Shown here: one piece after another, positions 1 through 64,000 of the stretch | Layout: each line of letters starts with the position of its first letter | Numbering within the stretch: the first letter of the stretch is position 1 | DNA from: Bdellovibrionota bacterium | Lineage (GTDB): Bacteria; Bdellovibrionota_C; UBA2361; JAAYZI01 | DNA: 64,000 nucleotides | Direction of reading: 5' to 3' | NCBI GenBank assembly: GCA_050950765.1 | Contig: JBMNIF010000001.1 | Location: forward strand, 352,001 to 416,000 | Position numbers and translations under genes: made by a program | Notes under the pieces: model-generated | Databases searched by the model: none | What the model was told of the DNA's origin: nothing | Seen by the model: the letters and a program-made list of their open reading frames with translations, nothing else

Positions 1-91
1 AGAGTCAGGGAGCTAGAGAGGAGGTATTTTTCCCTGCTTCACGGCGGTTCTTATCTTGAGCCTACCTTATGGCCGCCGTGAACTCCAACCC
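1..91 (-). ncRNA. Candidate structured RNA or 5' leader running off the left edge
   Basis: Minus-strand sigma70-like promoter TTGAAG(124-119)-N17-TAGATT(101-96), then a GC-rich 10-bp stem (38-47/73-82) and a second stem (6-11/31-36); no ORF. Confidence 0.3.
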
Positions 92-298
92 TTTTAATCT
101 AACTTCTTTGTGCTATTCCTTCAAAAAATTACTTCTTAAAGGTATGGAGTAAATATTCTTCACCACACCAGATATTACGGTTCGAAATATTAAGATATTG
201 TTTGTTTTTTCGCCGCCACTGTTAATTATTTACAAATGTTGCTATATTTCTTCTCACTTGCTGAAAGTTCAGCCGTATATTTTTGAAAGGAAACATCT

Positions 299-877
299 AT
301 GGGTAAATCATTAAAAGGAACGAAAACAGAGCAGAACCTCTTAAAATCTTTTGCCGGAGAGTCTCAGGCAAGAAACAGATATACATATTTTTCAAGTGTT
401 GCTGCCAAAGAAGGCTATAAGCAGATCTCTCTTATCTTTGAAGAGACAGCTGATCACGAAAAAGAACATGCAAAACGGATGTTTAAATACCTAGAAGGTG
501 GCGATCTTGAAATAACCTCTACTTATCCTGCTGGTAAAATCGGGACAACTTTAGAAAATCTTGAAGCTGCCGCTTGCGGTGAAAACGAAGAGTGGTCTCA
601 ACTTTATCCCGAGTTTGCAGCTGTCGCCAGATCTGAAGGATTCGAAGATATCGCAGAGATGTACGAAGCGATCTGCGTCGCTGAAAAACAACATGAAAAA
701 CGGTATCGTGCTTTGGCAGATAACATCAAAAACGGAGTTGTCTTCAAAAAAGACGGTAAGATCTTCTGGAGATGCCTAAACTGCGGTTATATCCATGAAG
801 GTGATACCGCTCCTGTTGTTTGCCCAGCCTGCGTGCATCCGCAAGCTCATTTCGAAGAGTTGGCTGAAAATTGGTAG
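299..877 (+). CDS. rbr: Rubrerythrin
   Basis: AFAGESQARNRY-type N-terminus, EKEHA and EKQHE diiron motifs, C-terminal CxxC...CxxC rubredoxin domain. Confidence 0.96.
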   Translation: MGKSLKGTKTEQNLLKSFAGESQARNRYTYFSSVAAKEGYKQISLIFEETADHEKEHAKRMFKYLEGGDLEITSTYPAGKIGTTLENLEAAACGENEEWSQLYPEFAAVARSEGFEDIAEMYEAICVAEKQHEKRYRALADNIKNGVVFKKDGKIFWRCLNCGYIHEGDTAPVVCPACVHPQAHFEELAENW

Positions 878-929
878 AGAGTAACGCTATGCACAAATAG
901 ACCGTTTGAAGTCTGTGCATAGTAATTTT

Positions 930-956
930 AAGGGCACGTCTTTAGGGGGTGCCCTT
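930..956 (+). terminator. Hairpin terminator after rbr
   Basis: AAGGGCAC...GTGCCCTT inverted repeat; weak U tail. Confidence 0.5.
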
Positions 957-1589
957 CTCCCCAACTCCCGAGTCTTTTGAAGTTTTTTAGTTGTTTAGTT
1001 GAAATTCGTTCATTGTAAAGATCTAGCTCGGTTTAAATTATTAGAGCCATCATATGCCGTAGTCCATCTGATAACGTAAAAAGTTTGGCATGTTAGAGTT
1101 ATCTCATTTGATTTATTATATTTTTTTAAATAATCCTCAATAGTTAATCGACTAAATAGACGACTCAAAAAAAGTTTAGGGCTTCAGTTTTTAATATAAG
1201 AATATAAAAAAAATCTATTTAATTTAAAAAGTTAGAAACACCTTAGCGATAAGTAGCGATATCTGTTTGCTGACATTGGCGCTTTGCACTGGCATTGCGT
1301 CAACAAGGTTATGCTGAATGTTTCACAATAAATAATCGAATTCGATTATCGTGAGGATTTAGTGTGTCTAAAAGTGCAAAAAACAATCTGTCTATCTGTC
1401 ACAGTGGCTTTTACGCTTACGGTGATTTGTAGCAGTGCATATATATTGTTGCTTAGTTGTATTGGCTTCTCACTAACTTAGAGGGAGTCAAGATAATTAC
1501 AGCATAGAAAACGTTGCGATTATACTTTTAGTGTAGTTGCCAACAAACAACAACTAGTACTAGCTTTTGCTAGTTAGAAAGGTTTCATC

Positions 1590-2576
1590 ATGAAACTAGA
1601 CAAAGACTGCGCCCTAAATGGGCTACTTGCCTTCTGCATCGTTTTTGGATCTGTGTTTGCGTATGAAGGCGCGAAATACTTTGCGCCATACATAAAGGGC
1701 ACGAATCGGGTTCAATCCGTTGCTCAACAGAGCGGCGAGTCCGACGATGAACCGAGCGGCGAGTTCGACGATAAATCGAACGGCGTGCTTGGCGAGATGT
1801 CCTTCGATATCCTTGACGAGGATGTTCTCGACGGTCTCCAATCCCAACAAGGCGACACCGCCTCTGAACGAGGCGTTGCGTCGGGGGGGCCTGTCGCCAC
1901 GGTGGAGTGCGGTAGCGACCTTAGCCCTGAAGAGAGGGAGGAAGTGGCGCGCTTTATTAGTGGGCTTGTCCTCAAAATGAAGCTAGCTGACCCCTTCGAA
2001 GATCCCCCTGCGGAGTTCTCCACGGGGGACTGCGTCGCTGAATTGGCGAAATCAATCAAACGTCTCGCTTGGTGGACTGAGGCTATCGGTGATTTCTCCG
2101 AGGCGTTCTTGGATAATGATCCTAAAGTCGCTGCCACGTTACGTGGTACGGCGCAAGCTTTCAAGGTTATGACCACCAAGGTCGAGCGTCTGGAAGCAAT
2201 CGTCGAGGAAAAAGGCGACGACTCCTTAAAGGATCCTGAAGCGTTACAGTGCGCCGCTGCAATCAAAATTGCCGCTTGGTGGATCGATAGATCCTTCAGT
2301 GACGTTAGATGTAGTGACCCAGAACGTGTTGGATTCGATGGGAATGTCGGCTTGCTGTTCTCGTTCTGTGAAACAATTCTCGAAAGAGCGTCGCAATATC
2401 AAGAACGACAAGAATGGAAGCCTGGTGACCTGTTGTCAGGTTGTGGGGCATGCGTTTCTAGCTTAACAGTCGAGGAGATTCCTGAGTCTACGACGACGGA
2501 TCCCACGCCTATGACGATGGTTCCTGAGTCTACGACGATGGTTCCTGAGTCTGCTGCGAATGCCCTTGCACTCTAG
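1590..2576 (+). CDS. Hypothetical membrane-anchored acidic protein with C-terminal (PESTTMV)-like repeats
   Basis: 328-aa ORF, AGAAAGG RBS, N-terminal hydrophobic helix, GC-richer than its flanks. Confidence 0.7.
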   Translation: MKLDKDCALNGLLAFCIVFGSVFAYEGAKYFAPYIKGTNRVQSVAQQSGESDDEPSGEFDDKSNGVLGEMSFDILDEDVLDGLQSQQGDTASERGVASGGPVATVECGSDLSPEEREEVARFISGLVLKMKLADPFEDPPAEFSTGDCVAELAKSIKRLAWWTEAIGDFSEAFLDNDPKVAATLRGTAQAFKVMTTKVERLEAIVEEKGDDSLKDPEALQCAAAIKIAAWWIDRSFSDVRCSDPERVGFDGNVGLLFSFCETILERASQYQERQEWKPGDLLSGCGACVSSLTVEEIPESTTTDPTPMTMVPESTTMVPESAANALAL

Positions 2577-2605
2577 ACGATGTTTATCGTCAGCAACAAC
2601 CTTTT

Positions 2606-2636
2606 TGAAGCTCTCCTCGGAGGGCTTCATTTCTTT
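2606..2636 (+). terminator. Intrinsic terminator
   Basis: TGAAGCTCTCC/GGAGGGCTTCA stem followed by a T-rich tail. Confidence 0.65.
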
Positions 2637-2881
2637 AGTGCGTTATTTATTGCAAGGATTGTAAGGTGAGATCTAAAGGGAGTAGAACGCCATCTGCCTT
2701 GATTAGGTGAGATTAGATTTAGTAATTTAGATAGGTAAGTCTTATTAAATAAACAGAGATTAATTTTATACAGTGAGCTGTATGAGATTTGATTTTAGTG
2801 ATCTGTTTTAAATTATTAGAGTTGTTACGTGTATGTTTTCTTTGTATGGCGGTGTGGAAGGCTTAGCACGTTAGTGCACCT

Positions 2882-3535
2882 CTATTCGATAAGATCGTAA
2901 TCGATATTTCCCATACAGCACGGGCATAATAAATAGCGAACTCCTACCTTGTCGTTACCGATCCAATCTGCAATATAAGGTTCAACCCAGCCATCTTTTA
3001 TGCAGTATACGGAGTTGGCGGGGGGAGTGGAATCGTTTGTAATGGTCTGAAAAGATCTGCACTCTATCGTTGCATCAAGTGCATAATAACACTCTTCTGC
3101 GTGTCGCCACTCATCTTGTAAGGTTGAAACTTCTTCGGCTCCAGCATTATAGCTCATAGCGGTTTGAGGGCGTGTTTTTTTACGATCCTGTAAGATCCTA
3201 TACTGATAAAAGCGGCTAATAAAAAAACGACGCAACTCATGATAAGGGACGGCACGAAGTTGAAAATCGGAATATGTACCTTCAAAAACCTCTCCCGAAA
3301 GGGGGTGTATAAAATGATTTGCGGCATCCTTAAAAATAAATGATCCATCATAGGAAGGAGTATCAATTTTGTACGCAAGATAGATCACATCACTGGCGCT
3401 TTGCCAATTAGATAATAGGGCTCCTAAAAATATAAAATCTCGAGTTAAGGGCGGAGGTAGACCATCACGAAAATAACTACACGTGATGTCAGGTGGGGTG
3501 TATAGATCTGATGAAAAAATCGTGCTTTCAAGCAT
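2882..3535 (-). CDS. Hypothetical protein with C-terminal CPCC
   Basis: 217-aa ORF with AAAGGT RBS; no family recognised. Confidence 0.6.
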   Translation of the reverse strand: MLESTIFSSDLYTPPDITCSYFRDGLPPPLTRDFIFLGALLSNWQSASDVIYLAYKIDTPSYDGSFIFKDAANHFIHPLSGEVFEGTYSDFQLRAVPYHELRRFFISRFYQYRILQDRKKTRPQTAMSYNAGAEEVSTLQDEWRHAEECYYALDATIECRSFQTITNDSTPPANSVYCIKDGWVEPYIADWIGNDKVGVRYLLCPCCMGNIDYDLIE

Positions 3536-3665
3536 ACCTTTAAGATCGGTATGCTTGAGGGTAAACTTAACTTTTTAGCGGCTATTTTCTACGGTATCAC
3601 CAATAATCTGATAAAGTAACCCGTACTAGAAATATCGATAGCTGTAATATAAGGGCAAAGGGAGT

Positions 3666-3905
3666 CTACGCTAAATCACTTAAAGACATGCCATATTTCT
3701 TTAATGTGGCTTGTAGACCAAACTTATCAATCGTGCGAATAACACGAGTTGAAATTTTGAGTGTAACATAGCGTTTTTCCTCAGGAATATACACTCGCTT
3801 GACCTGCAAATTCGGTTGGAAAAGGTGCTTTGTACGATTTTTAGCGTGACTTACACGGTTACCGCTCTGACGAGAAGTTCCTGAAATTTGACAACGACGA
3901 GCCAT
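3666..3905 (-). CDS. rpmB: 50S ribosomal protein L28
   Basis: MARRCQISG...GNRVSHAKNRTKHLFQPNLQ signature. Confidence 0.97.
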   Translation of the reverse strand: MARRCQISGTSRQSGNRVSHAKNRTKHLFQPNLQVKRVYIPEEKRYVTLKISTRVIRTIDKFGLQATLKKYGMSLSDLA

Positions 3906-4242
3906 AACTAATCTCTCTCTTTTTTGTTTAAGTACTTATTTTAACAATGTAAATAATAAAATGTAAATAATAATACGACCACCTCTCAAAGGTAGTAAGG
4001 ACGTCGACAATGTGAGCAACCACGCTAACACCACCTGAGAGTGGTGGAGACTATGCAGTAATTATGCAAAAAAAGCAAGCCCGTAGAGTTTTTTGAGGGT
4101 GAGGAGGGTAAGTGGCTTAGGGCTTATCTGGATGATGTCGCCAAGCATTTTTTTACATTTTTACTAAAAAGTTATGTATAATTAGTAATGACACTTAGGA
4201 GTCAAAATCGAAGTGTGAGAAATATTATAAAAGTTTGCGGCA

Positions 4243-4881
4243 CTAGACGCTTAGCGCGCGCCAACAGGAATCGGCTATCTCACCTGCCAAAGCGCTCGGA
4301 GAATGCTTACTGTAACTATCCAGCCAGTCACGAACAAAGGAAAGGGGGATGCCGAAGAGGATGCTCCAGATAACATCAGCGCGGAGCGGTCTAATCTTCC
4401 CCTCTCTAATCCCGTTTTTTATAGTTTTCGTCAGTTTTCTGCCGAGGTCATCGTAACCGACTTTAGTCGGATGACGAATTTCACCCGTTATAAATTCGTT
4501 GTGTCTGCAAAGCCACATGTACTTTGAAAGTTGGTGGTTCAATTCGGAAAATTCAAGAAAAGATCTTACTAATGTTTTAACGACATCCTCTACATCGTCT
4601 TTATTTTTAATAGAGTTAAAAAGGGTAGCTCTGAAAGAGGTTAGCCCTTCATTATATAGAGAGACTGCAACGTTCTCTTTGTTTTTAAAGTTATGATAAA
4701 TCGATCCGACACTACACTTCGATTCGCGACTTAGATCGGGTACATTGGTGTTGAAATAGCCCTGTTCAACAAACAGCTTTAAAGCCGCTGCCATTATTCT
4801 TTCACGAGGGCTAAATGAGGTAAAATCGACTTTTGGTTTTTCTGTTGCAGCTTGTGCTTCAGAGTTCTGTTTCCCTTCCAT
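4243..4881 (-). CDS. TetR/AcrR family transcriptional regulator
   Basis: RERIMAAALKLFVEQGY...SVGSIYHNFKNKE helix-turn-helix. Confidence 0.93.
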   Translation of the reverse strand: MEGKQNSEAQAATEKPKVDFTSFSPRERIMAAALKLFVEQGYFNTNVPDLSRESKCSVGSIYHNFKNKENVAVSLYNEGLTSFRATLFNSIKNKDDVEDVVKTLVRSFLEFSELNHQLSKYMWLCRHNEFITGEIRHPTKVGYDDLGRKLTKTIKNGIREGKIRPLRADVIWSILFGIPLSFVRDWLDSYSKHSPSALAGEIADSCWRALSV

Positions 4882-4908
4882 GGGCGCAGTTATACTCTTG
4901 ATTGATGG

Positions 4909-5062
4909 AAAGTGTAAAGATCTGCTAAGACCGCGATATATATCAGTAGTGAATACAAACCTTTCAATAAAAAGTGTAAGGAACTGCTAGGGTTGTGATA
5001 TATCAGCAGAGAATACAAACCTTTCAAACCTTTCAATAAAAAGTCTAGGGGTCTGCTAAGGC
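4909..5062. repeat. Degenerate ~62-70 bp tandem repeat, ~2.5 copies
   Basis: AAAGTGTAA..CTGCTA..GATATATCAG..GAATACAAACCTTTCAATAA recurs at ~4909, ~4971 and ~5040. Confidence 0.8.
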
Positions 5063-5122
5063 CCTCGCTGTACAAGATATTTTACCTTGCTAGGGCACGA
5101 TGTTTTAACTTATAACACCACT

Positions 5123-5242
5123 ATGAGTGGAGACGGGAAGATATTATATCGTATATTTATTGGCTTGGTTGCTTCAGCTGTCGTACTAGTACTTGTATTT
5201 ACGATCGTGTTCGTTGTGCTTCTCTTTCGTAGTCTGTTCTAA
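5123..5242 (+). CDS. 39-aa single-pass membrane peptide (below the ORF-track cutoff)
   Basis: MSGDGKILYRIFIGLVASAVVLVLVFTIVFVVLLFRSLF*; TTGCTA-N18-TATAAC lies just upstream. Confidence 0.55.
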   Translation: MSGDGKILYRIFIGLVASAVVLVLVFTIVFVVLLFRSLF

Positions 5243-5269
5243 GTTGGAAATAAGAAAATATAAGAGAAC

Positions 5270-5553
5270 GAACAAGGACTTTTTAATAATATTTTTCCTT
5301 TGCAGAAAACCTTTTTTAAACCTTTTGGAAAGAGCTTTTGGGTATAAGAGGACGAGGACTTTTTAGTGATGTTTTTCCTTTGCAGAAGACCTTTTTTAAA
5401 CCTTTCGGAAAGGGCTTTTGAGTATAAGAGAACAAAGGCTTTTCAGTGATATTTTTCTTTGCAGAAGACCTTTATAAAAACCTTTTCGGAAAGAGCTTTC
5501 GAGTATAAAAGAACAAAGGCTTTTCAGTAATATTTTTTCTGAAAAGCCTTTGT
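5270..5553. repeat. ~80-bp tandem repeat, 3.5 copies, ending in a perfect 15-bp hairpin
   Basis: Unit GAACAA..CTTTT..TTTGCAGAA.ACCTTT..GGAAAG.GCTTT.G.GTATAA; hairpin ACAAAGGCTTTTCAG/CTGAAAAGCCTTTGT at 5513-5553. Confidence 0.85.
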
Positions 5554-5585
5554 GCTGATCTAGCTTTGACTCTTACGTCTTTCGA

Positions 5586-6230
5586 TCAGACGGTAATGAG
5601 ATTATATGTAACAGCCATACGCACTAAATCTGCGTTATTTCTAGCTTTTAATTTGCGTAAGATGTTGCTGCGGTGCGTATCGACCGTTCTAATACTGATA
5701 TGAAGCTTTTCTCCGATCTCTCTGTTGCTCATACCGTTTGCTAAGTGTTTTGTAATCTCGAGCTCCCTTTTTGTTAAAACGGAAAGGGGAGAGTTCTCCA
5801 GTGGCTCTCTTTCCGCTATAAGGGGCGCTATCACTTCAGGGCTTAAATAAGTTTTTCCTTTTAAAACTGATGAAATTGCGAAAAGTAGCTCCTCCGTATC
5901 GGCATTTTTAGGGATAAAACCCTTTGCTCCGGCGTGTAGTGCAGCGCTAACGTATTTACCTTTATCGTTTGCAGAGAGGATTAAAACAGGTGGCATCTGG
6001 TCGTGTTTAAATTGTGCCTCCATCGCTTTTAATGTTTCCACACCATCAAGTCGTGGCATACAGGCATCCATTATGATCAGATCCGGATGTTGATCTGATT
6101 TTAGTAGCTCAAGAAGTTGCTCGCCATCTTCAGCTTGAGCTACAACGTTGAAATCTCCTCTATTTTCTAAAAGTTCGCATAATGCCTGACGTACGATAGC
6201 GTGATCGTCTGCAACAATAAGATTAACCAT
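5586..6230 (-). CDS. NarL/FixJ-family response regulator (REC + LuxR HTH)
   Basis: VADDHAIVR, IMD phosphoacceptor, LTKRELEI...SNREIGEKLHISIRTVDTHRSNI; likely start at 6230. Confidence 0.95.
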   Translation of the reverse strand: MVNLIVADDHAIVRQALCELLENRGDFNVVAQAEDGEQLLELLKSDQHPDLIIMDACMPRLDGVETLKAMEAQFKHDQMPPVLILSANDKGKYVSAALHAGAKGFIPKNADTEELLFAISSVLKGKTYLSPEVIAPLIAEREPLENSPLSVLTKRELEITKHLANGMSNREIGEKLHISIRTVDTHRSNILRKLKARNNADLVRMAVTYNLITV

Positions 6231-6434
6231 AAAAACCCCCATGATGAAACAGTATCCGGTTGTAGGGTGGTAATACGTCATTTTCTTAGTTAAACTTTAG
6301 CTCTTGAGAAGATTTTTTTAGAAATATTTCGTAAGTGTTGAATCTGACGACGTGTTGTTTAAAGCCTTGAAAAGACAGATAGCTGCGCCAGTGGGAACGG
6401 CTTAAGTTAAATTAAAAAGCTCAATTTAGGGCAG

Positions 6435-6479
6435 AAAAAAAGAACGCTTAGTAGGTTTATGGCAGTCCTAAGCGTTCTT
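6435..6479 (-). terminator. Intrinsic terminator
   Basis: 12-bp stem AAGAACGCTTAG/CTAAGCGTTCTT followed by a U-run on the minus strand. Confidence 0.7.
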
Positions 6480-6494
6480 ATTATCTAGAGTTTA

Positions 6495-6806
6495 TTATCT
6501 CTCTTTCTTGGGGATCTCTATCCGCATGCTGCCGCAGGTATCTCGACAAAGAACCGCAACATCACCCAAGTTGATAAAAAAGTTTGTCCCTTCAATACTG
6601 ACTTCAACGGGGAAGTTCTCTGAACCTTGCGTCGCTAACTTTCTCATCCCTGTGGCGATCTGATTAAAGCCGTTAGATAAACGTAAGATCGTTCCACTTT
6701 TTAAGATAATAGTAGCACCGTCTCCGGCATAAGCTGCCTCCGGATTTTGAAAGAAAAAGGTTAGGGTTAATAAAATAAGGATTATTTTTTTCATAACGTT
6801 CTCCAT
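6495..6806 (-). CDS. Small exported hypothetical protein
   Basis: MKKIILILL...AYA signal peptide. Confidence 0.75.
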   Translation of the reverse strand: MENVMKKIILILLTLTFFFQNPEAAYAGDGATIILKSGTILRLSNGFNQIATGMRKLATQGSENFPVEVSIEGTNFFINLGDVAVLCRDTCGSMRIEIPKKER

Positions 6807-6815
6807 AATAAAATA

Positions 6816-9800
6816 TTAAAAGATAAACGAAACTTTAGGCTGCTTAGTCGTGCCTTTTAAAGAAAACGGAACTGCGACGACACGTTGCTGTGTTTTCGAG
6901 ATGATCTTTCCTAGCACGGGGATGTGCTCTGAGACCTTGCCGATCGTTCTAAGTGGGATCACACGTCCTCTGCCGCGGATCTCACCTGTCTTAAGGTTGA
7001 TGGTGACACGCCTAAGGTTTATCGATAAAAAAGGCCCATCAAACTTAGCTTCTTGTAAAGTTAAAAATAATCCCTTAAGTGCGAACTTAATATTTATCTC
7101 AGAGAACGGCACTCCGGAGCTTTGCGAAAGCCATTTCTCTGCTGTAAAATAAGAGAGGATCTGCAGCAAGATCGGTTGATTTACAATATTGACACTTTTA
7201 ACCTTAATGTTTCCGACGATATCTTGCAGGTCGATCATATTTTTATCTTTAGTCTCTATATTTGCTATTAAACTTCCGTTACGTACATCTGAAGTATCGC
7301 TGAACAGTCTAACTAAGGCACCAGCATCATCTGCTTTGATAGTGATCTTTTGTGGCGTTGAGTTAGAGAGTAATCTTATATTTAAATCACCCTTCTTTGA
7401 AAGATACGAAGTGATCTGAAGATCTTTCCAGATCTTTGCTGTTCTAATGGCGTTTAGTTTTAGGTTAGTAAAGTTTCTTTCCCCTAATAAAAATGTTCCT
7501 AAGTCGGCTGTTAAATTAAGTGTGGTAGGAAAAGGATCTCGCGACTGCGTGTATTTTTTAAGGTTAACTTGTTGTGGCTCTGATTTTTTAGGGGTAAGAG
7601 CTAGCTTTCGTCCCTTTATATCAAGGGTGTTCGCACTGTATTTAAGTTTTGATAGATCTGTTTCGGCAACGTGTAATCTTGATATTTGAAGCGTTGATTT
7701 TGAGGGGTCTCTAATGTCAATTGTGCCGTTACCGAGAAGGTTTAAAGAGGGGGCTTTTAGATCAAAGTTCTGGAAGGAGAGTAGTTTGTTGGCACCTTGA
7801 TATGTTGCAGCAGTTGTTAGGGTGAGGTCTGAGGCGTGAGGCTTTTTATATTTTAATAACGGTATCTCAAGTGCAGTGTCTTTAAATGTAATAGTACCTG
7901 AAATATCCCAAGCTGTTTTTGATCGGCGGGAGAGTTGCAGGTCTAGTGGTGAAGGGGAGTTGTTGAATTTAAGAGTAACGTAGTCGTTAGAGAGTGGTGT
8001 TAAATAATCTGCAAGGTTTAGCTTGCCCGTAGCGGAGATCTTTAATCTATCTCCAAAAGATGCCATCTTTTCTGAAACTTTAAATTTTAACTTATTTTTT
8101 TGCAGGTAGCCCGTTCCTGAAACTGAAAAATCATTGTGAAGGATCTTTAGATCTGCTGTTGGTGCCGTGAAGGTATATTTTTTTCTGTTGGTGTCTTTTA
8201 AGGTAAAGGTGGCGGCGCTTAATTTGGTGTTGATATCGAAATCTACATCTTGGAGACGGATGTCTTCGTTCAATAGAAAGGAAAGAGCTATTTTACTGTG
8301 GTGTTGACCTGAAAAATCTAAGGGATCGGCTTCAGCAATTTCTGTTATAACGGTAGTTACTTCATTTATTAGCCCTTGCATAATAGCTTCAATCTTTAAA
8401 GTTTCAGTACCATCTGCCAAAACATCTCCGATAGAAACAGTTAAATCATTTATCTCTTGAGTGAGGATATTACCTTTGCTTGAAGTGATAGAGATGTTTC
8501 CGCGATCCATCGAGAAGTGTCCAGAAAGACCTTCTGCTGTTGGTGCGTTTGGAGCGTAAAGTACGGAAAGCCCGTCATAATCAAAATCTGCTTTTAAAAG
8601 AGTTTCTGGGGAGTCTTCTGCAAAAGAGAGCGTTGTTGATAGGGGAGTGCGCACCTTTATGGTTGCATTATAAATCGCTGCTTTATTTAGACGGTTAGCA
8701 AGCCACTCGTAAAGGTTCGGATTCTCTTTTCTTGGAATGTAGATAGGGATCTGATCAATATTAAAATCGGAGAATGAAGTTTCAAGTTCAAGGTAGGGGA
8801 TATCGTTCTCTCTCTTTTTTATTACGAAGTTGTTTGAAGCGATTATACCATTTTGATCCTTGATGGTAAGAACGCCTGAGAAGAGGTGATCTTGTGGTGA
8901 AATATGGAGATCGAGATCGATATCATCAAAGAGAAGAGGTGCATCGAAGATCTGTGGGGATGTTATCTTAGCATGGTGTAGATCGCTTTCAATTAAGATG
9001 TCTTCTAAATTATCTTCAAGGGTGAGTCGTGCTGAAGCGGAGACCCTTCCCGAAGCTTTAAAAACATTAAAAAATTCTTCTGGAATGTAATTATCAAAAG
9101 CATCCAAATTCTTAAATGCTAATGATGCTTTTATTTTGGCATAATCTTCACCCTCTTTTAGTGTTATTAGAAGGGTCAGGGGGATGGTGGCATCTTCCCG
9201 TTTTAGTGTTAGCTCTGTGCTGATAATAAGTTTTGATGAGTTGAGCCGATTCTCTAAAGAGGCTTCTTTAATCTCTGCTCTCCAAGCATCACCTAGTATC
9301 TGATCTTTAAAGAGCACTTGTGCCGTATCGATCTGAACCCCTTGCAGAGATTGCAGTTCGGAGGGGAGCTTGCTGCTGGATTGCTGCAACATTTTTAAGG
9401 CATCAAAGAAATTGATGGCTTCAGATGGTGGTGCGGTAGTTGTGGAGTTGCGACGTTGGGTGTCGGAAAAGGGTCTGCCTGAAATAAAAAGACCGGTGTC
9501 ATCACGAATGATGTTGATAGTGGGGTGATTGATAATAATATATCGTGGTGCGATTTTGCCGTGAAGAAAGCTCTTTATATCAAGTGTTGCTGAGACCCGC
9601 CCTAAAAGAGTTTCTTCTGAAGTTTCTGCTTTTATAATCTTAGTATCCGTTGCAGTAACTTTGAAGCCACTGTCAAAGGTTAGAAGTATAGAGGTTGCTT
9701 CAACTCTAAAGGTGTCAAAAGAAAGGGTGCTGGCGGGTATAAATTGAGTTAGGGGGATCCCGACGAAGAATAGTAGTAGGGAGAGGATAGTGATAACACT

Positions 9801-9869
9801 TAATCCCGCGAGAGTTAAAATCAGAAGTATGTAACGTAAAATTTTTTTCACAGAGACGATTTTTAACAT
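6816..9869 (-). CDS. AsmA-like / YhdP-type envelope (lipid-bridge) protein
   Basis: 1017 aa, N-terminal TM anchor, beta-rich body, C-terminal IPVLGKII...FSLKGTTKQPKV motif typical of AsmA_2. Confidence 0.8.
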   Translation of the reverse strand: MLKIVSVKKILRYILLILTLAGLSVITILSLLLFFVGIPLTQFIPASTLSFDTFRVEATSILLTFDSGFKVTATDTKIIKAETSEETLLGRVSATLDIKSFLHGKIAPRYIIINHPTINIIRDDTGLFISGRPFSDTQRRNSTTTAPPSEAINFFDALKMLQQSSSKLPSELQSLQGVQIDTAQVLFKDQILGDAWRAEIKEASLENRLNSSKLIISTELTLKREDATIPLTLLITLKEGEDYAKIKASLAFKNLDAFDNYIPEEFFNVFKASGRVSASARLTLEDNLEDILIESDLHHAKITSPQIFDAPLLFDDIDLDLHISPQDHLFSGVLTIKDQNGIIASNNFVIKKRENDIPYLELETSFSDFNIDQIPIYIPRKENPNLYEWLANRLNKAAIYNATIKVRTPLSTTLSFAEDSPETLLKADFDYDGLSVLYAPNAPTAEGLSGHFSMDRGNISITSSKGNILTQEINDLTVSIGDVLADGTETLKIEAIMQGLINEVTTVITEIAEADPLDFSGQHHSKIALSFLLNEDIRLQDVDFDINTKLSAATFTLKDTNRKKYTFTAPTADLKILHNDFSVSGTGYLQKNKLKFKVSEKMASFGDRLKISATGKLNLADYLTPLSNDYVTLKFNNSPSPLDLQLSRRSKTAWDISGTITFKDTALEIPLLKYKKPHASDLTLTTAATYQGANKLLSFQNFDLKAPSLNLLGNGTIDIRDPSKSTLQISRLHVAETDLSKLKYSANTLDIKGRKLALTPKKSEPQQVNLKKYTQSRDPFPTTLNLTADLGTFLLGERNFTNLKLNAIRTAKIWKDLQITSYLSKKGDLNIRLLSNSTPQKITIKADDAGALVRLFSDTSDVRNGSLIANIETKDKNMIDLQDIVGNIKVKSVNIVNQPILLQILSYFTAEKWLSQSSGVPFSEINIKFALKGLFLTLQEAKFDGPFLSINLRRVTINLKTGEIRGRGRVIPLRTIGKVSEHIPVLGKIISKTQQRVVAVPFSLKGTTKQPKVSFIF

Positions 9870-10074
9870 ATAAAAATTTATTCAACACTAAGCTTTATTT
9901 AAGAACAAGAGAGGGAGGTTTTTTCTTGTAAACAATGGCTGAAAGGTAATTTTCGGGATCGGGGGCTGGTATTAATCAGCAAATTAAATTAAGATCGCTC
10001 GCTGTCGGGTTTGCTCTGCAATAATGGCGGAGGAGCCGATTGATTCGGAAATTTATTCAGGTAAGGATATAAAC

Positions 10075-10776
10075 ATGATTTATTCTCATGAAGTTCAAAA
10101 TATGTGCCCTGTTGCAAAAGGGTGCAATCATGGACCAGCTCCAATTCCAGAAGAGGGGAAATGGGTACAGGTTAAGGAGGTAAAAGATATTTCAGGTCTG
10201 ACTCACGGTGTTGGTTGGTGTGCTCCACAGCAAGGCGCTTGTAAGTTGACCCTTAATATTAAGGATGGAATTATTGAAGAAGCTCTTGTAGAAACTATCG
10301 GCTGTTCCGGAATGACTCATTCAGCGGCTATGGCTTCTGAAATTTTAGTTGGCAAAACTATTCTCGAAGCGTTGAATACCGACCTTGTTTGCGATGCTAT
10401 TAACACTGCTATGCGAGAACTCTTCTTGCAGATCGTGTATGGACGTTCTCAATCTGCTTTTTCAGAAGGTGGCTTGCCAGTTGGTGCTGGCTTGGAGGAT
10501 CTCGGCAAGGGTTTGAGAACTCAGGTTGGAACGATGTATGCCACTAAGGTCAAAGGTCCCCGTTATTTGGAGACGGCTGAAGGGTATGTCAGTAAAGTTT
10601 TTCTTGATGCAGAGGGAGAGATCTGCGGTTATCAATTCGTACGGTTAGGCGTCATGATGGATCTTATCAAAAAGGGTACAGATGCAAATGAAGCTTTAGC
10701 TAAAGCGACAGGCTCTTACGGTCGCACAACCCCAGAAGATGGTGCTGTAAAGAGCATCGATCCACGTAAAGAATAA
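10075..10776 (+). CDS. NifU/IscU-like scaffold protein (GGGtGRT partner)
   Basis: GWCAPQQGACKLTLN, ETIGCSGMTHS and LVCDAIN motifs; start MIYSHEV after an AAGGA RBS. Confidence 0.88.
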   Translation: MIYSHEVQNMCPVAKGCNHGPAPIPEEGKWVQVKEVKDISGLTHGVGWCAPQQGACKLTLNIKDGIIEEALVETIGCSGMTHSAAMASEILVGKTILEALNTDLVCDAINTAMRELFLQIVYGRSQSAFSEGGLPVGAGLEDLGKGLRTQVGTMYATKVKGPRYLETAEGYVSKVFLDAEGEICGYQFVRLGVMMDLIKKGTDANEALAKATGSYGRTTPEDGAVKSIDPRKE

Positions 10777-10797
10777 AGAAATTAAGGAGAATTCAAC

Positions 10798-11793
10798 ATG
10801 GCATTGTTTGAATCGTATGATCGTCGTGAACCGCAGATCTTAAAGACACTGAAAGAGTATGGCATTAACTCTATCGAGGAGTGTCTTGAAATCTGCAAAG
10901 CTAAGGGGTTTAACCCTTATGAAATTACAAAAGGCATACAACCGATTGCATTTGAAAATGCAGCTTGGGCGTATACTGTTGGTGCAGCTATCGCCATCAA
11001 AAAAGGGTGTAAAAAAGCTGCTGATGCTGCCATTGCTATCGGGGAGGGGTTGCAAAGCTTCTGTATTCTAGGTTCCGTAGCGGATGATAGAAAAGTTGGG
11101 CTTGGGCACGGTAATTTGGCTTCAATGTTGTTGAGAGAAGAGACAAAGTGTTTCTGTTTCTTAGCGGGGCATGAATCTTTTGCAGCAGCAGAGGGCGCTA
11201 TCGGTATTGCTAATTCTGCTAACAAAGTTCGTAAAACACCCCTTAAGGTTTGTTTAAACGGACTTGGAAAAGATGCTGCTTATATTATCAGCCGCATTAA
11301 CGGTTTTACTTATGTGCAGACCAAGTTTGATTATGCCACAGGTAAACTCACCATTGTTAAGGAGGTTCCTTTTTCTAAAGGACCGAAAGCGGAAGTGCGT
11401 TGTTATGGTGTTGATGATGTGCGTGAAGGTGTAGCGGTCATGTGGCAGGAGGGGGTTGATGTTTCTATTACTGGAAATTCAACTAATCCTACTCGCTTTC
11501 AACATCCCGTAGCTGGTACCTATAAGAAAGAGTGTGTTGATAAGGGGAAAAAGTATTTTTCAGTTGCTTCAGGTGGTGGTACTGGACGTACATTACATCC
11601 TGACAATATGGCTGCAGGCCCTGCCTCTTACGGTATGACCGATACTATGGGAAGGATGCACTCTGATGCTCAGTTTGCAGGATCTTCTTCCGTACCGGCG
11701 CACGTGGAGATGATGGGGCTAATCGGAATGGGCAATAACCCTATGGTAGGTGCGACGGTAGCTGTCGCAGTTGCTATTGAGGAAGCTGCCTGA
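10798..11793 (+). CDS. GGGtGRT protein
   Basis: Contains the SVASGGGTGRTLHPDN family motif. Confidence 0.95.
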   Translation: MALFESYDRREPQILKTLKEYGINSIEECLEICKAKGFNPYEITKGIQPIAFENAAWAYTVGAAIAIKKGCKKAADAAIAIGEGLQSFCILGSVADDRKVGLGHGNLASMLLREETKCFCFLAGHESFAAAEGAIGIANSANKVRKTPLKVCLNGLGKDAAYIISRINGFTYVQTKFDYATGKLTIVKEVPFSKGPKAEVRCYGVDDVREGVAVMWQEGVDVSITGNSTNPTRFQHPVAGTYKKECVDKGKKYFSVASGGGTGRTLHPDNMAAGPASYGMTDTMGRMHSDAQFAGSSSVPAHVEMMGLIGMGNNPMVGATVAVAVAIEEAA

Positions 11794-11943
11794 TCCCTGT
11801 ACTAGCTATAAAACTTAAGATAACGGGGCGCTTTCTGATAAAGGTTTCTGATAAACCTTTTTTATGCTCATAAAGCCGCCCCATTTTTTTACCTTCGTAG
11901 AAACCTAGCCGATCCGTTTTGCAGTTGCAGCCCGTCTTTCAAC

Positions 11944-13508
11944 CCCAAACTTTCCCCTTTTTACGTATGTTAAGTAAGTAACAGTTCGGCTATTTTTAGC
12001 TCTGCTTTAGTTTGCTCGGCTAAATACCAAGAGTCCCCAAGCCTAACTTTTTTAATTTCAGATAACCTTCTGATAGCATCTTCTAATGATATTGAAGTCG
12101 AAAGTTTATGTTTTTTTATTGTTTTTAATATTTCATAGCTCCACTGTATTGCTATGTGATTCACGAACATCCATCCCTGAAATTTATCATCATCACTCAT
12201 ATATGAAGCATCTGCTTTTAAAACAGTTTTTAACGTATCAAAAGATTGTTCAATAGATAGTCGCATTTTGTATAACGTGTATATTTCTTCTGCGGATGAG
12301 TCCAAATTTGAAAAGAATGCAACAGTTCCTAGCCTCACTTTTTTTAAATCAACATCTGTTAAATTGTATTTTTCTGGATGAGATATTGTTAATGAAACTA
12401 AGTTATTTTCCTCTTCACCTGCTAAAAACGGGTCTCTAAACAGATATATAAATCCATTCCCAATCTTATATTTTTTATATCTTAAGTACGTTTTATTATA
12501 TTCAATAACGTTCCTGCTTGTTTCTATTCCATCATAGTCTATAAGAGAGCTATTTCTACGCAATGGAATAACAAAGCTAAGTTTATTCTCTATAAGATCT
12601 TTAACGTTAGACTCTGAATAGAAACCCTTATCTGCAATAATAGTAGCATCACCAATTTCTGATTCTTGGATAGTTAAAGATAGAGCTTTTACATCTCTTA
12701 TATTCCCAGCCAATAACCTATAATAGACTGGTTGTTGCAATTTTTTAGAGTAAATATAAAGCAAACTCGCCTGCGTTTCCCAAAAATGGTCTTTATTATA
12801 TCCTCCTTTAGCAAGACTCGACTTTCTCATAGATGTTCTAAGAAATGTAGAATCAATTAACAAAAAATCTTTTCCATGAATAAAACTCTTCATATATTCA
12901 GAACGAGCAAATTCATCTTTCCCAATCGATTGCAAAATATTCGGAATAGCTTTCTTATTAAGAAGAAAATTAAGTTTTTCACTCAACATACTGTTTTCAA
13001 AATCATCATTCATGCGTTTAATAGGAGAGCAATGTTTGATCCTGCTGTATGACATCAGCAAAATAGCCTTCCACTTATCTGGAAAATAACACCGAAGTCT
13101 TTCAATAATTGTTTTTTGATTGAGGATAAATTGAGATAAACCATACTCTCTGCACTTAATATTCACAGCAGGTACAAGGCTTCTCTTCTCACTTGGTATA
13201 AAACCGTCCTCTTCTGTAATTCGTCCAAGTAATTTACCAGTAACTTTCACGCTCCTTTTCCTCTCAGGGTCATACTTATAGCTGTAGCTATATAGGTAAT
13301 ATCTCCCATTGATAAGACGTACCTCTTTTCCTTTCTCTCGATATTTTGTTGCCCAATCAGGGTGTATTTTTGCTTTCTTTCCCATACCTAAATACGTATG
13401 TCAAAACAACAAAAAAGTCAACCCCCTTTTTTGTTAATTTTTAAAAAATTTCTATAGGTTATAACAATATGTTACTTTATTGTTACGTAAATCACAGAAA
13501 AGTTTGGG
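11944..13508 (-). mobile_element. IS1634-like (IS4-type DDE) insertion sequence, 1565 bp
   Basis: TIRs CCCAAACTTT...AAAGTTTGGG; 6-bp TSD TTCAAC at 11938-11943 and 13509-13514; interrupts a repeat module. Confidence 0.9.
11970..13385 (-). CDS. DDE transposase
   Basis: IDST, IADKGFYS and Y-K-x-R-x-x-IEQSFDTLK (YREK-like) motifs; 471 aa. Confidence 0.92.
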   Translation of the reverse strand: MGKKAKIHPDWATKYREKGKEVRLINGRYYLYSYSYKYDPERKRSVKVTGKLLGRITEEDGFIPSEKRSLVPAVNIKCREYGLSQFILNQKTIIERLRCYFPDKWKAILLMSYSRIKHCSPIKRMNDDFENSMLSEKLNFLLNKKAIPNILQSIGKDEFARSEYMKSFIHGKDFLLIDSTFLRTSMRKSSLAKGGYNKDHFWETQASLLYIYSKKLQQPVYYRLLAGNIRDVKALSLTIQESEIGDATIIADKGFYSESNVKDLIENKLSFVIPLRRNSSLIDYDGIETSRNVIEYNKTYLRYKKYKIGNGFIYLFRDPFLAGEEENNLVSLTISHPEKYNLTDVDLKKVRLGTVAFFSNLDSSAEEIYTLYKMRLSIEQSFDTLKTVLKADASYMSDDDKFQGWMFVNHIAIQWSYEILKTIKKHKLSTSISLEDAIRRLSEIKKVRLGDSWYLAEQTKAELKIAELLLT

Positions 13509-13892
13509 TTCAACCGGTGGGCGGTCGTCCTTGGTGGGTGGCACCAAAACCACCAAATGTTAAGTTTTCGCTAACATTTTGATATTATTAGCTATCGTAA
13601 TTTTAGAGTCTTGTAGCACTAGTGGGTGGCACCAAAAAGTCGAATTCTAAACTTTTGCTAACATCTTGATATTATTGAATGTTGTAATTTTAGAGTCTTT
13701 TAGCTCTGGTGGGTGGAACCGTCCTTGAAGGGTGGCACCAAATTCCCAGCCACCAGAACTAAGCCTGCTCAGTTATTCTTGGTGGGTGGTACCAAATTTT
13801 TAACCTCCGTAAAGATCTAGCTGATCCGCTTTGCAGTTGCAGCCCGTCTTTCAACCGGTGGGCAACTGTCCCTGAAGGGTGGCACCAAATTA
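13509..13892 (-). repeat. Mosaic repeat array; its first module begins at ~11890, before the IS
   Basis: ~6 GGGTGGCACC-type cores; IHF-consensus modules at 13572-13584 and ~13659. Confidence 0.9.
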
Positions 13893-13895
13893 AAC

Positions 13896-14629
13896 TTATC
13901 TACTCTCGCGTCTGCGTTCTTCTTCTTCAGTCCGCATTTTCCAATTATGCTCTTCAAGCCACATATCAAATATTTCATCTTTGTTCATTGTGACTTCGTT
14001 TTTTTTAATCCTATCATCACTCTCTGGAAATAAGACCTTACACTTTGTCTCTTTAGAAAATTGGTTAAATTTGAATATCTCTTTATCAGTTAAAGAAGAG
14101 CATTCTCTTAAATCAAGTTGTTTTAAATTTGCATAATAAATTCCTTGAATCCCATGAGGGAGATGATGTTCACTAACTATAACTAGCTTCTCTAAGGTTT
14201 CTATATACATGCATGCCCAGCATACTTCATCAAATAGAGAATTATGTATTCTGTCTGAAGTGGTTATTTCGAGAGTTCTAAGTCCTGTAAATTTTCTTAA
14301 CTCATCTCCCAGTATATTTACTTGGTCGCTATAGTCTCCGGTTTTTAAAGTTAGTTTTTCTAAACTTGAAAATGTTTCTGCAATAGGATTGATTTTTTCT
14401 TTAAAAGTTTCTTCATTATTAAGCCAAGCAGCAAGCTTTTTAAAGTCAAGAGTTAAGCTAACTACTTCACCAAGTTTATTAGTTTCTATATCTTCAGCTT
14501 TAATACCTGATTCTTTTAAAACTTTGAAATGTTCTGGGCAAACTTGCTTGCCGTCATAATCTATTAATTTGGGGACTGTGAGTTCCTCCCCCCCCTCTCA
14601 TCTTTTGGAGTTTTTTCAAATAGTTGCAT
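13896..14629 (-). pseudogene. LRR-like protein frameshifted at a G8 tract (244 aa if G9)
   Basis: GAGAGGA RBS and ATG at 14629; C8 at 14588-14595; the alternative frame is open into ORF 13896-14210; LEKLTL, LRTLEI and LKQLDLRECSSLTD repeats. Confidence 0.75.
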
Positions 14630-14760
14630 AATTTCCTCTCATATTTTAGAATTATTTTTACAATCGAAAGCATGATTCTAGAGCAATTTTCTAAAATCAC
14701 TATTAGCATATTCTAACACAAACTAGTTTTGCTTCTTAAAAGTTGCAATAGACTCTTCTT

Positions 14761-15347
14761 ACTGAAGGGTGGCACCAAATTTTTAACCTCCGTCCAGATC
14801 TAGCTGATCCCGCTTTTTAGTTGCAGCCCGTCTTTCAACCGGTGGGCGGTCGTCCTTGAAGGGTGGCACCTGCTTTTTAAGCCCCTTCCAATTAGGACAC
14901 CCACTTTTTGCTGAAGGGTGGCACCAAATTTTTAACCTCCGTAAGGATCTAGCCGATCCGTTTTGCAATTTTATCCCGTTCGGTCGTCCCTGAAGGGTGG
15001 CACCAAATTTTTTACCTCCGTCCAGATCTAGCTGATCCCGTTTTTTAGTTGCAGCCAGTCTTTCAACCGGTGGGCAACCGTCCCTGAAGGGTGGCACCAA
15101 AAAGCCGAATTCTAAACTTTTGCTAACGTCTTGATATTATTAGATGTTGTAATTTTAGACTCTTTTAGCTCTGGTGGGTGGCACCTGCTTTTTAAGCCCC
15201 TTCCAATTAGGACACCCACTTTTTACTGAAGGGTGGCACCAAATTTTTGACCCCAAATTTTTGACCTCCGTCCAGATCTAGCTGAGCCCGTTTTTTAGTT
15301 GCAGCCCGTCTTTCAACCGGTGGCAACCGTCCTTGGTGGGTGGCGCT
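14761..15347 (-). repeat. Mosaic repeat array
   Basis: ~8 GGGTGGCACC cores, GGACACCC cores, IHF consensus at 15124-15136. Confidence 0.92.
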
Positions 15348-15396
15348 CTTACTGCTGGGGTGGGGGGTCGTCACTGGCGGGGGGCGGCATTAGAAT

Positions 15397-16809
15397 TTAA
15401 CGGTGCCTCGTTTGTAAGGTTGAAACGATATCACCTAAAGTGATCCCCTTTTCTTCTAGCAAAACCAAAAGGTGATAAAGTAGATCTGAAACTTCGCCAT
15501 TAAGAGCTTCCTTTCCCTGAGCGAGGGCAGCAACTATCACTTCTACCGCTTCTTCACCGACCTTTTCTGTAATCTTCGGCACCCCTTTTTGAAAAAGGTT
15601 ACAGGTGTAGGAGGCTTCTTTAGGGTTACGCTTACGCTCTGCAATCAATTCCTGTAAAGAGAGGAGAAATTGTAACGGATGTTGAAAAGTTACCTCCCCA
15701 AAACAGCTCTTACTACCACTATGACAGGTCGGACCAGCCGGATCTGCTAAAATAAGGAGGGTATCTTTATCACAATCATGAAAGATGTTTTTTAAAAGTA
15801 AAAAATTAGAGGAGGTCTCGCCTTTCACCCATAAACGATTTTGAGAGCGACTGAAAAAGGTAACTTTGCCGCTTTCTAGAGTTTTTAACAAAGCTTCCTG
15901 ATTCATGTAGCCTAACATTAAAACTTCTCCGCTCTTGTAGTGCTGTATTACAGCGGGGATAAGTCCGTCACCTTTCGTAAAATCAAGATCTGCAATGTTA
16001 AATTTTGAGTTCAAAGCGCCTTCCAAAGTTTCTAAAGATCCGTTTTTAGGCGGAGTTATTTTAACAGGAACGTTTTCATCTGCTAAGTACCTCTTGAGCC
16101 CTGAAATTGAAAGCTCTCCAAAGTGAAAGATACCAGCTGCTAAGGCGGCATCAGCACGCCCTTTTGTTAAAACTTCAAGGAAGTGTTCTTTTTTTCCAGC
16201 TCCACCTGAGGCAATGACAGGGATGTGACAAGCGTTTGAAACACTTTGCGTCAACTCTACATCAAAGCCCTGCTTTGTCCCGTCACAATCCATGCTAGTT
16301 AATAATATCTCACCTGCACCACGCGCTTCCGCTTCTTTTGCCCATTCAATTACATCTTTGCCTGTGGCGTTGCGACCACCATGTGTATAAACTTCCCAAC
16401 CTTTTGAAGTACGTTTTGCATCAATGGCAATTACAACACACTTACTACCAAAGCGATCGGCTAGGGCAGTGATAATAGCAGGATCTTTAACAGCAGCTGT
16501 GTTGATGCCGATCTTATTCGCACCCGCTTCTAATAAAGCGATGCCATCTTCAAGGGATTGTACACCACCTCCAACGATAAACGGGATATCAATTTCCGCA
16601 GCGATCTTTTTTACCAGATCGCGTAACGTCTCTCGTTTTTCGAGAGTTGCTGTAATATCTAAAAAAACGAGTTCATCAGCACCGTGCTCCACGTATGTTT
16701 TTGCTAGTTCTACGGGATCGCCAGCATCAATCAGATTAACGAAGTTTACTCCCTTAACGGTCCTGCCATCTTTAATATCAAGACACGGTATGATGCGTTT
16801 TATTAGCAT
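15397..16809 (-). CDS. hisF-hisIE: Fused HisF-HisI-HisE (IGP synthase cyclase, PRA-CH, PRA-PH)
   Basis: [16 protein letters not shown] (HisF); DCDKDTLL...GPTCHSG (HisI); SYT..LF..G...I..KVGEEAVE (HisE). Confidence 0.93.
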
Positions 16810-16833
16810 ATTAAAAATCCTTACAAATTCACT

Positions 16834-17691
16834 TTAATATTTTTTTAATAACATAGCACTCCAACCCTCTGCCTTGCGGATCTCCTTACGTTCCCAGAGC
16901 GGATCTGTGTAGCGCGAGAGTTCGGGGAGGTCTGCACTATGAAATCCTGAAATAAGTAGCCAAGCGCCGTGCTTAGTTGCTTTATACAGTACGTCATGCA
17001 GCTTTTCCAGTAATTCGGCGTAGAGGTTTGCTATAACTAGATCGTATTCACCATTAAACCATGAGGCGGCATCTGCTTGGCAGACAGAGACACTCGAAGT
17101 GACATTATTTAAAGTGACGTTTTCAATAGCATTAGCTACCGCATCGGGGTCGTTATCAAAAGCGTCTACGCTAGCATTAAAAAGTTTGGAGGCGGCAATG
17201 GCTAAAAGTCCACTACCTGTTCCGACATCGAGGACACGTTTAGGGCAGCACTTTTTTAGATCTTCATTTTGTAAGATTGCAGTAGCTTGATTTGTTGTGG
17301 CGTGATGTCCTGTTCCAAAGCCGCAACCAGGGATAATGTAGATCTCTTGTGCGGTGGCTTGAGGTAGCGCCTGCCCCTGTTCCAAACTCAGAACGGGGAT
17401 GATAGTGAGATTATTTATTTCAAGTTTCTGCCAAACCTCTTCACACTTTTGCACCCAATTCGTTGCAGGAACAGGTTCAGCAGAGATAATTTTTAAAGGA
17501 AGTGAGGTGACGTTTTTCGAAAATGAAGCTAGCCCATCTTTCGTTGCTTGCAAAAAACATTGAATTTGATGGTTTTCTAAAAGCTCCGTGCCGGAAGCCC
17601 CCAGATCAATTAACTCACACCCTAAAAGGTCTAAGTCCGCTGTGCTATCTGCTTCTAAAAGGATTGACCACCAAATAATATCGCTCTGCAT
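16834..17691 (-). CDS. prmA: Ribosomal protein L11 methyltransferase
   Basis: PGCGFGTGHHATT, VLDVGTGSGLLAI and DLVIANL motifs. Confidence 0.92.
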   Translation of the reverse strand: MQSDIIWWSILLEADSTADLDLLGCELIDLGASGTELLENHQIQCFLQATKDGLASFSKNVTSLPLKIISAEPVPATNWVQKCEEVWQKLEINNLTIIPVLSLEQGQALPQATAQEIYIIPGCGFGTGHHATTNQATAILQNEDLKKCCPKRVLDVGTGSGLLAIAASKLFNASVDAFDNDPDAVANAIENVTLNNVTSSVSVCQADAASWFNGEYDLVIANLYAELLEKLHDVLYKATKHGAWLLISGFHSADLPELSRYTDPLWERKEIRKAEGWSAMLLKKY

Positions 17692-17730
17692 ATTTATCTC
17701 TATAATCGATTTATAATGAAGTTGTTCAAG

Positions 17731-18210
17731 CTAGTCCAACAACTCGACGGAATTATCCGATCCAAGCATTAGATCAAGTTGTAACGGTTCTTGTCCTGAA
17801 TGAAAATCAGGATATACGAACTCTCCCTCTCCAATAGCACTTTTTATCGTTATTTTAATTGAATCAGTTGCGGCTTGGACGATCTGCAAAGAATAGCTAC
17901 CACTTTGATCGCAAGTTGTGCTGTTTGTACCTTGTGAAGTTTCAAATGTAATAGTGGCGGCACTTAAAGGCTTGGCTCTCCAGTCTAGAATCTGACCCGT
18001 AACGGTGAAGGCAGAAGCTTGAATTGGAGATGGACTCTCTATTTTTGCTAATTCTGAAGAGGTAGAAGGTGTTGTTGATATCTCTTCTTTTGCAGTACAC
18101 CCTATAATAAAAAACGGTATGACAAATAAAGCTTGTGCAAGTAACGACAGCCGAACTTTATCAAAGGAAAGGGAGAGGTATCTTTTTTTATTTTTAGCAC
18201 TACGCATCAT
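17731..18210 (-). CDS. Lipoprotein with carboxypeptidase-regulatory-like Ig fold
   Basis: IIGC lipobox; TVTGQILD..AKPLSAATI...TTCDQSGSYSL pattern. Confidence 0.65.
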   Translation of the reverse strand: MMRSAKNKKRYLSLSFDKVRLSLLAQALFVIPFFIIGCTAKEEISTTPSTSSELAKIESPSPIQASAFTVTGQILDWRAKPLSAATITFETSQGTNSTTCDQSGSYSLQIVQAATDSIKITIKSAIGEGEFVYPDFHSGQEPLQLDLMLGSDNSVELLD

Positions 18211-18717
18211 TATCTATCTACCTTAGTTAATACTACTCAATCTTTATTCTTATTTAATACTCCAAGCCGTTAGAGATGGGAAAGGGGAAAACTCTAATTT
18301 ATTGATTGTGATCTCGTTTAGATCTTTGCTAATGGAGAAAAAAGAAGGTAAAAACCTCAACAATCTTTTTCAGATAATTTGTAGTGATGTTAGTCAGATA
18401 GCTCGGATAGTGAACGCCCTTAAACGGTTAAAACCTTGTGTTTTGTTTTCTCAAGATGTATAGGGTGTTGCGATTCCATTGTTGTTGATCGTATCTCTCC
18501 TCTTAAAAAAGTGAGGTAGGGGCGGAGAGCGTGTTTTGATGTATACGCTTCAAAGTCTATCTATTGACCTATTCGTGATAGCGATAGCATAAATAGCTCT
18601 GACTTCTTGTGCGGTCTCGGTCTGTTTCGAGGCGGTTATGCCGAGTGTTTAGCCGCTGAAATAATGCTCTCCGAGTAATTTGTTTTTGTTTTTGTAAGTT
18701 TTTTTGAGGATAAGCTG

Positions 18718-19779
18718 ATGCTTCCTTTTTCGTTTAAACATGTTTGTATCGAATCGTATGCTCTGCATTTGCCGGAGAAAATTGTTACTTCTGATGAAAT
18801 TGAAAAGAATTTTGCCAATCTTTATGAAAGATTGAGTATACCGATGGGAACGTTGGAGCGTTTAAGCGGTATTAAGGAGCGTAGGTTTTTTGGTGATGAT
18901 GAAACTCCCAGTCAGGTTGCGACGATAGCGGGGAAGAAAGCCATTGAAAAGATCGGATTCGATAAGGAGCATCTCAAAGCACTCTTTAACTGTTCTGTCA
19001 CGCGTGATTATTTTGAACCAGCGACAGCTGTGATCGTGCATAACGCCTTAGGCTTTTCAGAAGATACTATTGCACTTGATATTACTAACGCCTGTATCGG
19101 ATTTTCGCACGGTATGGTGACACTCGCCAATATGATTGAAAGTGGAGCGCTGAAAGCAGGGCTAGTAGTTGCGGGAGAGAATATTTCGCGTATTACAAAT
19201 GCGACTTATAAATTCATTGAAGAGAATCAGAGCGTTGACCGCACAGAATTCTTGCAACTGATGGCGACTTTTACGTTAGGGAGTGGTGCTGTTGCTATGG
19301 TGTTGGCGCATGATAGTATCGCAACGACAAAACATAGACTTGTTTCGTGCGTTTCAAGGGCAGCTTCTGTTTGTCATAAGATGTGTATGGGTAATGGCGA
19401 TTTCTGTTTTAATCAGGTGGTGGATCTTAATCCGATTATGCACACTGATTCACATCCGTTAATGGCTAATGCTGCCGAATTGGGCGGACGAACTTGGGCG
19501 GATCTCTCGGCGGCGACTGGTTGGTCGGTTGATGATGTTGATAATATCTTTTGTCATCAAGTCGGTAAGGCTGTTAACACTGGCTTTTATAAAACGATGG
19601 GACTTCCGATGGAGAAGGAGTACACCGTTTATCAAAAGTATGGAAATATGATCTCAGCAGCAATGCCAGCTGCGCTCTTTTCTGCGGCTGAAGAGGGATG
19701 TATTAAGCCAGGAACTAAGAATGTGTTAACTGCTTTCGGTAGTGGATTAAATGCACTCTTTACCGGACTGATCTGGTAA
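18718..19779 (+). CDS. oleA: OleA thiolase / FabH-like condensing enzyme
   Basis: FEPATA (Glu), NAC (Cys) and HQVG (His) motifs; TLGSGA; directly upstream of oleBC. Confidence 0.88.
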   Translation: MLPFSFKHVCIESYALHLPEKIVTSDEIEKNFANLYERLSIPMGTLERLSGIKERRFFGDDETPSQVATIAGKKAIEKIGFDKEHLKALFNCSVTRDYFEPATAVIVHNALGFSEDTIALDITNACIGFSHGMVTLANMIESGALKAGLVVAGENISRITNATYKFIEENQSVDRTEFLQLMATFTLGSGAVAMVLAHDSIATTKHRLVSCVSRAASVCHKMCMGNGDFCFNQVVDLNPIMHTDSHPLMANAAELGGRTWADLSAATGWSVDDVDNIFCHQVGKAVNTGFYKTMGLPMEKEYTVYQKYGNMISAAMPAALFSAAEEGCIKPGTKNVLTAFGSGLNALFTGLIW

Positions 19780-19814
19780 AAGATTCACTCTACAATTAAA
19801 GAGGTGATAGATTT

Positions 19815-22358
19815 ATGCGACAGGCGGAACTTAAGAAGCTGCTCCCTTATTCTTCGCAGTTTATCGATATTTCCGGATTTAAAATGCATTACCTTGATGA
19901 AGGTAGTGGTCCAGTAGTTCTGTTGTTGCACGGCAATCCGACATGGTGTTTTTATTATCGTAATCTGATAGCAGAATTAAAAGATAAGTTTCGTGTGATC
20001 GCACTTGATTTTATCGGTTGTGGTTTATCGGATCATCCAACTGATGCGCATTTTAGGGTTGAGCATAGAATTGAACATTTGAAGGAGTTTATTGATAAAC
20101 TCGGCTTGGATCGATTTTCACTCGTCATGCACGATTGGGGCGGTTCTATCGGAACTGCTTATGCTGTGCGTAATCCGGAAAAGATTGAAAAGTTGGTTTA
20201 TTTAAATACTACTTTAACTGAGACGGAGACCCTACCACTCATAATTAAAAAAGCTGCTAGACCCTTTTTTGGAAAGTTTCTTACTAAATATTCGAAGTGG
20301 TTTTTGCACGTTACAACTACGCTTGGTGTAACGAAAAAATTACCTAAAAATGTTAAGAAGGCGTACCTGCACCCTTATCGTACGATAGCTAAGCGTACTG
20401 CTATTTGGGATTTTGTGGCTGACATCCCTTTCGGTGAGAGCTATCAAGGGTATAGTAGTATGCTGGAATTAGCGGAGATGTTGCCTCGTTTGCAGAATGT
20501 GCCTGTTCAGATAGTGTGGGGGCTTAAAGATCCGTGCTTCCATAGGGGGATGTTAAATAAAGTTGCTGCGCATTTTCCGCAAGCTTATATTTTGGAGATC
20601 CCTGATGCGTCGCACCTTGTTTTAGAAGATGCTCCGCAACTAGCGTGTTCAACGATAAAGAATTTTTTATTAGCTTCGCCTGCTGAAGAACAAAACCATC
20701 GACACGATAGACCGAATGAGGTGAACGTTTTATATAGTCACTTTTTAAAAATACGTGACCTTAGGAAACAGTGTAACGCCATAATGGTGCCGAGCTTTTT
20801 GGGCGATCCTGTTAAGTATGCACAGGTAACATATGAGGCGTTAAATAATCTTGTAAATCAGTATCAACGTGGTTTGGCAGAGGCTGGATTGCGCTGCGGA
20901 GACAAGGTAATCATGCTAGTTTCTCCAGGGATAGATTTCTTGGCGTTAAGTTATGCGGTAATGGGGCGCGGAGGAATTCCGATCTTCTTAGATCCAGGCA
21001 TGGGGCTCAAAAAACTTTTAAAATGTATAGAAGATGCTGCGCCGGAGGGATTTATCGTTTCGCCAAAAGCACATCTGCTAAGACTGGCAAAGCCAGGGAT
21101 CTTTCACAAAGCGAAGTTTTACGTTACGGCGAGTGAATGGTTTCCTTTTGCAGGACTGACTACCTCTTTTATGAAGAAGTATTCAGCTAAGCCACTTCCG
21201 GAAGTTACCTCTTCAGGAACGTGTTTAATTGCTTATACTTCAGGAGCGACGGGAGATCCTAAAGGGGTGATTTTTACTGATTCAATGATAGCGGATCAAT
21301 TAAGGATCTTTAAAGATGTTTTCGGATTCTCGGCGGAGAATGGAGAGAAAGACCTGCCGCTTCTTCCAGTGTTTTCGCTTTTTACTGTGGCGTTAGGGGT
21401 TTGCAGTGTTTTTCCGCCTGTAAATCCGGCGAAGCCTCTTGAGTTGGAGCCGCATAAAATAGTGCGTTTAATAAATGATCTGCAGATAGCGTATTCGTTC
21501 GGTTCTCCAGCGTTGTGGAATAAGATCTCTGAATATTGTGTGCGTAGTAGTAATAGGTTGCCGTCACTGCGTAAAATTTTTATGGCGGGAGCGCCCGTGC
21601 AGAGGGTGACATTGGAACGTTTGAAGGACTTACTCGATGATGGAGAGGCAACAACTCCTTACGGCGCTACGGAAGCTTTGCCTGTCACTTTAATTACGAT
21701 GGATCAGATTTTAAATGCGCAGCCGTGTTGTGCTACGAGTGGTGAGTGCGGTGTTTTAGTTGGGAAACAGATTGCTAGTATGCGAGTGGGGGTGATCGCT
21801 TCAGTTGCGGAGGCTATTCCTGATATTTCAGATGTAAAGTGGTTGCCGAACTATCAGATCGGTGAGGTCGTTGTCTCGGGAGCTAATGTTAGTCCGGAGT
21901 ACTTTGAAAATCCGCAAGCTACAAAATTAGCTAAGATAAAAGATGGTGATACTTTTTGGCATCGTATGGGAGATATGGGGTACCTTGATGCTGAAGGGAA
22001 TTTATATTTTTGTGGAAGAAAGGCGCATGTCGTAAGTTGTAAGGGGCGTACCTATTACAGTGTGCCGACGGAGAAGGTTTTTAATGCGCATCCGAAAGTT
22101 GCACGTAGTGCTTTGATTCCTGTGGAGGGTGGGCAAGATGTTGGCATTGTAGTGGAGCCGTATCCTCAATATTGGCAAGAGCTGCCTCAGATAAAAGAGC
22201 GCTTTTTAAAAGAGCTGGCAGATCTGGCAGGGGCGAATCCGATCACTGCTGATATAAAAAAGTTTTTCTTCTATAAATCTTTTCCTGTTGATGGTCGCCA
22301 TAACGCCAAGATCTTTCGTGATCGTTTAGCAGAGTTAATAGCAGACGAAAAATGTTAA
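19815..22358 (+). CDS. oleBC: OleB-OleC fusion (beta-lactone decarboxylase + beta-lactone synthetase)
   Basis: N-terminal haloalkane-dehalogenase-like hydrolase (HGNPTW, HDWGG); C-terminal ANL ligase (YTSGATGDPKG, PYGATE, HRMGD, PVDGRHNAKIFR). Confidence 0.9.
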   Translation: MRQAELKKLLPYSSQFIDISGFKMHYLDEGSGPVVLLLHGNPTWCFYYRNLIAELKDKFRVIALDFIGCGLSDHPTDAHFRVEHRIEHLKEFIDKLGLDRFSLVMHDWGGSIGTAYAVRNPEKIEKLVYLNTTLTETETLPLIIKKAARPFFGKFLTKYSKWFLHVTTTLGVTKKLPKNVKKAYLHPYRTIAKRTAIWDFVADIPFGESYQGYSSMLELAEMLPRLQNVPVQIVWGLKDPCFHRGMLNKVAAHFPQAYILEIPDASHLVLEDAPQLACSTIKNFLLASPAEEQNHRHDRPNEVNVLYSHFLKIRDLRKQCNAIMVPSFLGDPVKYAQVTYEALNNLVNQYQRGLAEAGLRCGDKVIMLVSPGIDFLALSYAVMGRGGIPIFLDPGMGLKKLLKCIEDAAPEGFIVSPKAHLLRLAKPGIFHKAKFYVTASEWFPFAGLTTSFMKKYSAKPLPEVTSSGTCLIAYTSGATGDPKGVIFTDSMIADQLRIFKDVFGFSAENGEKDLPLLPVFSLFTVALGVCSVFPPVNPAKPLELEPHKIVRLINDLQIAYSFGSPALWNKISEYCVRSSNRLPSLRKIFMAGAPVQRVTLERLKDLLDDGEATTPYGATEALPVTLITMDQILNAQPCCATSGECGVLVGKQIASMRVGVIASVAEAIPDISDVKWLPNYQIGEVVVSGANVSPEYFENPQATKLAKIKDGDTFWHRMGDMGYLDAEGNLYFCGRKAHVVSCKGRTYYSVPTEKVFNAHPKVARSALIPVEGGQDVGIVVEPYPQYWQELPQIKERFLKELADLAGANPITADIKKFFFYKSFPVDGRHNAKIFRDRLAELIADEKC

Positions 22359-22722
22359 AGTGCTGTGCCCCTTGTAGTAGTTGTGAGATCGCTTTAGTGC
22401 GAGAGGGTGTGAGAGTAGTTTTTTAAGTGAGTGGGGGAGATATGAAGTGCATAGTTTTTGGTGGTGGCTTCCTCTGCTCGGTAAAAACACTTTGTTGAAA
22501 TTTTTTTCTGTTGATGGGGTGGTATAACGCTAAGATCTTTCGTGATCGTTTAGCACAGTTAGTAGCAGACGAAAAATGTTAAAGTGCTGTGCCCCTTGTA
22601 GTAGTTGTGAGATCGCTTTAGTGCGAGAGGGTGTGAGAGTAGTTTTTTAAGTGAGTGGGGGGGAGATATGAAGTGCATAGTTTTTGGTGGAGGCGGCTTT
22701 CTTGGTAAGGCACTTTGTCGAT
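22278..22722 (+). repeat. ~224-bp tandem duplication of the oleBC-oleD junction
   Basis: 22301-22462 matches 22525-22688 nearly exactly; includes an abortive oleD start at 22442. Confidence 0.9.
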
Positions 22723-23645
22723 CTTTAGTAGAGGCAGGTTATGAAGTTGTTTCGGTGTCGCGTGGCAACTATCCTGAGTTGAAAGATCTTGGTGTGCAGT
22801 GTGTGCAGCGGGATATTAGTAATCCTCTAAATGATTGTGAAGCTTTTAGTGGTGCAGAGGTGGTGTTTCATACTGCGGCGAAAGTTTCGATGTGGGGGGA
22901 TTATCAAGATTTCTTTCGAGTGAACGTTACAGGAACGCTTAATATTATTGAGGCGTGTCGGAAGTTTGGTATTAAACGGTTAGTTTATACCAGTTCTCCG
23001 AGTGTGATTGCTGACGAAACGGATCTTAAAGGAGTTGATGAGAGCTATCCTTATCCTGCCAAACATATAGCGCACTATCCGGCAACGAAGATGTTAGCCG
23101 AGAAAAAGGTTTTAGAAGCTAACGGTGCAGATCTTCAAACGGTAGTATTGAGACCGCATCTAATTTGGGGCATGGGAGACACAAATTTAATTCCAGCTGT
23201 ATTGGAGAAGGCGCGCGCTGGGAAATTGGTTTGTGTAGGATCTGGGGATAATGTAGTTGATTTAACTTTTATTAAAGATTGCGTAACGGCGCATCTGTGT
23301 GCGGCGAAGGCGCTAAGTACGAATCCTGTATGTAGGGGAAAGGCGTATTTTATCTCGCAAGGGGATCCTGTGAAGCTTTGGGATTGGATTGATGAGATCC
23401 TTGTTAGAAACGGCTTGCCGAAAGTTTCAAAGAGTGTGCCGTATCGGTTGGCTTATTATGGTGCGGGGGTGATGGAACTTCTTGCAAAGATCGGTTTATT
23501 GAAAGAGCCACTTTTTACAAGATTTCTAATATCAGAGATGGCGACTGATCACTATTTTAATATTGAAGCAGCCAAGCGAGATCTAGGCTACCTCCCGTCT
23601 TGTTCTATGGCAGAGGCGCTGGATTTAACCTATCCGCGCGCGTAG
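22668..23645 (+). CDS. oleD: OleD 3-beta-HSD-type NAD(P)-dependent reductase
   Basis: GGGGFLG, YTSSPSV, YPATK and LRPHLIWG motifs. Confidence 0.9.
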   Translation: MKCIVFGGGGFLGKALCRSLVEAGYEVVSVSRGNYPELKDLGVQCVQRDISNPLNDCEAFSGAEVVFHTAAKVSMWGDYQDFFRVNVTGTLNIIEACRKFGIKRLVYTSSPSVIADETDLKGVDESYPYPAKHIAHYPATKMLAEKKVLEANGADLQTVVLRPHLIWGMGDTNLIPAVLEKARAGKLVCVGSGDNVVDLTFIKDCVTAHLCAAKALSTNPVCRGKAYFISQGDPVKLWDWIDEILVRNGLPKVSKSVPYRLAYYGAGVMELLAKIGLLKEPLFTRFLISEMATDHYFNIEAAKRDLGYLPSCSMAEALDLTYPRA

Positions 23646-23656
23646 CTCGAGAATTT

Positions 23657-24532
23657 GGTGCCACCCTTCAGCTAAAAGTGGGTGTCCTAATTGAAAATTT
23701 GGTGCCACCCTTCAGTTTGGGCAGATCTAGCAATTTTAGCTGCGGCTGTCGCTGGTGCCACCCACCAGTAAAAAGTGGGTGTCCTAATTGGCAACGGGGT
23801 TAAAAACTGGTGCCACCCATTAATACCGCAGACGCTCTAAAACTACCTAACTAATAATATCAAGACGTTAGCAAAAGCTTAAAATTTGGCAGTTTTGGTG
23901 CCACCCTTCAGGGACGCTAGGACGGGCTGCAACTAAAAAACAAATTGGTTAGATCTTTACGAGGGTTAAAAATTTGGTGCCACCCTTCAGTTTGGGCAGA
24001 TCTAGCAATTTTAGCTGCGGCTGTCGCTGGTGCCACCCACCAGTAAAAAGTGGGTGTCCTAATTGGCAACGGGGTTAAAAACTGGTGCCACCCATTAATA
24101 CCGCAGACGCTCTAAAACTACCCTAACTAATAATATCAAGACGTTAGCAAAAGCTTAAATTTGGCAGTTTTGGTGCCACCCTTCAGTTTGGGCAGATCTA
24201 GCAATTTTAGCTGCGGCTGTCGCTGGTGCTACCCTTCAGCAAAAAGTGGGTGTCCTAATTGGCAATGGGGTTAAAAACTGGTGCCACCCATTAATACCGC
24301 AGACGCTCTAAAACTACCCTAGTTAATAATATCAGGACGTTAGCAAAAGCTTAAATTTGGCAGTTTTGGTGCCACCCACCAGTAAGACGGGATCTGGTAG
24401 ATTTAGCTAGCTTGCAACTGGTGCCACCCTTCAGGGACGATTGTTTAAAGTGGGTGTCCTAATTGGCAGCAGGGCTTGGATTTGGTGCCACCCTTCAGGA
24501 ATTTTTTCCCTCCCTGCAAGGTGGGTGGCACC
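23657..24532 (+). repeat. Mosaic repeat array (14 direct cores + 1 inverted)
   Basis: GGTGCCACCC cores separated by reused ~34-78 bp modules. Confidence 0.95.
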
Positions 24533-24694
24533 AGTGTTTATGTATTTTTTTTGTAAAAAATATGTATCCTTTTTGTATTACTATCATCAAACTAACTATG
24601 GATGGAGAGAGGAGTGTAGGGTAAGAACGTATAATAAAATGCTAATCATGCGATTTTATTGGGTATTTTTATGTTCTTCTAAGAGAGTGTGGAT

Positions 24695-24982
24695 ATGATA
24701 GAGTTTAATGATGATCAGCTCCTGATTTTTGAAAAAGAGCGTATCGAATGCGCCGATGTTTTGTCTTTATTAGGAGACCTGCACGACGATGAATTGCCTG
24801 AAGTTTTAAAAGAACGTGTAGAGCACCACATCGCAGAATGCGAATATTGCAGAACAGTAAGAGACGAGTATGAGCTGACCATCTTTATTGCACATCAATT
24901 ACAGCAAACTGAAATCCCGTTAGATGTTCATAACAGACTTAGGGAGAGCCTTAATCGCAGACTCGGATTGAATCTTAAATAG
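24695..24982 (+). CDS. Stand-alone zf-HC2 (anti-sigma-type zinc finger) protein
   Basis: C..V..LL....DDEL......VEHHIAECEYC (HxxxCxxC). Confidence 0.8.
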   Translation: MIEFNDDQLLIFEKERIECADVLSLLGDLHDDELPEVLKERVEHHIAECEYCRTVRDEYELTIFIAHQLQQTEIPLDVHNRLRESLNRRLGLNLK

Positions 24983-24987
24983 TTTTT

Positions 24988-25745
24988 GGTGCCACCCTTC
25001 AGGGACGATTGAGCGGGCTGCAACTAAAAAACAAATTGGTTAGGTCTCTACGGAGGTCAAAAATTTGGTGCCACCCATTAATACCGCAGACGCTTTAAAA
25101 GTACCCTAACTAATAATATCAAGACGTTAGCAAAAGCTTAAATTTGGCAGTTTTGGTGCCACCCTTCAGTTTGGGCAGATCTAGCAATTTTAGCTGCGGC
25201 TGTCGCTGGTGCCACCCACCAGTAAAAAGTGGGTGTCCTAATTGGTAGCAGGGCTTGGATTTGGCGTTAAAAACTGGTGCCACCCATTAATACCGCAGAC
25301 GCTCTAAAACTACCCTAACTAATAATATCAAGACGTTAGCAAAAGCTTAAATTTGGCAGTTTTGGTGCCACCCTTCAGTTTGGGCAGATCTAGCAATTTT
25401 AGCTGCGGCTGTCGCTGGTGCTACCCTTCAGCAAAAAGTGGGTGTCCTAATTGGTAGCAGGGCTTGGATTTGGTGCCACCCTTCAGGGACGATTGAGTGG
25501 GCTGCAACTAAAAAACAAATTGGTTAGGTCTCTACGGAGGTCAAAAATTTGGTGCCACCCTTCAGGGACGATTGAGCGAGCTGCAACTAAAAAACAAATT
25601 GGTTAGGTCTCTACGGAGGTCAAAAATTTGGTGCCACCCTTCAGTAAGACGCCCCCACTAGGGACGGTTGAACGGGCTGATACTGAAAAGCGAATCAGCT
25701 AGATTTTTACGAAGGTAAAAAGTGCCACCCTTCAGCTAAAAGTGG
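24988..25745 (+). repeat. Mosaic repeat array (~11 cores)
   Basis: Same modules as 23657-24532 in a different order. Confidence 0.95.
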
Positions 25746-25832
25746 TCAAACTTAGCCTACCGCAAGGGTAGCGTCGAATTTGGCTTATATCTTTTTTATT
25801 ATTGTTTTTGAGCGCAAAATATTATACCGATT

Positions 25833-26519
25833 ATGAAGAAACCTTTAAACAGGGGAGAAAAAATGTTTACTTTTAGAAAGTTAATATCTTATTGCTTGAT
25901 TTTAATAGTTTTTTCAGCTTGTTCTGCACGGGAAAGTAGTCATGTTGTTGCTCCGAAGTATACCAGAGCAAGTCAGCAAGGGCATAAGCGATCTATCTCG
26001 GTTGCACTCGGTAAGGTTGAAAACAGGTCGCAATATATGGTTGGTGTCTTTTTCTCCGGTAATAGCAAACTGACTACACAGGCAAAGCAGATGCTGACAA
26101 TGCACTTAGCACAAAGTGGTTGCTTTGATGTTAGAGACAGAAATAATTTGGATGAAGGTGCGGCTGAAGCAAAATATCTGGGGAAAAAGGTGAAGATAGC
26201 AGGTGCCGAATATATTATTACTGGTGCTGTGACCGAATTCGGACGAAGAGAGCTCGGTTCATCCAGTAGTATCTTTGCAAAATCAAAACGTCAAATAATG
26301 TATGCAAACTTTTCAATTTCGTTGGTTAATGCACTTGATTCTCGCGTGATCTCATCAGCTTCCGGAGCTGGTGAAGTGCAGCTTTCAACAAAAGAAGTTC
26401 TTGGTTTTGGCTCTAAAGCAGGTTATGACACCACCCTTGCAGATAAGGTATTAGATCTAGCAATAAGGGAAGCCGTTGATAACCTCATCATCGATTTAGA
26501 AGGACGGGGCATACTTTAA
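25833..26519 (+). CDS. CsgG/HfaB-family lipoprotein
   Basis: FSAC lipobox; FDVRDR, AEYIITGAVTEFGRRE and GFGSKAGYD motifs; start may be 25863. Confidence 0.85.
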   Translation: MKKPLNRGEKMFTFRKLISYCLILIVFSACSARESSHVVAPKYTRASQQGHKRSISVALGKVENRSQYMVGVFFSGNSKLTTQAKQMLTMHLAQSGCFDVRDRNNLDEGAAEAKYLGKKVKIAGAEYIITGAVTEFGRRELGSSSSIFAKSKRQIMYANFSISLVNALDSRVISSASGAGEVQLSTKEVLGFGSKAGYDTTLADKVLDLAIREAVDNLIIDLEGRGIL

Positions 26520-26884
26520 TGCGAGCTGCAATTTATACTATTATATTAATGTTGCTTTTTACGGGTTGTGCTGATAAGCGCTATACTCCTTCACTTTATT
26601 ATTGGCCTACCTATTCTTCTGTTGTAAAGGAACAGGTACTAACGCCAGAACAATTTGATAGTGAAAAAAATGCAACGCTATTAATTGAAGATTACGCAAA
26701 AAGAGGGGATGCAGTTACCCCTCCAGGTGTAAATATATATATCGCTTATCTTTTAATTATGAATGGCAAGTTGGAAGAAGCAAAAAAATATTTCATTAAA
26801 GAAGCAGAGCTATTCCCCGAATCAAAGGTTTGGATCGATAATATTATAGAGAATAATCTGTCAGAGCTGAAAGAAGCTACATAA
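26519..26884 (+). CDS. DUF4810-like lipoprotein
   Basis: FTGC lipobox; LYYW..Y, PPG and EAELFPES motifs; position after CsgG. Confidence 0.8.
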   Translation: MRAAIYTIILMLLFTGCADKRYTPSLYYWPTYSSVVKEQVLTPEQFDSEKNATLLIEDYAKRGDAVTPPGVNIYIAYLLIMNGKLEEAKKYFIKEAELFPESKVWIDNIIENNLSELKEAT

Positions 26885-26937
26885 ATTTAGTCTCTGTTGC
26901 GAGTCGTCATAATAGATAATGTTGCAGGATAAAAAAG

Positions 26938-27624
26938 TTGATGTATTTCAAGGTGAAAATATTACTTACAAAGGCTACTTTCTTGGGAGTCTTGTTTTCT
27001 TTTTCGGCGTGTTCTGCAAGACATGATTTCGTTACATATAGAGAAAACATGCCGCAGTCGATTCTGATCTTGCCGCCTCTGAATGAAAGTAATGAAGTTG
27101 TTTTGCCGGACATAGCTTTAACTCTTATTCCAGAATATGTAGCTGAGTCTGGATATTACGCCTTTCCACCGTTAGTGGTGCAGGATTATTTTAGATCTAA
27201 TGGCGCGCCTTCTGCTGCTGAGATAAATGAAATTCCATATCAGACCCTGCGGGAGGTCTTTGGCGCCGATGCAGCTTTAAAAATAACTATAAAAAAATAT
27301 TCTTATCGCTATTTTGTACTTTATGCCGGTTGGGATTACAAATTAGAACTTTCATTAATCTCATTAAAAACAGGTGTAGAACTTTGGAAAAGACGGGTTC
27401 ATGTTGAAGATGCTGCGGGAGGTTCTGGCAATCCGGTTAGAAGTGCCATTAATGCAGCAGTTCATGCTGCAATAGCTTCAGCATCTAACAAACAGAATAT
27501 AATGGTTAAGTTGACCAATAAGGCACTCAATGTCGCCATAAGAAACAGGAGGAGTGGGATGTTGCTAGGAGATCGTCGTCCGAACAAGGATCTGGACAAA
27601 AGAGGTTTGGTTAAAAAGCAATAG
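26938..27624 (+). CDS. DUF799/GNA1162-like lipoprotein
   Basis: PQSILILPPLNES, AESGYY and LREVFGADAAL motifs; third gene of the triad. Confidence 0.8.
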   Translation: MMYFKVKILLTKATFLGVLFSFSACSARHDFVTYRENMPQSILILPPLNESNEVVLPDIALTLIPEYVAESGYYAFPPLVVQDYFRSNGAPSAAEINEIPYQTLREVFGADAALKITIKKYSYRYFVLYAGWDYKLELSLISLKTGVELWKRRVHVEDAAGGSGNPVRSAINAAVHAAIASASNKQNIMVKLTNKALNVAIRNRRSGMLLGDRRPNKDLDKRGLVKKQ

Positions 27625-27762
27625 GCTGTCCTCCTTGTTTTGTCAGATCTTCACCTTGCTTCTTAAGCTTTTAGCACAGTTTCATATGTTTTGTTGGTGA
27701 ATTAGATCTAGACTCTTTTTTTGGTTGGAAGTATTGGCATAAGTTGGTTATAGTCTACCCTT

Positions 27763-30534
27763 ATGAATGCTTCCACTAATGATACCAATAACAAGGTATA
27801 TCTAATTGATGGCTCAGGATATATCTTTCGTGCTTACTATGCTGTACGAGGGCTGACAACAAGTCACGGGTTCCCGACAAATGCGTTGTACGGCTTTACG
27901 AAGATGTTACTTAAATTATTACTTACACCTGATGCTTCACGGGTGATCGTCTGCTTCGATGTCAGTAAAGATACTTTTAGAAAAGAGCTCTTCCCACAAT
28001 ATAAAGCTAACAGATCGGAATGTCCTGAAGATTTAGTGCCGCAGTTACCTTTTTTTAGAGAGATCTCGGTTGCCTTAGGATTGCGTGTAGCAGAAAAAGA
28101 GGGATTTGAAGCCGATGATATTATCGGAACGTTGGCAAAACGATTTGTTGCTACTGGATCTGAAGTTGTAATCGTCAGTGCAGATAAAGATTTAATGCAG
28201 TTGGTAACGGATAAAGTTACGATTTGGGACACCATGAAAGATGCAAAATATGGTGTTGCTGAAGTTCAAGAAAAAATGGGAGTGCCACCGGAATTAGTTG
28301 TAGACCTCTTGGGTTTAATGGGAGACTCCTCAGATAATATTCCTGGTCTTGCAGGTGTCGGTCCTAAAACAGCGCTACAATTGATTGAAAGGTATGGCAG
28401 TGTTGAAGGTGTTATCGCTTCAGCAAAAGAGATCTCGCAAGATAAAACTATTAGAAATAGGGCAAAGATCTCGCAGCAGATTGAAAGTGATGTTGAGACT
28501 TTGCGCATGAGCAAAACGTTAGCAACTATTGATTGCCAAGCTTCTGTAGATATCAGAGATGCAACGCAGGTTGTAAGCGTTGAAGATGTTGATGATGAGT
28601 TTTTACTTAATCTTGTATGTCGTACAGAACCTGCTTATGAAACGTTGCAAGAGTTGATTGAGAAGCTCGAATTCGCATCGTTGTTTCAAGCAACAAATTT
28701 TGATTTCTCAAAAAAGCAGGGGAAGGTTTCTACTGTTGGTGAATATAAAACTATTTTTAAGAGCAATTTTGAGACTTGGTTGGCTGAGTTTAAACAACAA
28801 ACGGCCTTTGCTTTCGATATTGAAACTACGGCACTGAATGTTTTTGATCTGGATCTAGTAGGTATATCTTTCTGCTGGGATGATGAAAAAGCAAGCTATA
28901 TCCCGTTGGGGCATAAAGAAAATGAATCGGGAGAAGAACAGGTCTCAATTGAAGAATTGATTAAAGCCATTTCACCACACTTAAAAGATCCTCTCATAAA
29001 AAAATACGGACAAAACTTAAAGTTCGATATAAAGGTGCTTTCACGTTACGGTGTTGAGGTAGAGGGAGTGGCGTTTGATACGATGTTGGCTTCGTATCTT
29101 TTAAATTCTGATGGCATAGATCATACGCTGGGGGCTTTAGCGTTGCGTTATTTGGGGGTGACACCTTCTGAATATGAAGATGTTACCAAAGGCTTGCAAG
29201 ACTTCTCTTTTACAAAGATAGCAGCTGCTACGCAGTATGCTGCTGAAGATGCGCATTTGGCGTGGTTATTAACAGCAGGGCTTTTACCCATGATTAAAGA
29301 TCGGGGCTTGCTACACTTGATGGAGGATATCGAGTTGCCGTTGATATCAGTGTTAGCAAAGATGGAGTTGCGCGGGATAAAACTAGACGTTGAAGTGCTG
29401 CAAGCTATGTCAAAAGTTTTAGAGGAGCGTTTAGCACTTTTGATAAAAGATATCTATGAACTTGCGGGAACAGAATTTAATATTAATTCTCCGAAACAGT
29501 TGTCGGAGATCCTTTACAATAAATTACAGATACCGACGAAAGGGGTGCGTAAAATAAAAACAGGATATTCTACGGATTCAGAGACGTTGGAATTTCTTAG
29601 CATTCAACATGATTTACCTCGTTATCTGTTAGAATACAGAATGTTGCATAAATTAAAGAGCACCTATGTTGATGCTTTACCGGCGCAAGTTTCTCCTAAA
29701 ACAAACAGACTACACACACAGTTTAATCAGATGGTAACGGGCACGGGACGTTTATCAAGTTCAGATCCGAATCTGCAAAATATTCCCATTCAAACAGAAG
29801 AGGGGCGAAGTGTTAGAAAAGCTTTTGTTGCAGAAGAGGGACGGTGTTTAATTTCAGCTGATTATTCGCAGATTGAATTGCGAGTTTTAGCGCACCTTAG
29901 TGGCGATGAAAATCTGATTCAAGCTTTTGAAAATGGTGTTGATATCCATGCGCAAACAGCGCGGGAGGTGTTGGAGATAGCCCCTGAAGTTGAAGTAACG
30001 GCGCAAGAAAGACGGATCGGTAAAACTATTAATTTCGGTGTGATCTACGGTATGAGTGCCTTTAGGTTGGGGGAGGATTTAGGAATACCAGTGCGTGTTG
30101 CAAAAAAATATATAGATGATTACTTCGAATATTTTCATGGTGTAAAAGAATTCTTTGATGAAGTTGAAAGTAGCGCCGAAAAAGACGGGTATGTAACGAC
30201 ACTTTTTGGAAGAAGGCGTGTTATTAGTGATATCGATAGCACGGGACGAGATAAAGGATTCTTAAAAAGGGTTGCTATTAATGCTCCGATTCAGGGAACT
30301 GCTGCTGATATTATTAAGTTGGCGATGGTGAGGCTTGAAGCGATATTAACTGAAAAGAGATTGCCCGCAGAGATGATTTTGCAGATTCATGATGAGTTAT
30401 TATTCGAGTGTGACGTAGCATATCAGGAGGATGTGGAGGCGCTTGTTCGTAAAGAAATGGAAGAAATAATACCACTTAGGGTGCCATTGCGCGTTAGTAT
30501 CGGATGTGGGCATAATTGGTATGAGGCACATTGA
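27763..30534 (+). CDS. polA: DNA polymerase I
   Basis: LIDGSGYIFRAYYA 5'-3' exonuclease, FDIET 3'-5' exonuclease, TGRLSSSDPNLQNIP, ADYSQIELR, QIHDEL. Confidence 0.98.
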   Translation: MNASTNDTNNKVYLIDGSGYIFRAYYAVRGLTTSHGFPTNALYGFTKMLLKLLLTPDASRVIVCFDVSKDTFRKELFPQYKANRSECPEDLVPQLPFFREISVALGLRVAEKEGFEADDIIGTLAKRFVATGSEVVIVSADKDLMQLVTDKVTIWDTMKDAKYGVAEVQEKMGVPPELVVDLLGLMGDSSDNIPGLAGVGPKTALQLIERYGSVEGVIASAKEISQDKTIRNRAKISQQIESDVETLRMSKTLATIDCQASVDIRDATQVVSVEDVDDEFLLNLVCRTEPAYETLQELIEKLEFASLFQATNFDFSKKQGKVSTVGEYKTIFKSNFETWLAEFKQQTAFAFDIETTALNVFDLDLVGISFCWDDEKASYIPLGHKENESGEEQVSIEELIKAISPHLKDPLIKKYGQNLKFDIKVLSRYGVEVEGVAFDTMLASYLLNSDGIDHTLGALALRYLGVTPSEYEDVTKGLQDFSFTKIAAATQYAAEDAHLAWLLTAGLLPMIKDRGLLHLMEDIELPLISVLAKMELRGIKLDVEVLQAMSKVLEERLALLIKDIYELAGTEFNINSPKQLSEILYNKLQIPTKGVRKIKTGYSTDSETLEFLSIQHDLPRYLLEYRMLHKLKSTYVDALPAQVSPKTNRLHTQFNQMVTGTGRLSSSDPNLQNIPIQTEEGRSVRKAFVAEEGRCLISADYSQIELRVLAHLSGDENLIQAFENGVDIHAQTAREVLEIAPEVEVTAQERRIGKTINFGVIYGMSAFRLGEDLGIPVRVAKKYIDDYFEYFHGVKEFFDEVESSAEKDGYVTTLFGRRRVISDIDSTGRDKGFLKRVAINAPIQGTAADIIKLAMVRLEAILTEKRLPAEMILQIHDELLFECDVAYQEDVEALVRKEMEEIIPLRVPLRVSIGCGHNWYEAH

Positions 30535-30643
30535 TTGTGAGGTGTGTGTGTAAGTGTAGCGCCTTAGAAGTTAAATAATTTTGAGGCAGTGTTGGGTAGG
30601 TTATAACGTGTTTGCACGAGGATTGTTTCATAAAAAAAAGAAG

Positions 30644-31402
30644 GTGACGTCTGCTAAGCGAGAGAGTCCGGACGATATTGCATTGGTTGAACGTGCCAAG
30701 CACGGTGATAAGGATGCCTATAAAATTCTCGTTGAAAAATATCAGAAGAGGGTTTTCTCGATAGCTTATGAAGTGACGCGCTCTTTTGAGGATGCTGAGG
30801 ATGTGGCGCAAGAAACTTTTGTTAAGGCTTATCTTTCACTGCGTAATTTTAAAGGGGAGTCCTCTTTTTATACTTGGTTGTATCGCATCGCTTATAATAT
30901 GTCGATTGATGTTAGGCGTCGTTGTAGTAGACGTGGTAGTCATGTTGAGTTTGAAGAGTCAGAATCTGCTGCTGCTTATGTAGCGAACTCAGCAGGTGGA
31001 GCGGCTTTTGTTGAGCCTGTTACGGCGTTGGCTCGGAAGGAAGAGGCTAAAAAAATCAGTGCGGCATTGGAGAAACTTTCGGAAGAGCATCGTGCTATAA
31101 TTCTCTTGAGGGAAGTTGAGGGGCTTTCTTATGATGAGATAGCGGAGACGTTGAAGATTCAAAAAGGCACAGTTATGAGTAGGATCTTTTATGCACGTAA
31201 GCAGTTGCAAAAATCGTTGATTGATCTTGCTCCAAACTTGGGGAAGTCTTTAGAAAAGGGAGGTGCTGCTGACTGTGAAAGGGTTTTAATGAGTGATGAT
31301 TTTGTAAAAAAAGAAGGTTGTAAGGAAAAATTGAATAAAAATAAGGCGATATACGTCAATGCAGGGAGTGCAAGGAGTGAAGTCGGAGTGGGGAACTTAT
31401 GA
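30644..31402 (+). CDS. ECF RNA polymerase sigma factor (RpoE-like)
   Basis: DAEDVAQETFVKAY, FYTWLYRIAYN, LSYDEIAETL..GTVMSRIFYAR; start uncertain (ORF open from 30581). Confidence 0.92.
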   Translation: MTSAKRESPDDIALVERAKHGDKDAYKILVEKYQKRVFSIAYEVTRSFEDAEDVAQETFVKAYLSLRNFKGESSFYTWLYRIAYNMSIDVRRRCSRRGSHVEFEESESAAAYVANSAGGAAFVEPVTALARKEEAKKISAALEKLSEEHRAIILLREVEGLSYDEIAETLKIQKGTVMSRIFYARKQLQKSLIDLAPNLGKSLEKGGAADCERVLMSDDFVKKEGCKEKLNKNKAIYVNAGSARSEVGVGNL

Positions 31403-32145
31403 AAAACGAAGATTTCGAATTAACTGACAAACAGAAAGTGTTATTGCAACGTTTTTTTGATGATGAATGTGTCTTTCTTACTAAGTGGGCAGCAAGGAAA
31501 CTTATTAGAAACAATGAGTCAGCACGATCTTATATAGCTGATTTGCAACGAGTAAATAGTGCGCTTTGTCGTGACTTTGAAGATGTTGAAAAGAATTATA
31601 AAGTTGACCTATGGGAAGGTGTTGCTCGTAGGATTGAACAGGAAAATAGGGCAGCGATCTTTTTAGGAGAGCGGAAGGAGGGTACTGAAAAACGACAGGT
31701 TAGTAATTTTTGGTGGAGCTTTTCAGGAGTTACTGTAACTATGGCGGCGGGGGTGGTTTCTTTTATGTTAGCAAGTCAGCCGACGCCTCCTTCTTTTGAA
31801 CAAGATCATTCGCCTAATCAGCCGCAACTCTTTAGCACTCCACTTAATGGTGCAGCTCCCAATATTGCTAATGTTTCATTTGGGGATACTTCCGACAACT
31901 CTTTTCAGAGACCGTTACACTTTGCTGATGATTCTGCGGTGGAGGTTGATTGGATTAAAAGTGATGGTAGAGTTTCTCTTATTAGGGGACGATCTCCTAA
32001 ATCTTCAATTATCTGGATTAAGCGTAACAGGCGGAATGATGATCCATATTTAGAAGAGCGCCTTTTGCAGAAGAAGATTAATTCAGTGCCGATTATGAGC
32101 GACGATTTGCCGATTACAATTCCGGGGACTGAGGGGACTGAGTAG
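31399..32145 (+). CDS. Putative single-TM anti-sigma factor
   Basis: Overlaps the sigma stop codon; FFDDE N-terminal motif, DLWEGVARRI, one TM helix. Confidence 0.7.
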   Translation: MKNEDFELTDKQKVLLQRFFDDECVFLTKWAARKLIRNNESARSYIADLQRVNSALCRDFEDVEKNYKVDLWEGVARRIEQENRAAIFLGERKEGTEKRQVSNFWWSFSGVTVTMAAGVVSFMLASQPTPPSFEQDHSPNQPQLFSTPLNGAAPNIANVSFGDTSDNSFQRPLHFADDSAVEVDWIKSDGRVSLIRGRSPKSSIIWIKRNRRNDDPYLEERLLQKKINSVPIMSDDLPITIPGTEGTE

Positions 32146-32506
32146 AGAAGAACCGAAAGGGGTGTGTAAGGTGTTTAAGTGTTTTTTTGTACTGGTCAAT
32201 CTGTTTTGTTTAACGTCGTTGGCGTTAGCTGATGCTAAAGATCGTGATGTGTCATTAGTTGTTAGAATGATTAAAGCCAGTGGGGTTATGGAGAAAAAAT
32301 CAGTGTCGTTCATGAGTGGATATTTACCGATTGCGATTCTGGGGACTGAGTAGAGAAGAACCGAAAGGGGTGTGTAAGGTGTTTAAGTGTTTTTTTGTAC
32401 TGGTCAATCTGTTTTGTTTAACGTCGTTGGCGTTAGCTGATGCTGAAGATCGTGATGTGTCATTAGTTGTTAGAATGATTAAAGCCAGTGGGGTTATGGA
32501 GAAAAA
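32080..32506 (+). repeat. ~210-bp tandem duplication of a gene junction
   Basis: 32140-32297 matches 32348-32506 with one mismatch; 32080-32139 is echoed in degenerate form at 32297-32347. Confidence 0.9.
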
Positions 32507-32846
32507 TAGAGATCACCACTCTGCTCCTGAGATAGATGCACGCCTTGATGATATAAAGATAAATTTGGAGCAGTTGCCGTACAGGAAGTTCTCTTTTATT
32601 TCTACAATTGAGGTTCCTGTGGCTATGCGAAAACGAAAAACGATTCGTTTACTAGGGGCTAATGTTTTGGATGTTAGGCTTCTTTATATTGATAAAGATA
32701 AAACGGGGATGTGGGTGCAGTGGTCAGATAAGGAAGGATCTGAAGTGCTGGATTCGAGGCTGCATTTTTATAGCGGGGAGTCCGTAGTAGTCGGAACCGA
32801 TGCCACAGATGACGCTGCTTACATTTTGGCATTAGGAATAAAATAA
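32370..32846 (+). CDS. Exported hypothetical protein, third gene of the ECF operon
   Basis: Signal peptide ending ..TSLALA; a truncated duplicate of its N-terminus lies at 32162-32353. Confidence 0.75.
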   Translation: MCKVFKCFFVLVNLFCLTSLALADAEDRDVSLVVRMIKASGVMEKNRDHHSAPEIDARLDDIKINLEQLPYRKFSFISTIEVPVAMRKRKTIRLLGANVLDVRLLYIDKDKTGMWVQWSDKEGSEVLDSRLHFYSGESVVVGTDATDDAAYILALGIK

Positions 32847-32969
32847 AAGTTTGTCCTTGGTCGTTAAAGACCTAGCTGATCCTCTCTGCAATTCAGCCCG
32901 CTCAATTGTCCCTGAAGGGCTGGTAGCTTAATTGTAAGAAGATAAAAATGATTTTTTTGCTAAAAACCC

Positions 32970-32996
32970 TAAAGCAATTCTCTAAAATGCCGTTAG
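32970..32996 (+). promoter_or_regulatory. Sigma28(FliA)-like promoter
   Basis: TAAA-N15-GCCGTTAG against consensus TAAA-N15-GCCGATAA. Confidence 0.45.
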
Positions 32997-33007
32997 CTAT
33001 ATTTAGA

Positions 33008-33295
33008 AGGGGGATTTCTCCCTTACCGGGAAAGGGCGTTTACAACGCTCAGGCAAGGCGGTCGTGCGGTCTTTAGTACGGGCGTGCTTCTTTAGTCTGA
33101 CGGTCTTCCGTTAAGAGTTAATGATGCAACGAGTTTGTATCAGGAGCTATTCGATAGTCTCTCCGGTAGGTTGAGCGTTGAAGGCGGGAGTAAAACGGTG
33201 CACGGGCTTTATTGTAATGCATTAAGTTGGGTGCAACGTGTTAGGCGGAGAAAGGGGCATTGCATGTTGAGAACGTACGGTCGCCTGCTTTTTTT
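33008..33295 (+). ncRNA. Candidate rod-shaped structured RNA (6S-like or novel)
   Basis: Nested helices rich in G-U pairs from 33057/33285 inward, central bubble, T7 tail, no ORF, GC-richer than flanks. Confidence 0.6.
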
Positions 33296-33498
33296 GTAGC
33301 TAAATCTTCGAAATGCTTGAATAATAAATTTTTACCGACGATTTTTTATGTTACTTAATTTATAAAGTAACATTCCAGTAAGAGTCTCCAATTAAAAAAT
33401 TAATAATTAAATTTCTGTCACCTTAATTATTATCGGATGGGTCTAGTTTTTCGTTGTCAACAAGGGTCAATAAAAATAAAAATAGTTTGAGAGGAATT

Positions 33499-34140
33499 GG
33501 TGCCACCCTTCAGTGGCTGGGATGGTGTTAGAAAAAGAAAAGAAGGGTGGCACCAGTTTTTTAACCTCCATAGAGACCTAACCGATCCCGCTTTTTACTT
33601 GCAGCCCGTCCTAGTGTCCCTGAAGGGTGGCACCAGTGAGCAGGGCTAAAGGTGGGTGTCCTAATTGGGGTTTAAAGGCTACAAGAAGGGTGGCACCAGA
33701 TCTAGCTAGCCGAATTTTGGTTTTTTGTTTGAATTTAGCATGTTAGAAGTTAAGTTGTTGAAATATAAGGGGAGGCTCTAAGACTGACGAGAATGTAATG
33801 AAGGGTGGCACCAGATTTTTAACCCCCGTACGAATCTAGCTGATCCCGCTTTTTAGTTGCAGCCCGTCCTAGTGTCCCTGAAGGGTGGCACCAGTGACAA
33901 GCCAGTGGACAGGGCTAAAGATGGGTGTCCTAATTGGGGTTATGAAGGGTGGCACCAGATCCGGTCACCAGATTCAGCTAGCCGAGTTTTGGTGTTTTTA
34001 AAGTTAAGGTATTGAAATATAAGGGGAAGTTTTAAGACAGATGAGAATGTAATAAAGGGTGGCACCAGTTTTTTAACCCCCGTAGAGACCTAACCAATTC
34101 GTTTTGCAGTTGCAGCCCGTCCGATCGTCCCTGAAGGGTG
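33499..34140 (-). repeat. Mosaic repeat array
   Basis: ~8 cores, mostly GGGTGGCACC on +; GGGTGTCCTAATT modules; IHF-like TAAGTTGTTGAAAT. Confidence 0.9.
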
Positions 34141-34220
34141 GGGGTAGTGACAGGGTTAAATTTGTACAGCGGCGGAACTGATTAGTTGTGTACCGGAACT
34201 TTTGTTGGCAAACGGCATTA

Positions 34221-34236
34221 TGGCACGGTGTTTGCT
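34221..34236 (+). promoter_or_regulatory. Sigma54 promoter (-24/-12)
   Basis: TGGCACG-GTGT-TTGCT, an exact consensus match, upstream of the Flp pilins. Confidence 0.75.
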
Positions 34237-34740
34237 ACAACAGTAAATTGTAATTTGCTGGTGGTTGATGCTTTTAGCGGAAGCTACTTGGCAAAAGAGG
34301 CAAATATCTTTGTAAGAGAAGAAAGATGCCTTTTTAGAGATGGTGTTTTATTGAGTGGGTGACTTCTTATAATTATTAGCGAAGTGTCAATAAAAATGAG
34401 TCGTTTGCTCTTTAAATTTCATCTTTATAACGCACGGGCGGCTCCTAAATATTCATCTGAATATATGTAGGGGGTTTTTAGCTGCTTACTTACGGTTGTT
34501 TGTGTTGTGATGCTTCTCTGTTTTTAGGAAGATTTTTATTAAGTTCTTAATAAAAATATCCGTTGTACAGAGGTGCTGATGATGCTAAACAACTTAGCAA
34601 AGTTAAAGATTTTTCTACTTATGAAGTTTTGTTGTGTCGCAGATGATTGTTTTTTTAGATTGGTTTTCACTCTTAAAAAACAATATTTTGGTGTTTCGTT
34701 TGTGTTTTATCCTAAAAATTAATTTTTTGGAGGTTTAGTT

Positions 34741-34959
34741 ATGTCTGAGAATAAAATGATTGAAGAGCTTCTGGAAGTTCAGGAAGAGAAAAGAGAGAAG
34801 GGTGCTACTATGGTTGAGTATGCAATTATGGTTATCGTTATCTTCGTAATTGTGTATGGTGGAATGAAATTTTTTGGAACGAGTATGAGTGCAACGTATT
34901 CTCAAGCTGGTACAACCCTTGAAACAGGTAAAAATCAAATCGCGAGTGTTACATTTTAA
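34741..34959 (+). CDS. Flp/Fap type IVb pilin
   Basis: KG|ATMVEYAIMV processing motif, hydrophobic helix, GGAGG RBS. Confidence 0.9.
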   Translation: MSENKMIEELLEVQEEKREKGATMVEYAIMVIVIFVIVYGGMKFFGTSMSATYSQAGTTLETGKNQIASVTF

Positions 34960-35118
34960 ATTTTATAGCAAGGCTGCTTTCTTAATGAAAGCAGTCAATT
35001 TTTTATGCAGAGGGGATATCTATTATCCTCTTTGCTATCTCTAGTGATAATGCTTTTGTGTTAATAGTAGCGCTCTACTCTGGTTGCTTTTATTTTGATT
35101 TATATTGAGGGAAGCTAG

Positions 35119-35322
35119 ATGCTTGAAGAAGATAAGGTTAAAGATTTGGAAAGTTGCAAAAAAACACGCGGCGCGACTATGGTCGAGTACGCTGTAATGG
35201 TGATTATAATTTTTGTAGTTGTCTTTGCTGGTGTTAAGTTTTTTGGACAGAACTTAAGTGGACTCTTTAGTGCTTACGGACAAAAATTGGGAGAAGCAAA
35301 AGATGCTGTTAGTAAAACGTGA
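35119..35322 (+). CDS. Flp/Fap type IVb pilin (paralog)
   Basis: RG|ATMVEYAVMV motif. Confidence 0.9.
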   Translation: MLEEDKVKDLESCKKTRGATMVEYAVMVIIIFVVVFAGVKFFGQNLSGLFSAYGQKLGEAKDAVSKT

Positions 35323-35661
35323 TTGTGTTAAAATGTTATAATCAAGTCTTGAACTATCGCTTAGTAAGGGGGTGTGTCTCTTTTACTAAGCTTTGCTCTG
35401 TGCTTTAAAAACTCGTGTAACCCTTAAAAAAACAGTACTACAGAAGGTAGAGTGTTTTATCTGTAATGTTTTCTGTTCCCTTGCTTAATTTATTTATTGT
35501 CTCATGCTTAAATTCTTAAGCGTTTTTATAACCCGAGCAGCTTTTTTAAATTGCTAGAAACTGTTTGCTAAGTTCACTCTATAAGTGATTAGTTTTTATG
35601 AATAAAAAAATCTTAAAAGTGTTAAAGATACAGCTTGACAGTATTTTTATCAAAGGTAACC

Positions 35662-37192
<1,531 letters not shown>

Positions 37193-37307
37193 GAAGATAA
37201 ATTTTAGGGTGGAGAATAATAAATTTCTCGTTGTCGTGTTGTTGTTTTACAAAAAATCTTAATGGACTTATTTTCGCTTTAGCTGGTTTTAGCAGCTGTT
37301 TTTTTAG

Positions 37308-37547
37308 CCTAAACTTTCCCCCTCTACGTATGTTAAGAGGTGATATTATTAATAAGACGCAACTTATTCCTTTCTCTAGATATTTTGCTGCATAATCAGG
37401 GGTAGTTTGTGTTCTTTCTCATACCTAAAAATACGTATATCAAGGCAGTAAAAAAGTTAGCCCTTTTTTTGTTAATTTTAAAAAAAATTCTATCGGTTAT
37501 AACAATATTGCTACTTTATAATTATGCAAATCACAGAAAAGTTTGGG
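37308..37547 (-). mobile_element. 240-bp MITE / internally deleted derivative of the IS1634-like element
   Basis: Ends CCTAAACTTT...AAAGTTTGGG; TSD TTTTAG at 37302-37307 and 37548-37553; homologous to 11944-11973 and ~13295-13508. Confidence 0.9.
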
Positions 37548-37760
37548 TTTTAGAGGTTTAAAAAAATGTCCGCTCCTAAATCGGCTCAGGGCGTGGCGGG
37601 GATAGGTAGGCATAGTTATTCAAGTGCTCTTTTTTCTTCTTCAAAAAGAGGGATTTTTTGGAAAAAAGAGGATATTTTATAGTTATTGTGCTTGGTTTAT
37701 TGACCTTTTTTAGGGGATTTGATACTAAGTGCCATCCATTACTATTAGAGTTGATGGTAT

Positions 37761-37837
<77 letters not shown>

Positions 37838-37955
37838 GTTTTGACAGCCGTTTATCTTTATAGGCGTTTATGTTTATGGGAGTTGCCTCATTTGCATAGG
37901 GTGCGCGAGGTGATATATATCGGCTTGTAGATTTATTTATTTATTAAGGTGTAAA

Positions 37956-38156
37956 ATGCCTAAAATTAAAACAAATCGCCTTGCTCATAAGAAGTATAGG
38001 GTGAATCCAAACGGATTTGTAAAAAGAAAACAGGCCAATAAGAGTCATAACACGGCGAAGAAGACACCAAAGAGAAAAAGGAATCTTCGTGGTTGGGTCG
38101 CAGTTCAGAAGGCTGATAAAGGTGCCGTAAAGAGACTTTTGCCGTACGCTTGGTAG
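37956..38156 (+). CDS. rpmI: 50S ribosomal protein L35
   Basis: MPKIKTNR..HKKYR...KRKRNLR...LLPY; precedes rplT. Confidence 0.95.
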   Translation: MPKIKTNRLAHKKYRVNPNGFVKRKQANKSHNTAKKTPKRKRNLRGWVAVQKADKGAVKRLLPYAW

Positions 38157-38192
38157 TCGTTCGGTCGTAAATTTTAACGGGAGATATTACAG

Positions 38193-38546
38193 ATGAGAGT
38201 TAAAGGTGGTGTTGTAACAAGAAGGCGGCATAATAAAGCTCGTCGTTTAGCGCGCGGTTTTTTGGGACGTCGTAAAAATTGTTATACGTTTGTTAAGCAA
38301 GCTGTCGAAAAATCAATGCAGGATGCTTTTGTCGGACGTCGTCAAAAGAAACGCGACTTTCGTCAGTTGTGGATCGTGCGTATCGGTGCTGCTGCACGTT
38401 TGACTGGCTTGAGTTATAGCAAGTTTATGTGTGGCTTGAGGCGTGCGGAGATCTCTTTGGATCGCAAGAGCTTAGCCGATCTCGCTTTAAGAGATCCTGC
38501 TGCTTTTGCTAAGATTGCAGAGAAAGCTAAGGCTGCTTTAGAGTAG
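38193..38546 (+). CDS. rplT: 50S ribosomal protein L20
   Basis: [32 protein letters not shown]. Confidence 0.97.
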
Positions 38547-38572
38547 GCTATCAATGTATAAGTATAACTGAT

Positions 38573-38611
38573 AATATCCGTAGTCGGTTTTGATATCGGC
38601 TGCGGATATTT
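38573..38611 (+). terminator. Terminator after rplT
   Basis: AATATCCGTAGTCG/CGGCTGCGGATATT stem. Confidence 0.6.
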
Positions 38612-38735
38612 AGTATCTAGAGGTGCTTGATGTGTTTAGCTTATTGAAGCTACCAATAAATACCTCCCCATTCGATTCTAAAGTCAGTTAAGCTAAAGTC
38701 AGGTAAAAGACAGTTTCACTTTTTTATTCTACTCA

Positions 38736-39242
38736 ATGGTGCCGCTTATGGCTGAAGCGTTGCTTTCCATATCTTTTTTGGATCTTAATGCTGCCGATAG
38801 GATGCAAGAGATAGAGGCAGCTTCTGGTGCTCCGAGCCCTTGGAGTAAACAACTTTTTTTAAATGAGTTTTTAAATACCACATCAAAGATCTATGGTGCT
38901 GCACTAGAAGGTGTTGGAGTTGTTGGGTTTTTAATCGTACATCTTGTTTTAGATGAGGCAGATATCTCTAATTTTGCGGTGTTATCACAATTTCAGGGGC
39001 GTGGTATCGGACGCGCTTTGTTGCAAAAAATGATAGATGACGTTCGTGAGGGTGGTGCTAAGGTTGTTACTTTGGAAGTTCGTGAAAATAATATAAGTGC
39101 AAGGCATCTTTATGAGAGTCTTGGATTTGAGGTCGTTTCAGTCAGAAAAGGGTATTACACAGATACAGGCGAAGCAGCTATCTTAATGAATCTTACCTTA
39201 TCAGAGAGTTTTTACATTCACAAAAAAGACACCCACTTTTAG
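38736..39242 (+). CDS. rimI: Ribosomal protein S18 alanine N-acetyltransferase
   Basis: PWS, QGRGIG, TLEVRENN..ARHLYESLGF...RKGYY; the last residues read into a repeat core. Confidence 0.93.
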   Translation: MVPLMAEALLSISFLDLNAADRMQEIEAASGAPSPWSKQLFLNEFLNTTSKIYGAALEGVGVVGFLIVHLVLDEADISNFAVLSQFQGRGIGRALLQKMIDDVREGGAKVVTLEVRENNISARHLYESLGFEVVSVRKGYYTDTGEAAILMNLTLSESFYIHKKDTHF

Positions 39243-40030
39243 TCGGTTTTAGTGCCACCCACCAGTAAGACGTGATCTGGCGGAAAACTGGTGCCACCCT
39301 TCAGGGACGATCGGACGGGCTGCGACGGCAAAACGAGTCAGCTGGGTCTGTACGGAGGGAATTTACTACCACTCACTAGGGACGATTGAGCGGGCTGATA
39401 TTAAAAAGAAAGTTAGTTAGGTTTTCACGGAGGTCAAAAATTTGGTGCCACCCTTCAGTGCAGATTTTAGCTTAAAGGGATGAAGTCTTTAAAATCAATA
39501 TGTTAGCATTTAACTGAAAGTGGCTAGTTTTGGTGCCACCCACTAGGGACAGCACTCCTTCAGGGACAGCTGAACGGGCTGAAGCTGCAAAGCGGATCGG
39601 CTAGATCTTTACGGGGGTAAAAAGTGGGTGTCCTAATTGGCAGCAGGGCTTTGGAGTTGGTGCCACCCTTCAGTGCAGATTTTAGCTTAAAGGGATGAAG
39701 TCTTTAAAATCAATATGTTAGCATTTAACTGAAAGTGGCTGGTTTTGGTGCCACCCACCAGTAAGACGCGGAGGGAATTTACTACCACCCACTAGGGACG
39801 ATTGAGCGGGCTGATATTAAAAAGAAAGTTAGTTAGGTTTTCACGGGGGTCAAAAATTTGGTGCCACCCTTCAGTGCAGATTTTAGTTTAAAAGGATGAA
39901 GTCTTTAAAATCAATATGTTAGCATTTAACTGAAAGTGGCTAGTTTTGGTGCCACCCTTCAGGGACGGCTCTTCAAGGACGGTTGGACGGGCTGCAACTG
40001 CAGACGAGTCGATTAGGTCTGTACGGAGGA
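39221..40030 (+). repeat. Mosaic repeat array
   Basis: ~8 GGTGCCACCC cores; a module containing AATCAATATGTTA (IHF consensus) occurs three times. Confidence 0.92.
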
Positions 40031-40123
40031 AGGGGCTCCGTCAGGTATGGGTGAAGTTAGCTATATTTAATGAATCTTGCCTTATCACCATAGGTTGACT
40101 ATGCTACCCCGCCTTCGTGTCGT

Positions 40124-40152
40124 TTGCCCAAAATAGTTCAATTTGCTATACT
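40124..40152 (+). promoter_or_regulatory. Sigma70 promoter for carD
   Basis: TTGCCC-N17-TATACT. Confidence 0.55.
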
Positions 40153-40331
40153 CCCTTCAGCTGAAGGGAGCGTTGAAGTGATTCTTTTATGTATTTCAAC
40201 GGGGAGATTCCCATCAACGGTGCTAGTCTAAATTTTCTCCTTGTCCAGTTAGTCAATGATAGATGTGCTTACCGCAAGGCGAACATCTTATTGTTACTTT
40301 ATCTCGGATTTGGAATATCAGCAGGAGCAGA

Positions 40332-41012
40332 ATGAGTACAAAATCCTCTATAAAGCCGCAAACAAAAAGTGCGTTAACTGCCTCCGTGAGAAATATCATC
40401 ACGAAAGCCAATAGTAAAAAAAGAAATGGGATCGCTGCCAAGAAGGTTGCAGCTAAGGCAACCAAAACTAACGGCACCGTCGTCCCGATGTGTAGACCTA
40501 TTGTGCAACAAACGGCGGTCGATTTTAAAGCCGGTGATATGGTTGTTTATCCTGGTCATGGTGTCGGAAAGATAACTTCTTTAGCTGTTTCAAAGATAGG
40601 CGGCACAGAGCATAAATTTTTTGAGATCTCTTTTGGTGAAGATTCCAGTAGCAAGGGGATGATTATTAAAGTTCCTGTGGCGCAAGCGCAGACCGTCGGG
40701 TTGAGACGTATTGCCGATAAAAAGGCGATAGACCAAGTTTATAATATACTGAAAGACCGTAAGTGTAAGGTCGATACTCAAACGTGGAATAGAAGGTTCC
40801 GTGAGTATTCACAAAAAATTAAAACAGGATCTGTGTTTGAGATTGCAGAAGTTTTGAGAGACCTTTCGGTGTTGAGTAGTGATAAAGAGCTTTCTTTCGG
40901 TGAAAAGAGGATGCTTGATACGGCGCAAAATCTCCTTGTAACGGAGATATCTGTTGCTAAATCAAAAACTCAAGAGAAGGTTATCGGCGAAATTCAGGCT
41001 CTCTTTGCTTGA
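40332..41012 (+). CDS. carD: CarD/CdnL transcription factor with a basic N-terminal extension
   Basis: FKAGDMVVYPGHGVG, TWNRRFRE, IAEVLRDL, LSFGEKRML; start at MSTKSS after AGGAG (uncertain). Confidence 0.92.
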   Translation: MSTKSSIKPQTKSALTASVRNIITKANSKKRNGIAAKKVAAKATKTNGTVVPMCRPIVQQTAVDFKAGDMVVYPGHGVGKITSLAVSKIGGTEHKFFEISFGEDSSSKGMIIKVPVAQAQTVGLRRIADKKAIDQVYNILKDRKCKVDTQTWNRRFREYSQKIKTGSVFEIAEVLRDLSVLSSDKELSFGEKRMLDTAQNLLVTEISVAKSKTQEKVIGEIQALFA

Positions 41013-41055
41013 GTTATATAGAAAAAAGGCTCTAATCAAATTTAAAAGATTATCT

Positions 41056-41097
41056 AAAAAAGTGATGGCTGCTAAGGGTGTGGTCATCACTTTTTTT
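41056..41097 (+). terminator. Intrinsic terminator after carD
   Basis: AAGTGATGGC/GTCATCACTT stem followed by T7. Confidence 0.7.
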
Positions 41098-41132
41098 GTG
41101 TAATAATTAAACCTTTTTTAAGTAATATTTGA

Positions 41133-41822
41133 ATGATTCCTGTGCATGTGATTATACCAGCTGCAGGGAGCGGCTCCAGAATTGGTGCTGATCTTCCTAA
41201 ACTGCTACTGCCGTTAGCAGGGGTGCCTATCATCGTCAGGACGGTTAGATCTGTTTTGCAGTGCGCAGATGTTACAGATGTAATTGTTACGGCTCCAGCT
41301 GGCTACGAAGGTCATTATCGGAATTTATTACAAAAAGAAAAGGTGCAGGTCGTTACGGGCGGAGCTTCACGCACGGAGTCAGTTTTTATAGCGTTACAAC
41401 ACCTTGCTAAAAATATTAAAGACCCTGAAAAAGAGTTGGTGATGGTGCACGATGGGGCGAGGTGTTTTATCTCGTTGGATATTATAGAGAGGTCTCTCGC
41501 GGCAGCTTCTGAAAAAAAAGCCGTAACCGTAGCCGTTCCTGTGATAGATAGTATAAAAAAGGTCATAGATACTGCTCAAGTTGTAGAATCGTTAGATCGT
41601 TCAACTTTAGTAGCGGTACAAACGCCGCAAGTTTTCACCTTTAATCTTTTAATGCGTGCACACCTTAAACAACAAGAGTCAGGTTCACCCGCAACTGATG
41701 ATGCTTCTCTTGTAGAGTCAATACATCCAGTTTTTACAGTCGAAGGAGATAGAAAAAATTTCAAGGTCACAACTCCTTTTGATCTGCAGATAGCAGAGTT
41801 TTTAGCTGCTCCCAATAAATAA
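41133..41822 (+). CDS. ispD: 2-C-methyl-D-erythritol 4-phosphate cytidylyltransferase
   Basis: PAAGSGSR, VHDGAR, QTPQVF, TDDASL and NFKVTTP motifs. Confidence 0.96.
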   Translation: MIPVHVIIPAAGSGSRIGADLPKLLLPLAGVPIIVRTVRSVLQCADVTDVIVTAPAGYEGHYRNLLQKEKVQVVTGGASRTESVFIALQHLAKNIKDPEKELVMVHDGARCFISLDIIERSLAAASEKKAVTVAVPVIDSIKKVIDTAQVVESLDRSTLVAVQTPQVFTFNLLMRAHLKQQESGSPATDDASLVESIHPVFTVEGDRKNFKVTTPFDLQIAEFLAAPNK

Positions 41823-41980
41823 TCACTATCTGCTAAAGATAAAGGAGGCAATAAAAGGGGCACTCTGCCCTTAAATTCATGATATTATCTTACTTTTTTA
41901 ATTCATTTATCGGTATTATTTAACATAAGGTAAGATCTAAGAGAGAGTAATAAGAGGTGTAGTGTCATTTTTTATTAAAA

Positions 41981-42143
41981 GTGGTAAAAAGAATGTTTTT
42001 TACCTACGACCTTAAGCGTAAACGAGTTGAAACTGTTTGCACTACTATTGTGTGGTGTGGGTGGTAAAAAGAATGTTTTTTACCTACGACTTTAAGCGGT
42101 AAACGTCTTGAGACTGTTTGCACTACTATTGCGTAGTGTGGGT
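41981..42143. repeat. 80/81-bp tandem duplication upstream of the glycan operon
   Basis: GTGGTAAAAAGAATGTTTTTTACCTACGAC... at 41981 and 42061. Confidence 0.9.
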
Positions 42144-42195
42144 GAGATAGAAAAAATATTTTTACTTAAAGCTTAGAAGTGAGAGGCGAGATTTC

Positions 42196-43584
42196 ATGAC
42201 TACAAACGAGATACCGGATATCGCAGCAGTGATGGCAGAGATCAGGCAACGTGTCAGATCAGATGTTGCAGCGAACAGAGATACCCAAAAGCCGTTTCAA
42301 GGGACTGCTGCTGATTTTCACGCCACACGCAAAGCCGGAGAAATTTTACACTCTGAAGAATTACGTTATCTTAATACTAATTACGCTTATGGACCGCGCT
42401 TAAATCTTGACGCTATTACCTCCCATCGTCCTGGCTTGATCGGTAAGGTCATCGTAAAATGCAAACGAAAGCTGCTCTCAATGATCTGGGATCTGTTAAA
42501 AGACTATTTTACAGCAGAACGAGATTTTCAAGCTAATCTGGTACGTTTGCTTAACGATTTTACTAAATACGTTGATGCACGAGATGCGGCTAACTTTTGG
42601 GAGCTGATACGAAAGTTGGATTATGATATCGCAAAGGTTTCAGATCGCGTTGAAAGAATAGGAGATGAGCAGGTAGCATCTCTGAGATCTTCCGAAAGAG
42701 ATCTTTGTGATGCTTTTAATGCTCAACTAGGAGAGCAACAACAAAAGCTTGAACGCTTAACGGGTGGATATAGTGCTAAGATCGCAACTTTAGAAAATGT
42801 CACTAGCGGCATCGAAAGTATCTTAGCGCGTTGTGGTAAAAAACAACCTGCTATAATTACACCTCCTGAATCTGAAGAAGGTACCGAAAGAACAGATTTA
42901 TCATATCTTCTGCTTGAAAATCGCTCTCGTGGAAGCGAAGACGAAATCTCGGAACGCTTGAAAATTTATCCGCCACTTTTTTCTAAAGCTACATCCGAAG
43001 TGCTCGATATCGGTTCAGGTAGAGGGGAGCTCTTGGATCTCTTCAAGCAAAATAACATCCCCGCTTATGGTGTTGATCTAGATCCCGCTATGGTAGAAAC
43101 TTGCGCAGCTAAAGGGCACAAAGTTTTTTGCGGTGATGCTATTAAGCATTTACGAGCTTTAAAAGATGCCTCACTCTCCGGTGTTATCGCAATTCAAGTT
43201 GTGGAGCACTTAACTCGTGAACAGTTGGAAGAGCTCTTTACGTTATGCGCTAAAAAAGTACAGAAAGGTGGTAAAGTCGTCTTTGAAACTATTAACCCGT
43301 GCTCTTTAGTGGCGCTTTCCTCTAATTTCTATCGTGATTTAACACACGTTTGGCCACTACATCCTGATACACTTAGTTATGCTATGCAGATGTCCGGCTT
43401 AAAAAATGCTGAGATCCGTTATCTGTCGCCAGTGCCTGAGGAGGCGCAGCTACATCACATCCCCGTAGAAAGTTATATGACGCCACACTTTGCGCATACC
43501 GTTAACCTCTTTAATGACAATATCTCACGGATCAACGCCCTCTTATTCGGGCATCAAGATTATTGCGTTATTGCAGAAGCGTAG
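42196..43584 (+). CDS. Coiled-coil + class I SAM methyltransferase (glycan chain-capping type)
   Basis: Helical N-terminal half; VLDIGSGRGE, QVVEHL, ETINP, DLTH and QDY motifs. Confidence 0.85.
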   Translation: MTTNEIPDIAAVMAEIRQRVRSDVAANRDTQKPFQGTAADFHATRKAGEILHSEELRYLNTNYAYGPRLNLDAITSHRPGLIGKVIVKCKRKLLSMIWDLLKDYFTAERDFQANLVRLLNDFTKYVDARDAANFWELIRKLDYDIAKVSDRVERIGDEQVASLRSSERDLCDAFNAQLGEQQQKLERLTGGYSAKIATLENVTSGIESILARCGKKQPAIITPPESEEGTERTDLSYLLLENRSRGSEDEISERLKIYPPLFSKATSEVLDIGSGRGELLDLFKQNNIPAYGVDLDPAMVETCAAKGHKVFCGDAIKHLRALKDASLSGVIAIQVVEHLTREQLEELFTLCAKKVQKGGKVVFETINPCSLVALSSNFYRDLTHVWPLHPDTLSYAMQMSGLKNAEIRYLSPVPEEAQLHHIPVESYMTPHFAHTVNLFNDNISRINALLFGHQDYCVIAEA

Positions 43585-43596
43585 GAGGGAAGGTAA

Positions 43597-44667
43597 ATGG
43601 CTAGAATACTGATCGCCGGAGTTAAGGTTCCTTTTGTACGTGGGGGGCAGGACGTACTCGTTAAAACGTTGTGCGATGAATTAAAGGCGCGCTCTCATGA
43701 AGTTGATACGGTGGAGCTTCCTTTGAGTATGTTGCCGAAAGAATCGATTATAAATCAGATTGCGATGTGGCGGTTACTTAATTTGAATACCTTCTGCGGT
43801 AAGGATGTGGATCTCGTTATCGCTACAAAATTTCCGACGTATTATCTGCAACATCCACGCAAAAGTTTGTGGTTGGTACATCAACATCGTGCCATTTATG
43901 ATCTATACGGCGGACGTTATTCCGATATCTCTGATGATCCTAGGGATGAAGAGCTACGTAAAATGTTAGTTGAAGGTGATAAAAAGGTTATCGGAGAATG
44001 TGTTTATAGAGGAGCTATCTCTAAAAATGTAGCGGAACGACTTAAACAATATAATGATCTTGAGGCGGAGGTGCTTTATCCGCCGCTGAAACTTGCTGGA
44101 AAATACTATAATGCGACGGCAGAAAATTATATCCTCTCAGTCGGTCGAATCTGTTCCATTAAACGCGTTGATCTGATGGTTAAAGCCTTAACTTTTATTA
44201 GCCCCGATATAAAATTAAAGATAGTTGGTAAGGCTGATGAACCTGAGGTGTTACAATATATCAATAATGAAATAGATAAACATCATCTTTGGGAGCGAGT
44301 AGAGTTCTTAGGTGGTGTTGATGACGACGGTCTACTTAGTTTATACGCGCGTTCTTTAGCTGTTTATTATGCTCCCTTTGATGAAGATTACGGTTATGTC
44401 ACGTTAGAGGCTATGGCTTCTGGAAAACCTGTTATCACAGCAAAAGATAGTGGGGGTGTTTTGGAGTTTATAAGAGATGGAGAAACGGGAGTGGTGCAGG
44501 ATCCGACACCTGAAAGTATCGGTTGCGGTGCTATGCGTCTGATTGAAGATCGGACGTTAGCTGCGGAGATGGGTAAGCGCGCTAGATCTGAAATTGAAAG
44601 GATCGGTTTAGCCACAGGTGGTTGGGATAGTGTGATAAATGGTTTGCTATCACCGTTACGGAAATAG
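43597..44667 (+). CDS. Glycosyltransferase family 4
   Basis: KRVDL and EDYGYVTLEAMASGKPVI motifs. Confidence 0.92.
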   Translation: MARILIAGVKVPFVRGGQDVLVKTLCDELKARSHEVDTVELPLSMLPKESIINQIAMWRLLNLNTFCGKDVDLVIATKFPTYYLQHPRKSLWLVHQHRAIYDLYGGRYSDISDDPRDEELRKMLVEGDKKVIGECVYRGAISKNVAERLKQYNDLEAEVLYPPLKLAGKYYNATAENYILSVGRICSIKRVDLMVKALTFISPDIKLKIVGKADEPEVLQYINNEIDKHHLWERVEFLGGVDDDGLLSLYARSLAVYYAPFDEDYGYVTLEAMASGKPVITAKDSGGVLEFIRDGETGVVQDPTPESIGCGAMRLIEDRTLAAEMGKRARSEIERIGLATGGWDSVINGLLSPLRK

Positions 44668-45999
44668 ATGATGGATGCAAAACGGCTGCGCATAGCTTGG
44701 TTTTCTGTATTAAATACTGAAAGATCGTCTGCGGGCGAGTCTCTTTCGGCGTATTTTACCGATTGTGTGCTTCCTTTTTTGCAAGAACGGTTTGAAATAG
44801 AGGTATTTCATAATTCTTTTGAAAAATATAAAGGTCTCGCGACTTTTCATTACTTGCAAGCGGCTCCAAGGCATGCAGCCTACTCGTATGATATCTTCTT
44901 CTATCAGGTGGAAGATAAAAAAGAGAACGATTTTATCCGTACTCACTTAGGGCTTATCCCCGGTGTTGTGCTCTTTCACGATTTTGTACTTAGTACTGAC
45001 GGGCCTGAACCGATCTTAAATAGTCCTTGGCAGGCAACACTTAAAAAGTTTCAGAACCTTGATCTAACTTGGACAGATAGGGGCGCACAGTTTTTAAAAG
45101 AGGGGCAGATTGCTTTTAGAGAAGCGGGCTATGCTCTTGTACCGCTCTTTTCTAATTCGGCAAATTGCGAGCAATATAAAAGTTTAATACGGCAGAGGTT
45201 GGCAGGCGATGAAACGCCGAGCCCTGCCTATATTCCGATCCCTGTTACTTATTTTAAAGAGTCGCTCTCTTCAATGAATACTTTACAGATCGCATATTGC
45301 GGAACGCCGTTTATCAAACACCGCGCGCATAAACTCTTTCCTGCTATTGCAAAATTAGATAAACCTAAAAAGCTGCATTGGTTGATTGCGGAAGATGAAG
45401 TTAAGAGAGCGGAGGATCTTTTGAATGAGTTTTTCGGTTCAGCGTGGCAAGATTTTGCGACGTTGCATCTCGGCAGGTCTCCACAGAGATGGCAGGACAT
45501 TATTAAAAATTGTAATGTAGCAGCGCATCCGTTATTTAGCGTGCACGGACACCCTTGCCCATATCTGGAGCTTAGTTTGGCGCATAATCTGCCGTGTCTT
45601 GTGACACGTTTTGCTTATGCGGATACGTTACCTGATGCGCTGGTGTATAAGATTGAAGCGGGAGTGACGGAAGAACGACAGTTCTTTGAAGCGCTTAAAC
45701 ATCTGGAAGAAACTCTTGGCTGTAAGCGTGACCTTAGCACTTCGGCAAGGGAGCTTTTTAGTGCAAGTGCTGTTGCACAAGACCTCGCTTTTGTGTTTGA
45801 GAAGAACGCAGCATATCTCAAAAATATTTCACAACGGTGGATAGCTTTGCAAAAAAACGCCAGAAGAGCTCTACTTGAAGAGGTGCGGCAGAGTGTTTGT
45901 ATAGGTGTGAAAAGTTGTGATTTAACGGGGCTATCTAATTCGTTGTCGGCGTGGGATACGGTTTTTAGTCCTGTAATGCACGAGCTCGGTTGGAAGTAA
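44668..45999 (+). CDS. Divergent GT-B glycosyltransferase-like protein
   Basis: RIAWFS and PGVVLFHDFVL motifs; operon context. Confidence 0.65.
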   Translation: MMDAKRLRIAWFSVLNTERSSAGESLSAYFTDCVLPFLQERFEIEVFHNSFEKYKGLATFHYLQAAPRHAAYSYDIFFYQVEDKKENDFIRTHLGLIPGVVLFHDFVLSTDGPEPILNSPWQATLKKFQNLDLTWTDRGAQFLKEGQIAFREAGYALVPLFSNSANCEQYKSLIRQRLAGDETPSPAYIPIPVTYFKESLSSMNTLQIAYCGTPFIKHRAHKLFPAIAKLDKPKKLHWLIAEDEVKRAEDLLNEFFGSAWQDFATLHLGRSPQRWQDIIKNCNVAAHPLFSVHGHPCPYLELSLAHNLPCLVTRFAYADTLPDALVYKIEAGVTEERQFFEALKHLEETLGCKRDLSTSARELFSASAVAQDLAFVFEKNAAYLKNISQRWIALQKNARRALLEEVRQSVCIGVKSCDLTGLSNSLSAWDTVFSPVMHELGWK

Positions 46000-46015
46000 A
46001 TTAAGAGGGAAGAAC

Positions 46016-47272
46016 ATGGCGATTGATACAGCATCTTCTGATAGACGACAACGCAGATATGCCTTTGTGTGTCCGCGCTTTGGAGAAGGTGTGATCGGTG
46101 GTGAGGTAACATTGATTAGTCAACTTGCTTCGCAACTTGTGAAACGTGGGAACCCCGTAGAAGTACTTACCACTTGCGCTAAAGATAATCGTACTTGGGA
46201 AAATGAATATGCGGAAGGGCAGGACCTCGCTTTCGGTGTGCCTGTTTCTCGATTTAAAGTTGATGAGCGAGATTTAGAAGTTTGGATTCCAAGACAGATT
46301 AGTATTAGCGAAGGGATGAATCTGAGTTTAGAAGACCAGCTGCTCTGGATGCAGCACAGTGTAAATTCCAGCGCTCTGTATCGTTATATCTTGCAGGTGG
46401 CGGATAGCTTTGATGCGATCTTTTTTATACCGTATCTTTTTGGCACTACTTTTTGGGGCTCGTTGCTTAGACCTGATAAATCATATTTAATTCCGTGTTT
46501 GCACGATGAGTCTTATGCTTATACTGATGTTGTTGCGAGTATGTTTAGGCAAGTTTGCGGAGCTATCTTTAATGCTGCACCTGAACAGGAGTTGGCAAAT
46601 CGTTTGTATGGGACAATTCGTGGCGGCGCTGTTGGAATGGGGTTCGTGCCACCTTCAGAGGAAGAGGTGGCGGCGTTAACGCCGTACTTTGAAGAACACT
46701 TTCCTTATATCGTTTACGTCGGACGTAAAGAGACAGGGAAGAATGCGCATCTGTTGATAGATTATTTTATGGAATCAAAAGATACTGCAACGCTACCATC
46801 TAATCTAAAACTTGTTATTGCTGGCGGCGGGTCTTTCTCTGATTTAAATCGTCCTGCTGCTTTAGAAAGAGATGATATCTTAGATGTTGGGCATCTTTCT
46901 GAAGTTGATAAAAAACGGGTGATCAAGTATGCGCACGCTTTATGTCAACCCTCTTTGAATGAATCATTTTCAATTGTACTGATGGAGGCGTGGCTTTTAG
47001 GAACTCCTATTATCGTACACGCTGATTGTGAAGTAACTCGTTATCAGGCTACTAGATCTGGAGGAGGACTCTATTTTAGTTCTGCTAAGGAATTCGGCGG
47101 TGTTGCAAGTAAGATCTGTCAAGATCAAGATCTACGTGAAAAAATGGCTGCTGCTGGGGAAAAATATGTTTTGACGGAGTATAATTGGGACTCTGTAATA
47201 GAGAGGTTTGATAATGTTATGGATAGTTTTCTTTTGCCCGTAGAGTCCGAAAAAACGGAGAGTTTAGAATAG
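46016..47272 (+). CDS. Glycosyltransferase family 4
   Basis: VEVLTT, YVGRKETGKN and PSLNESFSIVLMEAW motifs. Confidence 0.92.
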   Translation: MAIDTASSDRRQRRYAFVCPRFGEGVIGGEVTLISQLASQLVKRGNPVEVLTTCAKDNRTWENEYAEGQDLAFGVPVSRFKVDERDLEVWIPRQISISEGMNLSLEDQLLWMQHSVNSSALYRYILQVADSFDAIFFIPYLFGTTFWGSLLRPDKSYLIPCLHDESYAYTDVVASMFRQVCGAIFNAAPEQELANRLYGTIRGGAVGMGFVPPSEEEVAALTPYFEEHFPYIVYVGRKETGKNAHLLIDYFMESKDTATLPSNLKLVIAGGGSFSDLNRPAALERDDILDVGHLSEVDKKRVIKYAHALCQPSLNESFSIVLMEAWLLGTPIIVHADCEVTRYQATRSGGGLYFSSAKEFGGVASKICQDQDLREKMAAAGEKYVLTEYNWDSVIERFDNVMDSFLLPVESEKTESLE

Positions 47273-47372
47273 TTCTACCGTTATCCTCTTTATTATTTTA
47301 AACTGCATGAAGTGCTGAAGAAGTGCTAAAGAGATAGGGTGCTTCTAGGGAAACTGGGAAACTTGAAATTAA

Positions 47373-49403
<2,031 letters not shown>

Positions 49404-49441
49404 ATCTGAGTATTAAAATGATAGAAGAGGTCGCTTAAAAA

Positions 49442-50572
49442 ATGGGATCTGAAACAAAACAACGAATTGTAGTAAAGATAGGTAGCAGTTTATTAACTGA
49501 TGAAGATGGACGACTTTCTTTAGAAAAATTAAGAGGTCATGTGGCGGCTATCTCAAGGGCTAAAGAAGCGGGGCACGCTGTGCTTTTAGTAACTTCTGCT
49601 GCTATTGCGGCAGGGTTTGAGAAATTGGGATTTTCTAAACGTCCTAAGACGGTTGTGCAGAAGCAGGCTTGTGCTGCTGTTGGGCAGGGGCTTTTAATGC
49701 AAGCTTATGCGGAAGCTTTTTCAGAAAAAAATATAGTGGTAGCGCAAGTTTTATTGACAAAACGTGATATGGCGATTCGTGAGTCGTATAACAATGCCAT
49801 GAATACTTTGGAGTTTCTTTTGGATCGAGGCGTGGTGCCGATTATTAATCAAAATGATACTACGGCAATTGAGGAGATCTCTTTTGGTGATAATGATTCT
49901 TTAGCTGCTAGGGTGGCAGCGCTCCTGCACGCCGATCTCTGTATGATTTTTACGGATACTGCAGGTTTGTATGATTCCGATCCTACTCAAAATAGTGATG
50001 CGCGGAAGATTCCTTATGTTGAAAAGATAACGCCGGAAATTTTAGCTTTAGCGTCTTCTTCAAAATCAGGTGTCGGAACGGGGGGGATGAGATCGAAAAT
50101 TTTAGCGGCTGAAGTTGCTATCTCAATGGGCACGAATGTTTTTGTCGGTGATGGTAGAGATATAGAAGATGACATGAAAATTTTAAAGATTTTAGAACGT
50201 AACGGTGCTGGAACTTATTTTGGAGCGCCGCAGCATGGGCAGATGCAACGTAAAAAACAGTGGATCGCTTTACACTCTGATGTGCAAGGTACGCTTGTAA
50301 TTGATGATGGTGCTGTTGAAGCTCTTACAAAAAGTGGGCACAGCCTTTTAGTGGTTGGGGTTGTGGATGTTTTTGGAGATTTTGAAGAGGGAGCTGTGTT
50401 GGAGGTTAGGGATCTTAAAGGACGTTTAGTTGGTAAAGGGGTTGTTAATTATGCTGCTGATTTATTAAGAAAGATCGTTAGAAAAGAAGATGCCGCAGCT
50501 ATCTCGCAGGGGGAGACTTTAACCGAAGTGATCCATCGGGATGATTGGGTGCAAAATGAAAATGAAGCGTAG
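49442..50572 (+). CDS. proB: Glutamate 5-kinase with PUA domain
   Basis: VVKIGSS, FGDNDSL, GTGGMRSK and EVIHRDD motifs. Confidence 0.96.
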   Translation: MGSETKQRIVVKIGSSLLTDEDGRLSLEKLRGHVAAISRAKEAGHAVLLVTSAAIAAGFEKLGFSKRPKTVVQKQACAAVGQGLLMQAYAEAFSEKNIVVAQVLLTKRDMAIRESYNNAMNTLEFLLDRGVVPIINQNDTTAIEEISFGDNDSLAARVAALLHADLCMIFTDTAGLYDSDPTQNSDARKIPYVEKITPEILALASSSKSGVGTGGMRSKILAAEVAISMGTNVFVGDGRDIEDDMKILKILERNGAGTYFGAPQHGQMQRKKQWIALHSDVQGTLVIDDGAVEALTKSGHSLLVVGVVDVFGDFEEGAVLEVRDLKGRLVGKGVVNYAADLLRKIVRKEDAAAISQGETLTEVIHRDDWVQNENEA

Positions 50573-50594
50573 TAGATGTTTTGCCTGTTTACTT

Positions 50595-50818
50595 AAAAGG
50601 GCACCTTTTTGGTGCCACCCTTCGGGGACGACAGAACGGGCTCAAACAGAAGAGTGAATCGGCTAGATCTTTGACGGGGGTTAAAAAACAGGTGCCACCC
50701 TTCTTTATTATAACCTTGCCAAGCAAAGTGTTTAAACCATAAAATGGTAATAAACTAATAATATCGATATGTTAGCTAAGTTTTAAAATTTAACTAAAAG
50801 TGGGTGTCCTAATTGGCA
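50595..50818 (+). repeat. Short mosaic repeat array
   Basis: Two GGTGCCACCC cores, an IHF-like module and a GGGTGTCCTAATT core. Confidence 0.85.
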
Positions 50819-50897
50819 GTAGTCAGGAAATGAAGCGTATTAGTTATTTAATTAAGGATGATTGCATTTTATCTGTTTATATAGTGATCTGTCAGAT

Positions 50898-51566
50898 ATG
50901 AAAAAGTTAGTCTATTTTATTTTGGTGCTGATGGTGTATCCCGTTTCTGTCATGGCTCAGTTTGAAGATAATAATGGTGACGGGGAACTCGCCGTTTTAG
51001 CGTTTGGCGATAGTATTACTTATGGTGTAGGAGCCGAGCCTAATCAAAGTTATCCCGCTTATCTTTCCGTATTGACGGGGGTGAATGTTGTAAATAAAGG
51101 TGTCCCAGGAGAGCGCTTAGTGTTAAGCGGTAACAGGAGGATTCTGCCACTTTTAAAAAGTGGAAACTTTGATGTTGCTCTGATCATGGAAGGTGCAAAT
51201 GATGCTGTGATGCAGATCATGCCCAGTGAATTAAATGCTGCTTTGCAAAAGATTATTAATATTGCACTCCTTAATCGTGTTGAACCAGTACTTTTTTCTC
51301 TGCCATTGCCTGTTGGGGATCATGCTAATTTACAACCTTGGGTGATCGCTTATAACCAAGAAATTTTTCAATTGGCTTTTATTAATGATGTAAGGTTGAT
51401 TGATCTGGAGTGGGCATGGAGCGAAAGCGTTTGTAATAATGATGTCTGCGAGCTGTATAATATGCCGGATGGGCTGCACCCCAGTGCATTAGGGAATCAA
51501 CTAATAGCGGAAAAAATTTATGAATCATTTTATGGTAAAACGCCTGCTGCTACGGAGGAAAAGTAG
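50898..51566 (+). CDS. Exported SGNH/GDSL hydrolase
   Basis: AFGDSIT, GAND and DGLHP motifs; signal peptide MKKLVY. Confidence 0.9.
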   Translation: MKKLVYFILVLMVYPVSVMAQFEDNNGDGELAVLAFGDSITYGVGAEPNQSYPAYLSVLTGVNVVNKGVPGERLVLSGNRRILPLLKSGNFDVALIMEGANDAVMQIMPSELNAALQKIINIALLNRVEPVLFSLPLPVGDHANLQPWVIAYNQEIFQLAFINDVRLIDLEWAWSESVCNNDVCELYNMPDGLHPSALGNQLIAEKIYESFYGKTPAATEEK

Positions 51567-52246
51567 TGAAAAAAGAACTTTTTATTTCATTCTTACTTAT
51601 GGCACTTACCTCTTGCGGTGGTGGTGGCGGTGATGATGCTGCACAAAACTCTTCAATGTTTAATATAGATGGAGTAGGGCGTGATCGTGTCGCAGCAGGG
51701 GTGAGGGTTGTACACGGTGTTATTGATGGTTATCCGTTACAGATTTCAGATGAAACAGGGGTGCTGTATGCACCGTTAAGGTATTCATTTACAAATTATT
51801 TAGAACTTTCTAAGAAAGTGCAGAATATTAATTTAGAAAAATACAAAACAAATGAGCCTGTTGCATTCTTTTCTCTTGATCTTTCAAAACAGGCAAGATC
51901 GAGTGTGCTTTTTTGTGGAAGTAGAGAAAATAGAACATTAAAAACTAATTTTGTTACACATCAAAGTGCAGCTGTTGATATAGTGTCTTTTAGAGTGCTG
52001 CATCTTCTGTATGGCGCCGGATTTTTAAAAACCGTTGTAAATGGTGTTGAGATGAATGCTGATTTTTGTAACGCTTCTCAATATCTCTCTTTTTCGGATT
52101 CTGTTTTAAACGTTACGATATCTCGACTTTCGGATGGTCGTTTGATAATGCAGGACACTATTAATGTACAATTCGGAAAATCTTATAGTTTGATCGTTAG
52201 CGGCGACTTGGAGCAAGATTTTAAAGTTAAGTTAGCTGAAGATTAA
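51566..52246 (+). CDS. Lipoprotein, DUF4397-like
   Basis: LTSC lipobox, Gly linker, two VRVVH/FRVLH beta repeats. Confidence 0.65.
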   Translation: MKKELFISFLLMALTSCGGGGGDDAAQNSSMFNIDGVGRDRVAAGVRVVHGVIDGYPLQISDETGVLYAPLRYSFTNYLELSKKVQNINLEKYKTNEPVAFFSLDLSKQARSSVLFCGSRENRTLKTNFVTHQSAAVDIVSFRVLHLLYGAGFLKTVVNGVEMNADFCNASQYLSFSDSVLNVTISRLSDGRLIMQDTINVQFGKSYSLIVSGDLEQDFKVKLAED

Positions 52247-52293
52247 GACTAGCCTTACCATCTTCAGCCAAGCCCATTGTCTCTGGTTATCCA

Positions 52294-52756
52294 AAAAGGA
52301 CACCCACCTTTACTGGTGCCACCCTTCTTTATTAGAAGGTTAGTAAGCAAAGTGCCTAAATCTTAAAATGCAAACAATCTAATAATATCGATATGTTAGC
52401 TAAATCTTGAAATTTAACTAAAAGTGGGTGTCCTAATTAGCTAGCAGCAGATGGCTCTTGTGTCGCCCACCTAAAAAGGACACCCACCCTAAGCTGAAGG
52501 GCGGCACCAAATTTTTGACCCTCATCCAGATCTAGCCAATTTATTTTGCAGTCGCAGCCCGTCCAGTCGTCACTGAAGGGTGGCACCAAATTTTCTCCCC
52601 AGCCTTCCAAAAAGGACACCCACTTTTACTGGTGCCACCCTTCTTTAGTAGAAGCTTGGTAAAGAAGATATTTTAATCTTCAAATGGCAACAATCTAATA
52701 ATATCGATATATTAGCTAAGCCTTAGAATTTAACTAAAAGTGGGTGTCCTAATTAG
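52294..52756. repeat. Mosaic repeat array between convergent genes
   Basis: Two ~145-bp AAAAAGGACACCC...GGGTGTCCTAATT units flanking an inverted module. Confidence 0.88.
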
Positions 52757-52800
52757 AGCTGGGGGAGCGGCGGCTCCTGTTGTCCAAAGGGTATTTTTTT

Positions 52801-53847
52801 CTATTTTAAAAGTGGAGAGAAGTTGTTGCTCCAAACTGTCGTTCCATCCTCTCTGATAAAATAGGCGGCGTAGTCGGGGTGTTGTGCTAACCAAGCTAGA
52901 CCGCCCTTTGAGCCCATGATTAGGAGAACGGTGCTGAGGGCGTCGGCTTTTATGGCAGAATCAGCATAGACTGTAACTGATACGGTATCAGATGCGGCGG
53001 GATACCCTGTTCTTGGATCGATAATATGATGGCGTTTTTTTTCTCCGCTACCTTTGAATCTCCTGTAAGATCCGGAAGTGGCAAGAGCGCCGCTACTTAA
53101 TTTAATAGTAGCGCTTAAATCTTCTGCGGTGTGCGGAGCGTTTGTTGGATTTTCAATACCTATCTCCCAAGGTTTGTTATCAGGGTTCTTGCCGTTTATA
53201 CGCATCTCGCCACCGATATTTATTAGGTAGTTTTTTACCTGATAATGTTCAAGGATTAAAGCGGTTTGATCTGCAGCGTAACCAGGGATGATGGCGGAAA
53301 AATCTATTTTGAGGTTACCTTTATTTTTTTTAATGCGTAGATCTTCAATTCCAATATGTTTAAATCCGATCGTTCGTAAGGTATCTGAAATTTCAGTAGG
53401 TGTGGGCTCTGTCGTATTTTCTGAAGGACCAAAACCCCAAAGTTGTAATAAAGGTAATATTGTTGGATCGAAAATGTTTGCGCTTTCTATATAGAATTTT
53501 AACCCTGCTTGCATAATATAAGACATGTCTTCAGAGATCGGAATCCAGTGTTGTGGAGGGGCAGCATTTATTTTTGATAGCTCCGAAGATGCGTCCCAGA
53601 GAGAGAATGTATGCTCTATCTTTGAAAGTCTTGTTGTGATGAGTTGTTTTAATTTTACGGGAGTAATATTGTGAGGAGTGTCATTAATCGTAATAGCATA
53701 CACACTTCCCATAGCAGTGCCATTTATGGCTATAACCTCTTTAGGAGGAGCTTGTTCTTTTTTTGATTGATTAACAAATAGCACTATTCCCGATAGCACT
53801 ATCACACCAAAAATTAAGATAAGAACAGGCTTTTTATAAAACGGCAT
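52801..53847 (-). CDS. apbE: FAD:protein FMN transferase
   Basis: AMGS, FDPTI, IGGE, ATSGSY, HHIIDPRTG and ADALST motifs. Confidence 0.95.
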   Translation of the reverse strand: MPFYKKPVLILIFGVIVLSGIVLFVNQSKKEQAPPKEVIAINGTAMGSVYAITINDTPHNITPVKLKQLITTRLSKIEHTFSLWDASSELSKINAAPPQHWIPISEDMSYIMQAGLKFYIESANIFDPTILPLLQLWGFGPSENTTEPTPTEISDTLRTIGFKHIGIEDLRIKKNKGNLKIDFSAIIPGYAADQTALILEHYQVKNYLINIGGEMRINGKNPDNKPWEIGIENPTNAPHTAEDLSATIKLSSGALATSGSYRRFKGSGEKKRHHIIDPRTGYPAASDTVSVTVYADSAIKADALSTVLLIMGSKGGLAWLAQHPDYAAYFIREDGTTVWSNNFSPLLK

Positions 53848-53864
53848 GAGACAGCCTCTCGGCG

Positions 53865-54755
53865 TTAGGCATTGTCAGTTAGTACCTTGATTAGATACTG
53901 ACCATAAGTGTTCTTTTGCATGCGACGTGCTGCTTCTGCTAAAACACCCGCTGAGATCCAGCCTTGCATAAAAGCGATCTCTTCTAAGCAAGCGATCATT
54001 AAACCTTGTCTTTCCTCTATGGATTGCACAAAAACAGAAGCTTGTAAAAAAGAAGCATACGTTCCTGTATCAAACCATGCGATACCGCGCCCCATCTTTT
54101 CAACGTGAAGGTTTTTACGTCTTAAGTATTCTACATTAACATCGGTAATCTCAAGCTCTCCGCGTTGAGATGGCTTAAGACCTTCTGCTATCGCAACTAC
54201 ATCGTTATCGTAAAAGTAACACCCTGTTACTGCCCAACGAGAACGAGGGGTTTTAGGTTTTTCTTCTATGCTGATGGCAAGACCTTGAGAGTCAAACTCA
54301 ACAACACCGTATCGTGTTGGGTCTTTCACCTCATAACCGAAAACAGTGGCTCCGCTTTCGCGATTAACAGCGGCTCTAAAGATCTGTGTTAAGCCGTGCC
54401 CAAAGAAAATATTGTCGCCTAAGGCTAAAGCAACGCGATCTTTACCGATAAAGTCTTTACCAATTAAAAACGATTGTGCTAGCCCATCTGGGCTCGGTTG
54501 GACGGCGTATGAGATATTTAATCCGAATTGACTGCCATCTTTTAATAATCGTTGGAAAGAATGTTGATCTTCGGGGGTTGTAATGATTAATAGATCTTGA
54601 ATACCGGCTGTCATTAAAGACGCAATCGGATAATAGATCATCGGTTTATCATAAATAGGCAAAAGTTGTTTACTAACTGCTTGTGTGATTGGGTGTAACC
54701 TTGAGCCTGAACCTCCTGCCAAGATGATTCCCTTCATTTTACGTTTGTTTGTCAT
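53865..54755 (-). CDS. rfbA: Glucose-1-phosphate thymidylyltransferase
   Basis: [31 protein letters not shown] and RGELEITD motifs. Confidence 0.97.
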
Positions 54756-54812
54756 GTTATGACCTCAATTTTATGACCAAAGGTGTTATTTTAAATATAA
54801 AATTTTAAAAAA

Positions 54813-55313
54813 CTATTTTTTAAAAAGGGTGCGATGACCTGCTGCTTGAGAAAGATCTTCAACGTAACACCTGTCTCCTGTGCGCCATTCACGACAATAC
54901 TCTTGGGGAATATTGATAGACTTGCAATTGAGAGGACAGGCTCCTGATGTGATTAAGCCACGTGTTGCAGTTTTTGAAGCATCAATCTCTTGTGAACGAT
55001 CTTGAAAAGACGGCAGCGAATCTACTTCGTTTGCGTCTACGGATGGAGCTTTGACAATGGGCACTCTTGTACGAAAAACGGTTCTGTGTCCTGGAGGCTG
55101 CCTAAGATCTTCAACGTCACAGATATCTCCACGTCTTGATTCTCTGCAATCAGACTCTGGAACGGCGGCATCTTTACAGGTAAAAGGGCATCTTGAGCTT
55201 GTGATAAAGCCGCGTCGAGATTCGACCTGCGCTAGTGCCGATCTGTTTGTCAGTATTAAAGAAAAGGAGAGAGCTACAAACGAACCGATAAACGTTGTAA
55301 GTCTTAATTGCAT
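54813..55313 (-). CDS. Exported protein with two tandem 4-Cys domains
   Basis: Signal peptide; RG(F/L)ITS..CP..CK.........CRE.R.GD.C.VEDL.Q..GHRT.F occurs twice. Confidence 0.8.
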   Translation of the reverse strand: MQLRLTTFIGSFVALSFSLILTNRSALAQVESRRGFITSSRCPFTCKDAAVPESDCRESRRGDICDVEDLRQPPGHRTVFRTRVPIVKAPSVDANEVDSLPSFQDRSQEIDASKTATRGLITSGACPLNCKSINIPQEYCREWRTGDRCYVEDLSQAAGHRTLFKK

Positions 55314-55395
55314 ATCTTAAGTCCTAAAAAAAGATGATTAAGCGAAAACGGAGCTTGACGCTTTTAATCGTTCTCGCTCAATCATACTTGCGGGT

Positions 55396-56631
55396 CTATT
55401 TTTTCTGCCAGTCCAAGATCGATCTAAAGAGATAATCTTCCGGATTTGGGATTATCTTTCTGGCTGCTTCAACGTCTGAAGTAGTCAAAAAGTGCAAAAT
55501 ATTGTTTATCGTCTGTTTTACGACATCATTTTCGATGTTAAGTAAACGAGTACGAACCTTGCCTGTTTCCGGATTTTGAATATCCTTCAGATGAAGCGGA
55601 ACGATCTTATCGTCTTTATCAACGGTGACCATACAACCTGTATGCCCTTCAGAAAAGAGCTTATAAACACCTGCGCCTAAAGCTGTGCAGTATTGTAGGT
55701 CTGAAGCGATCGGTCTGACACAACGCAGTTCATAACCGATATCATTCGGACGACTCTTAATTTTAACACCTAGCTCTTTTAATCTGCGTTGCAATAAGGT
55801 GTTAAAGATCTGACCTTTTGAGAGAATGCCAAGCTCGGGATGTCCGTGGTCGTCATAAGTGAATTGAATGCCAGAATCCTTTAATTCTGATTCAGGAATC
55901 GAATGGAATACACCTTCACTAACTATGATGATACCGTAATCAAGCCCTAACAGTTGTCGTTTGATGATGGTCGAAACCATTAAGCGAGTGATCCTCTCTA
56001 AGGTGCACTCAACTTTATTAAACATCTCGGGAACTATGATCATAGCGGCGTTACAAGCTTCACCTATTGCAAAAGCTAAGTGACCTGCTTCACGTCCCAT
56101 AGCAGCCATCACAAACCAATTACCAGTTGTGCGAGCATCTTCGTTAATTGTCAACGCAATACGTGTGCCTTCTTCTGTCGCAGTTTTGAAGCCGAAAGTT
56201 GGTATGCCTTCTGGTAACGGGAGGTCGTTATCGATCGTTTTTGGAACATGAATATTAGTAACTTGTACATCGTGTTCTTTAAGATACTTGGCTATTCTAG
56301 TTGCAGTTGAGGCGGTGTCGTCTCCACCGACAGTAACCAATAACTTTATGTTGTGACGTACGAAAAAAGTTGTATTGAACTCATCATCTTTTGGTTTGTA
56401 ACGACTCATCCTAAGAGCGGATCCACCACGAGAATGGATACGATCGGCCATTTTGATATCTATGTTGAGGACGTGATCAGTGCCCATATCGTTGAACAAG
56501 GCTTGATATCCACCGTGCAAACCTAAAACTCGATATCCTCTAGCAAGGAATGTTTTTGCGACTGCTGATATAACGGCATTCATGCCGGGAGCCGGTCCAC
56601 CGGCACATAAAATAACGACTGATTCTTGCAT
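55396..56631 (-). CDS. pfp: Phosphofructokinase, probably PPi-dependent
   Basis: GGPAPGMN, GGDDT, PKTIDND, MGR and GYELR motifs. Confidence 0.9.
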   Translation of the reverse strand: MQESVVILCAGGPAPGMNAVISAVAKTFLARGYRVLGLHGGYQALFNDMGTDHVLNIDIKMADRIHSRGGSALRMSRYKPKDDEFNTTFFVRHNIKLLVTVGGDDTASTATRIAKYLKEHDVQVTNIHVPKTIDNDLPLPEGIPTFGFKTATEEGTRIALTINEDARTTGNWFVMAAMGREAGHLAFAIGEACNAAMIIVPEMFNKVECTLERITRLMVSTIIKRQLLGLDYGIIIVSEGVFHSIPESELKDSGIQFTYDDHGHPELGILSKGQIFNTLLQRRLKELGVKIKSRPNDIGYELRCVRPIASDLQYCTALGAGVYKLFSEGHTGCMVTVDKDDKIVPLHLKDIQNPETGKVRTRLLNIENDVVKQTINNILHFLTTSDVEAARKIIPNPEDYLFRSILDWQKK

Positions 56632-56898
56632 TTTGTTGTACCTTCAAAAAAATATGAAAGAGATACCACCTTTGGAGTTATTAATATTTTGGTATCCTTC
56701 CTACGTTCTAACACTGCAATGTAACCTAGCGCATTTTAATTGAAAATAACACCCGCAATAAACAGATAAGTCAAAAAATAACTATTTTTATTATAATAAA
56801 ATCAACGCATTAGTTGACTGTGGGGGGAATCTTTAATTATTTAAGGATAAAAAATCTTTTAAACGTCAATATTTGCCAAGTTTTTATGCAATCGCCTT

Positions 56899-57422
56899 TA
56901 AAAAGGACACCCACTTTTATAGCGCAGTTCTTAAGGATAGTAACCTAGATGATTGGGTGTCCTATTTATGTTGTGGTGTAAGAAGCTCGGTAGGCTAAGG
57001 TTGGAATCTCCCCCTCCCTAAAAAGGACACCCACTTTTAGGTGATTTTTAAGTTTTGGCTAACATTCTGATAGTACTAACTTATTGCAATTTTAAGCTTT
57101 GGGTGTCTTGTTTACAAAGCGCGCAACAGATGAGGGTGGCACCTGTTTTACCGTATTCTATTGTTAGTACTGTTAGTGCAAAGTTGGTCTCTTTGTAAAT
57201 TTGGGTGTCCTATTTGCAGGTCGCAGTTCTTAAGGATAGTAACCTAGATGATTGGGTGTCCTATTTATGTTGTGGTGTAAGAAGCTCGGCAGGCTAAGGT
57301 TGGAATCCCCCTTACTTACTTACTTACTTAAAAAGGACACCCACTTTTAGGTGAATTTTAAGTTTTGCCTAACATTCTGATAGTACTAACTTATTGCAAT
57401 TTTAAGCTTTGGGTGTCCTATT
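56899..57422. repeat. GGACACCC/GGGTGTCC-dominated array, internally duplicated
   Basis: ~56924-57108 repeated at ~57222-57419; (CTTA)5 in the second copy. Confidence 0.88.
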
Positions 57423-57434
57423 TATAGATCCTAA

Positions 57435-59714
57435 TTATTCATATTCGTATTTGTTGTAATCGGGTAGGGGCTCTTCTTTTTCTTCTTCCTCTTCAACAAT
57501 ATTAACTCCACGCACCAGTTTTGAATTTAAAGGTGGCAATAGGTTGGTTGGACGTGACCAAGTCACGATGCAGAGGTTCTCTTCAGCGCGAGTCATAGCG
57601 GTGTAAAGTAAATTACGCCCGCGTTGGTCTGAGGGGTAACCTCTCGAAGTTGGGTTCCACAACAACACATTAACGAATTCAAGCCCTTTGGAATGCAAAA
57701 CATCGGTTACAATAATACCCTCTTCGAAAGAGAAAGAGTGCTCATCTCCCAGTCTCACCAACTGCCCGAAGCTCGGTTCAAGGAGGCTGGCTGTGACTTT
57801 TGCCTCTTGTAGAGTCGCTGTAATAACTGCGGTTAAGGCAGTAGGATAACGTTGAACGGCTTTGTTTAACCACTCGACTACTTCAAAAAAACCTTTTTCT
57901 TCAGTGTAACACTTAAACCAGATCGGTGTGCGACCAGGTCGTCCCTGTGTAACGAGATCTCGTCCTTGGACATATTCTGCTAAACGCATGATCTGCAAAG
58001 TTGATCTGTGACTGACAGTTAATGTGACATATTTTGAGAGGGACTCTTTAAACTTCCAGTGTCGCATTAATTTATCCCAGCCTGGAAAATCAACTCCGGC
58101 ATAGATATTTTGAGAGGTATCGCCGACTAATGTCAGCTGTTTTTTGTCTTTTACGCCTTCAATGAAAATAGCCAAATCCATCGGACTAAAATCTTGTGCT
58201 TCATCTACAACGATATGATCCAAAAGCCCTTGACTGCCATCGGGAAGGGTTAAAAGACCGCCACGCAAACGGTGTAAACGAATAAAAATGGCATCTAAAG
58301 CATAGTCAAGAACGTGTGCATTTTTTAACGCTTCAACGAAAGTTTTTGTTTCTGCAACAACATCTTTATCGATTAGTTTTGTCTCGTCATAAGAGATGAT
58401 CATTTCAGAGTTTGAAAGGATCTGAATAAGGGAGTCAAAAAAGGATGGTGTTACGATCTTTGTTAAACGACTATGCAGATCAAAGATACCGACATGCATT
58501 GGATGTTGCGGATTAAAAGTTTGTAAGCCACGAATTGAAGCGTTTAATAAGTTTTGTAAGATCTCTGAAGGGTGTTTTTTTGCTTCTTGATTAGAATGGA
58601 AAGCTTTTATTATTCCACTTGGAATTTTATTCCAGTCTGTTTTTGTTGTGATATCTTGCAACGCTTTTGAAAGTCTGTCCGTTTCCCATTCTTCAAGAGC
58701 TGTCAAAAGTGCCATTGAACGCAAAGTGCGTTGCACACCTAGTGGCGCAGGTGTGGACGGTCTTTTGATATCGCCGTCCGCATCAATCAAGTCAGGGCAT
58801 ATCTTTGTAATAGTTTTCTTTGTCCAGTCGTGATACGTCAAAACATTTACCCCTGGGACTCCGATAGATGGTAAAAAATTCTCAACGTAGGCCTTCAAAA
58901 TTTTACTGAGAACGACCACAACACATCGCTCCGCTTTTAAATCAGAATTATCTTCATGTAAAAGCCAAGCCAAACGGTGCAGGGCGACTGTGGTTTTACC
59001 AGAACCCGCAATGCCTTGAATTAGAATTGCAGTTTCTGAATCCTCTGTAATAGTTTGAAACTGCTCTTTAGTTATTAACGAAAGGACATCCGGTAACGTT
59101 CCACGGGAGCCTGAGTGTCGAGGGTGTCGTGCCTGAGAGCCTTGCCAAGTATCATTCTTGTCTCGAAAGAAATTGCCGTATCGACAAGATAACTTCATAA
59201 GTTGTTGATCTTCTATTTCAACAGAATTGCGTAATTTTACGAATCCATAACGTTCGTTACCTTGAATTTCTTCGCAGTACTCGTCACCCTCTCTATAATC
59301 ATAGTATAGCTTTGAGATAGGGGCTTTGCGCCAATCGATGATACGGGCATCCGGATTTGCAGAAAAACCTAGTTTGTATTCATATTGTTTGGTTTGTCCG
59401 TTAGAGTCTTCTTCTAGAACGAAACGGGCAAAATACGGTTTGTCGATCTGCTTTTGAAGGATTTCAATATCAGCTGCTTTTTTGTGACTTATGGCGTGCG
59501 CCACAGCTTCGTCAGAGGCCAGTAAAGCTTTTTCTTCCTCTCTAAATGTGGCAACTATTTCAGAAGTAAGCTCTCTCGCTTTTCTACTTTCACTTTGCAG
59601 CTTTGTTGAAGAGTGGCTTAATTGTGCGTGTAGGGAATCTAGTACATTGCTAAGACATTGCTCTTCTTCATTTATTGCTGCTAATGCTTCTTGAGATAAT
59701 TCTTTTGTACTCAT
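57435..59714 (-). CDS. helD: HelD-like SF1 ATPase (RNA polymerase recycling factor)
   Basis: PYFAR, IIDWRKAPISKLYY, GIAGSGKTTVALHR, VDEAQD, KGLEF and LYTAMTRA motifs. Confidence 0.85.
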   Translation of the reverse strand: MSTKELSQEALAAINEEEQCLSNVLDSLHAQLSHSSTKLQSESRKARELTSEIVATFREEEKALLASDEAVAHAISHKKAADIEILQKQIDKPYFARFVLEEDSNGQTKQYEYKLGFSANPDARIIDWRKAPISKLYYDYREGDEYCEEIQGNERYGFVKLRNSVEIEDQQLMKLSCRYGNFFRDKNDTWQGSQARHPRHSGSRGTLPDVLSLITKEQFQTITEDSETAILIQGIAGSGKTTVALHRLAWLLHEDNSDLKAERCVVVVLSKILKAYVENFLPSIGVPGVNVLTYHDWTKKTITKICPDLIDADGDIKRPSTPAPLGVQRTLRSMALLTALEEWETDRLSKALQDITTKTDWNKIPSGIIKAFHSNQEAKKHPSEILQNLLNASIRGLQTFNPQHPMHVGIFDLHSRLTKIVTPSFFDSLIQILSNSEMIISYDETKLIDKDVVAETKTFVEALKNAHVLDYALDAIFIRLHRLRGGLLTLPDGSQGLLDHIVVDEAQDFSPMDLAIFIEGVKDKKQLTLVGDTSQNIYAGVDFPGWDKLMRHWKFKESLSKYVTLTVSHRSTLQIMRLAEYVQGRDLVTQGRPGRTPIWFKCYTEEKGFFEVVEWLNKAVQRYPTALTAVITATLQEAKVTASLLEPSFGQLVRLGDEHSFSFEEGIIVTDVLHSKGLEFVNVLLWNPTSRGYPSDQRGRNLLYTAMTRAEENLCIVTWSRPTNLLPPLNSKLVRGVNIVEEEEEKEEPLPDYNKYEYE

Positions 59715-59837
59715 AACTAAAAAATATAGAAATTATGAAATATCGAAAAGTTTGAAAATACGGCAATATAAAAAGAGTAGCAAGAGGGGAAGTATTGTAG
59801 TAAGTCCAAAGAGTAAGTTTTTACGGGATTTTAAGGG

Positions 59838-60947
59838 ATGTTTTTAATTTTACTTTTTTTGTCATTGATAGTGTCTGTGACCACGCCGAGCGTCGGAATG
59901 TGCGTTGCTGTTATAGGTGCTTTACTGGCAATGTATTTAGAAAAGAAAAAACACGGTTTAGGGATCTTTTTTTCTGGTGTGGTGACGCCGCTTTTTTCTC
60001 TCTTTGGTTCTGGGACGTTGCTTTTGTTCTTTTTAATCTTTCTTGCTTTTCGCAAGGAACGCGTGCATTTTTGGAAACTAGGTCGTGCTTGGTTTTATCT
60101 CGCTTTAATCGCTTTCTGGGTAGTGGCAGAGCTTATTTGTGGAATATTTTATTTTAGAGATTGGCTCGATCATATCACCACAACGCCACCGCACGTTATT
60201 TTTTCTTTTGTTGAAGCTATCAGATTTTTCTTGTTTATTGGGTTATGTCATTTATTTTCTGAGAGTGAATATAAAAGAGAGCAATTTTTTAGAGGATTAG
60301 TAAGGGGCTTAACAATAAGTGCATTTATTGTGTTGGTGCAGTTGTGTTTGCCGCAAATTCGGCACCTTTTTATAAATCAGAATACTTTTTGGAGTTCTAT
60401 CGGAAGATATCCTGGAACGTTTAGTGATCCAAATGCTTTTGGAGTCTTTGTAGGATTGGCGTTTGCGCCGTTACTTTGTTTTGCCCAGCGCAATAGGTTT
60501 GCACGTTTTTTAATGTTGTTGTGGATTGTATTAGGGGTGTTTTCAGGATCTTGCAGCTTTTTTATCGCGCTCTTTTTATATGTTGCTGCTTGGCTATTCT
60601 TTTATAGTAAGAAGTTCTTCTGCGCTTCGCTCTGTTGTCTGTTGTTATTTTGTGGGGGTGTTAAATATTTTGCAAGTTCAGATCCAGATAGATTTTTAAG
60701 AGTGGTAGATACTCTTCCCAGCGGACTTAGTCGGATCGCTAAAATATTTTCTTCAGATGGAGTAAGTGAAGCTTTAAATTCTAGGATAGTATTTTGGAAA
60801 ATTGATTGGAAGATGTTGACGGAATCGCCATTTGGAGGTTTCGGGATTTTGTCAGGGATAGGGTTTAATCAGTTTGAAAGATTTTTACCTTATTACGGTG
60901 CAAAAGAATCTCAAAAAGGACACCCACTTTTAGGGTGGCTGCTTTAG
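59838..60947 (+). CDS. O-antigen ligase/Wzy-like membrane protein, probably C-terminally truncated
   Basis: Multiple TM helices; GTFSDPNAFG, SRIVFW and GIGFNQF motifs; then reads into a repeat core and stops. Confidence 0.7.
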   Translation: MFLILLFLSLIVSVTTPSVGMCVAVIGALLAMYLEKKKHGLGIFFSGVVTPLFSLFGSGTLLLFFLIFLAFRKERVHFWKLGRAWFYLALIAFWVVAELICGIFYFRDWLDHITTTPPHVIFSFVEAIRFFLFIGLCHLFSESEYKREQFFRGLVRGLTISAFIVLVQLCLPQIRHLFINQNTFWSSIGRYPGTFSDPNAFGVFVGLAFAPLLCFAQRNRFARFLMLLWIVLGVFSGSCSFFIALFLYVAAWLFFYSKKFFCASLCCLLLFCGGVKYFASSDPDRFLRVVDTLPSGLSRIAKIFSSDGVSEALNSRIVFWKIDWKMLTESPFGGFGILSGIGFNQFERFLPYYGAKESQKGHPLLGWLL

Positions 60948-61624
60948 AGTTTGGTTGATCTTGTTGCCACTGCTCTGATTTAGGACACCCACCAAAGCCA
61001 CCAAGTTCATCCGATCTATTTAGGACACCCATTCTAGTTAACGCCCCAACTTTTGTTAACGTTTTGATATTATTAAATTGGCTTCAAAAAGGACACCCAC
61101 TTTTGGTAGTGGCTGCTTTAGAGTTTGGCGGTCTACTGCCACTCGCCTTGTTAGAGATGGTATTAAATTGGGTGTCCTAATTGGAATTCCCTAATTGGAA
61201 TTGTGTCAGTGAATTTGGGGTGTCCTTTTTGGTGCAGCACCAACCTGCTGAGGGGAAGGGGATTTTGGGTGTCTTAATTAGAGTCGTAGGGAGGCTGCTT
61301 TAGAGTTTGGTTGATCTTATTGCCACTGCTGATTTAGGACACCCATTCTAGTTAACGCCTCAACTTTTGTTAACGTTTTGATATTATTAAACTGACTTCA
61401 AAAAGGACACCCACTTTTGGTAGTGGTTGTTTTAGAGTTTGGCGTTCTACTACCACTCGCCTTGTTAGAGATGGGATCAAATTGGGTGTCCTAATTGGAA
61501 TTGATGATGAATTTTGGGTGTCCTTTTTGGTGTAGCACTAGTTTGCTGAGGGAGGAGATTTTGGGTGTCCTTTTTGGTGCAGCACTAGTTTGCTGAGGAA
61601 GGGGATTTTGGGTGTCCTAATTGG
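60913..61624. repeat. GGACACCC/GGGTGTCC-dominated mosaic array
   Basis: More than 12 cores in both orientations; IHF consensus at 61057-61069 and ~61370. Confidence 0.9.
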
Positions 61625-61632
61625 GAGTCGTC

Positions 61633-62337
61633 CTACGCAACGATTAGTTCTTTCACGGAGCCCTCAAAGATTTTTGCACATTCTTTTAAAAACTTGTCAC
61701 TTGTACGCGGGATATTTTTGAATTCTTCATCAAGAACCGTTTCTCGAGGGACAAAAGGTTGCAGGACATAACACATAGCATCTTGCACAAGGTCTTTAAT
61801 GGCGATCAACTTGTCTTTTGTATGATATCCTTCGATAATAGTGGTACGAAATTCATAAGGCACAGAACCGTTTTTCAGGATCTTAATGGTTCTTTTTAAG
61901 GATTCTGTATCTTTAAATCCTGTTAGATACGGATAATCTTCCAGCGGACACTTCACATCGACGGCGATATAATCCACTAACGGTAGTAATTCCTCCATAA
62001 TTTGAGGATTAGAACCGTTCGTATCAAGTTTTATCTTTAAATCACGATCTTTGAAAAACGTAATTAAAGCTTTTAAATCTGGACTGAGGGTTGGCTCTCC
62101 GCCTGTAATTACAACTCCATCAATCCAATTATCTTTAAAAGTTTGGCAAAATGTATCTAAATCCTTCCAAGTAATGTTTTGATCTGCATTAGGGAGCAAC
62201 GTTTTATTATGGCAGAAGCGGCACCTGAAATTACACCCACTGAGAAAAAAAACTATAGACAGGTGCCCTCTAAAATCCAACATCGAAGGTTGTGGTAAAT
62301 AACCAAAAACGGGTGATGGTAATGCTTCCTCTATCAT
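61633..62337 (-). CDS. nrdG: Anaerobic ribonucleotide reductase activase (radical SAM)
   Basis: CNFRCRFCHN, TGGEP, KLDTNG and YEFRTT motifs. Confidence 0.93.
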   Translation of the reverse strand: MIEEALPSPVFGYLPQPSMLDFRGHLSIVFFLSGCNFRCRFCHNKTLLPNADQNITWKDLDTFCQTFKDNWIDGVVITGGEPTLSPDLKALITFFKDRDLKIKLDTNGSNPQIMEELLPLVDYIAVDVKCPLEDYPYLTGFKDTESLKRTIKILKNGSVPYEFRTTIIEGYHTKDKLIAIKDLVQDAMCYVLQPFVPRETVLDEEFKNIPRTSDKFLKECAKIFEGSVKELIVA

Positions 62338-62513
62338 TTTTAATTGTCCTTATAGCTAGCGCATGAAGAACTTGCGAAAAATCAAATCTTTCGCAATACC
62401 TGTAATCAATCCTGTTCTCAGAAGGTAACAGAAAACAAAAAAGCAGCCAAAATAGCTAAAGAAGACAGGGGAAAATAGAAATATTTTCTCCCCTGCCTTA
62501 TAGTAAACAAGAG

Positions 62514-62903
62514 CTAGGCAGCTTCACGAGCTTGTTTTAAAATTTCTATTACTGCTGCCGGTGGAATTATACCTTTCCCCGCTTCAGAATAGTCAGTTTG
62601 AATCCCGATAAAACGGAGCGGTCTCAATCCTGTGGTTGTGTGAGAGTGCTCCGGATTGTGTATCGCCTCAAAGGTATCTGATCCCGCCACCTTTTTTTCT
62701 ACAATAAACGACGGAATTCGTTGAGGATTGAGGCATTCACGTTGTGCAAACGCCACTAAGCCATCCTCAGTAGAGATATCGTTGTAGCGAACTTCAAAAT
62801 CCTGCCAATCTGTCGAAATTAGTTTATCTAATCTCGCTTTAAGCTGCGCACACTTGCTGCAACCCTTCTTCCCGTATAGATCTATTCGATATTTCTTTTC
62901 CAT
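62514..62903 (-). CDS. Thioredoxin/glutaredoxin-like protein
   Basis: LYGKKGCSKC, RIPSF cis-Pro motif; lies between nrdD and nrdG. Confidence 0.75.
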   Translation of the reverse strand: MEKKYRIDLYGKKGCSKCAQLKARLDKLISTDWQDFEVRYNDISTEDGLVAFAQRECLNPQRIPSFIVEKKVAGSDTFEAIHNPEHSHTTTGLRPLRFIGIQTDYSEAGKGIIPPAAVIEILKQAREAA

Positions 62904-64000
62904 TTCCAGATACTCCAGTTACTGTTTTCTCAATCTTACTAACTAATCCAACCTTGGCAGCGTTTACCATCAGATCCGCTGGACACTCCACAGAGTATTG
63001 TCCACGATGACGATCTAACAATTCTCCGTAGCGTTTCGATTTGTTCCAGTTTGTAATCTTACTGAAATATCCGACAACGCGAGTTTCTCCGACGACATCT
63101 TCAGAACCACAAGCGCGGCACTGAGTCTGCAAGCCACGACTAACGTGATAGCAGGAGTTGCAGTGCGTAAATTCAGGAGAGATTGTCAACTGTGCAGATT
63201 GTGTTTCAAAGAACGTCTCTGTTACCAATCTTGCTATGGAAGCAGCTGAAGGTTTTTCCTCTCCGATAAAGGCGTGTATCATAGCGCCTGATTCAATCAT
63301 GCTATGAAACTTGCTTTGCGCGCGCACACGTTCAACCAATGAAACGGGGGCTTCAGGTGCAATGTGAACTGAGTTTGTGTAATACGCCACGTCTTCGCTC
63401 TCTCCTTTGACGATGTTTTGAGCTTCATCTTGAAAGTAGATCAGGTCGGTGCGTGCTAAACGGCGTGCTGCACTTTCTGCAGGCGATTCTTCAAGAGAAA
63501 ATTTAATTCCGTGTTCCTCCGTAAGATCGCGTATTTTTGTAAACATTTTTGCTGTTAAGCGAAGAGCCATATCCATAGCTTCTGCATCTTCGTGGAGCTC
63601 TTTTCCGCAAAGAAATTTCACAGCATCGTTTACGCCAATTAAGCCGATAATATAAGTACATTTATCTAATTCGACGTAAGGACGTCCGTCACAAGCAGTG
63701 CGTCCAATCTGATAAAGTGGACGACCAGGCTCACTCATCATTTCAGCGATCTTTTGCTTCTTCTCCAGATGTGCTTTAGCAGCAAGATCCATCGTAGCAT
63801 TAACTTCTTCCCAAAGTCCTTCCAAAGTCTTGTTGCCTTTGCGTGAAGCACGATAAGCAGCTTGCGGAATATTAACTGTTACATTTTGGAAACCGCAAAA
63901 ACGCATTGATTCCGGATGGGTTAACATTCTGTTGTCATTTATAGTTGTGCGAAGCCTGCAACAGGCAGAGAGTGTTACAGCATCTCTATCAAAGATGAAG
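62839..64000 (-). CDS. nrdD: Class III anaerobic ribonucleoside-triphosphate reductase, 5' truncated by the window
   Basis: SACCRL, ESPAES, YYTNS, CxxC..CxxC and TRVVGYF glycyl-radical motif; frame open to the window end. Confidence 0.95.
   Translation of the reverse strand, partial: FIFDRDAVTLSACCRLRTTINDNRMLTHPESMRFCGFQNVTVNIPQAAYRASRKGNKTLEGLWEEVNATMDLAAKAHLEKKQKIAEMMSEPGRPLYQIGRTACDGRPYVELDKCTYIIGLIGVNDAVKFLCGKELHEDAEAMDMALRLTAKMFTKIRDLTEEHGIKFSLEESPAESAARRLARTDLIYFQDEAQNIVKGESEDVAYYTNSVHIAPEAPVSLVERVRAQSKFHSMIESGAMIHAFIGEEKPSAASIARLVTETFFETQSAQLTISPEFTHCNSCYHVSRGLQTQCRACGSEDVVGETRVVGYFSKITNWNKSKRYGELLDRHRGQYSVECPADLMVNAAKVGLVSKIEKTVTGVSGNGKEISNRSIREEGLQQVCAA

Follow-up and report, generated by a model that had tools for sequence, protein, structure and literature searches.

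Intergenic repeat arrays of a Bdellovibrionota genome as probable amplified ends of two HUH/Y1 transposable elements

Background

The MITEs of TIR-bounded insertion sequences are non-autonomous derivatives which exploit a mobile transposase via its terminal repeat. The known system closest to the arrays described here is the TIRtron, in which a RAYT-like Y1 gene (TIRYT) lies between terminal inverted repeats (TIRs) that have no relation to the GTAG REPs, and the TIRs make up scattered families in which they stand as dimers or clusters, some of them partly self-complementary (Di Nocera, De Gregorio, Rocco 2013, PMC3733652). In the available part of that account the TIR families are moderately abundant and the TIRYTs less productive, the motif GGGGWSAS belongs to only some of the TIRs, and there is no mention of IHF motifs, of phasing or of gene copies that are nearly identical.

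In E. coli, the REPs are GTAG-footed hairpins of 20-40 nt that alternate in orientation; TnpA-REP binds them as folded single-stranded DNA and cleaves between C and T. The REPs build intergenic mosaics (BIMEs) of a conserved site and limited linkers, with an IHF site in the linker and a proposed capture of flanks (Ton-Hoang 2012, PMC3333891; Corneloup 2021, PMC8266576). The tnpA-REP gene is single-copy, and the texts available state no evidence for mobility of this gene (PMC8266576) or of RAYT genes in general (PMC8266576; 10.1101/2021.07.10.451892). RAYT group 1 is reported to have a raised share of duplicates, 6.3%, second to the IS-like group 6 (Bertels 2017, PMC5581495). The TnpA-Y1 subclasses 2.1 and 2.3 comprise long proteins of class 2 which carry Y---NP and are extended at the C-terminus, 2.1.2 being marked by a C-terminal HTH and 2.1.1 by a conserved extension; as far as the accessible text goes, automatic and manual searches gave no REP-like sequence near 2.1 and 2.3 genes, and gene copies were of low identity (Quentin 2018, PMC6006769).

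Results

Repeat arrays in the window and in the genome

The window is a stretch of 64,000 nt from the genome of a Bdellovibrionota bacterium. A first-pass annotation had described ten intergenic arrays in it, and all ten were located. The approximately 60 copies of core A reported there came to 55 (34 plus, 21 minus), every one inside the ten arrays as proposed, and the many copies of core B to 38 (23 plus, 15 minus), with 37 of the 38 inside.

Three of the arrays run on the minus strand. The one at 11880..13892 holds four exact A cores at 13536-13886 and IHF consensus matches at 13572 and 13659; a DDE insertion sequence (11944-13508) splits its d-type module, which resumes to the left of the IS. 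The array at 14761..15347 (7 A and 2 B cores, IHF consensus at 15124) lies 3' of a hisF/hisIE-like gene, and that at 33499..34140 (8 A, 2 B) contains an inverted core pair of the kind that the six enzyme A copies described below have at their left end. On the plus strand, the array at 23657..24532 (14 A, 5 B; IHF consensus at 23858 and 24134) begins 11 bp past the stop of a 3-beta-HSD-family gene and ends in an inverted core pair. Its neighbour at 24988..25745 (9 A, 2 B; IHF consensus at 25117 and 25326) has modules a, b, c and d in common with it in a different order, and independent clustering recovered the module orders that had been given for both. At 39160..40087 (7 A and 1 B, cores at 39290-39957, IHF consensus at 39493, 39708 and 39909) the far side carries, as a captured flank, a diverged repeat of about 45 bp from the upstream acetyltransferase gene's 3' part, and about 22 bp of flank is duplicated across the array after proB (50595..50818; 2 A, 1 B). 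No strand is assigned to the last three: a mixed array with cores in both orientations between convergent genes (52294..52756; 3 A, 5 B), a B-dominated array (56899..57422; 7 B, 1 A), and a B-only array with 12 cores in both orientations (60913..61624; IHF consensus at 61057 and 61371). The names proposed for the neighbouring genes held, apart from the LRR gene: ORF 13896-14210 matched no LRR family.

Counting the cores genome-wide, as the annotation had suggested, gave an excess for both. Core A occurs 967 times against 6.5 expected from an order-3 Markov model (the order-5 expectation of 49.9 is inflated by the repeats themselves), core B 221 times against 31-50, and a reversed-pattern control twice. 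A total of 105 intergenic arrays spanning 66.5 kb, or 2.5% of the 2.6 Mb genome, hold 929 A cores, the longest with up to 32 cores, and only 17 of the 967 A cores lie within ORFs of at least 200 aa, though such ORFs make up 74% of the genome. The arrays consist of head-to-tail units of a core plus variable adjacent DNA, sometimes with copied neighbouring DNA, and 907 of the 929 A cores (98%) have the majority orientation of their array. Co-orientation with the upstream gene was seen for 78 of the 105; the proposed start directly after a stop codon is loosely true, the co-oriented arrays beginning at a median of 67-89 bp, and fails for the array at 33499. An IS608-like lagging-strand preference was considered and rejected, as array orientation follows gene direction instead, and no lagging-strand bias beyond gene direction was found.

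The cores are 8-10 bp long and preceded by pyrimidine-T in 96-97% of cases. Core A had been called non-palindromic, which does not stand as a simple statement since it contains the interrupted palindrome GGTG-C-CACC.

Modules, spacing and IHF motifs

The small library of reused modules that had been proposed was not borne out: the 802 modules include 704 distinct ones and fall into 313 clusters, only 12 of which have at least 10 members. Just 22 of 700 adjacent modules have a neighbour of the same family. Exact cores number 929 versus 49 with one mismatch, a conservation partly ascertained because arrays were defined by exact cores, and modules differ from their consensus by 7-16% per site. 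Hairpins or RNA structure in the modules were rejected (mean folding z from -1.6 to +0.4 in five module families), and compensatory covariation was sought in 88 d modules and not found.

Core spacing in this genome follows multiples of approximately 11 bp. The B-to-B spacings show no clear phasing (R 0.24, n=24). Among the relatives, spacings in G027, G020 and G030 bunch at 20-33 bp, a range too narrow for a phasing test, and those in G019 are not clearly phased. As a sequence motif, the IHF consensus matched 116 times forward and 4 times in reverse (shuffled mean 1.4), and 102 matches lie 25-26 bp before a core. Taken together, the spacing and the placement of the motifs suggest that recognition may be double-stranded.

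An enzyme enclosed by inverted copies of core A

The annotation had placed a possible HUH nuclease of RAYT/TnpA-REP type elsewhere in the genome and found none in the window. Both points were borne out, and a search for Y1/RAYT genes flanked by the cores gave six for core A and, unforeseen, one unrelated enzyme for core B, all outside the window. Enzyme A has 322 aa and is encoded at C1:184279-185247, C2:7699-8667, C2:892198-893166, C2:1186626-1187594, C3:210795-211763 and C5:7978-8946. Inverted copies of core A stand on both sides of all six genes; the element so delimited is 1.3-1.5 kb long, encodes enzyme A and has core A as its terminal inverted repeat. Five of the six copies specify an identical protein, and over 969 nt the genes differ by 0-14 nt; of the variable codons, 15 are synonymous and 3 non-synonymous. 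In all four sequencing runs the contig bearing the gene was approximately 4-5.5x deeper than its single-copy neighbours. At three copies the core is followed by partial tandem copies of the right end of the element.

The protein carries H61-F-H63 (HUH) and Y121-x3-NP, and all 43 homologs in the alignment keep both motifs unchanged. Its predicted structure (pLDDT 92) had E. coli TnpA-REP 4ER8 as best match in both structure searches (Foldseek E 1.2e-6; Z 14.2, rmsd 2.9 over 154 aligned residues) and IS608 TnpA at Z 7.7, a comparison which barely covers residues past ~235. By this model enzyme A has the TnpA-REP fold and belongs to TnpA-Y1 class 2 (RAYT superfamily). Against NF047646 (REP-associated tyrosine transposase, curated cut-off 80 bits) enzyme A scored 67.4 and enzyme B 31.9 bits, so both are related to this family yet outside the equivalog. 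None of the 43 family members matched an HTH family, and the alignment contains a long conserved extension. Atlas look-alikes of the C-terminal half scored below 0.9 and belong to unnamed Myxococcota-rich clusters.

Single-sequence search of genome contigs gave no relatives of enzyme A, nor did plasmids. We also observed single motif matches in 17 viral stretches. The enzyme A profile, on the other hand, found 613 clusters at E 1e-30 or better. An inverted match of at least 15 nt across the gene occurs at 15 of 35 homolog loci, as against direct matches at 2 of 35 and none in 120 mismatched pairs; the other 20 loci have no long inverted match. Core A itself also bounds homologs of about 30% identity in two other families (loci L034 and L049), and one relative (G025) has two 94%-identical 1.3-kb copies whose ends lie just outside core A. 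Within 15 kb of enzyme A copies we counted 22 arrays versus 10.8 for random arrays (p 0.003), an enrichment that weakens with distance, to p 0.06 at 30 kb and p 0.11 at 60 kb.

A second enzyme at core B

Enzyme B (350 aa) is encoded by a single copy 2.2 kb beyond the window end (G000:C1:418239-419291, locus L021). Core B is its terminal repeat. Of 29 homologous loci elsewhere, 21 are flanked by exact core B, in most cases as GGACACCC upstream and GGGTGTCC downstream. The distance from first H to Y is 113 aa, as opposed to 60 aa in enzyme A. With its insertion of ~55 aa between HUH and Y, its length and its Alteromonadales homologs, enzyme B appears 2.3-like by architecture. Its homologs include 13 plasmid or chromid records, 7 of them Pseudoalteromonas, at 34-41% identity over 88-99%; a single-sequence structure model reached pLDDT 38. 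Within 20 kb of the gene there are 43 B and 12 A cores, versus 87 and 693 on the other contigs, and for A and B alike the arrays are denser near the cognate enzyme gene.

Relatives

Of 14 relatives with enzyme B, 4 have at least 30 copies of core B and the other 10 fewer than 30; none of 26 relatives without the enzyme reaches 30, 12 of these absences being taken from family tallies. Each with its own end motif, G020 has 55 copies and G027 has 135, against 0-1 in four others each, and in G015 the motif is almost local, with 11 of 12 copies at the gene. Since most enzyme B carriers have few copies and the G015 motif hardly spreads, the enzyme alone does not cause amplification. Core A is amplified at this scale in 1 of 41 genomes of the order, and the other member of the family is among those without. 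G019 has 51 clustered core A copies, and five queries detected no Y1 gene in its assembly (92% complete, 20 contigs).

Assembly and other mobilisers

The annotation had named an assembly artefact as an outcome that would count against its reading. In a 20-kb stretch elsewhere in the genome, contigs of all four runs, from four studies, break at the array positions, and the array bins are covered more deeply in each run. The joints listed from the short-read data have sides of at most 30 nt, and none is trustworthy as an empty allele.

Tyrosine recombinases, proposed as core-flanked candidates, do not qualify: the three found lie at least 14 kb from the nearest array. IS110 was searched as an alternative mobiliser and not found. 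Three multicopy DDE-type elements touch arrays, and as the majority of copies sit at other sites, where they have duplications of 5-6 bp, we regard them as later insertions. Regular target-site duplication was likewise rejected; host flank is duplicated across 4 of 105 arrays (22-135 bp, diverged) versus none of ~600 control pairs.

Discussion

In our view the arrays are what amplification has made of the ends of two HUH/Y1 transposable elements bounded by TIRs, and are themselves non-autonomous; we put the probability of this reading at about 0.85. As in the TIRtron, the flanking inverted repeats are non-GTAG and the TIR forms a dispersed, clustered family, and the arrays behave like BIMEs. 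Against the moderate abundance described for TIRtrons there are 967 cores in 2.6 Mb, and neither core fits GGGGWSAS (PMC3733652, as far as available). The earlier designation as a REP/BIME analogue stands for behaviour, in that a conserved site and reused linkers make up mosaics which are intergenic, lie 3' of genes and have an IHF motif, but for the cores themselves 'terminal inverted repeats of mobile Y1 elements' is a more fitting description than REPs. Unlike the canonical REPtron (RAYT groups 2/3), with its GTAG-footed hairpin and single-copy immobile gene, the core here is a 1-nt-interrupted palindrome only and enzyme A is present six times; enzyme B is single-copy here. The alternation of REP and inverted REP in BIMEs is replaced by co-orientation. 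The fold of enzyme A and the YT before core A resemble TnpA-REP and its cleavage site, judging from the text available (PMC3333891; PMC8266576). Unlike the genes reported for subclass 2.3 in the portion accessible (PMC6006769), enzyme B has a conserved terminal motif amplified genome-wide; the enzyme A family shows no HTH. The use of the terminal repeat is MITE-like (compare the background in PMC3733652, partly available), but the units are one-ended direct repeats with variable bodies, target duplications are not consistent, and the transposase is of the HUH rather than the DDE type. In the openly accessible literature searched, neither the motifs nor the arrangement was found; relative to it the extreme amplification is new, as are a RAYT-type gene that appears to have duplicated itself and a repeat cognate to a 2.3-like enzyme.

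Alternatively, the cores might derive from Y1 element ends, with nothing but host recombination, gene conversion and slippage enlarging and reordering the arrays today and the enzymes being bystanders. The block abc that occurs twice at 23657, the identical modules common to 5 of 12 array pairs within 30 kb (background 3.6%), and the cores kept in G019, where five queries gave no enzyme, are in line with this, and 19 of 80 Chi-like octamers, by the E. coli sequence, lie inside arrays. Such a process would not, however, seed 105 separate loci, and it leaves unexplained the exact cores beside drifting modules, the concentration of B around its single gene and the capture of flank up to a few bases from a core; we hold it to be very unlikely. 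Whatever their origin, the arrays could be kept by the host as platforms for chromosome architecture or 3'-end regulation, with IHF-bent, helically phased sites for a host protein. This is compatible with descent from Y1 ends and would fit the IHF consensus density (1.82 per kb in arrays versus 0.24 in other intergenic DNA), the ihfA- and ihfB-like genes of this genome, the preference for convergent gaps (39 of 105 arrays versus 211 of 1120) and the 11-bp phasing, and IHF binds BIME-1 linkers according to the text available (PMC3333891). Still, a host function sits poorly with amplification in one of 41 genomes and not in the other family member, ordinary IS insertions disrupt arrays, and the 3' location may equally mark survivors of selection against insertion, so that we find it improbable. 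Hardly credible is an assembly artefact or a dispersed host signal, be it an uptake sequence, Chi or a CRISPR-like repeat. The genome is indeed in 5 contigs and 94% complete, with arrays unspanned by short-read contigs, but 704 of 802 modules are distinct and four studies break at the same places. The spacers are homologous to one another and separate cores by 21-270 bp, an Rfam search of the window returned one tRNA only, and the cores avoid genes, unlike dispersed uptake signals.

If the arrays are amplified Y1 ends, the core would be recognised by its enzyme, which would nick a few bases 5' of it, as the YT before the cores suggests. The 3'-OH would then prime or attack, and the stretch from this nick to a second, variable one would be copied and joined beside an existing core, after the excision and rolling-circle models for E. 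coli BIMEs. Modules could thus be added locally and flanks captured; the captured DNA would include fragments of the enzyme gene, the ends of host genes and B cores. Where two inverted cores enclose the enzyme gene, it would move as a whole. Blocks of modules would later be duplicated by ordinary recombination and slippage. With less confidence, the working substrate may be a bent double-stranded complex, because of the 11-bp spacing steps, the IHF motifs at fixed distance and the non-folding modules. It counts against the enzyme-driven account that known enzymes of the TnpA-REP fold require folded single-stranded DNA, which most modules here cannot offer.

We further raise, tentatively and as something we would rather bet against, that enzymes A and B might belong to a large self-mobile Y1 HUH branch which reads a short double-stranded end motif, not a single-stranded hairpin. 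Cores on one helical face with an IHF bend 25-26 bp upstream would serve as a landing pad, comparable to IHF at CRISPR leaders; the enzyme would write captured DNA into growing cassette arrays, and the sites of two unrelated enzymes would be interleaved in phase.

The spread of REP-type repeats is an old open question, on which this genome can be brought to bear through two pairs of enzyme and motif whose defined sites measure 8-10 bp, through the six recent copies of one gene and through ~800 natural products. Concrete predictions follow, namely a nick near YT, an 11-bp phase and IHF at 25-26 bp. Sampled members of the 613 clusters often have their own end motif, and may offer orthogonal HUH tags or integrases. 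If double-stranded recognition is true, the REP/IS200 fold would gain a new mode of reading its sites, and these elements would represent the mobile ancestral state of the domesticated RAYTs.

Organization of the core arrays

The ten intergenic arrays described in the first-pass annotation, a sequence-only reading by a model, were found at the positions it gave, and the window holds 55 exact copies of the 10-bp core A and 38 of core B, with 55 A and 37 B inside arrays. The genome-wide count proposed there showed both cores to be over-represented in the source genome (G000; 2.64 Mb, 94% complete), in which the window spans C1:352001-416000: core A is present 967 times where an order-3 Markov model predicts 6.5, and core B 221 times where 31 are expected. 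Arrays with at least two A cores number 105 and comprise 929 cores and 66.5 kb, almost purely head-to-tail (907/929 cores). The claimed intergenic placement and co-orientation with the upstream gene were borne out: with genes taken from simple ORF calls, only 17 of the 967 A cores fall inside long ORFs, 78 of the 105 arrays follow their upstream gene, and convergent gaps are preferred (39/105 versus 211/1120). Among 40 relatives core A is clearly enriched only in one genome, G019 (51 copies; 0-20 in the others). Near-identical DNA is present in sequencing runs from 14 studies, mainly of digesters and bioreactors.

A DDE_Tnp_1 insertion sequence (window 11944-13508; at least nine genome copies among the matches listed) interrupts a d module, its insertion marked by a duplication of 6 bp. 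Two further multicopy elements of the source genome, one of ~1.6 kb (five copies) and one of ~1.83 kb (ten copies), with copies on contig C2 (G000:C2:1182083-1183670; C2:37813-39640; C2:896796-898624), split several arrays; their copies are found within or next to arrays as well as in unrelated DNA. Two short similar ORFs, Flp/Fap pilin-like by eye (window 34741-34959 and 35119-35322), adjoin the array at 33499, and a short tetranucleotide-type microsatellite, apparent from the repetitive peptide that a short ORF encodes, lies 5' of a sulfatase-like gene (window ~35690-35730).

The modules between same-direction cores number 802, of which 704 are distinct, and form 313 clusters; three main d-type clusters account for 140 copies. 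Their order is indeed shuffled, as the annotation stated, with same-family neighbours in only 22 of 700 cases, and the commonest family has 52 different successor families in 79 cases. Cores are conserved far above modules. The base before the core is T in 97% and position -2 a pyrimidine in 96%, a signature also present where the first core meets host DNA. Modules fold no better than shuffled sequences and lack compensatory changes; hairpins are feasible only at inverted core pairs, which are in the minority, and at A-B pairs in module b. Each of the six enzyme A gene copies carries one such inverted core pair at its left end.

Enzyme A and its homologs

A Pfam Y1_Tnp search of the source genome gave six matches, all to one 322-aa protein (five identical, one 99% identical), encoded at C1:184279, C2:7699, C2:892198, C2:1186626, C3:210795 and C5:7978. 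The nuclease predicted to be encoded elsewhere thus exists outside the window, with core A on both flanks of all six copies in a common layout: d module, core, 33-35 nt linker, inverted core, gene, ~220 nt, inverted core. The copies differ by 0-14 nucleotides, with 15 variable codons synonymous versus 3 non-synonymous. Read depth, a rough guide, was 318, 25, 16 and 32 for the enzyme A contig in four runs versus ~60, 5, 4 and 6 for its neighbours. The structure model (pLDDT 92) is nearest to E. coli TnpA-REP, and the match to NF047646 reaches 67 bits, short of the 80-bit cut-off of that family.

Enzyme A homologs occur in 36/40 relatives, often several per genome and mostly at 23-34% identity; those named are Bdellovibrionota-type MAGs. 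At 35 full-length loci (partial, frameshifted and distant homologs excluded) an inverted match of at least 15 nt with at most one mismatch spans the gene at 15 and a direct match at 2, while mismatched pairs gave 0/120. Many of these matching ends start with YTGGTR or a close variant, and core A itself is present at one locus each in G025 (L034) and G040 (L049). Two copies in G025 are 94% identical over 1.3 kb, ending a few bases outside core A, and G021 has three copies at 89-93%. The end motif is reiterated head-to-tail next to the gene in several relatives and dispersed in two of three tested genomes (G020, 55 copies; G027, 135; G015, 12).

The G027 motif, a second strongly amplified case, is a GTAG-started odd palindrome, and that genome (L141-L146) has 18 enzyme A-family matches. 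G019 (L007-L009), a 1.8-Mb genome of another family, carries its core A copies without any Y1 gene found. In a REPIN-like manner, these copies often form inverted pairs that lie 76-141 bp from each other and enclose an AT-rich spacer. At loci L023-L051 and L058-L098 a bipartite motif like GCAACTT-N11-16-CGA lies between the left terminal repeat and the start codon, often in both enzyme families; the pattern occurs anywhere in the locus at 41/81 loci versus 11.6 in shuffles, and is possibly an alternative-sigma promoter.

Enzyme B and core B

Enzyme B, first traced via a weak tblastn match, is a 350-aa Y1 protein encoded 2.2 kb past the window end (C1:418239-419291). Five B cores lie upstream and three downstream, with no A cores within 5 kb. 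Its likeness to enzyme A is limited to the catalytic region (31% over 70 aa), and the HUH-to-Y distance is 113 versus 60. This length and its named homologs, mostly Alteromonadales, agree with subclass 2.3 as set out in the available text of PMC6006769. Homologs occur in 20/123 other genomes of the phylum. Exact core B is found within 350-400 nt, chiefly inward-pointing, at 21 of 29 other loci surveyed out of 39 matches (chance ~2% by arithmetic estimate), and most of the remaining eight have one- or two-base variants. The same or a near motif is seen in Pseudoalteromonas and Aeromonas records. At least 30 core B copies are present in 4/14 relatives with enzyme B versus 0/26 without; these kin are non-independent, the four amplified ones representing four families. 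The B:A ratio is 43:12 within 20 kb of the gene versus 87:693 on other contigs, and the B-rich arrays at the window's right end are a gradient around it. The 437-aa ORF directly after enzyme B (G000:C1:419844-421157, in L021) is serpin-like by eye.

Core spacing and IHF motif

Core-to-core distances peak at 21, 32, 43, 53, 65, 79, 88, 100, 110 and 122 bp. After 53 degenerate-core modules were dropped and the rest collapsed to 155 families, the 140 of 20-130 bp gave a phase concentration at 11 bp of 0.42 (best period 11.2; genomic background 0.01), attained by 0/2000 jittered controls. Inside A modules, B cores mostly follow an A core by 22-23 bp and precede one by 32-34 or 63-64 bp. Of the matches to the IHF consensus in arrays, 116 point one way and 4 the opposite way (shuffles 1.4), and 102 sit exactly 25-26 bp ahead of the next core. 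Modules bearing it are visibly homologous (19 non-redundant spacers), hence this distance is partly inherited, though the consensus positions stay constant despite spacer drift. Genes with ihfA and ihfB as their best matches are present, with scores below curated cut-offs. In the relatives examined neither core phasing nor IHF spacing could be demonstrated.

Proposed mechanism and relation to known systems

Our results show motif-enzyme pairing, element ends, local gradients and capture of neighbouring DNA, the last at 4/105 arrays. The clearest capture is a 135-bp host segment whose two copies bracket an array of 19 cores (G000:C2:902600-904100). The element's right end is captured too, as incomplete tandem copies in which a constant boundary 6-10 nt beyond the core meets a variable point inside the element, a pattern that fits one-ended, rolling-circle-like copying. 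By analogy with HUH chemistry and the BIME models, as far as the available text of PMC3333891 describes them, a nick near a core would be followed by copying or excision of the stretch up to a second, variable nick and by rejoining beside a core. Host recombination probably adds block duplications, and we infer that core recognition may include a dsDNA/IHF step. IHF-folded landing pads are known for CRISPR leaders, according to the available part of 10.1101/2023.05.26.542337. Counting against the mechanism, no enzyme was detected in G019 despite its core A copies, and most hosts of these enzymes have few repeats.

The REP/BIME analogy of the first-pass annotation holds for the BIME-like working but not for the identity of the repeats, as there is no GTAG hairpin and no alternating orientation, and the enzyme A gene is multicopy. 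The system falls within the TIRtron/TIRYT definition as worded in the available part of PMC3733652. No account of the core A or core B motifs was found in the literature outside paywalled work. Relative to published descriptions, as far as their available text goes, what is new is the scale, the near-identical dispersed copies of the enzyme gene, an amplified cognate repeat for a subclass-2.3-like enzyme, arrays that combine the sites of both systems, and the helical phasing together with an IHF motif at a constant position.
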